In this document: piece by piece, positions 1-64,000 of the stretch
Position numbering within the stretch: the first letter of the stretch is position 1
How the letters are laid out: each line of letters begins with the position of its first letter
DNA from: a bacterium
Lineage (GTDB): Bacteria > UBA10199 > 2-02-FULL-44-16 > JAAZCA01
Assembly (NCBI GenBank): GCA_963674695.2
Contig: CAXXGI010000003.1
Coordinates: 768,001-832,000 of the forward strand
Direction: 5' to 3'
Length of the DNA stretch: 64,000 nt
Program-made: the position numbers and the translations under genes
The notes under the pieces: model-generated
Databases searched by the model: none
What the model saw: the letters and a program-made list of their open reading frames with translations, nothing else
What the model was told of the DNA's origin: nothing

Positions 1-591
1 CCCCCCTATCACTTCCTCCTGGGAGAAGTCGCCGGCCATCCCGATGGCATCGTCGCCAGCACCGGCTATACGGGCGAGAGCGGCTTCGAGATCTTTTCCA
101 AACCCGCGGACGCACCCGCCATCTGGCAGGCGCTCATCGAACGCGGAAACGCCGTCGGCGTCAAACCCGCGGGACTCGGTGCACGCGACACGCTGCGCCT
201 GGAGATGAAGTATTCGCTCTACGGCCATGAGATTACCGATGAGACCACGCCACTGGAAGCCGGCCTAGCCTGGGTCGTGAAGCTGGACACGCCCGATGAC
301 TTCATCGGAAAAGCGGCGCTCGTGAAGGCAAAGGAGAACGGGTTGCCGCGCAAGCTCGTCGGGTTTCGAATGCTCGAACCAGGCATCCCGCGTCAAGGCT
401 ATCCGATCCTCGTCGATGGCAGCCCCTCCGGCATCGTCACCAGCGGTACGATGTCGCCGTCGCTGGGCGAAGCGATCGGCATCGGCTTCGTGCCGAAAGA
501 ATCGGCAACGCTCGGCACCGAAATTTCAATTGACATCCGGGGCCGCGCGCGCAAAGCAGAGGTCGTCAAAACGCCGTTTTACAAACGATAA
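1..591 (+). CDS. gcvT: Glycine cleavage system T protein (5'-truncated by window edge)
   Basis: Frame is open from the window start with TGYTGESGFE and GLGARDTLRLE; C-terminus has GIVTSGTMSPSL and VKTPFY; followed by gcvH and gcvP. Confidence 0.95.
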   Translation, partial: PPYHFLLGEVAGHPDGIVASTGYTGESGFEIFSKPADAPAIWQALIERGNAVGVKPAGLGARDTLRLEMKYSLYGHEITDETTPLEAGLAWVVKLDTPDDFIGKAALVKAKENGLPRKLVGFRMLEPGIPRQGYPILVDGSPSGIVTSGTMSPSLGEAIGIGFVPKESATLGTEISIDIRGRARKAEVVKTPFYKR

Positions 592-633
592 CAGAGGGTT
601 GCCGAGACATCGCCGCAACACATGGAGGAGTCA

Positions 634-1023
634 ATGAACATACCGGATGATGTGATGTACACCAGGGAACACGAATGGGTCCGCATCGAAGGAGATGAGG
701 TCACGGTGGGAATCACCGACTACGCCCAGGAACAGCTCGGCGATATCGTCTATGTGGAACTGCCGACCGTCGGCGATAGCGTTGCCCGCGAAAGCACCTT
801 CGGCGTCCTCGAGTCGGTCAAGGCCGTGAGCGACTGCTTCGCCCCCATCTCCGGCGAAGTCACCGAAGCCAATGGCATGTTGGACGACCACCCGGAGACC
901 GTCAACACGGATCCCTACGGCGAGGGATGGATCATCAAAGTCAATTTGAGCGAGAAGACCGAGCTGGAAGACCTCTTGACGCCGGAGCAATATGAGGCGT
1001 TTGTGAATGAAGTGACAGCCTGA
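634..1023 (+). CDS. gcvH: Glycine cleavage system H protein
   Basis: HEW, GITDYAQ..LGD, lipoyl-Lys ESVKA, NTDPYGEGW; GGAGGAG RBS before ATG 634. Confidence 0.97.
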   Translation: MNIPDDVMYTREHEWVRIEGDEVTVGITDYAQEQLGDIVYVELPTVGDSVARESTFGVLESVKAVSDCFAPISGEVTEANGMLDDHPETVNTDPYGEGWIIKVNLSEKTELEDLLTPEQYEAFVNEVTA

Positions 1024-1038
1024 TCTCCGTTTTTTTCT

Positions 1039-1110
1039 TCGTTATTCGTCATCCGCCATGCGTGCCGTGGAAACCCCTCCGTGTCACGCGTCACGAGTCA
1101 CGAGTCACGG
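1039..1110. repeat. 7-bp periodic inverted repeat: (TCGTYAT)n ... (GTCACGN)4
   Basis: tcgttat-tcgtcat-ccgccat at 1039-1059; gtcacgc-gtcacga-gtcacga-gtcacgg at 1083-1110, 7 nt before the gcvPA ATG. Confidence 0.7.
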
Positions 1111-1117
1111 GTTTGTC

Positions 1118-2467
1118 ATGCGCTACCTCCCCCACACCAATGACGATATCAACCAGATGCTCTCCACCATCGGCACTGCCGACGTCGAGGAGCTCTTTGC
1201 GAGCATCCCCAAGGCGATGCGCTGCAATCCGGAACTGGATCTTCCCAGCGGCATGAGCGAGATGGAACTGGGTCGCCACTTGTCGCGTCTGGCGCAGCGC
1301 AACACGACGCTGGATGAAGCGGCCTCCTTTCTCGGCGCGGGCACCTACCGCCATTATGTCCCCGCAGCGGTTTCCGAACTCGCCTCCCGATCGGAGTTCG
1401 TCACGCCCTACACCCCCTATCAGCCGGAGGTCAGCCAGGGCACGCTGCAAGCGATGTTCGAGTACCAATCGCAAATCTGCCGCCTCTTCGGCATGGATGT
1501 CTCCAACGCCTCCCACTACAGCGGCCCGACCGCACTCGCCGATGCCGCGCTCTTGGCCCGACGCGTGGGACGCAAGCGGACGAAGATCGTCATCCCCGAG
1601 AACATCCATCCCGACTACCGTCACGTCGTGCAGACCGTCCTCGCGGGCGATGATGACATCCGTACCGTACGCCAAGCCGAGGGGCGCATCGATCGCGCAC
1701 ACCTTGAGGAGGCCCTCGACGAAGAGACGGCAGCGGTCTGTGTCGCCTTCCCGAACTTCTTCGGCGTCGTAGAGGATCTGCGGGACATCGCCACCCTCGC
1801 CCATGACGCGGGAGCCCTGCTCATCGCCGTGGTGCCCGAACCCCTCGCGCTAGGCATTCTCTCTCCCCCTGGGGACTGGGGTGCGGACATCGCCGTCGGC
1901 GAAGGCATCGGGCTGGGGCTTCCGACGAGCTTCGGCGGCCCAACGTTAGGGATCTTCACGGTGACCAAGGCCCTCATGCGACAGATGCCCGGACGTGTCA
2001 GCGGACGAACGATCGACGCCGAGGGTCGACGCTCCTACACGCTCACGCTGGCAACCCGCGAGCAACATATTCGCCGCGAGAAGGCGACCTCCAACATCTG
2101 TTCGAACCAGGCACTCTGTGCGACGACCGCGGCGATCAACCTCTCGCTCTTGGGCAAAGAAGGCATACGCGAGCTGGCCATCATCAATGCCTCGAAGGCC
2201 GCTGCGCTCTGCCGCATGCTCACCGCCATTCCGAATGTCGAACAGGCCTTTTTCACCCCCTTCTTCAACGAGTTCGTCCTCGAGACGCCGAAGCCGGCCG
2301 CCGAGGTCCTCAAGGCCCTCGCCGACGACGGCATTTTTGGCGGCGTCGATCTGGGTCGATTCATCCCCGGGCGCGAAAACGCCCTCCTCGTCTGCGCGAC
2401 GGAGATGAACACGAAAGAAGAGATGGAGCGGTATGCCGAAAAGCTCGGCGAGATAGTGAGATCGTAA
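1118..2467 (+). CDS. gcvPA: Glycine dehydrogenase (decarboxylating) subunit 1
   Basis: MRYLPHT start, FLGAG.Y, YTPYQPEVSQG, REQHIRREKATSNIC. Confidence 0.97.
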   Translation: MRYLPHTNDDINQMLSTIGTADVEELFASIPKAMRCNPELDLPSGMSEMELGRHLSRLAQRNTTLDEAASFLGAGTYRHYVPAAVSELASRSEFVTPYTPYQPEVSQGTLQAMFEYQSQICRLFGMDVSNASHYSGPTALADAALLARRVGRKRTKIVIPENIHPDYRHVVQTVLAGDDDIRTVRQAEGRIDRAHLEEALDEETAAVCVAFPNFFGVVEDLRDIATLAHDAGALLIAVVPEPLALGILSPPGDWGADIAVGEGIGLGLPTSFGGPTLGIFTVTKALMRQMPGRVSGRTIDAEGRRSYTLTLATREQHIRREKATSNICSNQALCATTAAINLSLLGKEGIRELAIINASKAAALCRMLTAIPNVEQAFFTPFFNEFVLETPKPAAEVLKALADDGIFGGVDLGRFIPGRENALLVCATEMNTKEEMERYAEKLGEIVRS

Positions 2468-2567
2468 GATAGTGAGATGGCTTAATCGTGATATGGCGTG
2501 ACGGCCAGGAAGACGTTTGCTTGAGGCTATCTCACCATCACGCCATTGAGCTATCTCACCATCTCAC
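2451..2567. repeat. 8-bp periodic imperfect inverted repeat between gcvPA and gcvPB
   Basis: GATAGTGA-like units at 2451-2511 and TCACCATC/CTATCTCA-like complementary units at 2526-2567. Confidence 0.65.
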
Positions 2568-2583
2568 AAAACAGGGAGTCACG

Positions 2584-4077
2584 ATGAACAGTCATTCCGA
2601 AACGACCGATCGCACGGGCATTGGCACCACAGGGCTTGTCTTTGAAGAACCGACCGCGATCGAACAGAGCGTTCCTGGACGCCGCGGCCTCTCCTTCAGC
2701 AAACTCGATGTCGACCGAACCGATATCGGTGAAGCGTTCGGCGCGATCGTACGCGACGCCGCCCCGGAACTTCCCGAGCTTTCCGAAGGAGATGTGAGCC
2801 GGCACTACACACGACTCGGGCTGATGAACTTCAGCAAGGACCTGGGCTTTTATCCGCTCGGATCCTGCACGATGAAGTACAATCCCAAGATCGCCAACCG
2901 TACCGCGGCGCTCCCCGGATTTGCCGACACCCATCCGCTGCAGCCGATTGAGACCGTGCAGGGCAATCTCGAGCTCTGTTTTGAGCTGGAAGAGATGCTG
3001 GCCCAGATCAGCGGCATGCGAGCGGTCACACTCTGGCCCGCTGCCGGCAGCCATGGCGAACTCACCGGCATGCTCATGATCCGCGCCTATCATACCGAAC
3101 ACGGAAATCCGCGCACGAAGGTGCTCATCCCGGACTCGGCCCACGGCACGAACCCCGCTTCTGCGGCCACCTGTCACTACTCCGTGGTCACACTCAAGTC
3201 GGGCCCCGATGGCTTGCTCGACCCCGCGACGGTCGAAGCCGCCATGGACGAGGATGTCGCGGCGATCATGATCACCAACCCGAATACGCTGGGACTCTTC
3301 GAACCCCACTTCCGTGAGATCGCCGACATCGTGCACGCCAAGGGGGGGCTGGTCTATCTCGACGGCGCGAACCTCAATGCCCTGATGGGATATGTGAAAC
3401 CGGGAGCAATCGGCGCCGATGTCATGCACTTCAACCTGCACAAGACGTTTGCCACGCCACACGGCGGCGGCGGCCCGGGTGCGGGGCCGGTCGGGGTGGG
3501 AAAAGCACTCGAACCCTTTCTTCCCACACCGCGCATTCGAAAGACCGACACGGGCTATACGCTCGATCACCACACGCCGCTGTCGATAGGGCGCATCAAC
3601 GCCGCCTTCGGAAACTTCGGTGTGCTCGTGCGCGCCTATACCTATCTGCGCGAACTGGGCGCGGAGGGCGTCATCGGCGTCACGCGCATGGCCGTGCTGA
3701 GTGCGAACTATGTCTGTGCACGATTGAAGGGCGCCTTTGAGCTCCCCTATGACCGACCCGGACTGCATGAATGCGTCTTCTCCGACGCCCTTCAGAACGC
3801 CCATGGGGTGAAGACGATGGATATCGCCAAGAGGCTTATGGACTATGGCTTCCATCCGCCGACCGTCTACTTTCCGCTGATCGTCTCAGGCGCGATGATG
3901 ATCGAGCCGACCGAGACCGAACCCAAGGCGCTGCTCGATGGCTTCTGCGACGCGATGCTCGCCATCGCCAAGGAGTGCGAGACCGATCCGGAACTCGTCA
4001 AGCACGCGCCCTACCTCCCCTTCCGCCGCCGCCTCGACGAAGTCCGCGCCGCGAAGGAAGCGATCCTGAAAGAATAG
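2584..4077 (+). CDS. gcvPB: Glycine dehydrogenase (decarboxylating) subunit 2
   Basis: YPLGSCTMKYNP, SAHGTNPAS, PLP motif HFNLHKTF.TPHGGGGPG. Confidence 0.97.
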   Translation: MNSHSETTDRTGIGTTGLVFEEPTAIEQSVPGRRGLSFSKLDVDRTDIGEAFGAIVRDAAPELPELSEGDVSRHYTRLGLMNFSKDLGFYPLGSCTMKYNPKIANRTAALPGFADTHPLQPIETVQGNLELCFELEEMLAQISGMRAVTLWPAAGSHGELTGMLMIRAYHTEHGNPRTKVLIPDSAHGTNPASAATCHYSVVTLKSGPDGLLDPATVEAAMDEDVAAIMITNPNTLGLFEPHFREIADIVHAKGGLVYLDGANLNALMGYVKPGAIGADVMHFNLHKTFATPHGGGGPGAGPVGVGKALEPFLPTPRIRKTDTGYTLDHHTPLSIGRINAAFGNFGVLVRAYTYLRELGAEGVIGVTRMAVLSANYVCARLKGAFELPYDRPGLHECVFSDALQNAHGVKTMDIAKRLMDYGFHPPTVYFPLIVSGAMMIEPTETEPKALLDGFCDAMLAIAKECETDPELVKHAPYLPFRRRLDEVRAAKEAILKE

Positions 4078-4084
4078 CTCCGCA

Positions 4085-4193
4085 CGAGGGACGACTGCTC
4101 ACTTCGTTCGCGTGGACGTGGGACGAAGGACGAATAAGCTCTTGCGTCCATCGTCCCAGCGAGCACAAGCTCGCGATCGTCCATCGTCCTTCG
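4085..4193. repeat. 7-bp periodic imperfect inverted repeat: (GGACGA-like)n ... (TCGTCC-like)n
   Basis: ggacgtg-ggacgaa-ggacgaa and cgtccat-cgtccc ... tcgtcca-tcgtcct between convergent genes. Confidence 0.6.
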
Positions 4194-4204
4194 TAAGACT
4201 TTGT

Positions 4205-5062
4205 TCAGAGGTAGACCGAGAACGTCCAGGACATGCGCAACACCCCATCATCATCGAGAAACTTCTCAGGCGGTTTGGCAAAGGGGGCGGAGACGCGCAC
4301 CGTGCGCAGCGCCTCCTCATCATAGGCCGCAATCCCCGAGCTGCGAAAGATGAAGAGTTCGGCCAACTCCCCCGTCGAACCCACCGTTACCCCCATCACC
4401 ACATCGACCGATCCGCGTGTCACCCGATTGAAGGCAAAGTGTGAACGCAGCGCCGGCTCCGGATTGAACGCGATCTTGAAGGCGCGCTTCATCCGCACAA
4501 AATACGTGACCCCGGGATAACGCAGGACGTTCAAGTACGTGTTTGGACCACGGCGAAAGTCGGGATAGAAATCATCGAGCGCTCCACCCGACTCACTCTT
4601 GGGGGTGACCTCTTTCTGATCGAAGATACTCTTGTCGAACGCCATCAGCCGATCCTTGCCCTTCTTCTTTACGACGCGCCCGCGTGGCTGAGGCTTTGGC
4701 TTCGATTTCTTCGCGACCTTCGACTTCGTCTTTTTCCCCTGTACCTGTTTATCGCCCCGCGTCGGACCGCCGGCAGTCCCGGTTCGCCCGGTGCCGACCA
4801 TCTCCTGTTTGACCGCACTATCGTACATGCCCAGGAACTTCGGGTTGTCCGGCTTCCGCTCCTGGGCGGGTTTGGCGATATCGGCAATGCGATAGGGATG
4901 TTTGGTCTCCGGCTCGATCACCTGAAAGACCTCGACGAGATCGTCTTCTTGAAAGCGCGGCGCCTTCATCAGGAGCATCAGGGCAACCGCAAGCCCCGCA
5001 TGGAGGATGAGCGAGATGAGGATAAACGGCCAGACCTCTTGTTTTTCACGAATGATGCGCAT
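4205..5062 (-). CDS. TonB/TolA-family energy transducer (TonB C-terminal domain)
   Basis: N-terminal TM helix with S-xxx-H (SLILH), Lys/Pro-rich linker, C-terminal SSG...D..AL..V...APF..PP. Confidence 0.85.
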   Translation of the reverse strand: MRIIREKQEVWPFILISLILHAGLAVALMLLMKAPRFQEDDLVEVFQVIEPETKHPYRIADIAKPAQERKPDNPKFLGMYDSAVKQEMVGTGRTGTAGGPTRGDKQVQGKKTKSKVAKKSKPKPQPRGRVVKKKGKDRLMAFDKSIFDQKEVTPKSESGGALDDFYPDFRRGPNTYLNVLRYPGVTYFVRMKRAFKIAFNPEPALRSHFAFNRVTRGSVDVVMGVTVGSTGELAELFIFRSSGIAAYDEEALRTVRVSAPFAKPPEKFLDDDGVLRMSWTFSVYL

Positions 5063-5103
5063 CACAAATCTTCCACGAAAGATAACTGTTCAGGTATCAC
5101 TTA

Positions 5104-5215
5104 TGTCATTCCCGAGTGATTCTCCGCCAAAGGCGGATCAGCCTCTGGCTGATATCGGGAATCCATCACTGCATTGCCCAGACTGGATCCCCGATTTAAA
5201 CACTCGGGGATGACA
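5104..5215. repeat. Palindromic repeat, variant of the GTCATTCCC...GGGAATC / GATCCCC...GGGGATGAC family
   Basis: tgtcattcccgagtg...tcgggaatcc then ggatccccga...cactcggggatgaca. Confidence 0.75.
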
Positions 5216-5269
5216 AACAAGAAAGGGTTTCTATAGTTGCCCACATGTCATATTGAGACTTTTCACGCT

Positions 5270-6001
5270 TCAAAAACAACTCTCATACGAAAGGGTCGTG
5301 CGCAGGGGTTTTCCCAGGACATGACCGATATACTGTTCCAGCACCTGCTCGGCCTCGCTGGCATGCATCACATCGGCATTGAAAACATTGCGCGCATGCG
5401 CCTCAAAGCCCTTTTGGGCGCGTTTGCTCAGGGGCAGGCGCCCCGAACCACCCATGGCACAGCTTCCACAGATCACCCCGCCCTGCTCATAGTCGAAAAA
5501 CCAACGGGAATGTTCTCCCAACTCCCGGCTGCAACTGACACAACAATGCAACTGCGGTGCATATCCGGAGTGCGAAAGCCACGAAAACTCGAACTGCAAC
5601 ACCTGCACCGGTGTTGGATCCCACTCGCCCAACTGCGCAATCCATGTATCGAGCAGGTCAAACTTCTCCGGCGCGGGTTGGCGCTCCTGGAGAAATAGAT
5701 TGGCCAGTTCGAGCGAACGAGCCAGGCCATGAATACGATCGAGCGACTTCATGATGCCGAAACGGCTTCGCAGTTCACGCGTGGCATCGATGCGCACGAG
5801 GTTTGAGCCCCGCCGGTCGGTATAACGTATTTCTACGAGCGAGCCGGGCTCGAGCGCTCCGCCGAAGCGCCGTTTCGAAGCGCGAGCTGAGCGGGCCAAG
5901 CCGGAAATCCGCCCCAGATCGCGGGTCAAAAAGGAGACGATCCAGTCGGCATCGCCGTAGGCTACGCGTTTGAGAATGATCGCTAACGCCTTCTGCTGCA
6001 T
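5270..6001 (-). CDS. recO: DNA repair protein RecO
   Basis: YGDAD.IV..LT...G...G.AR.AR.SKRRFGG.LEP; C-terminal CxxC...CxxC zinc finger. Confidence 0.93.
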   Translation of the reverse strand: MQQKALAIILKRVAYGDADWIVSFLTRDLGRISGLARSARASKRRFGGALEPGSLVEIRYTDRRGSNLVRIDATRELRSRFGIMKSLDRIHGLARSLELANLFLQERQPAPEKFDLLDTWIAQLGEWDPTPVQVLQFEFSWLSHSGYAPQLHCCVSCSRELGEHSRWFFDYEQGGVICGSCAMGGSGRLPLSKRAQKGFEAHARNVFNADVMHASEAEQVLEQYIGHVLGKPLRTTLSYESCF

Positions 6002-6067
6002 CGCGCCCCCCTTGTGATGACGCATTATACGGCATTTCATGTCCCCCCGGCAAGGGGCGTCCCAAAG

Positions 6068-6097
6068 AAAAAGGGAGCGGATATCACATCCGCCCCC
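6068..6097 (-). terminator. Intrinsic terminator after the ABC ATPase gene
   Basis: Minus strand GGGGGCGGAT-gtgat-ATCCGCTCCC followed by TTTTT. Confidence 0.7.
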
Positions 6098-6134
6098 ATC
6101 GGATCTTACTCTCGCTCGCAACACCAGCGCATCC

Positions 6135-7295
6135 TCATCCCTTAGCCTTCTTCTTCCACTTCACTTTCTCTGATTCCGGCGCGGCCTCACGCACAGGGGG
6201 TCGCAACGAATTCCCCTCCGCATCGAAGACATGTACGCGTCCGACGCGGATAACGATATCGATTTTATCCCCTCGGGCGACCTCGGTGTCGGCCGGACAC
6301 CGCACGATCAGCCGGCCACCAGCGGATGAGACGATCATATTGACGAAGCTCCCCATCTGCTCGGTCATCTCGACCCGCACACCGATGGGCACGCTCACGC
6401 GATGCCGCATCTCCTGCGAGGCGAGCTGAACGCGATGCGGACGCACCCCCAGGGTCACTTGCATGCCGTCATGCGCCCGGGCATAATCCAGACGATCCTT
6501 CGGAATTCGGAAACGAATGCCGTCCATCTGGAACTGATACTCCTTCTCCTGCTTAACGATCCTTCCTTTCAAAAAGTTCATCGAGGGCGTTCCGATAAAA
6601 CCCGCCACGAAGAGATTTGCCGGACGATGGTAAACATCCAGCGGCGTTCCGATCTGCTGGATGGCTCCCTTGTCCATGACCGCGATCCGATCGGCGAGCG
6701 TCATCGCTTCGACCTGGTCATGCGTCACATAGACGATCGTATTCCTGATGTCCTGATGCAGACGACCGATCTCCAAACGCATCTCCTCGCGCAGCTTCGC
6801 ATCGAGGTTGGACAGCGGCTCATCGAAGAGAAAGACGCCCGGCTTGCGCACGATGGCACGCCCAATCGCCACACGCTGACGCTGGCCGCCGGAGAGCTGG
6901 CGAGGACGTCGCTCCATCAGCTCCCCAATCCCGAGAAGTTCAGCCGCTTTGTTCACCCGCTGATCCCAGTCCTCCTTGGGCACCTTGCGCAGCTTGAGAC
7001 CGAAGAGCATATTCTCGCGCACATTCATATGCGGATAGAGCGCATAATCCTGGAAGACCATGGCGATATTGCGATGCTTCGGGGCGAGGTGATTCACCAA
7101 CCGACCGTCGATGAAGATCTCACCGCTCGTGATCGTCTCCAAACCGGAGATGAGACGCAGCGCGGTCGACTTGCCACAGCCCGACGGACCGACGAGAACG
7201 AGGAATTCACGATCCCGAACCTCAAGGTCGATCGATTTGAGCACGGTATTATCATCAAAATCTTTTCGCAGCGCTTTGAGCGTTACATTTGCCAT
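6135..7295 (-). CDS. malK: Carbohydrate ABC transporter ATPase (MalK/UgpC type)
   Basis: GPSGCGKST, FQDYALYPH, LSGGQRQRVA, DEPLSNLDAKLR, C-terminal TOBE-like region. Confidence 0.9.
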   Translation of the reverse strand: MANVTLKALRKDFDDNTVLKSIDLEVRDREFLVLVGPSGCGKSTALRLISGLETITSGEIFIDGRLVNHLAPKHRNIAMVFQDYALYPHMNVRENMLFGLKLRKVPKEDWDQRVNKAAELLGIGELMERRPRQLSGGQRQRVAIGRAIVRKPGVFLFDEPLSNLDAKLREEMRLEIGRLHQDIRNTIVYVTHDQVEAMTLADRIAVMDKGAIQQIGTPLDVYHRPANLFVAGFIGTPSMNFLKGRIVKQEKEYQFQMDGIRFRIPKDRLDYARAHDGMQVTLGVRPHRVQLASQEMRHRVSVPIGVRVEMTEQMGSFVNMIVSSAGGRLIVRCPADTEVARGDKIDIVIRVGRVHVFDAEGNSLRPPVREAAPESEKVKWKKKAKG

Positions 7296-7299
7296 ACGC

Positions 7300-8136
7300 C
7301 TACCCTTTCACACCACCGAGCGTTAAGCCGGACAGGAGCCATTTGGACGAGTACAGAAACAGCGCCATCACCGGCAACGTCACCATGATCGATGCCGCGC
7401 AGAACATGCCCCACTGCGTTGTATACTGCCCCTGCAGCTCAAAGACACCCAACGTCCAGGTGTAGAGTTCCGGACGCTGCAAGACAACGCGGGCAACGAT
7501 ATACTCGTTCCAGGCCATCGTAAAATTAAAGAGAAACGCGATTGCGAGCGACGGCGTCGACAGCGGCAAAATGATGCGCCAGAAGGCGCCGATCTGCGAT
7601 GTGCCATCGACCATCGCCGCCTCTTCGAGCGAGCGCGGGACCGTATCGTAATAGCCCTTCAGAATCCAGATGGAGAACGCCACCGACGAGACCGAGTAGG
7701 CGATCACCAGACCCAGATAGCTGTTGGTGAGTTTGAGTTTGACCAGCATGATGAAGAGCGGCAGAAGCAACATGCCCGCGGGAATCATCTGCGTCCCCAA
7801 AAGGGCCATCATGCCGAGCCGCGACCCCGGAAAGCGAAAGCGCGAAAAAGCATAGCCCGCGGCTGATGCAATGGTCAGCCCAATGAGCGATGTCACGATC
7901 GTGATCAGCAAGCTGTTGTAGAGCCACATAAAGAAATTCGTATCGGTGAGCACATTCCAGTAGGCGGCAAAGGTGGCATCCGCCGGGATAAGCGACAGAT
8001 CCGTGGACATCAGCCGATCGCCCGGCCGCAAGGAAACGCTGAAGATGCGCAACAGCGGATAGACCGCAACGACGCACCAGGCGATGAGGCCCAGGTGAAT
8101 CGCGATCGTTCGAATCCAGAATTTCCTTGGCTCCAT
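7300..8136 (-). CDS. malG: Maltodextrin ABC permease (MalG-like)
   Basis: EAA loop (LEEAAMVDG), about six TM helices, C-terminal GLT.GGVKG. Confidence 0.85.
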   Translation of the reverse strand: MEPRKFWIRTIAIHLGLIAWCVVAVYPLLRIFSVSLRPGDRLMSTDLSLIPADATFAAYWNVLTDTNFFMWLYNSLLITIVTSLIGLTIASAAGYAFSRFRFPGSRLGMMALLGTQMIPAGMLLLPLFIMLVKLKLTNSYLGLVIAYSVSSVAFSIWILKGYYDTVPRSLEEAAMVDGTSQIGAFWRIILPLSTPSLAIAFLFNFTMAWNEYIVARVVLQRPELYTWTLGVFELQGQYTTQWGMFCAASIMVTLPVMALFLYSSKWLLSGLTLGGVKG

Positions 8137-8169
8137 AGTGCCGCCACCCTTCCCTGCGCATCGTCCGAA

Positions 8170-9213
8170 TCAGTAGACCTCTTCGTATGCCTTCGAAAGC
8201 TTCATCCAGACCAAAGAAAAGGCCATCAGCAGGATGAAGATGACGAAGGCAAAGGCCGCTGCATATCCATACCGGAAGAAATTAAATGCCGCCTTGTAGA
8301 GCGCGGAGACCAGAATGTCCGCCCGTTCCGTACCGCCGCCCTGCCCGGTGAGCAAGTAGATCACCGTAATATTATTGAAGGTCCAGATCGTTCCCATGGT
8401 GATCGCTGGCGCCACCACCGGCTTGAGGAGCGGAATCGTGATATACCGAAAACGCTGCCAGGCACCGGCGCCATCGATCTTGGCCGCTGCATAGAATGAG
8501 GGGGAGATACTCTGCAAACCTCCCAGAATGATGACCGCCATAAAGGGAATACCCAGCCAGATATTGACGATACAGCACATGGCGAAGGCATGCTCGCTCA
8601 TCCAGTTGAGCGGACCCACCCCGAGGGATGCCAGAAACGGAAAGACGTCGGCGACGTGACCGAGCATGATATTGATGAAGCCGAACTGGCTGTGGAACTC
8701 ACCGCGCCAGGCCAGCACCGCCACCACCTGCGGCATCGCCCAGGGGATGATGATCAGCATGCGGTAGAATCCGCGCATACGGATCTTATTGTTGAGCAGG
8801 AGCGCGATGATCAGGCCGCCGATGAGGTGGAAGAAGACGTTGACGAAGGTCCATAAGAGCGTGCGGCCAAGCAGGCCGAAAAACCCCGTCTCCTGCATGG
8901 GGGGCTCGGTAAAGACATCGATGAAGTTCTTCAGCCCCACAAACTGGAGCGATCCGCCCCGCGCCCATTCGCCGATCGTAGCGAGGTTCAAATTTGTGAA
9001 GGCGATATAGGCCTCGAAAATGATCGGATATCCGATAAGCAGCAGCAGACCGACAAACGCCGGCGTCACCATCATGATCGGCAAGCGATTCCTACTGCGA
9101 GGGGCAAAGAGCTGAAACGACCCAAAGATCGCCAACTCGATCACCGCCACGCCTGCGAGAACGAGCACGACAAAGGATAACACTTCGATCAATGAGTTGA
9201 TGATCTGCATCAT
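8170..9213 (-). CDS. malF: Maltodextrin ABC permease (MalF-like)
   Basis: FVGLKNF, IIPWAMP, LQSI....Y.AAKIDGA...QRFR.IT.P. Confidence 0.85.
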   Translation of the reverse strand: MMQIINSLIEVLSFVVLVLAGVAVIELAIFGSFQLFAPRSRNRLPIMMVTPAFVGLLLLIGYPIIFEAYIAFTNLNLATIGEWARGGSLQFVGLKNFIDVFTEPPMQETGFFGLLGRTLLWTFVNVFFHLIGGLIIALLLNNKIRMRGFYRMLIIIPWAMPQVVAVLAWRGEFHSQFGFINIMLGHVADVFPFLASLGVGPLNWMSEHAFAMCCIVNIWLGIPFMAVIILGGLQSISPSFYAAAKIDGAGAWQRFRYITIPLLKPVVAPAITMGTIWTFNNITVIYLLTGQGGGTERADILVSALYKAAFNFFRYGYAAAFAFVIFILLMAFSLVWMKLSKAYEEVY

Positions 9214-10475
9214 CGTAATCGCATCTCCTTTGCCTTGCGCAACGCATCCGATTCCATGAGTGTCACCGCCTGGTCGAGCGTCTTACGCCCACCGAAATAT
9301 GCCCCCATCTGCGACCGCATGGCATCCCAGACCGCGCGCATCTCGACCTGCATCGGCATCGGTTTTCCCAGCGTCAGCTCATCGAACGACCCCTTGATAA
9401 AATCAGGCGCCTTTTTCTTGGCTGCCACAAAGGCCTTTTTCAGGCCCGGAAGGCGCCCGAGGCGATCGAACTGCTTGAGCTGATTTTCATAGCTCGTCAT
9501 AAACCGAACGAAGGCGAGCGCCCGTTCGAGCTGCTCGCCTTTGAGACGTGAATTGAGCATGAGGTATTTTCCGCCCACCATCGGGCGCATCGGGATGCCG
9601 GTCGCACTAATTTTTGGCAAGACCGCCGTCTGAAAAGCCTCGCCGAGGCGTTCCCGGTAGGCTTCGATCGCCCAATCGCCGTTGATAGCGAACGCCAGAC
9701 GGCCCTCTTTAAAAAGCCCATCCATGCAATTGTAATCGCATTCCGGAGGCATGACCCGACCGTCATTGAGCATCTCTTCGAAGAACATGAGTGCTGCGCG
9801 CATCGGCGGCGTATCCAGCGACGGCGTCGTTCCCACGATCGGCCAGCCGTCGAACCCGGTCAGCCACGGCATGAAGAAGAAGGGCTCGCCGTTGTTGCTG
9901 GCCAAACAATACGCCTTTTCATCCTTGTCCAGGATGCCCTTGCAGATCTTCAGGAGATCATCCGTATTTTCCGGAATGGCCTTGGCAAGATTGCGGTTGA
10001 CGAAGAGCATGAGGTGATTTCCGGCACTGACCGGAATGCCCCATATATGCCCGCCATCGGTCACCGCCTCGATGGCCACCGGGAGATACTCTTTGGTGTC
10101 GATATATTGCTCGACCGGATGAATGAATTTACCGATGGAAAAGATGCCCGCCTTGTCACTGGCCCCGAGAACGACGTCCGGGCCCGCACCGGCGATCGCT
10201 GCGGTGAGATACTGCTGATGAAGATCCTCCGGATCGTAGTGGACCTGCTCGACCTCGATACTGCCACCCTGCTCGCGAACGAACTGGGCGATCAACTCCT
10301 CCATGAAGGGCATGATGCGTGCATCCTCCATGTGCCAGAGGACAAGCTTCGGTCCCGAACCGGAATACCGCCGTTTACAACCGGCCGTCACCAGCAGACA
10401 CGCGATCAGTGCCATCAAACCGATGGCCTGCATCCATCGCCGCCCATTGAAACTATGAGGTAAGAGCTTTTTCAT
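9210..10475 (-). CDS. Maltose/maltodextrin-binding lipoprotein (MalE-like); start codon uncertain
   Basis: Lipobox-like LVTAGC, GPDV, INGDW, PMP...EM.AVW; operon context. Confidence 0.85.
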   Translation of the reverse strand: MKKLLPHSFNGRRWMQAIGLMALIACLLVTAGCKRRYSGSGPKLVLWHMEDARIMPFMEELIAQFVREQGGSIEVEQVHYDPEDLHQQYLTAAIAGAGPDVVLGASDKAGIFSIGKFIHPVEQYIDTKEYLPVAIEAVTDGGHIWGIPVSAGNHLMLFVNRNLAKAIPENTDDLLKICKGILDKDEKAYCLASNNGEPFFFMPWLTGFDGWPIVGTTPSLDTPPMRAALMFFEEMLNDGRVMPPECDYNCMDGLFKEGRLAFAINGDWAIEAYRERLGEAFQTAVLPKISATGIPMRPMVGGKYLMLNSRLKGEQLERALAFVRFMTSYENQLKQFDRLGRLPGLKKAFVAAKKKAPDFIKGSFDELTLGKPMPMQVEMRAVWDAMRSQMGAYFGGRKTLDQAVTLMESDALRKAKEMRLR

Positions 10476-12537
10476 AATAGCGTTCAAAATATTCCTTGAG
10501 CATACGACGTGTCGTGAACTCGGGCGAGAGCGAAACGATGGCCTGTTTCATCTGCTGGGTCCATCCCCGCGGCACATCATCAGCATCGCGTTCGGAATAG
10601 AGCGGCGCCACCTCTTTTTCCAGAAGCGTATAGATGCGCTCAGCCACATCCTTCTCCGAATCCTTGGCCCGCTCCTCGATCCCCCAGCCATGCGACGGCT
10701 CGCAGCCTTCGTCCCACCATCCATCGAGGACGCTCAGGTTGAGCACACCGTTGATGGCGGCCTTCTGCCCTGATGTTCCCGATGCCTCGAGCGGCTTGAT
10801 CGGGTTATTGAGCCAGACATCGACCCCCTGCACCAGATACGACGCGAGATCCATATCGTATCCTTCGACGAGATAAACCCGCCCCGCGAATGCCTTCTTC
10901 TGCGCAATCTCGTTGACGCGCGCGATAAACTTCTGCCCCTCGCGATCGGCCGGATGGCTCTTCCCCGCCATGATGATCTGGACGGGACAACGGGCATTCC
11001 CCAGGATACGCGCCAGGCGCTTCAGATCACGGAAGACGAGCGTCGCGCGCTTATATCCGGTGAAGCGTCGCGCAAAGCCGATGGTCAGCGCATTTGGATC
11101 GAGAAACCCATCCACCTGCTCGATCACCGCGCGCGGCGCGCCTTCGCGCATGAGCCATTGGCGCCGACGACGCCGCAGCTCATCGATGAGACGCTTTTTC
11201 AGCTGCGTATGAATCGACCAGAGCTTGGCATCGTCGATGCGGCTGGCATCCCAGCGAGCGCCATCGTCGAGATGCTCTTCGATGTCCGCGCCAAACGCCT
11301 CGCGATTGGCGGCACGAAGTTCACGGGCCACCCAGGTGGGATAGTGCACGCCGTTGGTCACGTATCCGATCGGCACGTCGTTCTGTTTTAATTTTGGATA
11401 GAGCTTCTTCCACATCTTCCGGGAGACCTCCCCATGCAGGCGGGAGACGCCATTGGCAGCGCCCGAAAGGGCCAGTGCCACGATGGAGAGACAAAATCCC
11501 GAGACCTCTTTCGGTCCGCCCGCGCCCAACTTCAAAAACGCCTCCGGCGTCATGCCGAGTGCATCGATGAGTTCGCGCAGATGCGTCGCGACGAGCTTGG
11601 GATCGAACGCCTCGTTCCCGGCCGGGACCGGCGTATGGGTCGTAAAGAGGATGTGGGGCTTGAGCGCAGCCATCGCCTTGGCGCAATCGATGCCTTCTGC
11701 CGCCATGGTCTGGCGCGCCCATTCGAGGGCGGCGAAGACGCAGTGCCCTTCATTGAGATGCAGGGCCCGCACATCATGCCCCAACTCCTGCAACAAGCGC
11801 CATCCGCCGACGCCGAGGAGCATCTCCTGTTCCAGGCGCATCGTCCGATCGGCACAATAGAGGCGCGCGGTGAGTCGCCGGTCGATTTCGTCATTTTCGG
11901 GAATGTCCGCATCGAGCAGATACATCTGCACATTGCCGACGAGCGCCTTCCACGCACAGGCCGAAATGGTGCGCCCTCCGACATCGACGGAGACGATCAG
12001 CGGCGATCCATCCGGACGCGCCACCCGCTCCAGCGGACGCTTGCTCGCGTTCATGTGGGGAAAATCGGCGACCTGCTCGCCGAAGGCATTGATGCGCTGC
12101 TGAAAATATCCTTCAGGATAATAGAGGCCGACCGCGACGAACGGCAGCCCCATGTCGGAGGCTTCTTTGACATGATCGCCGGCGAGCACGCCCAGCCCCC
12201 CGGAATAGATCGGAAGGCTCGTATCGACCCCAAACTCAGCGCAGAAATAGGCGATCTCGCCGGGGGCCTTGGAGGCGCGTTTGCCAAACCAGCGCGGGGC
12301 GCTCTTGTAGGACTCGAGCAGCCCAAAGGCCTTCTCGAGGCGGGCAGCCAGGGCAGGATCTGCCTGAACCCGCTTGGCCTCCTGCTCGGTCAAACCCTCG
12401 CGAAGGGCAACGCCGCCGGATCCATCGCCCTTGTCCAGCAGGGCATCGATATCCGCGAAGAGCGTGCGTCCATCCATCGGGAGCCAACACCAGACAAAAT
12501 TTGATCGGAGCTCATCGAATTGATCTCGAAATTCCAC
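10453..12537 (-). CDS. glgP: Alpha-glucan phosphorylase
   Basis: YSGGLGVLAGDH, HLNEGH, FTTHTPVPAG, TNGVH, FARRF..YKR, PLP motif EASGTSGQK. Confidence 0.95.
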   Translation of the reverse strand: MEFRDQFDELRSNFVWCWLPMDGRTLFADIDALLDKGDGSGGVALREGLTEQEAKRVQADPALAARLEKAFGLLESYKSAPRWFGKRASKAPGEIAYFCAEFGVDTSLPIYSGGLGVLAGDHVKEASDMGLPFVAVGLYYPEGYFQQRINAFGEQVADFPHMNASKRPLERVARPDGSPLIVSVDVGGRTISACAWKALVGNVQMYLLDADIPENDEIDRRLTARLYCADRTMRLEQEMLLGVGGWRLLQELGHDVRALHLNEGHCVFAALEWARQTMAAEGIDCAKAMAALKPHILFTTHTPVPAGNEAFDPKLVATHLRELIDALGMTPEAFLKLGAGGPKEVSGFCLSIVALALSGAANGVSRLHGEVSRKMWKKLYPKLKQNDVPIGYVTNGVHYPTWVARELRAANREAFGADIEEHLDDGARWDASRIDDAKLWSIHTQLKKRLIDELRRRRRQWLMREGAPRAVIEQVDGFLDPNALTIGFARRFTGYKRATLVFRDLKRLARILGNARCPVQIIMAGKSHPADREGQKFIARVNEIAQKKAFAGRVYLVEGYDMDLASYLVQGVDVWLNNPIKPLEASGTSGQKAAINGVLNLSVLDGWWDEGCEPSHGWGIEERAKDSEKDVAERIYTLLEKEVAPLYSERDADDVPRGWTQQMKQAIVSLSPEFTTRRMLKEYFERYYEKALTS

Positions 12538-12657
12538 CGCGAATTCCCCTTATCCCCTTGAAATTAAAGGATTTTTTTAGTTCTTTCGGCAAAGTAGGCG
12601 ATGTATATCGGAAAGCGCGTGTGATATCAAGCACCTTGTCAGAATATCGCCGCAGGC

Positions 12658-14154
12658 TCAGTCGACGCGTCCGGTAGCCGCGCTCAACCGGCGCAAACGT
12701 CGTGCCAGTGAGGCTGTCATCAATCCTGATCGTACGCGCCAGGCCCAGTTCCCCTTCGCACTCCCGGGAAGATTCATGCGATCGGAGGCACCGAGCGAGA
12801 GGACATCCTGCATGGGGACGATCACCCGCTCGGCAACGGACTGCATGCCGAGATGGATGAGCGTCCAACTCACATCGCGTGACGTGACGGCGCGTCCACA
12901 ATAGCGGTCGAGTCGGCCACGTTCAGCGGCCTTGGCCTCTCGATCGAACCATCCGCGAACGGTGTTGGTATCGTGTGTCCCGGCATAGGCGACCGTCCGC
13001 GGAGAAAAAGCGTGCGGCGCATAGGGGTTGGTACGCGCATCCCCACCGAAGCCGAAGAGGATCGGCCGCATGCCGGGAAGATGAAGTCGTTCCATCGCAT
13101 CGCGCACATCGTCGGTGATCACACCCAGATCTTCAGCGATGAGATTGAGCTTCGGAAAACGTTTCTGCACGCGCGTGAAGAAATCGAGCGCAGGTGCCTT
13201 TACCCATCTTCCACGCAGGGCCGTCTTGTGCGTGGCGGGCACCGACCAGTAGCCGACAAACCCTCGAAAGTGATCGATGCGCAACACGTCGCAACAGGCC
13301 GCATTGCGCTCGATGCGCTGCATCCACCAACGGTAGTTGCGCGCGCGCATCACGTCCCACCGGTAGAGCGGATTGCCCCAGAGCTGACCGGTCTTGCTGA
13401 AATAATCCGGAGGCACGCCGGACACCGCACGCGGCCAGCCATCCTTTCGCAGTTGAAAGAGATCGCGATGACACCAGACATCGCTGCTATCGTGATTCAC
13501 ATAGATGGGCAGATCGCCAACGATCTGGATGCCACGCTTGGCACAGGCACGCCGCAGGTCCGTCCACTGGCGCTCGACCAGAAACTGGCAGAAGGCGTGA
13601 AAGTCGATCACATCCCGAAACTCCCGGCGCGCCTCGGTGAGCGCCTTCGGCTCACGATCGCGCAGGGGCTTGGGCCAATCCACCCAGGAACGCCCCTGAT
13701 GGAATTCACGCAGCGCCATAAAGAGGGCATAATCCTCCAACCACGCACGCTGTTTCCGACGATAGCGATCGAAGGAGACGCTGCGCGAACGGTTCTGAAA
13801 GGCCCGCTCGAGCAATGCGCGTTTCACCTTCACCGCACGCGCAAAATCGATGCGACTCTTCTCCGGAAGGCGACAGGCCGCCAGATCACGCCGGGTCAAG
13901 AGGCCTTCATCGACAAGACGCTCCGGACTGATGATGAGCGGATTGATGGCAAAGGCCGACGGCGAGCTATACGGAGAATTCCCCCAGGCCATCTCGGTGG
14001 GGGTGAGCGGCAGGATCTGCCAAAGATGCTGGCCGGCTTTTTGCATCCAATCGATAAAACGATAGGCCCCCGGCCCCAGGTCGCCGATGCCGAACGGCGA
14101 AGGGAGCGAGGTGACGTGCATAAGGATTCCGCTGGTGCGTTTGTTGTTCATCAT
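12658..14154 (-). CDS. malQ: 4-alpha-glucanotransferase (amylomaltase, GH77)
   Basis: SGIL.H.TSLP, GVPPDYFS.TGQLWGNP, RIDHFRG, AEDLG, GTHD, RMNLPG. Confidence 0.96.
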   Translation of the reverse strand: MMNNKRTSGILMHVTSLPSPFGIGDLGPGAYRFIDWMQKAGQHLWQILPLTPTEMAWGNSPYSSPSAFAINPLIISPERLVDEGLLTRRDLAACRLPEKSRIDFARAVKVKRALLERAFQNRSRSVSFDRYRRKQRAWLEDYALFMALREFHQGRSWVDWPKPLRDREPKALTEARREFRDVIDFHAFCQFLVERQWTDLRRACAKRGIQIVGDLPIYVNHDSSDVWCHRDLFQLRKDGWPRAVSGVPPDYFSKTGQLWGNPLYRWDVMRARNYRWWMQRIERNAACCDVLRIDHFRGFVGYWSVPATHKTALRGRWVKAPALDFFTRVQKRFPKLNLIAEDLGVITDDVRDAMERLHLPGMRPILFGFGGDARTNPYAPHAFSPRTVAYAGTHDTNTVRGWFDREAKAAERGRLDRYCGRAVTSRDVSWTLIHLGMQSVAERVIVPMQDVLSLGASDRMNLPGSAKGNWAWRVRSGLMTASLARRLRRLSAATGRVD

Positions 14155-14171
14155 GAGCTGCCTCTTTCTTG

Positions 14172-14254
14172 TCTCATCGTCCGGTAGGGTGTCTTGAGGG
14201 GATCTCTTCTTTCATCGCGATCGAAGCCTCAAGACACCCTACCGGACGATGAGA
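14172..14254. repeat. Perfect 28-bp inverted repeat containing GTAG (REP/REPIN-like)
   Basis: TCTCATCGTCCGGTAGGGTGTCTTGAGG (14172-14199) and its exact reverse complement (14227-14254). Confidence 0.85.
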
Positions 14255-16149
14255 TCATGGGTCTTTGTTGCACACTCCGACACGACAAACACGCCCGTGG
14301 CATATGGGGCGATCTGCCATTTTGTCTTCGCCGATGTCCCCTGCTCGCCCGCGATGATCCGGCCATCGCGCACGGTAATCGCCTCGATACCTGCACCTCC
14401 GGGGATGTCGTTCAATATATTCTGATACGTCCCATCCGGAAGCGAGGTCGCGATCGCGTTGCGGATCGTGGCCTCGCGGCCCGAGGCATTTACAACAATG
14501 AGCACGCGCGCGTCATCGAAGGCGCGCTCGGCGATCACAACGCCCCAGTCGCGGCGGCGCCCATCTTTGCCGACGACGAGCGGCGCGTAGCTCCCTTTCC
14601 AGATCGCTGGGTTTGCACGACGCAGGCGCGCGAGTTTCGCAATCGTCGCGTACTCGGGGGTCGTGCGGGCCGCCTGCATGCGCTCCGCTCCCATGAAGGC
14701 GCGCGTCTTGTCGAGCCAGCCCGCATCGTGCATGTTCTCGAGGCGTCCGCCCTCGTCACCATAGAAGACGAGCGGCACGCGAGGACCGGTCATGAGCAGC
14801 GTGAGCAGCACACGTTTAAGCGGCGGGTTGCCGTCGGCCAAACGATCGAAATCGTGGCTGCCGATGAATCCGATCAGGATGGAGCGATCCTCATTCGGAG
14901 GCGCCCTCCACCAATCGGCGAGATCCCCGAACCCCTTGCGCTTCTTCACGCCATTAGCGACGGAAGCAAAGTGGCGATAGGTATTGTAGTCATAGTTCGT
15001 GAGCCGCCGTGCGTGAAAGGCCTTCGAAAAACCAACGGTTCGCTTCTCCTTCCAGCCGCGCATGCTCGGGTCATCGGCCTGCTCCGGATCGAAGACGTGG
15101 GGTGCAGTCGTGATGATCTCGGGGAGAAATCCCGTGTGATAGAGCCCATGTCCCGCCTCGAGCGCGTCCATCACCTGCAACGTGAACTGCGGCGGCACCA
15201 TGGTCGTCGCGTCGAAGCGAATCATGCGGATGGCACCGCCGGAGGCGCGCATCCAGTATTGGGCCGCGCGAATGATATAGGCGCCAATCGATCGCTGATC
15301 GCGGTTCCAGTTCGTGTCGGCCAGGTTGAAGTCGGCCAGACCGCTGGGCTGAGAGATCCCATCCACCACACAGGGCGGCGGCGGCCAGCTCTTGCCGTCG
15401 TTAGCGGGAAAGACCACGCGATGTCCATCGATGCCCTCCACCGTCTCACCTGTACTCGTATACCCCACGCCCCAGAGGGCATCGGGCTGGTCGTTTTCAA
15501 AGCTATAGAACCCCTTTGTCGGTGCCGTGAAGTTCCTGCCCCCACGCGGTTCGTCGAGCATCGCAAAGCGCATGCGCCCGCGCTCGAGCACGCGACCCAG
15601 CCCCGCTGGATTACAGCGCGCGCTCGAATGATTGTAGACCAGGTCCATGATCAGGCCGATGTTCTGGCGTTTGAGCAAGCGACTGGCGCGCCAGAAATCG
15701 GCCATCGTTCCGAAGCGCGGATCGAGGCGAAACCAGTCTTCGGGATGATAGCCGTGATAGGCCGATGCCGGAAAGATGTCCGGATCGTAATAGGTGTTCT
15801 GTTGGAAGGGGGTCAGGTGCAGCGCCCCGATGCCGAGATCGCGTAGAAAGTCCTCGTCGAGCGCGTCGGCGATCCCTTTGAAATCACCGCCCCAGAAGCG
15901 ATAGGGATCGGTGTGTGCGGGATCGTGCTCACTCTTCGACGATGAAGAGGATACGTACCGTCGTCGCGTCTCATCATAGATGCGATCATAGGGGGTGGTG
16001 CGACCATCGCGAAAGCGATCGACCATGACCGAATAGATCGTGCGACGACGAATGTCGTCCGGCGCGCGCGTGGCGGCAACACTTGCGCCTGAAACAGAGA
16101 GAACCACCAGCAAAGTGATCAGCGCCGCCCCCCTCTTCCTCCAACCCAT
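14239..16149 (-). CDS. Secreted GH13 alpha-amylase-family enzyme
   Basis: Sec signal peptide; DRF.DG, GGDFKG, YHGY, DLVYNH, RFDA (nucleophile), PE (acid/base), SHD. Confidence 0.88.
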   Translation of the reverse strand: MGWRKRGAALITLLVVLSVSGASVAATRAPDDIRRRTIYSVMVDRFRDGRTTPYDRIYDETRRRYVSSSSSKSEHDPAHTDPYRFWGGDFKGIADALDEDFLRDLGIGALHLTPFQQNTYYDPDIFPASAYHGYHPEDWFRLDPRFGTMADFWRASRLLKRQNIGLIMDLVYNHSSARCNPAGLGRVLERGRMRFAMLDEPRGGRNFTAPTKGFYSFENDQPDALWGVGYTSTGETVEGIDGHRVVFPANDGKSWPPPPCVVDGISQPSGLADFNLADTNWNRDQRSIGAYIIRAAQYWMRASGGAIRMIRFDATTMVPPQFTLQVMDALEAGHGLYHTGFLPEIITTAPHVFDPEQADDPSMRGWKEKRTVGFSKAFHARRLTNYDYNTYRHFASVANGVKKRKGFGDLADWWRAPPNEDRSILIGFIGSHDFDRLADGNPPLKRVLLTLLMTGPRVPLVFYGDEGGRLENMHDAGWLDKTRAFMGAERMQAARTTPEYATIAKLARLRRANPAIWKGSYAPLVVGKDGRRRDWGVVIAERAFDDARVLIVVNASGREATIRNAIATSLPDGTYQNILNDIPGGAGIEAITVRDGRIIAGEQGTSAKTKWQIAPYATGVFVVSECATKTHDLIVR

Positions 16150-16189
16150 CGTTCCTCCTCTGTTGCATCACGCGGGAATGACACGCGCA

Positions 16190-16228
16190 TAAAAAAACCG
16201 CTGATCCGATAGGCATCGAATCAGCGGC
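16190..16228 (-). terminator. Intrinsic terminator after the glgA-like gene
   Basis: Minus strand GCCGCTGATTCGAT-gcct-ATCGGATCAGCGGT followed by a T run. Confidence 0.75.
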
Positions 16229-16254
16229 TCTCTTCTCTATTTTTTGCTCTGCCG

Positions 16255-17979
16255 TCAACGAGGAATCTCTATCGCCGAACTGGCCAACAGGCGTTCGTAG
16301 TTCTTCAAATAGTCCCGCGCGCTGCGATCCCAGCTCATGTCCTTGGTCATCATATTGTGCATGATCCGCGCCCGGTGCTGGGGATCCTTCCAGACCCTGA
16401 GGCCCGAAGCGATGGCCGCCAGCAAACCCGCCGGCTTCATCTCCGGCATCAGGAACCCACGCCCTTTTCCCGTGCGGCGACTGAAGGGACTGACGGTATC
16501 GACATGCCCCCCGCGTGCAGAGACGATCGGGATCGCCCCGTACTTCAGCGCATAGAGCACGGTGATCTCGCAGGGCGCCCACCGGGCGGGATTGGCAAAG
16601 AGATCCGCACCAGCGAAGAGCTCGTGCCGCCGCGTCGTATCGAAGGTGATTGCCGGATTCGTTTCGACACCCACCATACCGCGGCCTTTCTTCACCCACT
16701 TGGCCACCATGTCTTTATGGTCCTCATCCGGCGCACCCAGGGTGATGACGGCGATATTGCGTCGAACGATCTCGGGCAGCGCCGCGTCGATCAGGTCGAT
16801 CCCCTTCTGTTCGGTCAGCCTCGCATGGACGGCGAGGATCGGCGTGTCCGCCCCGATCTTCAATCCGTACCGCTCGATGAGCATCCGGCGACACTCGGAT
16901 TTTCCCGCCATATCCGCTGCCGAATAGTTCCGGGCGATGAAGGGATCAGTCGAGGGATCCCACTCGGCACCCAATCCGTTGACGACACCGGAGAGACGTC
17001 CCTTATTGTTGAGTCGCTCATACTCCGCTTCGAGTCCATTACCAAACTGAGCGGTCAGCAACTCCTTGGCATAATGAAGGCTCACGGCCGAGGCATAGTC
17101 CGTATGATGCACGCCCGCCCGCAGATAGTTCGCATTGCCGTGATTATCGAGAAAGCTGGTGACATCGATACGGTCTCCATCCAGATGGAGCTGTTTGATG
17201 ATGTGCGCCGGGTGGATACCCTGGTAGGCCGCGTTGTGAACGGAGAGATACGTCCGCGCGCCCTCGAAGACCCCCCACCCCTTCTTGACGACCGGAACGA
17301 GCCCGCCGGTCCAGTCGTGGGCATGGATGATGTGTGGGTTCATGCCCAAGGCCCCCATCGTGGTGAGCGCAGCGGCCGCCAGGAAGGCGAACCGCTCGCC
17401 GGCGGCATAGTGGTTGTCCCATCCCGTGTCTTGCGGTTTCGGCTTCACCATTCTCCGGAACATCGCACGAATGCCCTTTGCCGAAGGCGGCGTCATGGGC
17501 GTGTCATAAACGCTGTAGATATCCTTGCCCTTGAAATAGCGATCCGCCTCGATGAAGATCGTCCGAACATCGGGGCCGTTTTCAACAGGAAGGATCTTTT
17601 CCCAAAGCTGGGCCTCGACCGTTCCCCCATCGAAACCAAAGGGAACTGTAACGGTCTCGTCCATCTGCCGAAGACCATGTTTTTCAACGTCGATCTCGCC
17701 GCTTTCCGCTTTATAGAGCGGCATGATCACCGTATTCTTCACACCGCCGACACGAGCCAGCGCCGGAGGAAGATTGCACGCCACATCTCCAAGTCCGCCG
17801 CGAAAGACGAAGGGATCCATCTCCGGAACAACATGCACGACCTCGAGCGGATCGGCGCCGTACTCGACGCCCCCACCATCCAGGGCCCCCATGCCACCGC
17901 CGCCATCGAGACCGCCTGGGGTTCCACCAGGACTCAAAAACATCCCTGGACCTGCACCTGTTCCGAGGATTCCACTCAT
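16255..17979 (-). CDS. glgA: Glycogen synthase (GT5) homologue with Gly-rich N-terminal extension and altered active-site motifs
   Basis: GGLGDV, HAHDW, HN..YQG, RL..QKG and YG..P motifs present; KTGG reads FRGG and SRFEPCGL reads ARWAPCEI. Confidence 0.85.
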   Translation of the reverse strand: MSGILGTGAGPGMFLSPGGTPGGLDGGGGMGALDGGGVEYGADPLEVVHVVPEMDPFVFRGGLGDVACNLPPALARVGGVKNTVIMPLYKAESGEIDVEKHGLRQMDETVTVPFGFDGGTVEAQLWEKILPVENGPDVRTIFIEADRYFKGKDIYSVYDTPMTPPSAKGIRAMFRRMVKPKPQDTGWDNHYAAGERFAFLAAAALTTMGALGMNPHIIHAHDWTGGLVPVVKKGWGVFEGARTYLSVHNAAYQGIHPAHIIKQLHLDGDRIDVTSFLDNHGNANYLRAGVHHTDYASAVSLHYAKELLTAQFGNGLEAEYERLNNKGRLSGVVNGLGAEWDPSTDPFIARNYSAADMAGKSECRRMLIERYGLKIGADTPILAVHARLTEQKGIDLIDAALPEIVRRNIAVITLGAPDEDHKDMVAKWVKKGRGMVGVETNPAITFDTTRRHELFAGADLFANPARWAPCEITVLYALKYGAIPIVSARGGHVDTVSPFSRRTGKGRGFLMPEMKPAGLLAAIASGLRVWKDPQHRARIMHNMMTKDMSWDRSARDYLKNYERLLASSAIEIPR

Positions 17980-18099
17980 AATGCGTCTCCCTTCGTGTCG
18001 TTTGAGATCCCGGTATTCCAGGATCTCCCGTCGCCGTCAATAGATTCGCCCGACCATCGTGCTCAATGCAGCAACAGATGTTTTCACTGCTCGCCCCCT

Positions 18100-18126
18100 G
18101 TTTCGGCGATCTGCAAAATTAGTTGC
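18100..18126 (-). promoter_or_regulatory. Shared alternative-sigma promoter-like motif (copy 1, glgA-like gene)
   Basis: GCAACTAA-N11-GCCGAAAC. Confidence 0.6.
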
Positions 18127-18163
18127 GTGAAAAATTATGCAGATAGACTTGTCTCTTGAATAA

Positions 18164-18192
18164 TCGAGATTCCCGCCTTCGCGGGAATGACA
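18164..18192. repeat. dRS3-like palindrome (single unit)
   Basis: TCGAGATTCCCGCCTTCGCGGGAATGACA = ATTCCC-N8-GGGAAT core. Confidence 0.85.
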
Positions 18193-18311
18193 AAAACCAG
18201 CAAAGCCAGCATTTCACGACAGGTTCTCTGTATCGAGCAAAGACGCCATCCTATTGATAGTATTGCACTATTTTACCCCCCCTTGAACAGCTTATGCCTT
18301 GAAAATACCGC

Positions 18312-18338
18312 GAAACATTTTCCCCATCCTGCCGATAG
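18312..18338 (+). promoter_or_regulatory. Shared promoter-like motif (copy 2)
   Basis: GAAACATT-N11-GCCGATAG, followed by AGGAGG RBS. Confidence 0.6.
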
Positions 18339-18362
18339 TCTTAATAGGAGGCCTCCATCTCC

Positions 18363-20834
18363 ATGGGCGAGAGTGCGCAGACATGCCGTTGGGCGGATTC
18401 GAATCGCGTCGTTTCGATGGTTGAATCGCTGCACGCGGAGCTCGTCTGCGTCAACCGTCTCATCCGCGATCCAAGCGGGATCGAAGCCGACTCGCGCGCG
18501 GAGGAACTCGAAGGCTTGCGTCAGCGTTCCGAAGAATTGCGCGATGCTTTAGACGACCTCGACTTTCACTCCCTCACGACCGCCGACCTTCCCACATCGA
18601 GTTCCGTCTGGTCCGATTCGCTGGGCAGTTACATTCGCCTCATTCAACAGTTCACGACCGATGAACAATCACCGAACGCAATCGATTCCGAGGAGATGCA
18701 GATCCTCTCGAATGCCGCCGCACGCTCATCGGATTTTGGCGTCCGCTTCCTCTTCTTCTCGATGATCGTGGAGGATCGAGACCAGAACCCAGGCACATTC
18801 GTCACGCGTTACGGTGGCAACACAAGTTTCATTGACGACTACGAAGCCAGCGCCATCGGCGGCGTGAACCTCTGCCTCAACCTTCAGGACAAACCGCTCA
18901 TGCTCCCCTGCATCGAACGAGGGATATGGGATCACAACTATGCGATCGATGAAAACGCGCTCGTCTCCGTTGCGCCCTCAGTCTTCCCGACGATCGCGCC
19001 AGAGCTCAAAAAAGCATTTTCAACAAAAGCGATCGAACAGCTTCGAGCCCCCTCCGACCCGGTCGCCATCATAAAAACGATGCGCGAGCAGATCACCAAT
19101 ACGACGATCTTCTCCCTGCTCACCTACACGCTCTTCGAGAAGCTTCGTACGCCCGCGGCGGCCACCGTCTTTCAAACCACGCTCGCAAACATCGTCTCGC
19201 TCGAACCGGCCTTGGATCGCAAGACCAAGCAGATCTACGGCACGATCATCGACAAGGCAGCGCGTTCCTGGTTTCCGAAACAGGCCGAGGACTTCGCCGC
19301 GAAGACGCTCGCGCATCTGACCCATCGCCAGCATATCCCTGCTGGCTCCGTCGTCGGAGCAGATGGAAACACCAACCGCGCCGCATCGACGATGACGAGC
19401 TTTCACCCGGAGATCGCCGCGGATCTGCTCAAGGGGATGCAAAAAGAGATTCGCGCCACACTTCAAGTGATCGAATCGGTGGGCGACTTCATGGCCGCGC
19501 ACGTCGCACAACCACAGCAGTGCATCGAAGGACCACGCTCACCCTGGGAGAAAACGCCGGCCAATCTCGTACTGATCGATGCCTGGCGCACAAGTTTTTC
19601 CGACGACCTGAGCGAGTTGACCGGGCTGTCCGATGCCGACGGATCGATCGAACACTTCCTCGATATGCCAATCGATTTGACTGACGCCGAGGGCTACACT
19701 TTTCTCTCAAAAGTACTCACCAAGACCGAAATCTCCTGGAATGACGCGATGATCACCTACAGCGAGCGCCGCGATACGCTCTCGCGCCTCTTCTTCGACC
19801 GCAACCGCGATGTGGATGAGGCCTTCGCTGCCGCGCGGGCGGATCAGGATGTGCAGTACCTCTCCGGTGGCGCGGGAGCATTGGCGGGACTGCGTGCACA
19901 GACGATGCTCGGCCAGATGGGTTCGGCGATCGTTCCCTTCTTCATCGCCTCGATGGCCGGCGGCTATTGGAACAAGACCTCGCAGGCGATCGAGAGTCAG
20001 GAACAGGATCTGCCCATTCCGGTTCCACGCCCTCGCTCGGGGTTTCCGAAATCAGCCGAGGGCATGGGTGAGACGGGGGCGCTCGAACGCTATCAGATCG
20101 AAGCCCAGGAATGGAACCGGTTCATCCAGGCACTTCCGAATGAGGAGCAATTCGCCTTCCAGGTCGATGAACCGGTCCGAATCGATTGCACGTCGGATGC
20201 CGATCTCTGTTCGTTGGAGACGGGTTTCGCCGGAATGCCGATCGCCGCAGCGGTCGATCGGAAGGCGATCGGGGATGCGCTGCGCGGCATCAAGGATCGC
20301 ATCGGAACGCATCTGCCCAAGGCCCGCCGACTCATCCCGGGACAATGCGAAGTCTTCGGACTCTCGGCTGCCGTCTTCGATCTGGCAGCATGGCGACGAT
20401 TTCAGTTCAGCGCCGAAACCAGCGTGCGCCCGTTCGTGACGGGCATCGATGCGGATGGGGAATTCATTCGACAGACACCCGTTCAGATCGGCGGACATCT
20501 CTGGCCCGCACTCGGCGCACTGGCCGTCGCCGCGGGTTACGGTGTCTGCCGCACCTACGCCATCCGTCATGGAGGAAAGAAGGATCCGCCCAAGGAACCG
20601 AAGACCGCTGATCGCGCTCCCAAACCAGTCGTCGATGCAAAGAAGCTCGTCGAACCGGCTGCCTACACGATAGCGACGCTCTTTGCCGCCTACATGGCCA
20701 AACGCGCCGCCGCCGCTGCGGCGATTGCCATGGCCGACGGGCCGGAACCGTTCGTCGCCGATGCACTGGCCGGCGGATTCCTCATCGGCTCCGTCCTCAC
20801 CTTTCCGTTCTATTATAATGAAGGGATTGAATAG
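18363..20834 (+). CDS. Orphan 823-aa protein with C-terminal hydrophobic hairpin
   Basis: Long ORF with RBS; no family recognised; Ala/Gly-rich hydrophobic segments and ADGPEPF near the C-terminus. Confidence 0.75.
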   Translation: MGESAQTCRWADSNRVVSMVESLHAELVCVNRLIRDPSGIEADSRAEELEGLRQRSEELRDALDDLDFHSLTTADLPTSSSVWSDSLGSYIRLIQQFTTDEQSPNAIDSEEMQILSNAAARSSDFGVRFLFFSMIVEDRDQNPGTFVTRYGGNTSFIDDYEASAIGGVNLCLNLQDKPLMLPCIERGIWDHNYAIDENALVSVAPSVFPTIAPELKKAFSTKAIEQLRAPSDPVAIIKTMREQITNTTIFSLLTYTLFEKLRTPAAATVFQTTLANIVSLEPALDRKTKQIYGTIIDKAARSWFPKQAEDFAAKTLAHLTHRQHIPAGSVVGADGNTNRAASTMTSFHPEIAADLLKGMQKEIRATLQVIESVGDFMAAHVAQPQQCIEGPRSPWEKTPANLVLIDAWRTSFSDDLSELTGLSDADGSIEHFLDMPIDLTDAEGYTFLSKVLTKTEISWNDAMITYSERRDTLSRLFFDRNRDVDEAFAAARADQDVQYLSGGAGALAGLRAQTMLGQMGSAIVPFFIASMAGGYWNKTSQAIESQEQDLPIPVPRPRSGFPKSAEGMGETGALERYQIEAQEWNRFIQALPNEEQFAFQVDEPVRIDCTSDADLCSLETGFAGMPIAAAVDRKAIGDALRGIKDRIGTHLPKARRLIPGQCEVFGLSAAVFDLAAWRRFQFSAETSVRPFVTGIDADGEFIRQTPVQIGGHLWPALGALAVAAGYGVCRTYAIRHGGKKDPPKEPKTADRAPKPVVDAKKLVEPAAYTIATLFAAYMAKRAAAAAAIAMADGPEPFVADALAGGFLIGSVLTFPFYYNEGIE

Positions 20835-20847
20835 GTTTCTGCACGCT

Positions 20848-20916
20848 GTCATTCCCGCGAAGGCGGGAATCTCGAAGTACGTGAACAATCGAGATTCCCG
20901 CCTTCGCGGGAATGAC
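20848..20916. repeat. dRS3-like palindrome doublet
   Basis: GTCATTCCCGCGAAGGCGGGAATCTCGA...TCGAGATTCCCGCCTTCGCGGGAATGAC. Confidence 0.9.
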
Positions 20917-20952
20917 CCCTTTAAGAATACGACCTTTTGTATTGTACTCCGA

Positions 20953-22818
20953 CTACTCCTCTTTCGCTTCCGGCAGATCGACCTCGTAGAGACTGGTATC
21001 GATGTCGTTGCGATAGACGGCGGGAATGGCATCCTCGTAGAAGAACTTCTCGAGCATGTAGTTGGTGAGAAAGATGGCAGCGACGTTTCCCGCGATGTCG
21101 AAGGCATAGCGCGCGACGTTCTTGCCCTGAAGACCCTTGGCGACCCAGCGACAGCCCTTGTTGACCCAGCTCTTGATGCGACTCGTGCTCTTGTACCCCT
21201 CATGCCAGATGCGTTTGGGACCTGTGGGGACAACGGAAACCTTCGGTTTGAGCACGACGCCGATTTCCTCGGCCTGCGCGCGCAGATCACGCGACATCGC
21301 CTTGAAGCGCTCGCCGAATTTCGACGCATCCGCCGCATTCTCCGGACGGTATTTGATGAAATCCTCTTCGGCGGCCGCCATCATCTCGCCGGCGAGCTGT
21401 CCCAACTCCTGCTGGGCCTGGCGCGCAGATGCCGCGAGCCCCTTCACCTGGGCGCGAGATCCGCCGGCCTCTGCAATCCCTTTCATCTCACGCAGGGTAT
21501 CGCCCGCCTTCTTCGCGGTTGCGGCGACCTCATCCACGCGCGCCACGCCCTGCTCCATCGTCCGGGCCCATTTCAGCGCGCCCTCGCCTCCATCCTGAAG
21601 CATCCGCGGGCGTTCGACCGCATAGAGCCCTTTGAGCTGTCGACCGATGTCGTCGATGCTCGCTTCGAAGGAGAGCCCCAGACCGGCCTTTGATGCCTTC
21701 GTCCCCGAGGCAAAGAAGGTCTCGGGCGGCTGTCGCAAGAGGCGCAGCGCATCGGTCCGCTCGCGCATCCGGTTTGCCATCCAGTCAAACGGCTTGCGCC
21801 CGCGCCCCTCGACGAGAAAGTCGAAGGCGAGTTCGCCCGCATTGCCGCCGATGTGACCGGCGTTGGTAAACATCGCCAGCGTCGGACCCATGTCGCCCGT
21901 GGGACCGTAGAGCCACATCGTGTGACCCAGGCGTTCGAAGAAACTCCCTTCAAGATCATCCCACTTGTCCTGATTGACGAGCATCAGCCCCATGTCGAAC
22001 GCGGTCCACCCGAGAAAGGTCCCCGCATTGATCGCGAAGAACTTGCCCGCGATCTGCGCGCGCGTGGCGGGCATGACGTTGGGCCCCACCCAGTTCTTGC
22101 CGTAGAGCAGACGTCCCCCCATCGATGACGCGCGCTCCTGCAGAAAGGCCGATCGCTCGAGCATCGGCACGAGGCGGTTTTGGAGATTATACTGCACGCC
22201 CGTCTGCGCCAAGGCATAGGCGCCGGTCGTGGCAAAAGCACCGAGATAGAGGTTCTCTTCCGACGCGCCAACTTTTTCCGAAAGCCAGGTATTCCAGGAC
22301 GTCGGATAGCCGTCATTGGGTACACCGAGAGAATCCGACTGGAGCTGTTTGGACAACCCCCACCCGCCATCGAGCGCCAGGCGAAAAGCGAAATGCGCTC
22401 CGACCTCGCCGAAGAATTTGCGCATGCCCAACCGCTGACCAACAGCAAAGCCACGCGGCGGCAGAAAGCGCTGAAAAAAGCGGGACGCCTCAAAATCACC
22501 GGTGTTGCCGAACTTGCCACTGTCGGCGAAGAAAAGCGGTTTCAAGAAAAAGGAATTGCGCGGCCAGATATGATCGCCCCAATCGAAGGAGGGTTCCTGC
22601 CCGTCGACCGCATCGACTTCGAGCACAGAGCCGTCGGCTCCCATCGTCACCGCGGCCGTCTCGCCATCATCGATCTGTTGCTTCAGTTCACGCGTCTTGG
22701 CGCCGTCGAGCAGGAGCGTTCCGTTCGCTCCGACCGAAAGCGTCGGAACCCCCTCCCAAGGATCGGAGGAGACGCGCCCATCCGAAAAATCGCGCTGAGG
22801 AATTCGCGTTTCGCTCAT
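20953..22818 (-). CDS. Orphan 621-aa protein with hydrophobic segments and coiled-coil-like region
   Basis: Long ORF whose start overlaps the GH13 stop, AGGAGGAG RBS; Ala/Lys/Glu-rich helical stretch and hydrophobic helix near the C-terminus. Confidence 0.75.
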   Translation of the reverse strand: MSETRIPQRDFSDGRVSSDPWEGVPTLSVGANGTLLLDGAKTRELKQQIDDGETAAVTMGADGSVLEVDAVDGQEPSFDWGDHIWPRNSFFLKPLFFADSGKFGNTGDFEASRFFQRFLPPRGFAVGQRLGMRKFFGEVGAHFAFRLALDGGWGLSKQLQSDSLGVPNDGYPTSWNTWLSEKVGASEENLYLGAFATTGAYALAQTGVQYNLQNRLVPMLERSAFLQERASSMGGRLLYGKNWVGPNVMPATRAQIAGKFFAINAGTFLGWTAFDMGLMLVNQDKWDDLEGSFFERLGHTMWLYGPTGDMGPTLAMFTNAGHIGGNAGELAFDFLVEGRGRKPFDWMANRMRERTDALRLLRQPPETFFASGTKASKAGLGLSFEASIDDIGRQLKGLYAVERPRMLQDGGEGALKWARTMEQGVARVDEVAATAKKAGDTLREMKGIAEAGGSRAQVKGLAASARQAQQELGQLAGEMMAAAEEDFIKYRPENAADASKFGERFKAMSRDLRAQAEEIGVVLKPKVSVVPTGPKRIWHEGYKSTSRIKSWVNKGCRWVAKGLQGKNVARYAFDIAGNVAAIFLTNYMLEKFFYEDAIPAVYRNDIDTSLYEVDLPEAKEE

Positions 22819-25295
22819 AAACTCCTCCTTTTCTGCGAAACGCCGAGATAGTCGGCGGGGATGCCGGCTTCATCGCTTCCGCGCCGCTCCAAAATCACGG
22901 TGCGCCACTCGGGCTTGATGAGAACACGTCCGTCGCGAATATCGATGATCTCTTCCTCTTTCCCCGCGTTGCGAAGCCGATACCGTCCGTCGGCCGGGTA
23001 GAGGGCGCCCTTGACCTTCTTGACGCGCTCCGACGTCATGCGCTTGGGATCGGGCGCATGCGGCAGCAGTTCACCCTGTGGAATGGCGGCCGTTCCGTTT
23101 TCAATCTGATAGGTGATCCCCGTGGCGCTGTTCGTCCAGACCTGATCGGGAAACGTGATGCGCCCATTGGCACCGACTTCCATGTAGCGCTCCCAGACCG
23201 GGTCGAAGTAGGTGCCGGGAACGGGCTTGATGTGCCCCTCATCCGTTACCTGGTAATTGATCGTGGTGATCGGATCCTCATAGAACCCCGCCGGGAACTT
23301 GACCTTGAGTTCTGAGAGCACCGAATCGGCATCCTCGTCGATCGCATCCCCTTCAGGGCGGACATGCACATAGAGCATTTCATCGATATCCCGGAAGGAG
23401 CGGTGGATGACGAGCCGATTTTCATCCCCCTCCGTCTCCATCGTGCCGTAGCGCAGCGCAAGCATATTGTTGCGCGTCATCGCATTGAGCCGAACGCCCA
23501 GGCGCTCCATTGGATAGCGTTGAGTCCCATCGGTCGGAATGTCGAGCATCGGACGGTTATAGGGATCTCCGCCGCGACCGAACAGACCGCTGTGCCATCC
23601 GGCGTCGATCTTGCGCTGCAGGTCCGGTGCATAGACGTAGGGCATTCCGGGCAAGATGTACGAGGAGATCACCGCCTGCTCGTGTTCGACGTCGGAGGGC
23701 CATCCCCCGCCGTTCAAGAAGAGCGGCACGTCGTGGTTGCTCGTGATCGGGCAGAGCTGCTGCTGCCAGGAAAGCGGATAGTGTGACAAACGATCGAGAT
23801 GTTTGTGCATTGCCTCGAGCGACCGATCACGACCACCGAAGGACGTGCGCACACTGTGCATAAAGCCGAAATCGAAGAGGTCGACCATCTTCTCGACATC
23901 GGTCTGTCCGCCCAGATAGGCGTGCATCCCCGCGTCGAACATATCCATCGGATGGAGCAGGTCGAACCATTCACCGACGATCGGAGAATATCCGTCCTTG
24001 GCCGCGCGCATACGACCGGCGGAATTGAAGATGACGTTCTCCCAATACTGCGGATAGCGATTGCACTCCTCGGGATTGAGGACATAGAGCAGCGTGTCGA
24101 AGCGCGCACCGCCGGCATGCTCGGCCCAACGATCGGCCGTACGCAGGATGAGATCGTAGGCCTTGGAATTGCCGTAGACATTGAGATCGACAAGCCCCAT
24201 AAGCGATTGTGTTTCGAGCTTTCGCCAGTGGGCGCAGCGGTCGAGCGGAAAAAAGCCCCAGTGTTTGATATAGCGCGTATGATGGAACGCGGCGCGATCA
24301 AAGCCGGAGGCGAACGGGTCGCCGTTGACTTCCGTCTTTTCGAGCCCCAATTTCTCATGCTCTTTCCAATAGTCGAAGACCAGCTGATCCCGAAAAAACA
24401 CCTTTCCGCCATCCATCACATCGCCACACTCTTTGCGATAGGCTTCATACACCTCAGGACAGTCGCGAAAGTTTTCGTCGCCCACCGGTCCACAGCGCTC
24501 GAGCACTTCCGGCGTTGCCGCCTTCTCGATGATATTGAGCGTCTGTTCGAGCCCACAGTTCGTCCCCAATCGTCCCGCATGGTTCATGATGAGATCGACC
24601 TGAACCGTCATCCCCGCCGCACGCAGGGCCGACATCGTCTGTATGAAAAGCTCCTCATCCTTCGCGCGTGAAACACCGGAGCCGTAGTGCGGATCCAGCC
24701 AACCGAAGTTTCGCCCCCAGTATCCGTGCGGACCCGAGGCCCGCACCTGTTCGCCAGCATCGTTATAATAGGTCACATATCCGACCGTATTCTCCCAGAG
24801 GGGACTCATCCAGAGAACGTCGAAGCCCAACCCCTGCAAATAGGGAATGCCCTGCTCGACGCCTTCGAGGTCACCGCCGAAGAAGAGCCCGGGGCTCTCC
24901 TTTGTTTCATCATAGGTCGCCTCCATGATGAACCGGCAGCGCTCGCGTTCTGTTTCGGTCGTGCCGACATCATCACAGGCATAGGTGGGAACATTGTTAT
25001 CGGGGTTGCCATCGCGAAAGCGGTCGATGTTCCCCATCTGCAGGCCATGCGCGGGAAGCCCCATGGCGGCGATGCGATAGAACTCGATGGCAAATTGGTC
25101 GGTGAAGTTTCCAGCGTTATCGATATAACGAGAAGTCTCGGTTCCCTCTGCGAAGTCGATCTCATGGGGTTCCGGAACACCGGGGTGCGTGCCGTCGCGC
25201 ATCCACTTCCAGGGGACGCTCTGTCCGAACTTTTCCTCGACCAGGCGTTGGTAGTACGCGAACATCCTCGGCGTCATCTTGGTAAATGGTGTCAT
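22815..25295 (-). CDS. GH13 alpha-amylase/CGTase-like enzyme without signal peptide
   Basis: DRFRDGNPDNN, GGDLEG, HGYW, DLIMNH, RFD, GEWF, NHD, GGDPYNR; extra N- and C-terminal segments and Cys-containing inserts. Confidence 0.85.
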   Translation of the reverse strand: MTPFTKMTPRMFAYYQRLVEEKFGQSVPWKWMRDGTHPGVPEPHEIDFAEGTETSRYIDNAGNFTDQFAIEFYRIAAMGLPAHGLQMGNIDRFRDGNPDNNVPTYACDDVGTTETERERCRFIMEATYDETKESPGLFFGGDLEGVEQGIPYLQGLGFDVLWMSPLWENTVGYVTYYNDAGEQVRASGPHGYWGRNFGWLDPHYGSGVSRAKDEELFIQTMSALRAAGMTVQVDLIMNHAGRLGTNCGLEQTLNIIEKAATPEVLERCGPVGDENFRDCPEVYEAYRKECGDVMDGGKVFFRDQLVFDYWKEHEKLGLEKTEVNGDPFASGFDRAAFHHTRYIKHWGFFPLDRCAHWRKLETQSLMGLVDLNVYGNSKAYDLILRTADRWAEHAGGARFDTLLYVLNPEECNRYPQYWENVIFNSAGRMRAAKDGYSPIVGEWFDLLHPMDMFDAGMHAYLGGQTDVEKMVDLFDFGFMHSVRTSFGGRDRSLEAMHKHLDRLSHYPLSWQQQLCPITSNHDVPLFLNGGGWPSDVEHEQAVISSYILPGMPYVYAPDLQRKIDAGWHSGLFGRGGDPYNRPMLDIPTDGTQRYPMERLGVRLNAMTRNNMLALRYGTMETEGDENRLVIHRSFRDIDEMLYVHVRPEGDAIDEDADSVLSELKVKFPAGFYEDPITTINYQVTDEGHIKPVPGTYFDPVWERYMEVGANGRITFPDQVWTNSATGITYQIENGTAAIPQGELLPHAPDPKRMTSERVKKVKGALYPADGRYRLRNAGKEEEIIDIRDGRVLIKPEWRTVILERRGSDEAGIPADYLGVSQKRRSL

Positions 25296-25309
25296 AAGTC
25301 CCCTTATCC

Positions 25310-26308
25310 CTATTGACGCATGCTATTCGCCGCTTCGGCCTCTCGGCGTACCACGGCATCGGAATCCTTGCGCAACTGCTCGATCACGGGATCGGCACGC
25401 TCGGCAAAGAGCTTGATCAACATCCAGGCAAACGTCTTTTCCTGGCTATCGCTGCTTGTCACCATTCCGTTGCGTATCAGATACGCGATCGCCTTTGGAC
25501 CGATCTTGATCAGCGCCTCGACGATGGCGGTCTTCAACATGCGCGAACGCGGGAAACGATCGACGTACGCCTCCCCCTCCTCACTCAGGGCCAGTTTGAT
25601 CAGCTGCGGCACCAGCGCTGAGGCCTTTTGACCGTATTCGCCCGCGGCCCAGACGGTGGTAAAGAGCACCCGCGAGCTCTTGAGAAAGAGATGTTGGTGC
25701 AGCACCGGCAGCACCTCTTCGGGAAGCGCGCGATGCGCGCCAAGTGTGGAGAGCGCGGCAACCTGAAGAGGAAAATCCTCCGGGTGTTTATCCTTCTGCC
25801 ACATCAGGATCGGTTCATCCTCGAGGACCTCGAGCATCCCCTCGGCGATCTCATCGCGCAGTTCCACGTTGGCCACCGGCGTATAGCGCAGTTCCCAGAT
25901 CGCCGCCTCGCGCCGTGCGTCATTCTTGAACCAGCCGCTCTGCGCGGCATCGATGAGCCAGCGCACGCGATCGTGCTGAACCAGCTCGCCATTTTTGCCC
26001 GCCACAAGGCACAAAAAAGACCGGGGGATACCGGCCGTGCTCGCATCATCAAATTCCTCGGGGGTCACCTGCGCCGTTCGCGTAAGGCTCGGATCATCGC
26101 TCAAGGTAAAATTGAGCGCATTCTGGAGCGGGGCACAGAATTCGGAGAGCCCCAGTTTCGCGCACTCGGTCTGGCCGAAGCCTTCCGGGCCTTCCGCCGC
26201 CGCCTGCCGTACCGCTTGAGCCAACGGTGCATTCCACGCGATGGACATCATCGCCTCCTTTGTCATTCCAGCGTCCATCTCCTCCCGCAAGATGCGCTCA
26301 TCGTTCAA
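25310..26308 (-). CDS. HEAT-repeat protein
   Basis: Repeated LP.L...L...R..A..ALG-type helices (VPQLIKLA, AIVEALIKIG, D.D..VRREA). Confidence 0.7.
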   Translation of the reverse strand: MNDERILREEMDAGMTKEAMMSIAWNAPLAQAVRQAAAEGPEGFGQTECAKLGLSEFCAPLQNALNFTLSDDPSLTRTAQVTPEEFDDASTAGIPRSFLCLVAGKNGELVQHDRVRWLIDAAQSGWFKNDARREAAIWELRYTPVANVELRDEIAEGMLEVLEDEPILMWQKDKHPEDFPLQVAALSTLGAHRALPEEVLPVLHQHLFLKSSRVLFTTVWAAGEYGQKASALVPQLIKLALSEEGEAYVDRFPRSRMLKTAIVEALIKIGPKAIAYLIRNGMVTSSDSQEKTFAWMLIKLFAERADPVIEQLRKDSDAVVRREAEAANSMRQ

Positions 26309-26810
26309 GCTTCTTGCGACACATGAACGTGCAATTCAAATCGTCGTTGAACCAGATCTCGATATCGATCCCGGTCATCGCCTTGATCGCTGAGGCCACA
26401 ACCACCAGATCCTTGCGCAGCTCCGGACGGTCGGTGATATCAGCACTAAAAGATCCGCAGCCGTTGTCCAGCTCGCGGATCACATTCCCCTTCGCATCGT
26501 TGAGTTCGATCCAATAGAAGGTCTTGCTCTGACCTAACCGGCGAAAATGGTAGGAGAAGTGCACCGTGTGATCGCCATCGCGCACGTCAAACGCATACGA
26601 CTCCTGTGCCGAATTTCCCGTTTGATAGGCGGACTTGCGCATGGAGGGCTCTGCACAGCTCTTGACCATCTCCACAGAGTAGGCATCCATGTCGAATGCC
26701 GTTTCGGGTTGGGCGCAGGTCTTCTTAAAATAGGACCGCAGCTGACTGAGTATTTTTTCTTCGGTGCGATAGGACGCGCAGTAGCGTTCACTTGCATTGA
26801 AATCCGGCAT
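26298..26810 (-). CDS. Hypothetical protein (170 aa)
   Basis: AAGGAGG RBS before ATG 26810; stop overlaps the next gene. Confidence 0.65.
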   Translation of the reverse strand: MPDFNASERYCASYRTEEKILSQLRSYFKKTCAQPETAFDMDAYSVEMVKSCAEPSMRKSAYQTGNSAQESYAFDVRDGDHTVHFSYHFRRLGQSKTFYWIELNDAKGNVIRELDNGCGSFSADITDRPELRKDLVVVASAIKAMTGIDIEIWFNDDLNCTFMCRKKLER

Positions 26811-26830
26811 GACCCCCTCCTTCCATCCCC

Positions 26831-26857
26831 TTATCGCGGTTTCAGCGAAAAAGTTGC
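26831..26857 (-). promoter_or_regulatory. Shared promoter-like motif (copy 3)
   Basis: GCAACTTT-N11-CGCGATAA. Confidence 0.65.
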
Positions 26858-27165
26858 GCCCTTTTTCCTCCTCCACCAGGCCCGGCACGACAAACCAAAA
26901 TTGCACCAAAATCAGGCCGTTAGGGCATTTGCGCCCAGAGGTGTGGCATGCACCCGTTTGTATTGTCAAGGGGGCAAACGAGGGACTGTCTCTTGCATGA
27001 ACAGATCTTCAGTTCCGATCAATGCCAGCACGATCAAACCACGCCCAAGCAAACCGCTCGCACCACACGACCATTGTAAAAAACGCGTGACATTTCAGCG
27101 CTCTTTGAGTACTTCGCGTGCAACATCGAACAACACACTCGCTGCCGAGGAGAACCATCCCGACC

Positions 27166-28347
27166 ATGACGCTTTTTTCGCGAATCCTCTGCACCCTCCT
27201 CGTCCTCCTTGCATCGTGCCTCATCACGACCCGAGCAGCTCATGCCTCGCACGTCGGCTACGACTGGGGCTTGTATCTGGCCAGCGACGACTGGAACTAC
27301 AAGCTCACCTTCAGCGGCGGCGTGTTGCCCCGCTTTCAATACCGCAAACAGAACGACGCGCTCTGGCAACCGACGCTCGTCACCTTCATGGAATCGGCCT
27401 ATATCGTCGTGAAGTTCGATTCGGCCAAGGGGTTCAAGTCGGAGTTCACCTTCGGACACGGAACGGGTGCACCGGAATATGCAACCGTCAACATCGGTAA
27501 TGCCTGGGTTCAATACTGGGTCAACAAATACCTCGAAATTCGAATGGGCACACTCTCGCTGCCGCTCAGCTTCGGGGTCGACGGTGGATGGATGCTGCTC
27601 AACGATCCGCCCATCACCTTCACCCAATGGGACGGCATCAACAACTACGTCCCCTATCAGATCGTAACTCCGCTGCGTTCGAGCTTCGGTTCCCCCTGGG
27701 CCTTGGGGCTGCGCCTCACCGGAAAAGTCTGGAAGATGCTCTACCAGTTTGCCGTCATCAACGGAAACGAGAGCAACTTCATCGACAACCCGAACAAGCG
27801 CATGAACTTCGGCGGACGGGTGCGCTTCGATATCCTGGGCGACACCGACATGGAGAAGGAGACCGACTACAGCTACAGCGAAACGCCGCAGCTCTCGGTC
27901 AACCTCGGCTCCATCTATGAAGGGAAACGCACCGATCCCTACACCGGAGCCGATGTCAGATACTGGTGGACCTCGACGCTGGGCGTTGGCCTTCGCTGGA
28001 AGGGATTTGCGCTCACCAGCGAGGGCTACTATCGGAGAACGCGCTTCAATACGCTCGGCACCGCCACCTGGGCGCGCTACAAGCTGACCGATATCGGGTA
28101 CTATGTGGGGTTGGGATACTATATCATCCCGAAGAAACTGGAGCTGGCCGCCCTCGGCGCACAGATCATCCGGCAGGGACCCGACAACGACTCCCACCAG
28201 CTCGGCGGAAGCGTCAACTGGTACATCCACGGCTACAACCTCAAAATCCAGACCTCCTACAACTGGAAAGAAGACTTCGACGACGTCGCCGGCACGGAGA
28301 ACAACCACATCCATACCGTCGACATCTGCCTGCAAGCGCGATTCTGA
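27166..28347 (+). CDS. Outer-membrane beta-barrel porin (OprO/OprP-like)
   Basis: Signal peptide, aromatic-rich alternating strands, G.NWY..G.N.K.Q..Y, terminal Phe; substrate is inference. Confidence 0.75.
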   Translation: MTLFSRILCTLLVLLASCLITTRAAHASHVGYDWGLYLASDDWNYKLTFSGGVLPRFQYRKQNDALWQPTLVTFMESAYIVVKFDSAKGFKSEFTFGHGTGAPEYATVNIGNAWVQYWVNKYLEIRMGTLSLPLSFGVDGGWMLLNDPPITFTQWDGINNYVPYQIVTPLRSSFGSPWALGLRLTGKVWKMLYQFAVINGNESNFIDNPNKRMNFGGRVRFDILGDTDMEKETDYSYSETPQLSVNLGSIYEGKRTDPYTGADVRYWWTSTLGVGLRWKGFALTSEGYYRRTRFNTLGTATWARYKLTDIGYYVGLGYYIIPKKLELAALGAQIIRQGPDNDSHQLGGSVNWYIHGYNLKIQTSYNWKEDFDDVAGTENNHIHTVDICLQARF

Positions 28348-28473
28348 ATTCTACTGCTCACCATTTGATCTGATCACATCATAATAACGTTATTATTCCC
28401 TCTGGCATCTAAGACCGAAACGGAAAACCGATAACCGATTGGGAGAATCCGATATACCGATAACGGAACCGGA

Positions 28474-28701
28474 TCAGGAGAGTCTCCTGATCCGGTTGTA
28501 TGCTGCTCGCAGAATCGCTTTATTCTCCTCCTGTACTCTTGCCGGAATCAAGGAGAATGCGGCGGCCAGATCCAGGCCCGCTGCCACCTCCGCGATAGAC
28601 CCCATCGAGATCTGAAAGAAGCGCTTTCGTTCACGTGGTTGCCCCCGCTTGCCGTTGCCCTCCGCCAAGTTGAGCACAGCAGACGATATGGCCCTTCTGA
28701 G
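28474..28701 (-). pseudogene. Four-helix-bundle (23S rRNA IVP/TIGR02436-like) gene fragment, 5'-truncated
   Basis: LRRA.SS.VLNLAEG....R.RFF.IS.GS..E motif; in-frame TGA five codons upstream of LRRA. Confidence 0.75.
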
Positions 28702-28970
28702 ACGACGGTGTTTTCACCTACAGCCCATTCAGAATATCTCTCACGCCGATCTATCGGACAGGGCCCACCTGATGATGATGTTGATGCCGATGCTGATCGG
28801 ATTCGATCATCCGTTTTTCCGTTTCGGTGTCTCTGTTATCCCAATCGGTTCTCCAAATCGGTAAATCTCGATGATCCATGAGCAATGATGTCGAAAAGTG
28901 GTCATAGGCGACCACCACAAAGGCCGTTCGTGGTGGTCAGATTTTACCACTTTGGCGCACCACTTCAGTC

Positions 28971-38147: not shown

Positions 38148-41100
38148 ATGTCATCGGTCATTCACCACATGACATCGCTGCCATTTGCATTGGCACCGGA
38201 CGCATCCGAGACGGATGTTGCCTTCGCGTATGCGGATGAAGCGATGGAGACAGAGGACTTCGACGCAAGCGCCTTTGTCGCGGAAGGTTCCGATGAAACC
38301 GGCATGGCGGCCTCGTCCTGGGGGTCCGAGTGGCATACGGCCACGCTTCTCAAAGAGAGTCCCGCATGGGTGAAAACGATCCCCCTCTCACGCAGAGACA
38401 TGACACCCGATGAGGGGGGACACCGGACAACAGCCGCATTCGCGCCGCCGCCGCCGAACACCGCGGTAAGACGAGCAAGCGAACAGGACGACAGAACCCT
38501 TCGGATGGTAATCAGAAATCTGATGGACGACTTCAATGTGCATACATCATCATCGATTGATATCAGGGGAAGAATCATTCACGCCCTCCCCTGGACTGAC
38601 GTTCGACCATTCTACATGGCCCTTCTTGTGCGAATCGCACAAGACCGTTACGATGGTTCGGCAGCTCAGTTCAAACAAGTCCTGCAATATGCCGGCTCTC
38701 ATTGGAAGCAGGAACGCCGCACCATCCTCGGTGCAGATACATTCGATTACAACGACGGTCACCCCCTCCCCTCCTCCGTCTTAGCAGATACAGACATCCA
38801 CCTCAACGTCAGGGATACGACCCAGCCATTCCTCGACGCCATCCTCCCACGTATTACGGACGATGATGCCATCGAACGGAAGCAAGCCATCACTGCCCTC
38901 ACGCTCATACTGGAATCTGCAGATGCGCACGGGGATAAATGCTGGCAAAGAACCATCATCAGCAGCATACGCGATTTCCGCCACAGCCAGGGTTTCCCCG
39001 CATCGCTCTTGGCGGATATTGCCATCCATGTGAGCCACCGTGATGCCATCGCACTCTTCACCGACATCATTTCCCCGCGCATGCATAGCAATGACCGCGC
39101 GTTACGAGAGGAAGCCTGCGCTGCCTTCACACGCGTGAAGAGACACGCCGACAAACACTGGCACCGGAATGACATCAAGCGCCTTGAGGGCGGCAACTCC
39201 ATTTCCAACAAACAGATCATTTCACCATCAGGAGATGCCACCTCCTCAAACGTCTCTATCAACATCGCCACCGTATTGAACGAGGCGGCCCCCATTGTAG
39301 AGGGAATGCTAAAAGAGAGCATGAGCATCACATCGGAGATCCACACATCCTTCACAAACGGCACTTCCGCCCACACCACACATATCACTCTCCATCCTCG
39401 ACACCCATCCCAAAAAGTGGATGCGCGGATTTCCGGGCCCGTCCGCACCCTCACAGATGCATCGCAGACCTCACGCCTCAACAACATCATTCCGCGCATC
39501 AACTGCGGCAATGCCAAGATTCAGCGTATAGCACGAGATGAGTTCCTAGGCGTATTGCAAGAGATGCATACGGAGGACAATCGAACGCACTCATGCGCCG
39601 CACTCACCCGTCTCCTCAATGAATCAAGCGATCTCCCCCGCGATTTTCTCATCCAGATCGCTGCGCTCGCACCAGAGGGAACGTTTGACAGCATCCTCTT
39701 TGGTTTCCTGAAGAAGAACATCGCTGCGCAATGGGACAAGAACGCACCCAGCCCCTTCCCCGACCAGATACCGGAAGGGAAGACGATCACCGCGATGATC
39801 GATATCGCCTTCGAACCGATCGAGGTGTATCGCTCATCGCTCAAGCAGCTCACCGATATTGTTTCGCGCGGACCGAAGGCAGCCGCAGAATTCGATTCAG
39901 TCCTCGATGAACACAACTTTTCACACCCACTCGACGGAATATATCTCGCAGAAAACCATACCCTCAAAAGGGCCTTCGCTGGATACCTCTCTCAAACAAG
40001 AGACACCTCATACGATGCATGGCACCCCCTTATGCAGATCAGCACGGAGGCTCGCCACAGCGTCCTCAAACCCCCTTTCCAACAAGCCCTGTCAACATTC
40101 GCCAAAAACAATACATCCCCTCACCTCATCCCCTTAAGTGTGCGACTCGCCCTTGAGCTCACCCCACGCACGCCGCATCTGACTCAATTGGCACATCACC
40201 TCTCTCACCAGCAGTGGGATGAGCTGGCCGGGCTTCTCCGGAACAGCATCCGTACGTTTGATGACACCGCACGCGATACCATCGCGGCCGAGTTTCTCCA
40301 TGCACACAATGATAGACACTTCAGCATGCCAAACCCATGCTATGCTGGCGCCCTCATCGCTGCGACACAAGCCGAGACACGCGCGAAGCTCTTGCGCATC
40401 CTCATCGAACGCCGGGCCTGGACAGAGATTCAGGAGCCCCTGAATCAGCTACGTGCAGCGGACACTCCGGATATTGACGACCTGAACGCGATCGTCCTGC
40501 AGGCCGCCAAGACGCAGACCGTTCCATTCGAACTCCTCGAGACCATTCCCGCTGCACACGAAGAATCCAAAAAGTGGCTCGACGCTGTCGGCTTTGGTCA
40601 GCAGGGCTCCGTCCACGAAGACCCCGTGCGATGGTATGAGATCAATACCGCGCAGGCCCTCATCGGATTCCTCGTCAAATGGACCTTCGCGCCCTCGATC
40701 GAATCGTCACCCCTGAGCCGTTTTCAGGCGCAGCGTGAGATGCGACGCGCCAAAACCACGCTCACAGAACTCGCGCTCGCCCATGCGCGCGGGGAAGGCC
40801 ACGGCGTCCTCACCATCCGCAATGTCGTGAATGCCCTGGCCAAATCGCTGGACCGTGATCCCGTCGGCGACCAGATCGAGGAGATCCTGGAGGGGGAGTC
40901 GAGCGAAGAGGCGCTTAAAACCCTGTTACGATCATCGCTGCCCACGCTCCTCATCGTCTGGCGCAAGCGCATGCAGGCGATGGCCTTCGACCCGCCGCTT
41001 CTTCACGAGGCTCCTCCTTCACCTCTGCGCCTCTTTACGGATGCGGCCAGCATTCGAAACAGAATGGACACGCTCGCAGCGGAGCAGGAAGAACCACTCG

Positions 41101-41393
41101 CACCGAACATCCTCTTTACAGAGGCCTGGATACGCATGCGCCATCCCGAGCGGACCGAGGGCTTCGAGGAGAGGGCAGCTCAACGCTTTACCACCGCACA
41201 TCAACTCCTCCAACGCCCCCTCGAACCGATCGGGGACGCGCAGAAAAACGCCGCCGCGCTCGCGATCATCGAGGGATTCAAGACCTTCCTCGATGCCGCA
41301 CAGGATGAGAAGGCCCTCGAAACCCTCGGCGATTTCCTCGGCCCAGAGGAAGCGGCACAGATATTGGCCGTCGCGAAGAAGTTTCAGCGATAG
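38148..41393 (+). CDS. Orphan 1081-aa helical-repeat protein with acidic N-terminus
   Basis: GAGGAG RBS; three similar units ILPRITDDDAIERKQA / ISPRMHSNDRALREEA / IIPRINCGNAKIQRIA. Confidence 0.75.
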   Translation: MSSVIHHMTSLPFALAPDASETDVAFAYADEAMETEDFDASAFVAEGSDETGMAASSWGSEWHTATLLKESPAWVKTIPLSRRDMTPDEGGHRTTAAFAPPPPNTAVRRASEQDDRTLRMVIRNLMDDFNVHTSSSIDIRGRIIHALPWTDVRPFYMALLVRIAQDRYDGSAAQFKQVLQYAGSHWKQERRTILGADTFDYNDGHPLPSSVLADTDIHLNVRDTTQPFLDAILPRITDDDAIERKQAITALTLILESADAHGDKCWQRTIISSIRDFRHSQGFPASLLADIAIHVSHRDAIALFTDIISPRMHSNDRALREEACAAFTRVKRHADKHWHRNDIKRLEGGNSISNKQIISPSGDATSSNVSINIATVLNEAAPIVEGMLKESMSITSEIHTSFTNGTSAHTTHITLHPRHPSQKVDARISGPVRTLTDASQTSRLNNIIPRINCGNAKIQRIARDEFLGVLQEMHTEDNRTHSCAALTRLLNESSDLPRDFLIQIAALAPEGTFDSILFGFLKKNIAAQWDKNAPSPFPDQIPEGKTITAMIDIAFEPIEVYRSSLKQLTDIVSRGPKAAAEFDSVLDEHNFSHPLDGIYLAENHTLKRAFAGYLSQTRDTSYDAWHPLMQISTEARHSVLKPPFQQALSTFAKNNTSPHLIPLSVRLALELTPRTPHLTQLAHHLSHQQWDELAGLLRNSIRTFDDTARDTIAAEFLHAHNDRHFSMPNPCYAGALIAATQAETRAKLLRILIERRAWTEIQEPLNQLRAADTPDIDDLNAIVLQAAKTQTVPFELLETIPAAHEESKKWLDAVGFGQQGSVHEDPVRWYEINTAQALIGFLVKWTFAPSIESSPLSRFQAQREMRRAKTTLTELALAHARGEGHGVLTIRNVVNALAKSLDRDPVGDQIEEILEGESSEEALKTLLRSSLPTLLIVWRKRMQAMAFDPPLLHEAPPSPLRLFTDAASIRNRMDTLAAEQEEPLAPNILFTEAWIRMRHPERTEGFEERAAQRFTTAHQLLQRPLEPIGDAQKNAAALAIIEGFKTFLDAAQDEKALETLGDFLGPEEAAQILAVAKKFQR

Positions 41394-41489
41394 ATCACAG
41401 CACACCCCCCAAAACGAGGATGTCTCTTCCTGCCTGTGGATACATGAAATGAAACAATTATGAGAACCTGTCGGGGAAAGGGCTATAGC

Positions 41490-41560
41490 TGTCATTCCCG
41501 CGAAGGCGGGAATCTCGAAGCACTTGATAAATCGAGATTCCCGCCTTCGCGGGAATGACA
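41490..41560. repeat. dRS3-like palindrome doublet
   Basis: Arms identical to those at 20848-20916, different loop. Confidence 0.9.
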
Positions 41561-41634
41561 AAAATCGGCGAAAGCGTCATTTCCCGGCAGACTCTCATGA
41601 CGGAGGATTCAATAGGGAAAGAGACGTCCCGCGG

Positions 41635-42666
41635 TCAGATTGTCGACTCGCCCGCGGCCAGCTGTCCGCAGGCGGCCAGTATCTCGGCACCGCGACTGAC
41701 ACGCACGTTGGTCTGAATGCCGCGATCGAAGAGGACCTGTGAGAAGCGCTCGATCGCCGCAGGCAGCGGAGCGTTGAGGTCGGACCCCGGGAAGGGATTG
41801 AAGGGAATGAGGTTCACCTTGGCCGGCACGCCATGGAGCAGCGCAACGAGTCGATTCGCATCGGCGACCGTGTCGTTGACACCGCCAATGAGGACATACT
41901 CGAATGTCACGCGATGCCGGGAATGTTCGGCGTAATCGCGGCAGAAGGCCATGATTTGAGCGATCGGATACTTCCGATTGATCGGCATGATCCGATCGCG
42001 CACCGCATCGGTCGTCGCATTCAGCGAAATAGCAATCTTAATCTCGTAGCGCAGGGGAAATGCCTCGAGCTCCGGGATGAGCCCCGCGGTCGAAAGCGTG
42101 ATGCGGCGTTTGGCGAGATTGAAGGCGCGATCGTCAATAAAGACTTCGATGGCATTGGTCACGGCCTCAGCGTTGGCCAACGGCTCCCCCATTCCCATGA
42201 GGACCACGTTGGTCACCCGCGCCGAGGAGCTGCGCATGATCGCGAGGAGCTGACCGAGAATCTCCCCTTGAGTCAGGTTGCGTTTAAACCCCATACGCGC
42301 CGTTCGACAGAAGGCACAATCCATCGCACAGCCCACCTGCGTGGAGAGGCATACGGTGATGCGATCCCCGTCGGCGGGGATGAGGACGCACTCGATGGCC
42401 TGGCCATCGCGCGTTCGACAGAGATACTTTTGCGTTCCATCAGCGGCCGAGAGCGTCTCCTCGAGCGCGATCGCATCGATCACGAAACGCTCCTCAAGCA
42501 GAGCGCGCGCATCCTTCGAGAGATTGGTCATCTCCGCAAAACTCGTCACGCGTCGCTCATAGAGCCACGCGATGATCTGACCCGCCGCAAAACGCTTGAG
42601 GCCAAGGTCTGCAACGACCAGGTCCGGCAATTCATTCAAGGGAATGTCAGTGATGGCTGGTTTCAT
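41635..42666 (-). CDS. rlmN: 23S rRNA m2A2503 methyltransferase (radical SAM)
   Basis: C.STQVGCAMDCAFC, MGMGEPL, NLIPFNP, G..I.AACGQL. Confidence 0.95.
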   Translation of the reverse strand: MKPAITDIPLNELPDLVVADLGLKRFAAGQIIAWLYERRVTSFAEMTNLSKDARALLEERFVIDAIALEETLSAADGTQKYLCRTRDGQAIECVLIPADGDRITVCLSTQVGCAMDCAFCRTARMGFKRNLTQGEILGQLLAIMRSSSARVTNVVLMGMGEPLANAEAVTNAIEVFIDDRAFNLAKRRITLSTAGLIPELEAFPLRYEIKIAISLNATTDAVRDRIMPINRKYPIAQIMAFCRDYAEHSRHRVTFEYVLIGGVNDTVADANRLVALLHGVPAKVNLIPFNPFPGSDLNAPLPAAIERFSQVLFDRGIQTNVRVSRGAEILAACGQLAAGESTI

Positions 42667-42704
42667 GGATGCTCGATTGAGAGTGATCGTTATAAAAAGC
42701 CGAC

Positions 42705-42756
42705 CTGGATCCCCGATTCAATCACTCCCGCCAAAGGCGGGCAAGCGGGGATGACA
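42705..42756. repeat. Palindromic repeat variant
   Basis: CTGGATCCCCG...CCCGCCAAAGGCGGG...CGGGGATGACA. Confidence 0.7.
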
Positions 42757-42804
42757 ACACAAAAAGTACCTTGAACATTTCCCCAGGAGACGCCATGGCC
42801 CCTG

Positions 42805-42878
42805 CGCCGCGAGGGGAAATCAGATGCGTCTGGAACAAGCTTCACCTGTGAAGATGTATCTGATTTCCCCGGGAGGCG
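42805..42878. repeat. Hairpin element with CGCCGCGAGGGG...CCCCGGGAGGC ends (copy 1)
   Basis: Stem GGGGAAATCAGATGCGTCT / AGATGTATCTGATTTCCCC. Confidence 0.7.
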
Positions 42879-42908
42879 CCCTGGCATTTGCGCCTCAGTG
42901 ACCCGGCT

Positions 42909-43601
42909 CTATTCCTCGGCAAAGATCGGCAACGTTGGGAGTTCGGTCACGCGTTTGACGCAGAGGCAATCGACTTGCGCGTGCGTCCCATCGGGGTCGA
43001 CGAGCACCGGCGTCATGCCGACTTTTCGCGCGCCGACGACATCGATCCGATAGAGGTCGCCCACATAGACGGAGCGCTCGGCTTGCACGCCCATCTGCTC
43101 CATCGCATGCCGAAAGATCCGCTCGTCCGGTTTGTCGAAGCCGACCTCGCCGGAATCGATGATGACGTCGAAGCGGTCGGTGATGCCGGCGTGTTCGATG
43201 AGCTGCTTGATCTGCCCCTCGGCATTGGAGATGACTCCGAGACGATAGTTTCGCCCACGCAACCAGTCGAGCATCTCGATGGTCCCTTCATCGCGACGCG
43301 ACCAGAAGAGGTGCGGCTCGGGATGCGTGCGCACGACTTCCGCAATGCGCAGGAAATACTCCTCCGCGATGCCAACGAACCGCATCCACCTACGATAGGC
43401 CTCGATCCAGAGCTCATGATGGTCGAGCTTCCCCACCGTGCCATCGCGCACGAGCGAACGCTTGGTCATATCATGGGCGCTGGCCAACCGCTCGACCGGG
43501 ATCGTCAGATCGAAGCGCTCGCGCAGAAGCCTCTGAAAAAAATCATAGTTGAAGAAGAAGAGCGTGTTGCCGATGTCGAAAAAGACCGCGTCGTACTGCA
43601 T
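42909..43601 (-). CDS. HAD-superfamily hydrolase
   Basis: FFDIGNTL, ISN, KPD..IF, VGD....DV.GA; GGAGG RBS. Confidence 0.92.
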   Translation of the reverse strand: MQYDAVFFDIGNTLFFFNYDFFQRLLRERFDLTIPVERLASAHDMTKRSLVRDGTVGKLDHHELWIEAYRRWMRFVGIAEEYFLRIAEVVRTHPEPHLFWSRRDEGTIEMLDWLRGRNYRLGVISNAEGQIKQLIEHAGITDRFDVIIDSGEVGFDKPDERIFRHAMEQMGVQAERSVYVGDLYRIDVVGARKVGMTPVLVDPDGTHAQVDCLCVKRVTELPTLPIFAEE

Positions 43602-43610
43602 GGAACCTCC

Positions 43611-43641
43611 GTAACTCGTAACTCGTAACTCGTAACTCGTA
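43611..43641. repeat. (GTAACTC)4 heptamer tract abutting the HAD RBS
   Basis: gtaactc x4 plus gta. Confidence 0.9.
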
Positions 43642-43657
43642 GAACCCATGATGGTGT

Positions 43658-43729
43658 CGCCGCGAGGGGAAAACCGAAACCATTTTTACAGGTTCATCGG
43701 AAAAATGGTTTCGGTTTTCCCCGGGAGGC
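43658..43729. repeat. Hairpin element with CGCCGCGAGGGG...CCCCGGGAGGC ends (copy 2)
   Basis: Perfect 22-bp stem GGGGAAAACCGAAACCATTTTT / AAAAATGGTTTCGGTTTTCCCC. Confidence 0.75.
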
Positions 43730-43749
43730 AACCCGATATTCGCGCCGAT

Positions 43750-45096
43750 TCACGAGCAATAATCGGCCACCTCATCGACGAGTTCGTCGAGCAGGCCGAA
43801 GGTGTGGGCGACGTCGAGAATGGTGTACCTCCCTCGGATCGCCATTCCAAGGTGCAACGCGTCGCAAAATTCCTGACGAGAAATGCCCAGCTCGGAAAAA
43901 CGCGTCTTGGCCCCCGCCTGCATCAGGGCATCGCGCACCGCTGCCGCCGGCATGAGCATGGGCGAGAGCGTCGCGCGGATCGCGTCCCAGGAAGAGACGA
44001 GCCGATCACACCCGGCCTCGTAGCTCACCCGATCGGGACGCTTCTTTGCAAATTGCGCCAGGATCTCATCCGACTTTTCTCCGAAGAGAGCACGCACATC
44101 CTGACGAAGTTTCTCACCCCGCTCCCAGGCCGTGGCGAGCTGCTGCCGATCCACATCGGCAGCAGCCGTTTGCATCATCCGCTCATAGATAAAGGCCGAG
44201 GCGATGGAACCGATGCCCACCTGCGCCCCGTGAAAGTCGTGTGCGGTCCCGGCATGCACCCAGCGCATGTCGAGGAAGTGCGAGACGAGGTGTTCCGCAC
44301 CCGAGGCCGGCGACGAACTACCCGCGATGATCATCGACACACCCGAGAAGACGAGCGCTTCTGTCATCGCCCCGATCGCTCGTCGGTCGCGTCGTGCAAG
44401 CCCCGCCGAATCTCGAATGTAGAGCGGCTCCAGGTCGCGAATGAGGGCAAACGGCCGCGGGCAGAAGTGCTCGCCGGTGTGAATCGAGGAGAGCTTCCAA
44501 TCGGAATTGCAAAAGGGTTTGGAGAGCAGATCGCCGAGCCCTGCGCGGATCATCTCCATCGGCGCCGCACACAGGATGTCGGTGTCGGCGACGACCGCGA
44601 CAGCTGGTTGGATGGGGATGGAGGTCTTGAGCCCCTTGCTGATGATGGCGACGATAGAAGAGGCATAGCCGTTCATCGAGGGCGCGGTGGCGACGGCAAT
44701 CTGTGGCAGACCGTGGCGCGTCGCGGCGAACTTGCCCAAGTCGGTGATGCTGCCCGAGCCACAGGAGATGAGCACAGCATCGTCGGCGCGCACGCGCGCG
44801 GCGACCGCTTCGGCCGTCTCATCGTCGACGCGCGGACATCCCGACACGATCTCGACGCGAACGGCATGCCCCGCATCGCGAAGGATCGCTTCGAGGCGCT
44901 GGCCGGCGATACCGAAGGTGATCTCGTCGGCGAGCAACAAGATCGGCCCGCCCAGATGCAGTTGTTTCAGGAGATCGGGCGTGCGTGCGAGCGCACCCGG
45001 TTCGATGATCGCTTCGCGCACGGGAACGGTGTGTTCTCGACCACATTCGCACGTCCACGTCGAACCCAAAAGCGCATGTCTCTCATCTGTGGCCAT
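43750..45096 (-). CDS. sn-glycerol-1-phosphate dehydrogenase (AraM/EgsA family)
   Basis: N-terminal CECGREH, GSG.I.D.GK, TAPSM.GYAS, AGLGD..SK, PASGAEH..SH, HG.QVG. Confidence 0.88.
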   Translation of the reverse strand: MATDERHALLGSTWTCECGREHTVPVREAIIEPGALARTPDLLKQLHLGGPILLLADEITFGIAGQRLEAILRDAGHAVRVEIVSGCPRVDDETAEAVAARVRADDAVLISCGSGSITDLGKFAATRHGLPQIAVATAPSMNGYASSIVAIISKGLKTSIPIQPAVAVVADTDILCAAPMEMIRAGLGDLLSKPFCNSDWKLSSIHTGEHFCPRPFALIRDLEPLYIRDSAGLARRDRRAIGAMTEALVFSGVSMIIAGSSSPASGAEHLVSHFLDMRWVHAGTAHDFHGAQVGIGSIASAFIYERMMQTAAADVDRQQLATAWERGEKLRQDVRALFGEKSDEILAQFAKKRPDRVSYEAGCDRLVSSWDAIRATLSPMLMPAAAVRDALMQAGAKTRFSELGISRQEFCDALHLGMAIRGRYTILDVAHTFGLLDELVDEVADYCS

Positions 45097-45107
45097 CACC
45101 CTTCCCT

Positions 45108-48092
45108 TCAGATCTTTCCGGAACGAAGCGCTGCGAGCAGGCGCTCCAGGTGCACGTGATATTTTTGGGGCAACTTGACGAAGAGCTTGTCGGTCGAGTC
45201 CGCCTCGACATGTCGACGCGCAGCCGCGATGTAGTCATCGACCTTGAGCCCCAAACGTCGAATCGATGCGCTGTCGGCGCCCTCGCCGGAGAGCCGTGCA
45301 ACGGCCGCCTCACGATTCCAGTCCACCTGCGACAGAGAACGATAGACCATGCCGCGCACGTGGTGGGTGAGCGTCTTGGAACCGACCGCATACCCCAGGC
45401 GCCCCTCGGCGCGGGTGAGGTTGAAACGCGTTTCGCGCAAAACCGCAAGCTCCTTGAGCTCCTCCTGATCCTCGTCCCCCTCGTTCGAAGCCAAGCCCTG
45501 CCCGCCCACCGCCGCTCGAATCTCCGCGGGCAGATGGCGTCCCTCGATGCGATCGTTCCCCTCGAAGAGGGCGGCATCGAAGGCCTGATCGATGCTGCCG
45601 GAAAGTTCGCTCACGTTGTAGCGATCGAACCCGTATCGACTCAACGTACCGATCACCTCCGGCGCCATGGCGACCGTTCGATGATCCTGCCGATTGCGTC
45701 GCGCCAGGAAAAAGGCGGCCAGCCCCTCGATATCCTCCGGGCGCTGCGCGAGCGCCGGAACCCGCACCATGCCGCGCGACTGAATGCGACGCAGAAAATC
45801 CGCGCGCATGCGACCGGCATGCACGAGTTCCTCGAGCGGTTCGTTGGTGGCGAAGAGAAAGCGTGCGCTGGTTGTGCGCGGCGCCCCCCGCCCCGCCGCG
45901 GGATTGAACGGACGTCCCTCCAGCGGCAACAGGAGCAGCTGCTGCGCCTGCAGCGGGATGAGTTCGACCTCATCGAAGAAGAGCGTGCCCTGCGTATACT
46001 CCTCGAGAATGCCGCGCTGCCCCTTGGCATCGATCCCGTGCAGACCGCTGCCGGCGCCATAGCCGAAGAGTTTTCCCAAGACCACGAGCGGATCGCCGGA
46101 GGCAAACTCGGCACAGTTGAACTCGCCAAAGGGTTTGTCCTGGCGGGAACTCAGCGCATGGATGCTGCGCGCGATCCCGGTCTTTCCCGAACCGGTGGGA
46201 CCCAAAACGACCACCGGCTCGCGATCGCTGGCGCGAATAGCGGCATCGCGCAGACAACGGAGCCAGGCCGGCGAAGAACCGATGGCGATCGTGTGGCGCA
46301 GATGCCCAAATGCGGGATGATCCGCTTCCATGCCGGTCAGGCGCCCGGCCAGCTCTTCCGTCACGGCAGGGTCATACGATTCTCGGCTCGGCAACGGCAC
46401 CCGGTCCTTGAGCTCGACCAGGCGCTCCTTCTGCGCCATCTCGCGCCCGAGGCGTTCGATCGATTCGGCCACCGGCCGAATCTCACCGTCGGCGCCTTCG
46501 ACCGTGACCGCATCCCCTTCGCGCAGACTCTCGACGGCATGCGAGAGCACATCGAGCGGACGCGCAAAGCGACGGCGCACGAACCAGGCGGCAAAGCCGG
46601 CGATGGCCAGCGCACAGACCAGGGCGATCATCTGCATCAGCACCGCACGGCCAACGGCGTTTGAAACCGGCGCAAAGGAGATGCCCACCTCGAGCGTGGC
46701 CCGTCGACGCCCGCCGACGACGATCGGATCGAGAACGGTGACGACATCGGGCATGAAGCGTTCATAGGCATGGGCCCGCACCGCATCGAGCACCGTTGCC
46801 CCTACCTCGCCCGCGCGATCGGAGGCGACGATGCGCCCATCCTGCACGACGCGCGCCCAGGCGACCGCATCGTCCTGCACCGCCTGCACAATGATCGGAT
46901 CGACCCCCTCGGAAGAGGCGCCCGCCATGGCGGCGACCAGGCGCAGGTTGAGGTTTTCCAGATCGCCCACCTTGCCCGCGGCATAGGTGTCGATCGAGCC
47001 GGAAAGCAGCGCCAGCCCATAGGCCGTCATCACCACGATCAGGAGCAGCACCCCCGCGCCCACGGCCACGCCAACAGCACCGGCCAGCCGGCGACGGATG
47101 AACAACCCCACGGCCACGAGCAGGATGACGACCACCAGCACCGATCCCACCATCCAGACCCGAGCGCGACGCTTGGCCAGATCGACGCGTTCGTCGAAGA
47201 TGGCCGGAATGCGCCGGTAGGGGATGGCCGTGTGCAGGATCGGCAGCGTTTTGGATGCGTCGGCATAACGCCGAATGGCATCGAAGGCCGATTCGGGCTG
47301 TACCACAAAACGTCCCACCTCGGTGATGCGCCGCAGATCGGCGGGCACCTCCGCTTCATAGGAGAGAAAGGCCTGCCGCAGGCGCGCCTTCATCTCGGGG
47401 GAGAGCGAGGTGCGCACCGTGATCGGGCCCATCGGAATGGGATCGGACTGCGCCACGACCCGGAGGGATGTGCGCTGCGCCTCATCGAGCAGAGCGACGA
47501 AGAAGTCGCCAACCGCCGCGGCATCGACCGCCCCCTCCATCACCGCGTCCAAGGAGCGATCGTGGGAACCGGTCAGGACGATGCGACGGAAGAAGGCACC
47601 GGGATCGGTCACTCCGGCCTGCGCGATCATCGTCCGGGGCAGGAGGTATCCCGAGGTGGAGAGCGCATCGGTCAGGGCCAGCGAGCGCGACTGCAGGTCT
47701 TCGATGCCCTGGGCATCGTCGTCGGCGCGAACGACGATGACGCTCCGATAGGTCGGACTGCCCCGGCGTTCCTCGCCGACGAGGATCTCGGCCCCGCCCG
47801 CGGCGATGGCCTCCACGTGCGTGAGTGCGCCGCCCTCGAAGAGATCGATCTCTCCGCTTCGAAGGGCACCGATGAGGTCCTGATAATTTTCGCGCAGGAC
47901 CATCTCGACCGGGCGACCGATCGCACGCGAGAGATAGTCCACCAGCGGAATCCACTGGCGAACCACCGCTGCCGGACTGCGGCCGCCGACAAACCCCATG
48001 CGCACGGCATCGTCGGCACAGATGCCTGCTCGCGCACTGAAAAATGCGCTTGTGATGAGAGCCCCTACGAGAATTTTCTTCAAGCATCGCAT
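45108..48092 (-). CDS. Membrane-anchored one-component regulator: PhnD-type binding domain, TM helices, HAMP and sigma54-type AAA+ domain
   Basis: Signal peptide; YRSVIVV, D..STSGYL.P and GSHD (PhnD); 3 TM helices; HAMP; GPTGSGKT, LFFDEV, ATN, R.EDI; C-terminal HTH-like region. Confidence 0.85.
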   Translation of the reverse strand: MRCLKKILVGALITSAFFSARAGICADDAVRMGFVGGRSPAAVVRQWIPLVDYLSRAIGRPVEMVLRENYQDLIGALRSGEIDLFEGGALTHVEAIAAGGAEILVGEERRGSPTYRSVIVVRADDDAQGIEDLQSRSLALTDALSTSGYLLPRTMIAQAGVTDPGAFFRRIVLTGSHDRSLDAVMEGAVDAAAVGDFFVALLDEAQRTSLRVVAQSDPIPMGPITVRTSLSPEMKARLRQAFLSYEAEVPADLRRITEVGRFVVQPESAFDAIRRYADASKTLPILHTAIPYRRIPAIFDERVDLAKRRARVWMVGSVLVVVILLVAVGLFIRRRLAGAVGVAVGAGVLLLIVVMTAYGLALLSGSIDTYAAGKVGDLENLNLRLVAAMAGASSEGVDPIIVQAVQDDAVAWARVVQDGRIVASDRAGEVGATVLDAVRAHAYERFMPDVVTVLDPIVVGGRRRATLEVGISFAPVSNAVGRAVLMQMIALVCALAIAGFAAWFVRRRFARPLDVLSHAVESLREGDAVTVEGADGEIRPVAESIERLGREMAQKERLVELKDRVPLPSRESYDPAVTEELAGRLTGMEADHPAFGHLRHTIAIGSSPAWLRCLRDAAIRASDREPVVVLGPTGSGKTGIARSIHALSSRQDKPFGEFNCAEFASGDPLVVLGKLFGYGAGSGLHGIDAKGQRGILEEYTQGTLFFDEVELIPLQAQQLLLLPLEGRPFNPAAGRGAPRTTSARFLFATNEPLEELVHAGRMRADFLRRIQSRGMVRVPALAQRPEDIEGLAAFFLARRNRQDHRTVAMAPEVIGTLSRYGFDRYNVSELSGSIDQAFDAALFEGNDRIEGRHLPAEIRAAVGGQGLASNEGDEDQEELKELAVLRETRFNLTRAEGRLGYAVGSKTLTHHVRGMVYRSLSQVDWNREAAVARLSGEGADSASIRRLGLKVDDYIAAARRHVEADSTDKLFVKLPQKYHVHLERLLAALRSGKI

Positions 48093-48253
48093 GAGAGCGC
48101 CTTCGTAACCGTCACCAGGGGCATTGTCAACGACAGCGCGTCGCAGAACGCAATCCCACAGCCGATGCCACGGTTTTGCCATCCCTTCCCACACCGCCCC
48201 TTCGAAGGAATTTGGAAATGCCATTATAATTCAAGCGATTAGAAACGACTCCC

Positions 48254-48270
48254 TTGGCCCGCCCCTTGCA
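48254..48270 (+). promoter_or_regulatory. Sigma54 (-24/-12) promoter for the MFS gene
   Basis: TTGGCCCGCCCCTTGCA = GG-N10-GC, 47 nt upstream of ATG 48318. Confidence 0.7.
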
Positions 48271-48317
48271 ATAGTGCCGGGCAACAAAACCCTTAACCGC
48301 AGACGACAGGAGCCTTC

Positions 48318-49637
48318 ATGTCCCCCACTCGATCCTATCGCTATTGGCGCTGGCGCATGTTCCTCGGCATGTATGCGGGGTATGTGATCTATTACTTCAC
48401 GCGCAAGAATCTCGCGCCGGTCCTGCCGCTCTTCAGCAAAGAGCTCGGCATCTCCCTCATGGATCTGGGGATCCTGGGCAGCATCTTCTATGTGACCTAC
48501 GGCGTGGGAAAATTCATCAGCGGCTTGCTCGCCGATCGCTCCTCGATTCGCCTCTTCATGCCGGCGGGGCTCGCACTCGCCTCGATCACAAACATCCTCT
48601 TCTCCACGACCGAAACGCTCTGGCTGCTGGCCCTCCTCTGGGGACTCAACGGCGCCTTTCAGTCGATGGGGTTTCCGCCCGTGGCCAAGGGGCTGACCTC
48701 CTGGTTCAGCGCCAGCGAACGCGCGACCAAGTGGACGCTCTGGTCGAGCTCGCACACCGCCGGGACCTTTCTCATCGGAATCCTCGCGGCCGCCCTGATG
48801 CAGCACTATGGCTGGCGCAGCGCCTTTCTCGTCCCGGGCGTGCTGGGGCTCATCACCGCCGTACTGCTCTTCTTCACGCTGCGCGATCGGCCGCAATCGA
48901 TCGGCATGCCCTCCATTGAAACCTATCGCAACGACCCGGCCCCGGTGCAGGTTCCTGCGCACCTGACCCATTGGCAGATCCTGCGACGCTACGTCTTCGG
49001 GAACAGCTCGATCTGGTTGCTCTGTCTGGCCTACATCTTCGTCTATCTCATCCGTTTCGGCACGCTGGATTGGTCGACCAAGTTTCTCTACGACGTCCGC
49101 GGTATCGAACCCGTGCGCGTCGCCCTCATCTGGTCGCTCATGCCGCTGTTTGGCATGCCCGGCGGCATCGTCGCGGGCTGGATCGCCGACCGTTTCTTCC
49201 ATGGCCGCTGCGTCCCGATCACGATCATCTATCTGGTCCTGTTGGCGGCGAGCATCCTCGGCTTCTATCGTTTCGCCGGGCCCCAGAACATCGCCCTCAC
49301 CTGCGTCTTTCTCGCCGCCATCGGTTTCTTCGTCGACGGCCCGCAGAACCTCGTGGGGGGCGTGCAGGTCTCGCGCATCACCGCCCCGCAGGCCGTCTCG
49401 GCCGCCTGCGGACTGACGGGACTCTTCGGCTATATCGGCGCCATGCTCTCGGGCGTGGGCCTGGCCGCCATCACCGATGCCGCCGGATGGGCCGCGATGT
49501 TCGGGACCTGTATCATCAGCTGCGGCATCGCCGCCCTCCTGGTCAGCCTCACCTGGCGAGCGGAGCGCACACAGCAGCGAGAGCAATCGGCAGAACCAAC
49601 CCGCCTCGAACCCGCAATTGCGGAGAGCGGTATCTGA
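48318..49637 (+). CDS. MFS organophosphate:Pi antiporter family (UhpC/GlpT-like)
   Basis: YRYWR...GY...YFTRK, GKF.SG.LADR, NG.FQ.MG.PP, W.SSH..G, G..G.FGY.G. Confidence 0.9.
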   Translation: MSPTRSYRYWRWRMFLGMYAGYVIYYFTRKNLAPVLPLFSKELGISLMDLGILGSIFYVTYGVGKFISGLLADRSSIRLFMPAGLALASITNILFSTTETLWLLALLWGLNGAFQSMGFPPVAKGLTSWFSASERATKWTLWSSSHTAGTFLIGILAAALMQHYGWRSAFLVPGVLGLITAVLLFFTLRDRPQSIGMPSIETYRNDPAPVQVPAHLTHWQILRRYVFGNSSIWLLCLAYIFVYLIRFGTLDWSTKFLYDVRGIEPVRVALIWSLMPLFGMPGGIVAGWIADRFFHGRCVPITIIYLVLLAASILGFYRFAGPQNIALTCVFLAAIGFFVDGPQNLVGGVQVSRITAPQAVSAACGLTGLFGYIGAMLSGVGLAAITDAAGWAAMFGTCIISCGIAALLVSLTWRAERTQQREQSAEPTRLEPAIAESGI

Positions 49638-49665
49638 CAGCCACTATCAGAAAGGAACCCTCATC

Positions 49666-50406
49666 ATGGAAATAACCCCCTATCGCATTCCGTATGACAT
49701 CGACTATTTTCTCGATGGCTTCTGCAATGGGAGCGATCTGTTCAGCGACGTCTACGGCACGTCGGTGACGATGCTGCTCTCGGATCGCCGCTCCGCCTAT
49801 TTTTGTCCTGAAAAGCTCAAGGGCAGCTGGCGCATCTATGTCGATGCCAGCGGCACCGAACACCTGATCATACCGCCTGGAAAGCGCGACTCCCGGCCAA
49901 ATCACATCCTCGCATGGCCGCGTGCGCAGGACGTGCTCGCCTGTGGCGCCACAGCGCTGCCGCAGATATCGGTCGAACTCCGGAGTCGCAGCGCATATAA
50001 ACGACACCCAACGACGTCCTCGCCGGCCGTCCCACCCTTCGTCATCGAGCAAAAGCGGGAGAAGGGATGGTCCTTCCGCATCGACGCCCAAGGCGTTCAA
50101 TTCACTTCCGGATCGACGCGCTATATGTTTTCCACCGAGGACATCGCGCTGCAGGAACGTATCTGGGAGGATTGCACCTATGACTATGAACTTGGCCACG
50201 AATTCTGCACGACGCACCTCGGCGTCTTCACCCCGTACGCATCCGACCTGAGTCCCTTCATCGCCATCCTCGAAGAGGCCCGAGCGCAGGGCGATCCGGC
50301 CCAGGCCTCGAGCTTCGACTTCGCCATCGCGACGATCATGCAGTCGATGGAGAAACTCGCGGAGATCGACACCTTCGAACGGGCGTGTGGGGAGATCAAA
50401 GAATAG
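49666..50406 (+). CDS. Hypothetical protein (246 aa)
   Basis: AAAGGA RBS before ATG 49666; no family recognised. Confidence 0.6.
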   Translation: MEITPYRIPYDIDYFLDGFCNGSDLFSDVYGTSVTMLLSDRRSAYFCPEKLKGSWRIYVDASGTEHLIIPPGKRDSRPNHILAWPRAQDVLACGATALPQISVELRSRSAYKRHPTTSSPAVPPFVIEQKREKGWSFRIDAQGVQFTSGSTRYMFSTEDIALQERIWEDCTYDYELGHEFCTTHLGVFTPYASDLSPFIAILEEARAQGDPAQASSFDFAIATIMQSMEKLAEIDTFERACGEIKE

Positions 50407-50409
50407 GGC

Positions 50410-50465
50410 TGGATCCCCGATTACCCCCTCGGGGATGACAGACTCTCGTGCCCTCGGGGATGACA
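50410..50465. repeat. Palindromic repeat variant with duplicated end
   Basis: CTGGATCCCCGA...TCGGGGATGACA followed by a second CCCTCGGGGATGACA. Confidence 0.7.
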
Positions 50466-50467
50466 GC

Positions 50468-52126
50468 TCAGGACAGTTCGCGGGCGATCTCGACGATGCG
50501 CACGAGTTTGGCGTTGATCGTGCGAAACTGGCTCATGAGATCGAGGTGAATGGAGCTGGTATCGAAGCTCTCGCGCATCTTGTCGTGCAAGCGCATCAGG
50601 TGCGACTGCCGAAGCTCCAGTTCCACCTCATTGAGGTGATGGTCATGACGGATGACCTTGAGCGCAATATCCTCGTGAGGATGCGTGAGCATCGAGATGG
50701 TCAAATCGAAGTTCTGCAAGACCAGTTCGTGCAGATGTTTGATCTCCACCCAGCCTTCGTCGGAAAAACGCGTCCATTTCTTCCGCTTCTTGTGCGCCAG
50801 GAGAATGACTTCCTTGGAGATGACGTCGCCGATATCCTCGAGCTCTCCGGCGATCATGAGGAGCGAGACCTGCTGGATGGACTGCGATTCATTGAGCATC
50901 TTCTGTGAAATCTTCGCGAGATAGAAACGCACCGCTTTTTCGAGCAGATCGATCTTGTCGTCGGCGCTGGCCGTCTTCTCGGCGAGTCGGTCGATCTCCT
51001 CCTCATCCTTAAAGAGATCGAGCACGTGGGCAAACATCTCGTGCGCAATCTGCGCGATGCGCATCACCTCGCGCCGCACCTGGGCGAAGGCGAGCGCCGG
51101 CGTTGGCAGCGCCGCATCCTCCAGATACTTCGGCCGAAACGCCTCTTTCCGATGCGCCTGTTGCGGAACGATCTTTTTCACCATCCAGACAACGACGTTG
51201 GTGAACGGGAGGAAGAGCACCACCAGAAAGAGGTTGAACAGCAGATGGGAGAGCGCGATCTCGCCGCTGGTGCTCAGGTGCATCCACGTCATATCCGTCG
51301 AGAGATGCGCGTTGAACTGCATGATGAACTGCGCGATCTCACCGAGGAAGGGAAAGACGATCATCGCGCCGACGATCTTCATGAGCACGTGCGCCACCGC
51401 CACGCGCCGCCCCTCGACCCCCACCCCGAAACAGGCCAGCCCCGCGGTGATGCACGTACCGATGTTCGCGCCAAGGACGATGGGGAGTGCGGCCTCGAAC
51501 GTGATGGTACCCGAGAAGGAGAGCGCGATGGCCAGACCGATGGTGGCGGCCGAGGCCTGCACGATGCCAGTGAAAACCGTGGCGAAGATGAGATTGGCCA
51601 GGGGATTTTTCGCGAGGAATGTAAACGCCTGCATCGCCGCAGGGCTCTCGCGCAGGGGCACCGCCGCGGCCGACATCAGGTACATGCCGAAGAAGATCAT
51701 GCCAAAGCCGAGCACGATCGAACCGATGTAGCGCATCTTCTGGCTGCGCCCCAGGTGCGAGAGCAGCATTCCACCCGCGACGAGATAGAGCGCATAGCTC
51801 GTGATCTTTTGGAAGGAGAGCAGGACCACCACCAGCGTCGTGCCCACGCCGGCGCCCAGGATGACGCCGATGGCCTGCACGAGCGTGAGCAGCTGCGTCT
51901 CGACAAAACTCACGAGTAAGACGGTCGTCGCGCTCGAACTCTGCAGCATGACGGTGATGGACGCGCCGAGCCCCAGCGCGAAGAGGCGATTCTGCGTGAG
52001 CCTTCCCATCAAGGCGCGCAACCGCTCGCCGGCGGCCAGCTGCAGCCCCTGGCGCGCTGAGGTCAGTCCGAAGAAGAAAAAAGCCAATCCGCCGATCATC
52101 GATGCCCAGCCAAAACTCACATCCAT
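50468..52126 (-). CDS. Na+/phosphate cotransporter with PhoU-like C-terminus
   Basis: QSSSATT and QASAAT repeats, GA.VGTT/GANIGT, helical ELEDIGD region. Confidence 0.92.
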   Translation of the reverse strand: MDVSFGWASMIGGLAFFFFGLTSARQGLQLAAGERLRALMGRLTQNRLFALGLGASITVMLQSSSATTVLLVSFVETQLLTLVQAIGVILGAGVGTTLVVVLLSFQKITSYALYLVAGGMLLSHLGRSQKMRYIGSIVLGFGMIFFGMYLMSAAAVPLRESPAAMQAFTFLAKNPLANLIFATVFTGIVQASAATIGLAIALSFSGTITFEAALPIVLGANIGTCITAGLACFGVGVEGRRVAVAHVLMKIVGAMIVFPFLGEIAQFIMQFNAHLSTDMTWMHLSTSGEIALSHLLFNLFLVVLFLPFTNVVVWMVKKIVPQQAHRKEAFRPKYLEDAALPTPALAFAQVRREVMRIAQIAHEMFAHVLDLFKDEEEIDRLAEKTASADDKIDLLEKAVRFYLAKISQKMLNESQSIQQVSLLMIAGELEDIGDVISKEVILLAHKKRKKWTRFSDEGWVEIKHLHELVLQNFDLTISMLTHPHEDIALKVIRHDHHLNEVELELRQSHLMRLHDKMRESFDTSSIHLDLMSQFRTINAKLVRIVEIARELS

Positions 52127-52345
52127 CGGGAAACTCCTGCGTTATAAGCGGTGAGGGCGAAGAATAGCACTGCCCCTCTCCGATGAAAAGGATGAGGTCG
52201 CAAATGCCCTCAATACCTCGCCCACACCCCCTTTTTAACCGTTTCTGAACAGATTTAACCTAATCCAAACTGGTTCAAACCCCCAATCATTTTGTACACA
52301 TAGCTCATCACGGCTGACAATGATTCAGCACTTTTCGCTCAAGAG

Positions 52346-55261
52346 ATGCAACCGATGACGAACTCCTTATCCGACTTTTCCGCCGATCCCCTCCACCGGG
52401 TCTATCAGCAGGCGCTCGATCTGCACCAGGAAGAACTCGAACTCGCTCGCGCCATTCCACCGCTCGCGCAAAAAAAGCGCGAGACCGATGCGTTCATATC
52501 ATTACAGAGCCAACAATCGATGGGGGGCAGATCACTCTTCGCCCCCATCGCGGGACCTCGTCTCTCCGCCATCGGTCGCGCACATGAATACGAGCTGCTT
52601 CTCTCCGAAAAGAAGGCGCGCCTTGAACTCCTGCGCGAACAGCGCCAGCAGACCGTCCTCGAACTGCTGACAATCGCCGAAGCCGAATGGATACCGGGCG
52701 ATCGAACATCCTCCGAGAGTCATCGGTTCAATGAACGAACGCGTCTGGCCCGTCTCGCCCTTCAATTCGGTTCGGAAGCGTTGGCCGCAGAGCAGCTCGA
52801 GCTCGCGGCCGACATCGCGCCTGATGCGGCCAGCGCCCTCTTTCTCAAACTGCGCGCCCATGCCCTGTCGACCGCGCCCTGGGACGGTCCGGATATCCTG
52901 TCCACCATCGCTGCTCTGCGTGATCGGGGCGATGAGCGCTGGCGTCTCCTGCTGCCGACCTATGCGCTCTCGATCCATCGACATCAGCAACGGGAGCAGA
53001 CAGATCCCAAGCGCATGGACGTCACTGAGGCCCACTTCCTCTCGCTTCTGCACAACCGACTCGACGCAAATAACGTCTTTGTGCCCCCGTTGTCGAGTAC
53101 CGAAACGCTGATGTGGCTCGACGTGCTCACCCAGATCGTTCGTCGAAAGGCCTCGAGCATTCCCGAAACCCCCCGTGATGAACGCGACGCCATCACCGAT
53201 GCAATCAGATCCATTACTGCCGACGCGTATCATCTGGCCTCACCCTTCTTCCAGTACTCCGACAACGCGGCCGCACCATTTCGGACTGAACTCGGTGCGG
53301 CAACCGTTCCGATCGATGTGACCGAACAGCTCTTCGCCCGCGATGATGTGTCCGGCGCAACTGACGTGCGCGAAGGGCTGGTTGCCTTTCTCGCGGAGGC
53401 GCACGTCTTCGCCGATATTGTGAGCGAACACCCGGCACGGGCGATCGAACAGTTCGACGAAATCAAAAGCAGATTTCCCGATACAAAAGCCATCGAAACC
53501 TTCGAACGTGGCATCTGCACACAGTTTGACCGGCTCTGCACCGATGGCAAACTCATCACCCGCCAGGACAAGGCATTCGAAGCGATGCTCACGACATCGT
53601 TCGGTCACATCGACGATCTGGACGCCACCTCCGAGCTGGGCCTCACCGCCGGAGGCGGTGCGGCCGGACTGCTGGCCTGCTACGGCCTGGGACTGTCCGG
53701 CGGCTTTGTCGGAGAAGGCATTGCCATTCCGACCTGCAGTCTGCTCTTCACCGGCGGCATGCTGACCGCCTGGGGAGGCGTACGCGGGTACAATATCTAT
53801 GCCGCACGCGAAGAGATCGCTGAATCCTCTCTCTCGGGATTGAGCCTGATCGATCCGAGCGCAGCGGCCCTGCGCGCGCAATCCCTTCCCATGGATGCCG
53901 GACTGATGGCGATGCTGGGGCTCATCGGCGGCGGTTTCAGCGGATCGGTGAAGTCAGCCGGACAGGCCGTCTATACGGGCACCATACAGCGCGGACTTGC
54001 TAAGGGCCTCGACGCCTATGCGCGTTTCATCAACCGTCCTTCGGTCCTGGTCGGCTCCGGGGTGCTCGCCGTAGCGGATGTTGGACTCGTCGACGCCGAC
54101 TATGATTTCGCGTGGGAGCAGGACTACGCCTTCGACGGCTTCTCCCATTGGTGGGGATTCATTCCGGCGACGATGGTCCTCGGCAATGCCGCGGCACAGA
54201 AGATTCCCTTCATCGCCCTAGATGCAAAGGGAAGCGCGGTGGCCACAATGGTGACCACCGGCATGCAGTTCTTCATCCAGTCCGACGGAGGCAGCGACCC
54301 GGACTATTTCGACTACAACCGGGCCTTGAGCCGTTACGCCTACTCCATGGTCGGCACCGCCGTCGGCAAGAAATCGCTGGGATACGTCGCCTCAAATCCA
54401 AAGAATGTCCTTCGTTGGGTCGGCACAAACGGCTCGAGCAATCCGGTGCTCACCCTCCGCGGAAAATTTCTCTTCGGCACCAGCAACATCCTGGCGATGG
54501 GCGCGATCAACTATGTCACCGCCGACGCGCAGGGTGTGGATGCCGACAACTCGACGATCGCGCGTTCGATCGACAAGGTGATCACCGAATTCGCTATCTC
54601 GCCGCTCCAGGCTCGACTCGGTTTCGACGGGCCGCTGGGGCTCCTCACGCGAAAGACACTCGGCTCATTGGTCGAGGGCGCCATCAATACGCTCTGTAAT
54701 ATGTACGAGGATCAGAGTCTCTATCAGAAACCCTTGCGCATCTATCTTGATACCGATCGCGCCGAACACGATCAGCTCATAAACGATCCCGACATGCGCC
54801 AGAAGCTCCTGTCCATGATGCGGCGTGGCACCATGGTGCGCGGTGCGAGCCATCCCCTCTCGCGCCGATTCTCCGAGGTGACCACCGAAAATCTCTTCCG
54901 CATCTATGCGAATCTCCCCTCCACGGAAAAAACTCAATACCACCAATTGCTCCGCCTGTATGTCGAAGACTGCGCACAAGGACAGCTGACCAAGGATGAA
55001 GAGCGAACGCTTCAGCTGATGATCGCCGCGGTCCTCTCGGACATCGGGCTCACGGTGCAGGACCACCGCAACATGCGCATCGACCTAATCAACCCCGACC
55101 TTGCCGCGACGGTAACGATCCCCTATAGAGATGCGCCGTCCACATCGATTCCGCTCACCGTCGATCACAAGCGTTTCTCGACGATGCTCAACAACGGCGA
55201 CTACGACAATCTGATCCCGGCGGTTCGAATCACCGTGCCATCGGCAGAAGAAAAACAATAA
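52346..55261 (+). CDS. Orphan 971-aa protein with Gly-rich hydrophobic helices
   Basis: Long ORF; helical N-half; GLTAGGGAAGLL...GGFVG segments; start uncertain. Confidence 0.7.
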   Translation: MQPMTNSLSDFSADPLHRVYQQALDLHQEELELARAIPPLAQKKRETDAFISLQSQQSMGGRSLFAPIAGPRLSAIGRAHEYELLLSEKKARLELLREQRQQTVLELLTIAEAEWIPGDRTSSESHRFNERTRLARLALQFGSEALAAEQLELAADIAPDAASALFLKLRAHALSTAPWDGPDILSTIAALRDRGDERWRLLLPTYALSIHRHQQREQTDPKRMDVTEAHFLSLLHNRLDANNVFVPPLSSTETLMWLDVLTQIVRRKASSIPETPRDERDAITDAIRSITADAYHLASPFFQYSDNAAAPFRTELGAATVPIDVTEQLFARDDVSGATDVREGLVAFLAEAHVFADIVSEHPARAIEQFDEIKSRFPDTKAIETFERGICTQFDRLCTDGKLITRQDKAFEAMLTTSFGHIDDLDATSELGLTAGGGAAGLLACYGLGLSGGFVGEGIAIPTCSLLFTGGMLTAWGGVRGYNIYAAREEIAESSLSGLSLIDPSAAALRAQSLPMDAGLMAMLGLIGGGFSGSVKSAGQAVYTGTIQRGLAKGLDAYARFINRPSVLVGSGVLAVADVGLVDADYDFAWEQDYAFDGFSHWWGFIPATMVLGNAAAQKIPFIALDAKGSAVATMVTTGMQFFIQSDGGSDPDYFDYNRALSRYAYSMVGTAVGKKSLGYVASNPKNVLRWVGTNGSSNPVLTLRGKFLFGTSNILAMGAINYVTADAQGVDADNSTIARSIDKVITEFAISPLQARLGFDGPLGLLTRKTLGSLVEGAINTLCNMYEDQSLYQKPLRIYLDTDRAEHDQLINDPDMRQKLLSMMRRGTMVRGASHPLSRRFSEVTTENLFRIYANLPSTEKTQYHQLLRLYVEDCAQGQLTKDEERTLQLMIAAVLSDIGLTVQDHRNMRIDLINPDLAATVTIPYRDAPSTSIPLTVDHKRFSTMLNNGDYDNLIPAVRITVPSAEEKQ

Positions 55262-55273
55262 GGAGCATCCTTC

Positions 55274-55897
55274 ATGACCAGACGAGTACTGCATAGCATC
55301 ATTGGTCTTGCGATTGCCATCGCGTTTGCATCCCCTGCATGGGGAGTGCCTCCGGAAAAGATTGCGGCGAAAAACGCCGATGGCACCGTGAACGCCTTCA
55401 TCGAAATCCCGGCCGGGACGAACGAGAAATGGGAGGTACAACAATCCTCCGGAAAGCTCGAGATCGAGCGCAAGGACGGCAAGCCGCGCGTCGTCGCCTA
55501 TCTCGGCTATCCGGGAAACTACGGCTTCATCCCACAGACCGTGCAGTCAGCGGAGACCGGAGGCGACGGTGATCCGCTCGATGTGCTCGTCATCGGCGGA
55601 CCTGCCGAACGCGGCAGCGTCGTGCGGGCAAAACTCATCGGCGTGCTCACCCTCACCGACACCGGTGAACGCGACGACAAACTCATCGCCGTCATGCCCG
55701 GCACCGCATTCGCGTCCCTCGATTCCATTGCGGCACTGAATGCGAAATACCCGGGAGTCACGACGATCATCGAGACGTGGTTCATGCATTACAAGGGCCC
55801 TGGCCGCATCGTCTCGAAGGGGTTCGCCCCAGCCACGAAAGCAAACGCCGCCCTTGCAGAGGCCATCGCCGCCCATTCCGCCACACAGGCGAAGTGA
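55274..55897 (+). CDS. Family I inorganic pyrophosphatase with signal peptide
   Basis: EIP.G...K.E, YPGNYGFIPQT, DGDPLDV, D.K; N-terminal MTRR-hydrophobic-AWG. Confidence 0.9.
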   Translation: MTRRVLHSIIGLAIAIAFASPAWGVPPEKIAAKNADGTVNAFIEIPAGTNEKWEVQQSSGKLEIERKDGKPRVVAYLGYPGNYGFIPQTVQSAETGGDGDPLDVLVIGGPAERGSVVRAKLIGVLTLTDTGERDDKLIAVMPGTAFASLDSIAALNAKYPGVTTIIETWFMHYKGPGRIVSKGFAPATKANAALAEAIAAHSATQAK

Positions 55898-55979
55898 GTA
55901 TTTCCGTTGGACAATGACATTCTTGCACTCCCCTTTTTGTTCGGTGTAGGCTCTCCACCACCAAACAGGGAGATATCTG

Positions 55980-56669
55980 GTGACCAAACGACGCATCCTC
56001 GTCGTGGATGACGAGGAGGACATTCAGGAGTTGGTGCGCTATAACCTCGAACGCGATGGCTTCGACGTCACCTGCGTCGATTCCGGGCCGACCGCGCTCG
56101 AAGCAGTGGCGGTGGCTCCGCCGGATCTGATCGTGCTGGACCTCATGCTCCCGGTCATCGACGGCCTGGAGGTCTGCCGTCGCCTCAAACAGAACGACAA
56201 GACCGCCGGCATTCCGATCGTGATGGTCACCGCCAAGGTCGAGGACGCGGATATCGTCTCGGGCCTGGAACTGGGGGCGGACGACTACATCACCAAACCC
56301 TTCAGCCCGCGCGTGCTCATCGCCCGCATCCGGGCGGTCTTCCGGCGCCAGCAGGAATCGACCACGAACATCGAGAAACCGATCGTCATCAATTCGCTCA
56401 CCATCGACCCGGCCCGACGCTCGGTCACGGTGGAAGAGCACTCAATCGAACTGACGGCAACGGAGTTCAGCATCCTCTCCTTTCTCGCCCAGCACCCCGG
56501 CTATGTCTTCACGCGCAATCGCATCATCCTGGCGGTCAAAGGCGAAGGCTATCCGGTGACCGACCGTTCGGTCGACGTCCAGATCGTGAGCCTGCGCCGC
56601 AAGCTGGGAGCAACGGGACAACTCATCGAAACCGTACGCGGCGTCGGCTATCGATTTCAGGAGCGTTGA
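55980..56669 (+). CDS. phoB: OmpR/PhoB-family response regulator
   Basis: VVDDE, LDLMLP, GADDYITKPF, R.VDV.I..LR.KL, TVRG.GY; phosphate-gene context. Confidence 0.8.
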   Translation: MTKRRILVVDDEEDIQELVRYNLERDGFDVTCVDSGPTALEAVAVAPPDLIVLDLMLPVIDGLEVCRRLKQNDKTAGIPIVMVTAKVEDADIVSGLELGADDYITKPFSPRVLIARIRAVFRRQQESTTNIEKPIVINSLTIDPARRSVTVEEHSIELTATEFSILSFLAQHPGYVFTRNRIILAVKGEGYPVTDRSVDVQIVSLRRKLGATGQLIETVRGVGYRFQER

Positions 56670-58105
56670 TGCGAACCAGCAAGCGCCTGCTCTGGCAACT
56701 CTATCCGATCAGCCTCATCTTCGTCCTCATCGCCGTCATCGCCTTCGGCGTGCTCGCCTATGGTGCGTTCACCTCATTCGCCAAGAGCACCACCGCCCGA
56801 AACCTCGAAACTCAGACGCTTCTCGTACGCGACCTACTGCGGCCTGCAATCCTGACCGATGATGACACACGGCTCCAGGCACGCTGTCGCTCGATCGGAG
56901 CAAAGATCGACACGCGCATCACCGTCATCGGTGAATCCGGGACCGTACGATGCGACTCACTTCACGATCCAGCGCACATGGACAATCATGCTGACCGACC
57001 GGAAGTGACCGCCGCGCTTGAGGGGCAAGACGGACAATCGATGCGCTACAGCGCTACCGCGCAGATGGAGATGCTCTACAACGCCCTGCCGCTTCGCCTC
57101 GACGACACACACATCGCCATCGTGCGCACATCGATGCCGATGGTGACCCTGCTGCACTCGCCGCGTCTGTTCGCCCTGACCCTTGCTGTGGCAGGCGTGC
57201 TCATCCTCGCATTGACAGCGATCTTCGCCTGGATCGCGACACGCCGCATCGCCCAACCACTGGGCGTCATTCAGGACGGAGCGCAGCGTTTTTCGCGTGG
57301 AGACTTGAGCTATCGTCTTCCGCGCATCGGCTCACGTGAATGCCAGACCATCGTCCATTCGCTGAACCAGATGGCTACAGAGATCGAATCGCGCCTCCAG
57401 ACCATCCGAAAACTCGAGCAGATGCGGCGTGAATTTGTCGGCAATGTCTCGCACGAACTCATGACGCCGATCACCGCCATCATCGGATTCGTCGAAACGC
57501 TACGCGACGGCGCCCTGGATGACCCCGACCGGGCACAGGATTTTCTTCGGATCATCGGACGTCACGCCAAACGGCTGCGCGCGATCGTGGGCGATCTGCT
57601 CAGCCTCTCGCGCATTGAGCAGGATGAGGAATCGAACGACATTCGATTAGAGTCGATCGTACTGGGCGATATCATCACCTCGGCCATCGAAATCTGCCGA
57701 CCCAAAGCGGACGATCAACAGATGACCCTCCTCACCGAAATCGATCCGAGCATCGAGATCATGGCCAACGCCATTTTGACCGAGCAGGCCATCGTCAACC
57801 TCGTCGACAACGCCATCAAGTACAGCGATGCAAACGACCGCGTCTGGATCCGAGCTCGACGAGAAGATAACGAGGTTCTCATCGAGATCGAGGACGAAGG
57901 CATCGGCATCCCCTCCGACCAGATTCCCCGCCTCTTCGAGCGATTCTACCGTGTTGAAAAGGCGCGCAGCCGTCGCCAGGGAGGTACCGGCCTCGGATTG
58001 GCCATCGTCAAACACATCATCCATTCCATGGGCGGCTCTATCGCGGTGGCGAGCACCCCGGGCGTCGGCAGCACCTTCACCCTCCATCTGAAGCCCTCAC
58101 CTTGA
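56669..58105 (+). CDS. phoR: PhoR-like sensor histidine kinase
   Basis: MDNH..RPEV periplasmic motif, HAMP, NVSHEL.TP, NAIKY, RLFERFYRV, GTGLGLAIVKH. Confidence 0.8.
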   Translation: MRTSKRLLWQLYPISLIFVLIAVIAFGVLAYGAFTSFAKSTTARNLETQTLLVRDLLRPAILTDDDTRLQARCRSIGAKIDTRITVIGESGTVRCDSLHDPAHMDNHADRPEVTAALEGQDGQSMRYSATAQMEMLYNALPLRLDDTHIAIVRTSMPMVTLLHSPRLFALTLAVAGVLILALTAIFAWIATRRIAQPLGVIQDGAQRFSRGDLSYRLPRIGSRECQTIVHSLNQMATEIESRLQTIRKLEQMRREFVGNVSHELMTPITAIIGFVETLRDGALDDPDRAQDFLRIIGRHAKRLRAIVGDLLSLSRIEQDEESNDIRLESIVLGDIITSAIEICRPKADDQQMTLLTEIDPSIEIMANAILTEQAIVNLVDNAIKYSDANDRVWIRARREDNEVLIEIEDEGIGIPSDQIPRLFERFYRVEKARSRRQGGTGLGLAIVKHIIHSMGGSIAVASTPGVGSTFTLHLKPSP

Positions 58106-58202
58106 CAAAAGCGGCGTATAACTGTTAGGACTCCCCGGATCAGACGTGCGTCGGATAATTTCCAGCGTTTCGCGACAGAACAAAAAAGAGGAGAAATTCC
58201 GC

Positions 58203-60482
58203 ATGAGTGACTTCGATCCTACCCGTCTCACCCCCCCCTTCATCACCTACATCAAGGACAACCGGAAGGCGATCGGACCGGATCGGGCCGATGCGCTGGC
58301 GAGCACCATCGGCCACCCTGAGGCCGCCTCGGAGCGAGCCCTTCTCGGGGCGATGGCCTTTCTGCAAGAAGGCGAGGCCTCAGACCATTTCACCCTCCAA
58401 GATCCCGTGAGCTATCACCTGCTCGTCGGGACGCTCAACGGAACCCTGGCGCTCCAGCGTCGCGCCCAGCGCTTTGCGACGAGCGCCGCCGCTGAACGCC
58501 GCGTCATGGACACGCTCATGAGCATCATGCGTCGGCACCTGGATCAGTATCCGCAGATCTCCTACCCAGAACACGAGGCCGCCTATTTCCTCGACCATTT
58601 CCGCCGATTTTTGCGGAACCTCGGACAGGCCGCCAACACGATCGACCTCAATGATCCGCAGATCGGTTACCTGACGCAGATGAGTCCCGATCTATACGCG
58701 AAGCACGTCCTCGACATCGGGCAGCTTCGACAGGATGCGGAACTCATCGAACAGGCCAAGGATCTCTCGGTCGCCATGCTCGAACTCAACGGGGGGTTGG
58801 GCTCGAGCATGGGGTTGGATCCGACGCAACACCACTCGAAGGCGACGGGCATCCTCATCCCGGTGACCGTCTCCACGGAGCGGGGCGAAATCAAGGCCAG
58901 CATGTCGATCATGGAGGCGAAGATGCGCACGCTGGCCGCGCTGGGCCAAAAGTTCAAATCCGTCCGCGTCTTCCCCCTCAACAGCACGATCACGCGCGAT
59001 GGCTTCCAGGCCTTCCTCGACGCCCCCACGGTGGAGCAGCGCGCCCTCAGTCGCACAGGGCTGACTAACCGCGCCAACCTCGAGTCCCGGGGACTGATCA
59101 TCGACGACGAGATCATCCAACACGGCTTCCCGAAGATAGATACGCGCACCCTCCTGCCGGTGAAGACCGGAAACATGGATACGGAATTGGGACCAGGCGG
59201 ACACGGGCAGATCCTCTACGAACTCTTTTCTTCGGGGCGTTTGGAGGAGCTGGCAAAAGCCGGAACCGACATCCTCGTCATCGGCAACGGCGACGGCAAA
59301 CAGGCCAAACCCGACCCCGCCATCGCCGCGAAGATCGCCCGGGATGGCATCCCTGCCGCGATGATCTCGACCGATCGCACAGCGCTCGATGCCAAGGGCG
59401 GCATCTTCGTCATCATCGACGGAAAGATTCAGATCATCGAACGCAACCAGGCCAAAGACACCGATGCCTTTGAAGCGATCGGCTTGAAACCCGACGAAGG
59501 ATCGCAGCCGTTCAACACGAATACCGTCTATCTCAATATTCCGAAGATCATTGAGCTGCTCACGGCGTACAAGGAGGAACAGGGCGAAGAGGCCCTGCGC
59601 GAACTGCTGCTCCCGACGACGATTGCAAACCACAAGGTCGTTACGGTTCATGGCCAGGCGATTCCGGTGCGCCATCTCGAAGGCGCCATCGGTTCCGTGA
59701 TCCTCAAACTCCCCGGCGTAAAAATCTTCAACGCCAGCGCAGACGATCGCTGGACTGAATTCACAGCGGCAAAGACGCCGGGCGATGTGGTCTATCTTTT
59801 CGACAGCGATGTCTTTCGCATCGATGCCGAGACCGGCGAGATGATCCCGCTCATCGACAATCCGATCCCGCCGAAGATCAAACTGACCGGGTGGAGTGGA
59901 TGGACGATGCTCCCGAAGACGCGTGAAGCCTTCGGTCGCCCCTCGATGAAGGATCTGCGATCACTCTCTATTTCGGGCAAGGTCCATCTCCGCAATGCGA
60001 TCCTGCGCGGCCATGTGGAGATCATCAATGAATATGGACATGGCGTACGCCTCAATGAAGGCCCCTATTGCTCCAACCTTTCCTATGACGAACAGAGCAA
60101 CGGCAAAAAACGCCTATTGCTCGAAAACGTTCGCCTTTACATCGATGCCGATGGAATATTGACCGTAACACCGCTCGAGGATCCGACGGGCGGAAGCACG
60201 CCGCCGGTTGCAAACGGTACGGGCGGTGAGGGCGAGAAGGCACCGGGAAACACGACCGGACAAGGTGCCGCATCGGCCATGGGCGCACCGCTCGTCGTCG
60301 AAGCGGCACATGACGTTGAAGCCGAATTCGTCGATGATACCGGCATGCCGGACAACCTGTTTCCACAGATGGATACGGGAGTTCCACTCGGACAAAGCTT
60401 CGACACGTCGTGGGAGAACTCTGCCGGGCTCTATGGCGCGGGCGCGGCGACGGTCCTGCCCACGGCCGGAATGTACATCTAG
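58203..60482 (+). CDS. Eukaryote-type (UDPGP family) UTP-glucose-1-phosphate uridylyltransferase with N- and C-terminal extensions
   Basis: LNGGLGSSMG, P.GHG, N.D, D.KGG, FNTN, LE.A.G, F...KT..D, beta-helix-like SLSISGKV...A.LRG.V.I. Confidence 0.85.
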   Translation: MSDFDPTRLTPPFITYIKDNRKAIGPDRADALASTIGHPEAASERALLGAMAFLQEGEASDHFTLQDPVSYHLLVGTLNGTLALQRRAQRFATSAAAERRVMDTLMSIMRRHLDQYPQISYPEHEAAYFLDHFRRFLRNLGQAANTIDLNDPQIGYLTQMSPDLYAKHVLDIGQLRQDAELIEQAKDLSVAMLELNGGLGSSMGLDPTQHHSKATGILIPVTVSTERGEIKASMSIMEAKMRTLAALGQKFKSVRVFPLNSTITRDGFQAFLDAPTVEQRALSRTGLTNRANLESRGLIIDDEIIQHGFPKIDTRTLLPVKTGNMDTELGPGGHGQILYELFSSGRLEELAKAGTDILVIGNGDGKQAKPDPAIAAKIARDGIPAAMISTDRTALDAKGGIFVIIDGKIQIIERNQAKDTDAFEAIGLKPDEGSQPFNTNTVYLNIPKIIELLTAYKEEQGEEALRELLLPTTIANHKVVTVHGQAIPVRHLEGAIGSVILKLPGVKIFNASADDRWTEFTAAKTPGDVVYLFDSDVFRIDAETGEMIPLIDNPIPPKIKLTGWSGWTMLPKTREAFGRPSMKDLRSLSISGKVHLRNAILRGHVEIINEYGHGVRLNEGPYCSNLSYDEQSNGKKRLLLENVRLYIDADGILTVTPLEDPTGGSTPPVANGTGGEGEKAPGNTTGQGAASAMGAPLVVEAAHDVEAEFVDDTGMPDNLFPQMDTGVPLGQSFDTSWENSAGLYGAGAATVLPTAGMYI

Positions 60483-60484
60483 GG

Positions 60485-60555
60485 TGTCATTCCCGCGAAG
60501 GCGGGAATCTCGCTTCTTACGGCACATCGAGATCCCCGCTTTCGCGGGGATGACA
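60485..60555. repeat. dRS3-like palindrome doublet
   Basis: TGTCATTCCCGCGAAGGCGGGAATCTCG...CGAGATCCCCGCTTTCGCGGGGATGACA, starting just after the stop codon. Confidence 0.9.
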
Positions 60556-60578
60556 AAGGCAACGTTCGTCATATTTCT

Positions 60579-60608
60579 ACGGCCTCCCGCTCTTCGGGGG
60601 GCCGTTTT
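60579..60608 (+). terminator. Intrinsic terminator
   Basis: ACGGCCTCCC-gctcttc-GGGGGGCCGT followed by TTT. Confidence 0.65.
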
Positions 60609-60682
60609 CGTTTCTGCCCCCCCTTGCGTTTCGGGATGCGTTTCAATAGGGTTGCAGCCGAAACTCAGGACAAGGAGCCCTC

Positions 60683-62353
60683 ATGAAGATCGTCGAATGC
60701 GTTCCCAATTTTAGCGAAGGATGCGACCCCGCCATCATCGAAGCGATCGCGGATGCCGTGCGCGTCATTTCCGGCGTGGAGTTGCTCGACGTCGATCCGG
60801 GGGCGGCGACCAACCGCACCGTCTTCACCTTCGCCGGCCAGCCCGAAGCGGTACTGGAAGCAGCCTTCCAGGCGATCAAGACGGGCTCCGCGCTCATCGA
60901 CATGCGTCACCATAAGGGAGAACACGCGCGCCAGGGGGCCTGCGATGTCTGCCCCTTCGTGCCCATCTCCGACATGACGATGAAAGAATGCGTGGAGCTG
61001 GCCAAGAAGCTCGGCGCGCGCGTCGGCGAAGAGCTGGGCATTCCGGTCTATCTCTATGCCGAGGCGGCACAGCGGCCGGAGCGCGTGCGGCTGCCCGACA
61101 TCCGCGTCGGCGAATACGAAGCCCTTGAGGAGAAGCTGAAAAAACCGGAGTTCAAGCCCGATTTCGGCCCGACCGCCTTCAACGCCAAGGCAGGCGCCAC
61201 CGCCATCGGCGCACGCAACTTCCTCATCGCCTACAACATCAATTTGAACTCGACGAGCGTGAAGGTCGCCAAGGAGATCGCCTTCACCATTCGCGAGACC
61301 GGACGCCTCAAGCGCGACGCGGAGGGCAATCCCATCGTGAAATCGGACGGCACGAAGGAACGCGAGCCGGGGATGTTCACCGGCGTGCAAGGAACCGGCT
61401 GGCTCATCCCCGAGTACAACTGCGCGCAGATCACCGTGAATATCCTCGATCTGGATGCCGCACCCGTCCACCGTGTCTTCGACGCCTGTTGCGAACTGGC
61501 CACAAAACTCGGCGCGCGCGTGACCGGCAGCGAGGTCGTCGGGATGCTCCCCAAGCGCGTCCTCGTGGAGGCCGGCCTCTACTTCCTCACGAAACAGAAC
61601 GCCTCGACGGGGGCATCGGAAGCGGAGATCATCCGCACCGGTATCCGCTCGCTGGGGCTCAGCGATGTCGCCCCCTTCGATCCGCAGCAGAAGATCATCG
61701 AGGAGCGGTTCAAAAAGGCGGCACCGCTGGCGAACATGACGCTCATCGGCTTCACGCATGAACTCGCATCGAACTCCCCTGCCCCCGGCGGCGGATCGGT
61801 GGCAGCCCTTGCCGGTGCCCTCTCCGGCGCCCTCTCCTCGATGGTCGCCGCACTCACCTTCGAGAAAAAGGGATTCGAGGAGCATCGCGAGGAGATGGAG
61901 CGCGTGGGCGTCGAAGCACATGCACTCGTGGCCCAACAGCTCGCCGCGATCGATGACGACACCGACGCCTTCAACGCCGTGATGGACTGCTTTTCGATGC
62001 CGAAGCAGACCGACGAGCAGAAGGCCGCACGCACAGCCGCCATCGAAGAGGCCAACAAGAAGGCCACGCTCGAACCGCTGGGCACGCTCGAACGTGCGCC
62101 GGCGATGCTGGATCTGGCCAAGGCCGTCGCCGAACGCGGCAACCCGAACTCCCTCTCCGATGCCGGGGTGGCCGGCCTCATGGCCCGAGCTGCCGCCTGG
62201 GGCGCCTATTATAATGTTCTCATCAACCTGCAGGGGATTGCGGATGCGGCGTGGACGAAGGAGACCCGAAACCGTGCTGAACAAGCCCTCGCACAGGTCA
62301 CCGAGAAGGCCGTCGCGGTGGAAGCGTCTCTCACCACCGCGTTGCAGGGCTGA
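60683..62353 (+). CDS. ftcD: Bifunctional glutamate formimidoyltransferase / cyclodeaminase
   Basis: VECVPNFSEG, NRTV.T, H.GEH.R.GA.DV.PF.P, GAR.FLIAYN, SPAPGGGS, NV.INL. Confidence 0.95.
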   Translation: MKIVECVPNFSEGCDPAIIEAIADAVRVISGVELLDVDPGAATNRTVFTFAGQPEAVLEAAFQAIKTGSALIDMRHHKGEHARQGACDVCPFVPISDMTMKECVELAKKLGARVGEELGIPVYLYAEAAQRPERVRLPDIRVGEYEALEEKLKKPEFKPDFGPTAFNAKAGATAIGARNFLIAYNINLNSTSVKVAKEIAFTIRETGRLKRDAEGNPIVKSDGTKEREPGMFTGVQGTGWLIPEYNCAQITVNILDLDAAPVHRVFDACCELATKLGARVTGSEVVGMLPKRVLVEAGLYFLTKQNASTGASEAEIIRTGIRSLGLSDVAPFDPQQKIIEERFKKAAPLANMTLIGFTHELASNSPAPGGGSVAALAGALSGALSSMVAALTFEKKGFEEHREEMERVGVEAHALVAQQLAAIDDDTDAFNAVMDCFSMPKQTDEQKAARTAAIEEANKKATLEPLGTLERAPAMLDLAKAVAERGNPNSLSDAGVAGLMARAAAWGAYYNVLINLQGIADAAWTKETRNRAEQALAQVTEKAVAVEASLTTALQG

Positions 62354-62374
62354 GGAATGCCGTTGAAATATCGC

Positions 62375-62401
62375 GCAACTTTTTTGGCCTGTCGCCGATA
62401 T
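62375..62401 (+). promoter_or_regulatory. Shared promoter-like motif (copy 6)
   Basis: GCAACTTT-N11-GCCGATAT, 10 nt before ATG 62412. Confidence 0.65.
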
Positions 62402-62411
62402 CTGCGGTACG

Positions 62412-63926
62412 ATGAATCGATCGATCGACAACGATACCAGCCTGGTCCTCAGCATCTTGAGCCTCGGCATCCGCTCGCAGGCCTTCCCTCCGCATCTGCG
62501 TCACCATATCGACGCCGCTCGAAATGAACTCGACCAGGGAAGACCACAGGGCGAACAATGCCGCGCCCTGCTCAAGATCTGGCAGGAATTCAAACGTCTT
62601 ACGTCAGGGAACGAACACCGCGATCCCGCGACATGCGCGCGCCAGGCATATGAGCGTTTCCGTCCGCCGCCCGCACCCGCCCTCATCGATGCGCACGTCC
62701 CGACCGCCGATACTTCGACGACCGAGTGGCTGCGCTGGGCGAAGGACGTCGCCTTCTCTCCGCTCTTTGTCGATGCACAGGCACAGCGCCTGTTCCATCG
62801 CGATCACGGCCAGCGTTCAAAGGAAGCCGAACGCGTCGCCTCCCAGCGCGTGCGACGCATCATCGGACAGCGCGTGACCACAGCCCTCATGGGACAGAAC
62901 ACGAGATCCGCCTCGACCCTCCCTCCCCCGAACAGTGACGCCTTTCTTCAATTGGCCGCCGAGCGTTTGGAGACGGATCCGCTGGCCCTGCTCATACGCG
63001 AAAAAACCGATCTCTGGAGGGTCGTCCTCGCACGGGTCTTCGCCCACGTGATTCGCACCACGCCATCTGCCGAGACCAACGATGGGGAAGAAGCACAGCG
63101 CATACATCTGAAAAACTGGTTTGACGCACTTGTGAAGATGCAATGGGACGCGAACGAAATCACCCGCATCGTGATGCATGAATGGAAAGACGAGAAGCGC
63201 GTACCGTTGGATGCGCTTGCACGACTTCGGCGTCTATCGCCGAGCGCGGTATCGCTCAGCCCGTTCAAGGGCCCACTCTCGGGACGCCTGCTCGCGCTCG
63301 AAATCCTGCGCGTGCATGGTTTCGATCATCACGCGTCAAAATCCGTTTTCCAGAAGAACCTCCCGCCGATCGTGCCGCAACGAACGCTCAAACAGCTCTT
63401 AGGCCATCTCAACCAAATTGAACGAAAGGAATCACCCTTCCGTTTCCGCGCGGCGAACGTCCTGTATTGGCACATGAAGCCGGACTGGGAGTTTATCACC
63501 TCGTTCGCACGGCAGGTGCAGCGCAGCAAGACCGCTCCCACGCTGAACGCATTTCTCGATCGCTTCTATGCCGTGACTCCCGACGATCTCATCGAACGCC
63601 TGCAGGCGTATCGAAAAAAGGGCATTCATATCGACGTTGCCGTCGATACCATCGCCGAGCGTTTTCCCGATGCCCGCCAAGCCCTGATGAAATCGGGACT
63701 CCTTGCAACCGCCGCCGCTCCGACCACAGCAGACCCCGAAGAGAACCCGGCGGAGATCGCCCAAACAACCGTCCTCCAACAAGCCGCCCCCGCCATCATG
63801 GACTGGGCCAACGACGCGGCGTCTTCCGGGGAAGATCTTCTTCTCGCCACCGACCTCGCACCGTCGGCGTGGATGGGATGCGCACAGCCTGCGTTTGCCC
63901 TCTCAAGCGCCCTCATCCTGCCGTAG
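62412..63926 (+). CDS. Orphan 504-aa protein with acidic C-terminal tail
   Basis: Long ORF; Arg-rich helical body followed by a Lys/Arg-free tail. Confidence 0.7.
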   Translation: MNRSIDNDTSLVLSILSLGIRSQAFPPHLRHHIDAARNELDQGRPQGEQCRALLKIWQEFKRLTSGNEHRDPATCARQAYERFRPPPAPALIDAHVPTADTSTTEWLRWAKDVAFSPLFVDAQAQRLFHRDHGQRSKEAERVASQRVRRIIGQRVTTALMGQNTRSASTLPPPNSDAFLQLAAERLETDPLALLIREKTDLWRVVLARVFAHVIRTTPSAETNDGEEAQRIHLKNWFDALVKMQWDANEITRIVMHEWKDEKRVPLDALARLRRLSPSAVSLSPFKGPLSGRLLALEILRVHGFDHHASKSVFQKNLPPIVPQRTLKQLLGHLNQIERKESPFRFRAANVLYWHMKPDWEFITSFARQVQRSKTAPTLNAFLDRFYAVTPDDLIERLQAYRKKGIHIDVAVDTIAERFPDARQALMKSGLLATAAAPTTADPEENPAEIAQTTVLQQAAPAIMDWANDAASSGEDLLLATDLAPSAWMGCAQPAFALSSALILP

Positions 63927-63952
63927 AAGAAATCACACCGATACCCCGTTCA

Positions 63953-63981
63953 ATAAAAAGTCCTCCCGAAGGAGGTTTGTT
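63953..63981. terminator. Hairpin between convergent orphan gene and tRNA
   Basis: AAAAA-gt-CCTCC-cgaa-GGAGG-TTTGTT. Confidence 0.55.
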
Positions 63982-63982
63982 G

Positions 63983-64000
63983 TGGAGCCGAAGGGAGTCG
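63983..64000 (-). tRNA. 3' end of a tRNA, probably tRNA-Ala (truncated by window edge; CCA not encoded)
   Basis: Minus strand CGACTCCCTTCGGCTCCA = partial T-arm plus acceptor 3' strand with U70 and discriminator A; only 18 nt visible. Confidence 0.6.

Follow-up and report, generated by a model that had tools for sequence, protein, structure and literature searches.

Here we show that a bipartite motif, CGMAAC-N16-CGAWA, occurs six times without mismatch in a 64-kb stretch of bacterial DNA (the window, by which we mean the whole stretch analysed, on both strands), each time in non-coding DNA and each time aimed at the adjoining gene. Only 0.16 matches were expected, this being the mean of 100 dinucleotide-preserving shuffles of the window; the highest single shuffle held one match and none of the 100 reached six. 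An earlier note on this DNA had described six copies of CG(C/A)AAC-N16-CGA(T/A)A in promoter-like orientation, and both the count and the orientation are confirmed. Its site positions hold in that all six sites were found, but each coordinate turns out to be one base off the earlier figures. We consider it probable, from the sequence, that the six sites are promoters for one alternative sigma factor of the sigma-70 family. The motif is no new principle of regulation. If confirmed, it would nevertheless open a way into the gene regulation of a lineage of which hardly any relative has been characterised, and the gene set that it defines, in which uncharacterised proteins would be co-regulated with a storage-glucan synthase, would hint at the conditions under which these proteins act. 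Its mixed ECF and sigma-28 look is furthermore of some interest for the evolution of sigma specificity.

Spacing, position and orientation of the motif

The spacing between the two halves is as invariant as had been claimed, since enrichment is seen at N16 only, with six matches, and the other spacings gave none (N12-N14), one (N15), two (N17), one (N18) and none (N19-N20). An N17 copy at 60606-60633 on the minus strand, which is without a T-tract and is directed into the 3'-terminal part of the gene before it, was judged to be due to chance, and a GGCAAT-N15-CGATA string near a TonB-like gene is not a copy, having two mismatches and the wrong spacing. When up to one mismatch was allowed, 12 matches were observed (six of them extra) versus 5.9 in total in the shuffles, with 12 being reached by one shuffle in 100; all six extra matches are located within ORFs, and one-mismatch copies of the motif are at chance level. 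With a position-weight matrix derived from the six sites, these score 28-36 bits and no other position in the window exceeds 13.6, while leave-one-out matrices score the six sites at 10.8-29.8. Moreover, a pattern-free search, in which all 5-N(13-20)-5 dyads were enumerated in 24 upstream regions, returned GCAAC-N16-CGATA as its top dyad, present in four regions, a number that none of 100 shuffles reached. Two matches to the motif were found in a control of unrelated bacterial DNA (119 loci, 327,948 nt), and a literature search with the motif strings returned nothing relevant.

All six copies are intergenic and end 5-121 nt upstream of a start codon. The promoter zone, defined as non-coding DNA in the same orientation and at most 150 nt upstream of a gene, makes up only 1.9% of the possible positions and holds every copy. 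Among the upstream regions of at least 40 nt, six out of 24 carry the motif. The other 18 are free of it, and the claim that it does not precede housekeeping genes holds inside the window, which offers few true housekeeping promoters and so samples core genes only weakly. The regulon had also been called dispersed, which is borne out for 44 kb only, and the two divergent pairs, formed by sites 1 and 2 and by sites 4 and 5, are as described.

Site 1 (CGCAAC-N16-CGAAA, 18101..18127, minus strand) is the predicted promoter of a glgA-like gene and lies 121 nt from the ATG at 17979. Site 2 (CGAAAC-N16-CGATA, 18311..18337, plus strand) is predicted to serve an 823-aa ORF with its ATG at 18363, 25 nt away and preceded by GGAGG; a sigma-32-like TTGAAA-N17-CCCCAT overlaps this site. 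The remaining four all read CGCAAC-N16-CGATA. Site 3 (26832..26858, minus strand), 21 nt from the ATG at 26810 and likewise with GGAGG in its leader, would drive a four-gene operon. Site 4 (36676..36702, minus strand), the predicted promoter of a 698-aa ORF, is just 9 nt from the ATG at 36666, so that either the mRNA has next to no leader or the actual start is located further downstream. Site 5 (36791..36817, plus strand) is the predicted promoter of the orf428/orf1081 pair and is 5 nt from an ATG at 36823 and 29 nt from one at 36847, the latter preceded by GAGGAG. Site 6 (62374..62400, plus strand), predicted to serve a 504-aa ORF from 11 nt upstream of the ATG at 62412, is closest to the consensus (36.1 bits). 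Sites 4 and 5 have about 17 further upstream bases in common (GGTTTTTTnCAAAT) and flank the palindrome CACGTCcatGACGTG (36735-36749), and additional regulators probably act there. As a separate observation, CCCCCTTG boxes occur six times in the window versus 1.5 expected, three of them intergenic.

The genes downstream of the six sites

The six units comprise at least ten genes. Seven of the encoded proteins are without a Pfam family, and the remaining three are a GlgA-like synthase, one HEAT-repeat protein and one GH13-like protein; two of the ten are alpha-glucan enzymes. Downstream of site 1, the GlgA-like glycogen/starch synthase (574 aa, 16255..17979, minus strand) carries the Pfam domains Glyco_transf_5 and GT1 and matches TIGR02095 with 337.9 bits over residues 46-564; about 45 Gly-rich residues extend it at the N-terminus. 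Its best non-self relatives are 30-37% identical, and the top-ranked ones 32-34%. Directly 3' of glgA lies an intrinsic terminator, a long hairpin followed by U7 (16191..16229, minus strand), of which the RNA fold (-28.6 kcal/mol, z = -6.85) was equalled by none of 200 shuffles; the site 1 unit is therefore monocistronic unless the terminator is read through. Transcribed away from it, the 823-aa ORF of site 2 (18363..20834, plus strand) shows native codon usage in the annotated frame and a single C-terminal hydrophobic segment. It matches no Pfam or NCBIfam family, has no usable match in the ESM Atlas, and found only itself among 5.8e9 proteins.

The four genes of the site 3 operon (20953..26810, minus strand throughout) are backed by codon usage and, on the ORF map, overlap or are at most 14 nt apart. 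The first, orf170 (26298-26810), is followed by genes for a HEAT-repeat protein of 332 aa (25310-26308, Pfam HEAT_2), a GH13-like protein of 826 aa (22815-25295, Pfam Alpha-amylase) and a protein of 621 aa (20953-22818). Neither orf170 nor the 621-aa ORF has a family in Pfam or NCBIfam, and a single-sequence AF2 model of orf170 was unusable (pLDDT 46.5). PADLOC returned a single match, between a GlgB-type model and the GH13-like protein.

The 698-aa ORF of site 4 (34570..36666, minus strand; codon usage) is without a family in Pfam or NCBIfam and without a match in PADLOC or, by tblastn, in phages. Its ESM Atlas scores do not exceed 0.80, which is chance level and includes a weak Tox-REase-7 lead at 0.76, and its best E value versus PDB sequences is 0.18. 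Downstream of it, separated by gaps of 117 and 153 nt, are PNP, pfkB and treY (29386-34452), which might belong to the same transcript. In the site 5 unit, orf428 (from 36823 or 36847 to 38109, plus strand) and orf1081 (38148-41393, plus strand) have the lowest codon-usage scores of the set, yet for both the annotated frame scores best.

The 504-aa protein of site 6 (62412..63926, plus strand) had been taken for an orphan, which it is not: 23 distant relatives were found, so that it falls into an uncharacterised all-alpha family, with members some 500 aa long, of which 24 were retrieved at E<=1e-3 (itself included) with identities of 22-28%, apart from one repetitive short-stretch match at 39%. 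In an alignment of 21 of these sequences, W202, W236, H302, F313, W353, H354 and F418 are invariant. The AF2 model (pLDDT 77.4) contains 24 helices, and a Foldseek search with it against the PDB returned no matches at E<=0.001, the best being designed helical repeats with a TM of at most 0.25. For the proteins without a family, nothing above noise was found in Pfam at E<=5, and nothing in NCBIfam. The proteins are without signal peptides, and the 823-aa protein is the only one with a hydrophobic segment, of which it has one; this result is neutral towards the suggestion that these proteins are effector-like. That the regulon would belong to a prey- or host-contact phase, as was also suggested, is speculation.

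Sigma factor class and competing explanations

From the motif and its placement we infer promoter function and, with it, co-expression and the type of sigma factor. Sigma domain 4 would contact CGCAAC as the -35 element, and domain 2 would contact CGATA, 16 bases beyond the -35 half, as the -10 element. The T-tract after the -35 and the A/T-rich DNA that is seen by eye directly 5' of each -35 would aid binding or bending, and transcription would start some 6-8 nt past the last A of CGATA. At sites 4-6 such a start would lie at a distance of 0-5 nt from the annotated ATG or even beyond it, which calls for leaderless mRNAs or for different start codons. Once active, the sigma factor would bring about co-expression of at least six transcription units with at least ten genes, namely those for the GlgA-like glycogen synthase, for the operon with the GH13-like and HEAT-repeat proteins, and for five further uncharacterised proteins.

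So which sigma factor would read these sites? The likeness to two classes that the earlier note had named is real, as AAC followed by a T-tract corresponds to the -35 of ECF promoters, while CCGATA/CCGAAA and the 8-N11-8 register correspond to sigma-28. Tentatively, an ECF (group 4) factor is slightly favoured over a sigma-28/FliA-type one, because this group gives the best fit to the -35 half and to the architecture as a whole. A study of ECF promoters describes AAC in the -35 with a T-tract ('tgaAACntttt'), spacers of 14-17 and a -10 of CGT, with CGAC at the autoregulatory sigX promoter (PMC5758882). As for sigma-M, W, X and V of Bacillus subtilis, AAC is present in all six sites (motif positions 4-6), with G-n before it, and the 16-nt spacer, also in all six, is inside the 14-17 range. 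AACnTTT occurs in five sites and TAATTTT in site 1, such a -35-proximal T-tract being a trait of only a subset of ECF groups. The tight adherence to the consensus is ECF-like as well. The usual third base of an ECF -10 is T; here CG is followed by A in six out of six, which agrees only with the sigX-type CGAC variant, and the -10 reads CGATA or CGAAA where ECF promoters have CGTA or CGTC. Furthermore, motif copies in six of 24 upstream regions are a high share compared to a typical ECF regulon, and no sigma/anti-sigma operon lies downstream of any of the six copies. ECF factors usually autoregulate. A Pfam scan of 51 ORFs in the window found no Sigma70_r2 or Sigma70_r4 domain, and with no sigma gene in any of the six units, the usual autoregulation is not seen within the window.

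It is possible, but in our judgement doubtful, that the sites are instead read by a factor of the sigma-28/FliA/WhiG family (group 3) that has come to prefer GCAAC over TAAA at the -35 and now acts as a broad, non-flagellar regulator. The -10 core, CGATA in five sites and CGAAA in one, is that of GCCGATAA, with GC before the core in three, and the same T/A alternative exists among E. coli FliA sites (GCCGAAAA of tsr, GCCGAAAT of pntA; PMC4183435). The site table of that study gives TAAAGTTT-N11-GCCGATAA for tar, and the 8-N11-8 register of our motif is identical to this, with the TTT tract aligned; site 6, for example, is GCAACTTT-N11-GCCGATA, and the register (TAAA-N15-GCCGATAA) is common to all six sites. 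A density of six in 24 upstream regions would also suit a broad regulon, for which Bdellovibrio and Chlamydia offer the precedents discussed below. Against this stands the -35 half: TAAA occurs in none of the six sites, the bases aligned with TAAAG are GCAAC or GAAAC, only AA is shared with the -35 consensus, and the C-G-C and final C are here invariant or nearly so. Flagellar and chemotaxis genes, as well as fliA and flgM, are absent from the window. Rather unlikely is a global, stage-specific factor of hybrid specificity, ECF-type at the -35 and sigma-28-type at the -10, that would drive about a quarter of the transcription units, mostly for lineage-specific proteins, some of which may be exported. 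The lineage, uncultured, poorly sampled and related to what used to be the Deltaproteobacteria, would then have a two-programme life cycle that evolved independently of Bdellovibrio and Chlamydia. A sigma-54 promoter (GG-N10-GC, -24/-12) was rejected, as the motif differs from it in composition and spacing; this family came into question only because a sigma-54 activator gene is located at 45108-48224.

We regard it as improbable that the motif serves as an operator, bound by an activating or repressing transcription factor, rather than as a core promoter. A two-domain or dimeric regulator could bind a bipartite site of fixed spacing, and the bases shared by sites 4 and 5 and the palindrome between them would fit such a protein. 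However, the two halves do not repeat one another in either direct or inverted form, both agree base for base with known sigma recognition elements, and in six out of six the motif points towards its gene, at 5-121 nt from the start codon. Nor is a separate sigma-70-type promoter evident beside sites 1-3, the part scanned (16001-36000), where the motif-bearing intergenic regions hold no match to the sigma-70-type consensus.

Somewhat less probable still is that the motif represents the general, housekeeping promoter type of this lineage and not a specialised regulon. Its large share of the upstream regions would fit this, and the sigma-70-type consensus is not enriched, with eight matches versus 7.7 expected in positions 16001-36000 (covering sites 1-3 only), a chance-level result that is not informative. 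The 18 regions without the motif do include those of rlmN, PNP, a response regulator, FTCD and transporter genes, inspection by eye shows -35 boxes resembling TTGACA or TTGCGT in front of the genes for UDPGP and FTCD, and conformity to the consensus is far tighter than is usual for primary promoters. Least probable by far is that the copies are due to chance, or that duplication or a mobile repeat has scattered them: the pattern was defined post hoc from the same six sites and a family of dispersed repeats is indeed present in the window, but the shuffles and the pattern-free dyad search argue against chance, the REP-like element differs from the motif in sequence, and duplication does not account for the copies, since the flanks of the six sites do not align outside the motif and paralogues are absent among the downstream proteins, of which no two match at E<0.01 except for the GH13 domains. 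This REP-like 26-mer is present as six exact copies and one three-mismatch copy at four places in the window, including pairs after the 823-aa ORF (20847-20917) and after orf1081 (41490-41560), and is found at no fewer than 119 loci in genome contigs of many phyla. Scanned for Rfam families and for tRNA genes, the window yielded none.

Comparison with known regulons

If the six sites are indeed promoters for one alternative sigma factor, several described systems provide a comparison. A distal CCAC element belongs to the hrp box, which is read by the ECF factor HrpL. In Pseudomonas syringae, one study places a conserved bipartite hrp box of HrpL at scattered virulence-associated genes (PMC4544800). 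The likeness is that of a bipartite box marking scattered, poorly conserved genes together with some metabolic ones, and the difference is in the box itself, given there as GGAAC(C/T) with a distal TCA(T/G). A secretion system, moreover, is absent from the window. Chlamydia, which is without flagella, has a sigma-28-type factor that is reported to control stage-specific late genes; its promoters have a different -35, and the intracellular, developmental life is a feature of Chlamydia.

A parallel in the -10 is that of Bdellovibrio bacteriovorus, for which a study reports TTAAG-N16-CCGATA in 92 of 140 mapped attack-phase promoters and proposes a global FliA regulon that includes many uncharacterised genes (PMC3627812). 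Both systems show a CCGATA -10 and a single alternative-sigma motif before functionally mixed, uncharacterised genes, whereas the -35 is another one and the register in our window is one base shorter. A two-phase life cycle belongs to Bdellovibrio and would be speculative for the present organism. The lineages differ as well: the best relatives of the RlmN encoded in the window, at 60-68% identity, are from unclassified MAGs labelled Deltaproteobacteria or Pseudomonadota and not from Bdellovibrio. Should the hybrid-specificity reading nonetheless prove true, the life cycle of this lineage would be comparable to the switch between attack and growth phases in Bdellovibrio, or to that between RB and EB in Chlamydia.

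Occurrence and placement of the motif

The two strands of the 64-kb window carry six exact matches to CG(C/A)AAC-N16-CGA(T/A)A, numbered here in coordinate order: site 1 (18101-18127, minus), site 2 (18311-18337, plus), site 3 (26832-26858, minus), site 4 (36676-36702, minus), site 5 (36791-36817, plus) and site 6 (62374-62400, plus). Across 100 dinucleotide-preserving shuffles the mean was 0.16 matches and the maximum one, none of them reaching six. The six copies described in an earlier note on this DNA therefore exist, although its coordinates were each one base off. Because the pattern had been fitted to these same sites, we made additional tests independent of that choice. At N16 all six matches in the window are intergenic, whereas the other spacers from N12 to N20 each gave zero (N12, N13, N14, N19, N20), one (N15, N18) or two (N17) matches, the sole intergenic one being an N17 match at 60606-60633 (minus); only N16 is enriched, in line with the invariant spacing given in the note. 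Allowing at most one mismatch yields 12 matches against 5.9 expected, and comparison with the gene map places all six additional ones inside ORFs; coding sequence occupies 93.5% of the window. A promoter zone, defined as the non-coding positions that precede a same-strand start codon by no more than 150 nt, covers 1.9% of positions and contains all six sites, in agreement with the orientation and placement before genes that had been claimed. With a position-weight matrix the sites score 28-36 bits, the next best position in the window 13.6, and leave-one-out scores span 10.8-29.8. A pattern-free search for 5-N(13-20)-5 dyads in the 24 upstream regions of at least 40 nt returned GCAAC-N16-CGATA as the most widely shared, in four regions, while the maximum in 100 shuffles was two regions (98 times) or three (twice). 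As a real-DNA control, 119 unrelated bacterial loci (327,948 nt in total) hold two matches. Finally, duplication does not account for the copies: outside the motif the 147-nt regions around the sites do not align, and comparing the downstream proteins with each other gave nothing at E<0.01 other than GH13 domains (common to the 826-aa protein, a 636-aa amylase and TreY).

The consensus reads CGCAAC-TTTT-n2-GG-n5-C-G-C-CGATA, with A/T-rich DNA, by eye, immediately 5' of its -35-like half. From the motif end to the annotated start codon there are 121, 25, 21, 9, 5 and 11 nt for sites 1 to 6, and 29 nt from site 5 to an alternative ATG at 36847. Coordinates and strands also bear out the two divergent pairs, sites 1/2 and 4/5. 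Midway between sites 4 and 5 lies a perfect palindrome, CACGTCcatGACGTG (36735-36749; CACGTC-cat-GACGTG), and about 17 additional bases 5' of the -35 half, GGTTTTTTnCAAAT, are common to these two sites; a further regulator may have its operator here. Transcription would be expected to start 6-8 nt past the motif, which would leave little or no leader on the mRNAs from sites 4 and 6, and likewise on that from site 5 should translation begin at the ATG at 36823. Alternatively, the real start codons at sites 4-6 may lie further downstream; at site 5 the ATG at 36847, which has a GAGGAG, is the better candidate.

Transcription units and their products

Most probably, the motif marks at least six predicted transcription units encoding mostly proteins of unassigned function. 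Site 1 is predicted to serve the GlgA-like gene alone, on the basis of a strong hairpin (-28.6 kcal/mol, z = -6.85) followed by U7 directly 3' of it; site 2 the 823-aa ORF; site 3 a tight four-gene operon (orf170, a HEAT-repeat protein, the GH13-like 826-aa protein and the 621-aa ORF); site 4 the 698-aa ORF; site 5 orf428 with orf1081; and site 6 the 504-aa ORF. Genes for PNP, pfkB and treY follow the 698-aa ORF across gaps of 117 and 153 nt, and are for that reason only candidate members of its unit. Under a codon model trained on the recognisable genes of the window, the ORFs of all six units score best in the annotated frame, which indicates real, native-looking genes. As a separate observation, the orf428/orf1081 region (36001-40000) has the lowest G+C (0.552) and strongest A-over-T skew (0.177) of the window, and these two genes the weakest codon-usage scores, a hint that they were acquired more recently or are little expressed.

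Two of the ten unit genes are predicted to act on alpha-glucans (GlgA-like and GH13-like) and one encodes HEAT repeats. GlgA has non-self matches at 30-37% identity; a search of 5.8 billion proteins with the 823-aa ORF recovered no sequence but its own. The 504-aa protein falls into a family whose members are about 500 aa long (24 proteins at E<=1e-3 including itself, 22-28% identity), of which 21 were aligned, two short matches and a repetitive one being omitted; 20 of these 21 have no Pfam family and one has TPR_14 at E = 0.006. Its AF2 model is all-helical (pLDDT 77.4, pTM 0.62) and has no structural neighbour in the PDB at E<=0.001. The remaining unit proteins gave no matches in Pfam, NCBIfam, PADLOC, ESM Atlas, PDB or phage genomes, and the model of orf170 (pLDDT 46.5) is too poor for use. 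No signal peptides were found in the proteins of the six units, and a single hydrophobic segment occurs, near the C-terminus of the 823-aa protein. The earlier label "effector-like" finds no positive result behind it. A storage or resting programme is possible and would fit the GlgA gene; export or host contact, also possible, would fit the helical-repeat proteins.

Two common enzymes of the window appear modified, and the motif precedes the gene of the first only. GlgA (16255-17979, minus) carries a Gly-rich N-terminal extension of ~45 aa before its TIGR02095 match (residues 46-564), and a 778-aa UDP-glucose-pyrophosphorylase-like protein (58146-60482, plus) has its UDPGP domain confined to residues 323-617 and a Gly/Ala/Thr-rich C-terminal tail.

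Other genes and repeats in the window

The other genes of the window comprise glycine-cleavage genes, recO, a maltodextrin-type ABC transporter, alpha-glucan phosphorylase, malQ, amylase, treY, rlmN, a PhnD-domain/sigma-54-activator fusion, a Na/Pi transporter, a pyrophosphatase, a two-component pair, the long UDPGP-like protein and formiminotransferase-cyclodeaminase; the motif was found upstream of none of them. No sigma-70 domain was detected in the ORFs scanned in the window. RlmN has relatives at 60-68% identity, the named ones being MAGs labelled "bacterium", "Pseudomonadota" or "Deltaproteobacteria", and is ~52% identical to those of Desulfuromonas and Syntrophotaleaceae. Judged by this single gene, the DNA belongs to a sparsely sampled lineage close to the former Deltaproteobacteria. 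The fusion (1038 aa, 45108-48224, minus) joins a PhnD-type periplasmic phosphonate/phosphite-binding domain to a sigma-54 activator AAA+ domain, an unusual one-component architecture which implies that the organism has sigma-54. Divergent from the site 3 operon, the ORF at 27118-28347 (plus) has a signal-peptide-like N-terminus, a C-terminal F and one weak family match (porin ExtI, E = 0.0098), and probably represents an undescribed family of outer-membrane beta-barrels. Next to it, in the otherwise gene-poor stretch 28.35-29.39 kb, 118 nt are duplicated in inverted orientation at 78% identity (arms 28515-28632 and 29058-29175). Small ORFs of 67 aa (28474-28677, minus) and 70 aa (29004-29216, plus) lie in this duplication; their sequences are similar (LNLAEGN...KRFFQIS...EV) and resemble "four-helix-bundle" proteins.

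A REP-like palindromic 26-mer around ATTCCCGC-GAAG-GCGGGAAT has six exact copies in four places at gene ends, either single (18166-18191, minus) or in inverted pairs whose starts are 43 nt apart (20848-20873 plus/20891-20916 minus; 41491-41516 plus/41534-41559 minus; 60486-60511 plus/60529-60554 minus, the last copy with three mismatches). The identical 26-mer occurs at at least 119 loci elsewhere, in many phyla by record titles; among the matches listed are Alphaproteobacteria including Rickettsiales, Bacteroidota, Dehalococcoidia/Chloroflexota, Patescibacteria, Fibrobacter, Nitrospirales and Symbiopectobacterium. Over 130 copies compared, no flanking column reaches 50% identity, and such exact cross-phylum conservation of so short an element is odd. 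Tandem heptamers of related sequence stand on the coding strand at three genes: GTTACGA x5, CACAAGT x12 and TACTCGT x4 at pfkB (33441-33584), directly upstream of its Shine-Dalgarno and start; AGTTACG x4.6 at the annotated 5' end of a HAD-hydrolase gene (43610-43641); and GTCACGA x3.9 just within the annotated gcvPA start (1083-1109). Such tracts could serve an RNA- or DNA-binding regulator as leader elements, or may simply be prone to slippage. CCCCCTTG, in which a TTG box follows a C-tract, has six copies against 1.5 expected, three of them intergenic: 18278-18285 (plus) and 26967-26974 (minus), which precede sites 2 and 3, each on the strand of its site, and 60619-60626 (plus). TTGAAA-N17-CCCCAT (18300-18328, plus) overlaps site 2. 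The C-tract with TTGAA and the CCCCAT resemble the sigma-32 consensus, and might form a second promoter class or be due to chance.

Which factor may read the motif

A two-part element that keeps one spacing, always faces the gene and stands between a few and ~120 nt before its start codon points to a promoter for an alternative sigma-70-family factor, and we consider it probable that the six sites are such promoters. Most probably the motif is the recognition sequence of one such factor, of ECF (group 4) or sigma-28 (FliA/WhiG) type. The ECF type is slightly favoured, as a tentative assignment; a drifted sigma-28 is somewhat less likely: its -10 half and register agree with the sites, but none of the six has a TAAA -35 and flagellar targets were not found in the window. 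That the motif is instead a transcription-factor operator is improbable, as each half matches a sigma element and neither repeats the other. Still less credible is a general promoter of the lineage: the motif is missing from 18 of the 24 upstream regions, as the earlier note had seen for housekeeping genes, and other genes are preceded by recognisable TTGACA/TTGCGT-like boxes, although the window offers few housekeeping promoters for comparison. An origin of the copies by chance or by duplication is contradicted by the shuffle counts, the spacing and position test, the flank and protein comparison and the pattern-free dyad search, and is very improbable.

The likeness to both sigma classes suggested earlier is upheld. 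ECF promoters keep close to consensus, with a conserved AAC, a -35-proximal T-tract ("tgaAACntttt") and 14-17 bp spacers (PMC5758882). The motif agrees in AAC core, T-tract and spacer, making its -35 half ECF-like. The ECF -10 begins CG, and here the third base is ambiguous, being A in the motif, usually T (CGT) in ECF promoters and again A in the CGAC of the sigX promoter (PMC5758882); moreover, no autoregulated sigma operon stands behind the sites within the window. Conversely, the -10 half and register are sigma-28-like: E. coli FliA sites include TAAAGTTT-N11-GCCGATAA (tar) and ...GCCGAAAA (tsr) (PMC4183435), compared with GCAACTTT-N11-GCCGATA at site 6 and GCCGAAA at site 1. In Bdellovibrio, according to PMC3627812, TTAAG-N16-CCGATA precedes 92 of 140 attack-phase promoters, for which its authors proposed a FliA turned global regulator.

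Follow-up and report, generated by a model that had tools for sequence, protein, structure and literature searches.

The window, a stretch of 64,000 nucleotides from a bacterial genome, encodes a 994-residue protein that is likely, judging from sequence comparison, to be a membrane-integral, one-component bacterial enhancer-binding protein that lacks GAFTGA and switches on a divergent operon headed by an OPA-family antiporter gene. The features of the locus are collected in Table 1.

Table 1. Features of the locus in window coordinates; residues (aa) of the sensor are counted in its open frame of 1038 codons.
Feature	Position	Strand	Remarks
Sensor-regulator gene	45108..48092	-	994 aa from M45
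PhnD/PtxB/AioX-type binding domain, predicted periplasmic	47253..47996	-	aa 77-324
TM1-TM2 hairpin, second external stretch, TM3	46572..47171	-	aa 352-412, 413-521 and 522-551; hydropathy
HAMP-like linker	46446..46583	-	aa 548-593
Sigma-54-type AAA+ domain and lid	45510..46283	-	aa 648-905
L1 loop in place of GAFTGA, FGYGAGSGLHGID	46029..46067	-	family consensus FGYGxxSG[IL]xG[IV]
C-terminal all-helical domain, presumed DNA-binding	45111..45530	-	aa 899-1038; alignment
G1P-dehydrogenase-family (AraM/EgsA-like) gene	43750..45099	-	8 nt after sensor stop; Fe-ADH_2 PF13685, 1.9e-29
HAD-IA phosphatase-family gene	42909..43649	-	PF00702, PF13419; best NCBIfam matches under cut-offs
Presumed enhancer (UAS), four direct repeats [CG]CCA[CT]	48155..48192	+	starts 48155, 48167, 48178, 48188
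Predicted sigma-54 (-24/-12) promoter, TGGCCCGCCCCTTGCA	48255..48270	+	1 mismatch to TGGCACGNNNNTTGCW
OPA-family (GlpT/UhpC-like) MFS antiporter gene	48318..49637	+	MFS_1 (Pfam)
Conserved 246-aa protein gene, cytoplasmic product	49666..50406	+	28 nt after OPA stop; AAAGGA ribosome-binding site

The original prediction, that one open reading frame joins a signal peptide, a PhnD-type domain, three transmembrane helices and an AAA+ domain, was borne out by Pfam and hydropathy. The open frame reaches 48224 on the minus strand (1038 residues); translation probably begins at M45 (ATG at 48090–48092, with GAAGG upstream), in agreement with the 994-residue product on record. The binding domain matched Phosphonate-bd (PF12974) over residues 77–295 with an E-value of 1.2e-57 and 195.5 bits, against a Pfam cut-off of 27. 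Among NCBIfam models it exceeded the subfamily threshold of TIGR01098 (169.6 bits, cut-off 112.05) and fell below that of the PhnD equivalog TIGR03431 (172 bits, cut-off 261.1). Its best solved relatives are PtxB (5lv1, 9e-26) and ArrX (6x6b, 2e-24). The STS-G motif (S189-T190-S191) and H221 are kept across the sensor family, and Y159 is present in 10 of the 15 members aligned; together with Y114, and as placed by motif and spacing rather than by superposition, these residues have the AioX-like spacing given in the accessible text of PMC5908839.

Kyte–Doolittle analysis gave hydrophobic segments at residues 51–69 (the signal peptide), 352–384, 378–412 and 522–551, with peaks of 3.08, 2.66 and 2.36 for TM1, TM2 and TM3. 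Arginine clusters C-terminal to TM1 and TM3 are consistent with an inside location at these points, and the second external stretch, of ∼110 residues, matched no Pfam family. A HAMP domain had also been predicted, and this stood in part: PF00672 does match at the linker (E 0.002), but its 18.9 bits are under the 25-bit Pfam cut-off. HAMP in paralogue 2 scores 31.1 bits, over the cut-off, and the domain is precomputed for 7 of the 23 members of the sensor family.

The cytoplasmic part contains a sigma-54-type AAA+ domain. Sigma54_activat (PF00158) matched residues 648–815 at 8e-30 and 104.2 bits (Pfam cut-off 20.2), AAA_lid_14 (PF25601) was also matched, and the domain aligned with ZraR (1ojl) at 6.8e-28. 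The Walker A motif GPTGSGKTG, the Walker B motif FFDE and the arginines are invariant in all 15 aligned family members. The C-terminal domain ends in a conserved tail, LFxxLPQKYH, and has an AF2 model with a pLDDT of 87.5. It belongs to no Pfam family, HTH_8 having matched one of ten members at E 0.14; comparison with solved folds returned none in Foldseek and a best Z of 4.8 in VIA, where it weakly resembles HTH domains (NtrC1 DBD: Z 3.7, rmsd 2.9, 46 residues aligned). HisKA, HATPase_c and Response_reg are absent from the sensor and its neighbours in Pfam and NCBIfam.

What the AAA+ domain lacks is GAFTGA, an absence that had escaped the first reading of the locus. In the HMMER alignment, GA-FTGA of ZraR stands opposite GSGLHGI of the sensor, with a one-residue insertion, and the loop has neither an aromatic residue nor a conserved Thr. 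An SG[IL]xG[IV]-type loop is conserved in 15/15 aligned members, and the genome encodes three such loops beside 10 canonical GAFTGA-type activators. The accessible text of two surveys (PMC3162934, PMC12316311) treats the absence of GAFTGA as disqualifying for sigma-54 activators, and such homologues were discarded there; GAFTGA-less homologues such as TyrR, HupR, DhaR, VpsR and YplP are described as sigma-70 dependent in the portion of PMC3162934 available.

The locus itself carries candidate elements of sigma-54 control. A divergent OPA-family transporter had been predicted to lie behind a -24/-12 promoter, and the predicted site, with its single mismatch, is found 47 nt 5′ of the transporter ATG. 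The genome encodes rpoN and has 74 sites with 0–1 mismatch in 3.03 Mb (18 perfect, 56 with one mismatch), or about one per 41 kb, while each Markov copy of contig C3 contained no perfect site and 3–11 one-mismatch sites. The looser pattern TGGC-N8-TGC was uninformative (12 matches, 11.8 expected). A repeat element was considered for six identical sigma-54 16-mers at other places in the genome and rejected; their flanks are unrelated, which indicates independent promoters. Upstream of the promoter, the four same-strand repeats are spaced by 12, 11 and 10 nt and lie 63–100 nt 5′ of the -24 element. A repeat search of the intergenic region returned short pairs only and did not pick up such degenerate direct repeats. 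Scanning of 42500–50700 for the sigma-70 consensus gave no sites, and terminator-like sites in the same scan were at chance level.

The sensor family is rare, comprising 23 proteins among 5.8 billion clusters, all derived from metagenomes; a similarity search of genome contigs with the sensor found one distant locus, at which the binding domain alone was matched. A sigma-54 site (0–1 mismatch) adjoins the sensor gene at 12/12 distinct family loci, counted as full-length PhnD-type members with visible flank after removal of the duplicate contigs L033, L036, L038 and L047. These sites lie within ∼250 nt of the gene start or end except at paralogue 1, where the site is directly 5′ of the MFS–sensor operon that contains it. 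All three paralogues in the genome are adjoined by a sigma-54 site, while distant relatives that match in the C-terminal half only (L041/L042 and L043) have none nearby.

Repeats recur with the promoters. In L018a, L018b, L019, L037 and L039, the promoter strand carries C[AC]CAC repeats with ∼11-bp spacing, placed at about -95, -83 and -74 relative to the -24 element, and similar arrays are present at five further promoters. At least three C[AC]CAC matches between -170 and -50 were found at 10/13 sensor-adjacent promoters, as against 1/70 other sigma-54 sites of the genome. Both promoters of paralogue 1 are without these repeats and carry GACACAG twice instead, and the sigma-54 site 5′ of the PGI-OPA genes in G058 carries other repeats. 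A strict scan of the genome for at least three spaced C[AC]CAC copies gave six clusters, none of them at sensor loci.

These findings bear on the possibility, which we regard as very unlikely, that the protein does not activate sigma-54 at all. It would then, like TyrR, HupR, DhaR or VpsR, have lost GAFTGA and would work at sigma-70 promoters or as a repressor, or be an ATPase with no part in transcription, and other, canonical activators would serve the adjacent -24/-12 sites. The loop without an aromatic residue or conserved Thr would fit such a role, the literature cited above takes the absence of GAFTGA, in its accessible parts, as loss of function (PMC3162934, PMC12316311), and the 10 canonical activators of the genome would be able to serve these promoters. 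Against it stand the sigma-54 site next to the gene at every one of the distinct loci, in several lineages, the family-specific repeats at enhancer distance, which are rare at other sigma-54 sites, the lack of sigma-70 consensus sites in the scanned region, and the intact ATPase motifs.

The divergent gene had been predicted to encode a UhpC/GlpT-type transporter, and its membership of the OPA family is confirmed by alignment with GlpT (1pw4, 2.2e-66, residues 6–418) and SLC37A4 (1.6e-47). NCBIfam scores were all below their cut-offs (in brackets): UhpC 340.2 (564), the TIGR00881/PgtP subfamily 334.7 (407.75), GlpT 275.8 (632.55) and UhpT 188 (497). Three basic residues that have roles in GlpT are conserved in the alignment with it: Arg of YYxxRKN, Lys of GxxKFIxG and Arg of VYLxRxG. 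The transporter is present in a single copy in the genome. In G058 and G026 its orthologues, 66–68% identical, share an operon with a gene for a secreted PGI-family protein and lie 3′ of that gene, so that hexose phosphate is indicated at least as much as glycerol phosphate. The inducer would most likely be the antiporter's own cargo, an organophosphate, with some preference for hexose-6-phosphate over glycerol phosphate.

We consider it unlikely that the ligand is an inorganic oxyanion (phosphite, phosphate, arsenate, thiosulfate or similar) in place of an organophosphate, the OPA-type carrier then exchanging that anion or responding to phosphate status. Among solved structures, the binding domain is closest to a phosphite binder, PtxB, and an arsenate sensor, ArrX, and a PF12974 domain reportedly occurs in a thiosulfate-sensing system as well. 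A Na/Pi cotransporter–PhoU gene, moreover, lies at 50468–52126 (Pfam, NCBIfam). Systems that sense oxyanions, such as that of AioX, likewise make use of PF12974 domains, according to the accessible text of PMC5908839 and PMC8050422. Nevertheless, the residues that the carrier shares with GlpT and the PGI and ADH partners of relatives' OPA genes point to organic phosphates, and the triad reads STS as in PhnD, AioX having S-N-S in the available portion of PMC5908839.

The gene for the 246-residue protein, the second of the presumed divergent operon, had escaped the first reading of the locus. Its product has four invariant Cys, and homologues are encoded next to sensors of the family in L018 (two copies), L019, L037, L040 and L047 (blastp 4e-14 to 6e-29), as well as at L116 and adjoining paralogue 2. 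Such a gene lies 3′ of sensor-family sigma-54 promoters in the window, at paralogue 2, in L018 (twice), L019, L037, L040 and L116. The protein is the commonest predicted target of the sensor family. It matched no Pfam family, a single-sequence search returned only itself, the Atlas gave nothing at 0.8 or above, and Foldseek against the PDB gave no fold at E ≤0.001. A polo-box-like fold was rejected, the best VIA match (Z 5.1, 72 residues) being within noise.

On the other side of the promoter, an AraM/EgsA-family gene and then an HAD gene do directly follow the sensor gene, as the original prediction had it. The ADH-like protein is nearer to solved G1P dehydrogenases (9h4x, 1.1e-38; 4rgq, 1.4e-30) than to glycerol dehydrogenases (5e-10 or weaker), and its GSGS, AGxGD and PASGxEHxxSH stretches align with the former; its score against the G1PDH equivalog NF002022 is 199.5 bits, below the cut-off of 413. 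PcrB/GGGPS was not found in the genome, and a G1PDH would therefore have no ether-lipid synthesis to supply. In relatives, where loci were read by tblastn of hand-set genes, the HAD gene keeps its place with ADH and RlmN, and the ADH-HAD-RlmN block occurs without any sensor at 5/8 of these loci.

The locus had been proposed to form a single module for sensing, importing and oxidising G1P or a related phosphoester. In the version considered here the sensor would bind G1P, the OPA carrier would take it up, DHAP would be formed from it by the AraM-like enzyme, and the HAD protein would assist. The part of this proposal that is supported is the one-component membrane sensor linked to an OPA gene, by the sigma-54 site, by the repeats and by an adjacency that recurs in G058 (68% identical OPA) and G085 (39%, OPA-like). 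Its conserved neighbourhood does not extend to the enzymes: the sensor stands next to G1PDH-like and HAD genes only in this genome, no G1PDH-like gene was found at the other sensor-family loci examined, and HAD is represented there by a fragment beside the OPA-like gene that adjoins the sensor in G085. That fragment could be counted for the module, as could the kinship of the ADH-like protein with G1P dehydrogenases, the 8 nt that separate its gene from the sensor stop, the improbability of a role in lipid synthesis, and the distant OPA paralogues (33–40% identity) directly 5′ of the ADH gene, and hence of ADH-HAD, in G003, G016 and G018. We nevertheless consider the whole module distinctly improbable: the close OPA orthologues follow the PGI-family gene rather than ADH, the best family score of the transporter is to UhpC rather than GlpT, the ADH-HAD-RlmN block is kept without the sensor in most of the relatives' loci, the ADH-like protein falls well short of its equivalog cut-off, and no result identifies G1P as ligand or cargo.

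In the mechanism that we prefer, with the protein as a one-component sigma-54 activator, the PhnD/PtxB/AioX-type domain would bind a periplasmic ligand, a phosphoryl compound or related oxyanion, and the signal would reach the AAA+ ring, of sigma-54 type, by way of the unit formed by TM2, the second external domain and TM3 and then the HAMP-like linker. The C-terminal helical domain would dock on the four direct repeats, and the ATPase would open the sigma-54 promoter, with the SG[IL]xG[IV] loop substituting for GAFTGA in the contact with sigma-54, leading to transcription of the antiporter gene and the 246-residue protein gene. The G1PDH-like and HAD genes would probably be carried in the sensor transcript as part of an older block, paired with OPA paralogues in relatives.

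We lean slightly towards a broader reading, taken as a whole, in which the activators of sigma-54 polymerase include a clade of AAA+ enhancer-binding proteins that use a conserved SG[IL]xG[IV] loop instead of GAFTGA. Many of its members would be membrane-embedded and fused to PhnD-type sensor modules or to modules that Pfam names CHASE2 or dCache plus HAMP; at the loci that were read, all of PhnD-type members, same-strand direct-repeat enhancers would be bound and the target promoter pulled to the membrane. The commonest output would be the Cys-rich 250-residue protein, with the cassette of this genome having captured an organophosphate antiporter. The Cys-rich protein may be the real effector or a feedback partner; as a conserved protein with no known fold match, it is here flagged as a putative regular output of the sensor family.

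The sensor family lacks the motif that the accessible text of PMC3162934 and PMC12316311 takes as defining, yet retains sigma-54 promoters and a private enhancer. If its members are active, the contact rules between activator and sigma-54 are broader than thought and sigma-54 regulons are undercounted. A periplasmic binding domain would then drive a hexameric motor across the membrane, condensing a three-component pathway into one protein. The result would be a small sigma-54 switch, gated by its ligand and otherwise tightly off, with which phosphorylated compounds could be sensed.

A precedent is the arsenite-sensing system AioXSR, in which, according to the accessible text of PMC5908839, a PF12974 binding protein feeds a sigma-54 activator. 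AioXSR and ArxXSR likewise lead from a PhnD-like periplasmic domain to a sigma-54 AAA+ activator, with a -24/-12 promoter near the regulatory genes (PMC5908839, same text), and the solved structures that best match the sensor binding domain include ArrX and AioX. They comprise three components, however (binding protein, histidine kinase and response regulator), whereas the window has one polypeptide, membrane-anchored and without GAFTGA, and no separate kinase or receiver-domain activator; the target of AioXSR is an oxidase, here a transporter and the 246-residue protein.

No membrane-bound sigma-54 activator or matching architecture is described in the open-access literature searched. Soluble enhancer-binding proteins such as ZraR, NtrC1, PspF and DctD share the AAA+ sigma-54 interaction domain with its lid and an enhancer ∼60–100 nt 5′ of -24, but the protein in the window differs in its three transmembrane helices and periplasmic sensor, in SG[IL]xG[IV] with a one-residue insertion in place of GAFTGA, in an enhancer built of direct repeats on one strand instead of a palindrome, and in a C-terminal domain not recognised as HTH_8. 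TyrR, HupR, DhaR, VpsR and YplP also have a PF00158-type domain without intact GAFTGA, but are sigma-70 dependent in the available portion of PMC3162934, while the sensor family keeps a sigma-54 promoter alongside at all 12 loci.

The output resembles that of UhpABC-UhpT: an OPA-family antiporter, here scoring best against the UhpC model and presumably induced by its own external substrate. The differences are that a UhpC-type receptor, a kinase and a response regulator are all missing from the locus in Pfam and NCBIfam, that sensing would be by a binding-protein domain, and that a sigma-54 rather than a sigma-70 activator would be used. In E. coli, UhpABC senses external glucose-6-phosphate and thereby induces the OPA antiporter UhpT. 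ToxR, CadC and TcpP, whose winged-helix OmpR-type domains are N-terminal, act with sigma-70 polymerase and are not known to use ATP. With them the sensor shares a single membrane-anchored polypeptide, an external sensor, a cytoplasmic, presumed DNA-binding output and direct-repeat sites; it differs in its C-terminal AAA+ motor, the ring of which would have to assemble at the membrane.

The anatomy of the sensor bears out the original prediction, which joined a signal peptide, a PhnD-type binding domain, three transmembrane helices, a HAMP region and a sigma-54-type AAA+ domain in one chain. Pfam searches matched Phosphonate-bd at aa 77–295 (E = 1.2e-57) and Sigma54_activat at aa 648–815 (E = 8e-30), together with AAA_lid_14; HAMP at aa 548–593 fell short of the threshold, with 18.9 of the 25 bits required. 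Hydropathy analysis gave a signal-peptide-like segment (aa 51–69) and three transmembrane segments, TM1–TM3 (aa 352–384, 378–412 and 522–551), with arginine clusters after TM1 and TM3. These segments and clusters fit a topology with the binding domain outside, followed by a hairpin and a second external stretch of ~110 aa that belongs to no family, and with HAMP and ATPase inside. The true start is probably M45, since its ATG (48090–48092) is preceded by GAAGG, the N-termini of the sensor family align there, and the recorded product is 994 aa long.

Features of the window and sigma-54 sites of the sensor paralogues on contig C2
Feature	Position	Strand	Basis
HAD gene	42909-43649	minus	ORF
Fe-ADH_2 (ADH-like) gene, 449 aa	43750-45099	minus	ORF
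Sensor open frame, 1038 aa	45108-48224	minus	ORF
[CG]CCA[CT] repeats	48155, 48167, 48178, 48188	plus	spacing 12, 11, 10
Sigma-54 site, window sensor	48255	plus	0-1 mismatch scan
MFS (OPA) gene, 439 aa	48318-49637	plus	ORF
Open frame holding 246-aa gene	49477-50406	plus	ORF
Sigma-54 sites flanking MFS-sensor operon, paralogue 1	C2 423342; C2 423546	minus; plus	0-1 mismatch scan
Sigma-54 site divergent from paralogue 2	C2 715334	plus	0-1 mismatch scan

The −24/−12 promoter predicted before the divergent OPA transporter gene is also present: TGGCCCGCCCCTTGCA at 48255–48270 is one position off TGGCACGNNNNTTGCW, 47 nt 5' of the ATG. The genome (3.03 Mb, three contigs) encodes sigma-54 and carries 18 perfect and 56 one-mismatch sites, against none and 3–11, respectively, in each of three Markov copies of contig C3; the perfect sites inspected each precede a ribosome-binding site and an ATG, and the genes concerned are unrelated. 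From these counts and this placement, the consensus is meaningful in this organism. The regulon is large (~74 sites), its consensus unusually tight, and 13 activators occur in a 3-Mb genome. The 16-mer TGGCACGCTCCTTGCT recurs six times and TGGCATGCCTCTTGCT four times (e.g. C1 26843, 314877, 825712 and 941461; C2 216153 and 487097), with unrelated flanks (23–32% identity) and a different gene behind each copy, several of these genes encoding signal peptides or lipoprotein boxes.

A site with at most one mismatch adjoins all three sensor-family members of the genome. Elsewhere, in other genomes and metagenome contigs, sensor-side sites occur at loci L017, L018 (two), L019, L034, L035, L037, L039, L040 and L116. 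With L033, L036, L038 and L047 left out as repeats of L017, L034 and L018, a site stands beside the sensor at 12 of 12 distinct loci where the PhnD-type member is full-length and its flank visible; the chance of one in a given 500-nt stretch is ~1.2% (one site per 41 kb of this genome). At L112 (genome G058), L114 (genome G085) and L032, which show no site, the 5' end of the sensor gene lies off the contig. None was found near L041/L042 and L043, more distant relatives that match the C-terminal half only.

Paralogue 1 (C2 418946–423561; locus L015, 7935–12562) is 51% identical to the window sensor and lies on the same strand, 3' of an MFS_1 gene, with a one-mismatch site before the MFS gene and a perfect divergent site before a radical-SAM gene. 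It may be autoregulated, because a sigma-54 site precedes the MFS–sensor operon, with a GACACAG pair between the sites. Near sensors of the paralogue 2 type lies an LPG_synthase_TM (lysyl-phosphatidylglycerol synthase-like) gene (L016 17769–18785 in this genome; L019 6155–7231 in G001). At L035, a low-G+C metagenome locus, the sensor-adjacent site precedes a gene (1373–2068) for a small soluble histidine kinase (HisKA and HATPase_c); at this locus the family would supply input to a two-component cascade.

Upstream of sensor-adjacent promoters, direct repeats with the core C[AC]CAC (often TTCACAC) lie on the promoter strand, at about −95, −83 and −74 relative to where the −24 element begins at both L018 promoters, L019, L037 and L039, and in similar arrays at paralogue 2, L017, L034, L035 and L040. 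At least three matches fall within −170 to −50 at 10 of 13 such promoters, which are partly dependent (one at L018 and that at L019 are orthologous; L116 is outside the count), as compared with 1 of 70 further sigma-54 sites in this genome. One of the remaining promoters has two matches and both paralogue 1 promoters have none, carrying instead GACACAG twice, 11 nt apart, between their two sites. We presume that the repeats form a candidate enhancer of the sensor family; they are same-strand and about one helical turn apart, whereas palindromes are usual for sigma-54 activators. The segment likely to read them is the last 140 aa of the sensor, confidently predicted to form seven helices (pLDDT 87.5) with weak structural likeness to HTH domains; no Pfam family matched this segment.

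The AAA+ domain departs from the norm in its L1 loop. Fifteen full-length relatives, drawn from 1.84 billion representative proteins scanned, were aligned; their ATPase motifs do not vary, and the loop reads FGYGxxSG[IL]xG[IV] with no GAFTGA; HMMER aligns GA-FTGA of ZraR with GSGLHGI of the sensor, one residue being inserted. Six-frame translation of this genome gave 10 GAFTGA-type loops and exactly three variant loops, those of the three sensor paralogues. Relatives whose N-terminal modules differ (receiver domains, CHASE2) share this variant; dCache_1+HAMP and PDZ relatives also match the C-terminal half, and their loops were not picked up by the pattern used. In two surveys (PMC3162934, PMC12316311), GAFTGA is held obligatory and homologues lacking it were discarded; a third mentions a single variant predicted to be active, GVATGV of Desulfovibrio (PMC4641369).

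Behind the transporter, 28 nt past its stop codon, the gene for the 246-aa protein, which the original prediction did not include, starts at 49666 rather than at 49477, with AAAGGA upstream. Homologues lie directly behind sensor-side sigma-54 promoters at L018 (both sides), L019, L037, L040 and L047 (blastp 4e-14 to 6e-29), and likewise at L116 and beside paralogue 2; judged by this placement, the protein is the commonest putative output of the sensor family. Five of the 93 genomes of the phylum encode it, and four of these have sensors; in G012 the likeness is N-terminal only, with no sensor or sigma-54 site nearby. Its family alignment has four invariant cysteines, and Pfam and structure searches gave no family and no convincing fold match. 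Other genes behind sensor-family promoters mostly encode proteins without a Pfam family. On the minus strand, a Na/Pi cotransporter gene with fused PhoU domains (50468–52126) runs convergently towards the 246-aa gene and places a second phosphate-related carrier next to the OPA antiporter.

The locus had been read as a module for sensing, importing and oxidising G1P or a related phosphoester. Its OPA transporter, ADH-like and HAD genes are all present, but the association of the ADH-like and HAD genes with the sensor is not general: ADH–HAD–RlmN is syntenic at five of eight relatives' loci, all five sensor-free. The ADH-like protein, found in 15 of the 93 genomes, is nearest to solved G1P dehydrogenases and far below the NCBIfam cut-off; an OPA paralogue (33–40% identity) lies directly 5' of its gene in G003, G016 and G018. 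PcrB/GGGPS was not found in this genome. The window carrier, single-copy here, belongs to the OPA family (GlpT 1pw4, 2.2e-66), with UhpC its best NCBIfam score, below all cut-offs. Orthologues at 66–68% identity occur in G058, G026 and G004, the last on a contig too short for gene context. That of G058 adjoins a family sensor, convergently, and lies 3' of a PGI-family gene whose product has a signal-peptide-like N-terminus and which is itself preceded by a sigma-54 site; that of G026 follows the same PGI-family gene and has no sensor. G085 has an OPA-like gene (39% identity) with a HAD fragment on one side and a sensor on the other. We read the locus as two units that would have met, an older OPA–ADH–HAD(–RlmN) block and a mobile sensor/promoter/246-aa cassette, whose promoter would now drive a PGI-linked kind of OPA gene.

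The PGI-family genes directly 5' of the OPA orthologues (L112 4120–5466 in G058; L113 4940–6370 in G026) encode signal-peptide or lipoprotein-like N-termini; the proteins are 62% identical to each other and 36% identical to housekeeping PGI. For a phosphoglucose-isomerase-like protein, secretion is odd; this one may bind or convert sugar phosphates in the periplasm.

We infer the following order of events. Ligand would bind the PhnD-like domain, in which motif and spacing place the PhnD/AioX pocket residues Y114, Y159, S189-T190-S191 and H221 (PMC5908839). The signal would cross the membrane via TM2, the external stretch and TM3, travel on along the HAMP-like linker and a helical connector, whose length varies, and free or assemble the AAA+ ring; with the C-terminal domains holding four repeats, the ring would open the sigma-54 complex ~80 nt away. 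The cargo of the carrier would be an organophosphate, and the inducer is probably the same compound. This is quite possibly a hexose-6-phosphate; something else, inorganic oxyanions included, is somewhat unlikely, a glycerol phosphate slightly more so, and G1P, within that class, improbable.

The sensor family is rare: within the order, 6 of 22 genomes carry it, and within the phylum, 8 of 93. A word-limited search of 5.8 billion clusters found at least 23 proteins combining PF12974 and PF00158, all from metagenomes, the sole name among them being 'phosphate/phosphite/phosphonate ABC transporter binding protein'. In the open-access papers searched, neither a sigma-54 activator bound to the membrane nor this architecture was found described. 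In logic, the nearest known system is AioXSR, which is here condensed into a single polypeptide; in output, it is Uhp.
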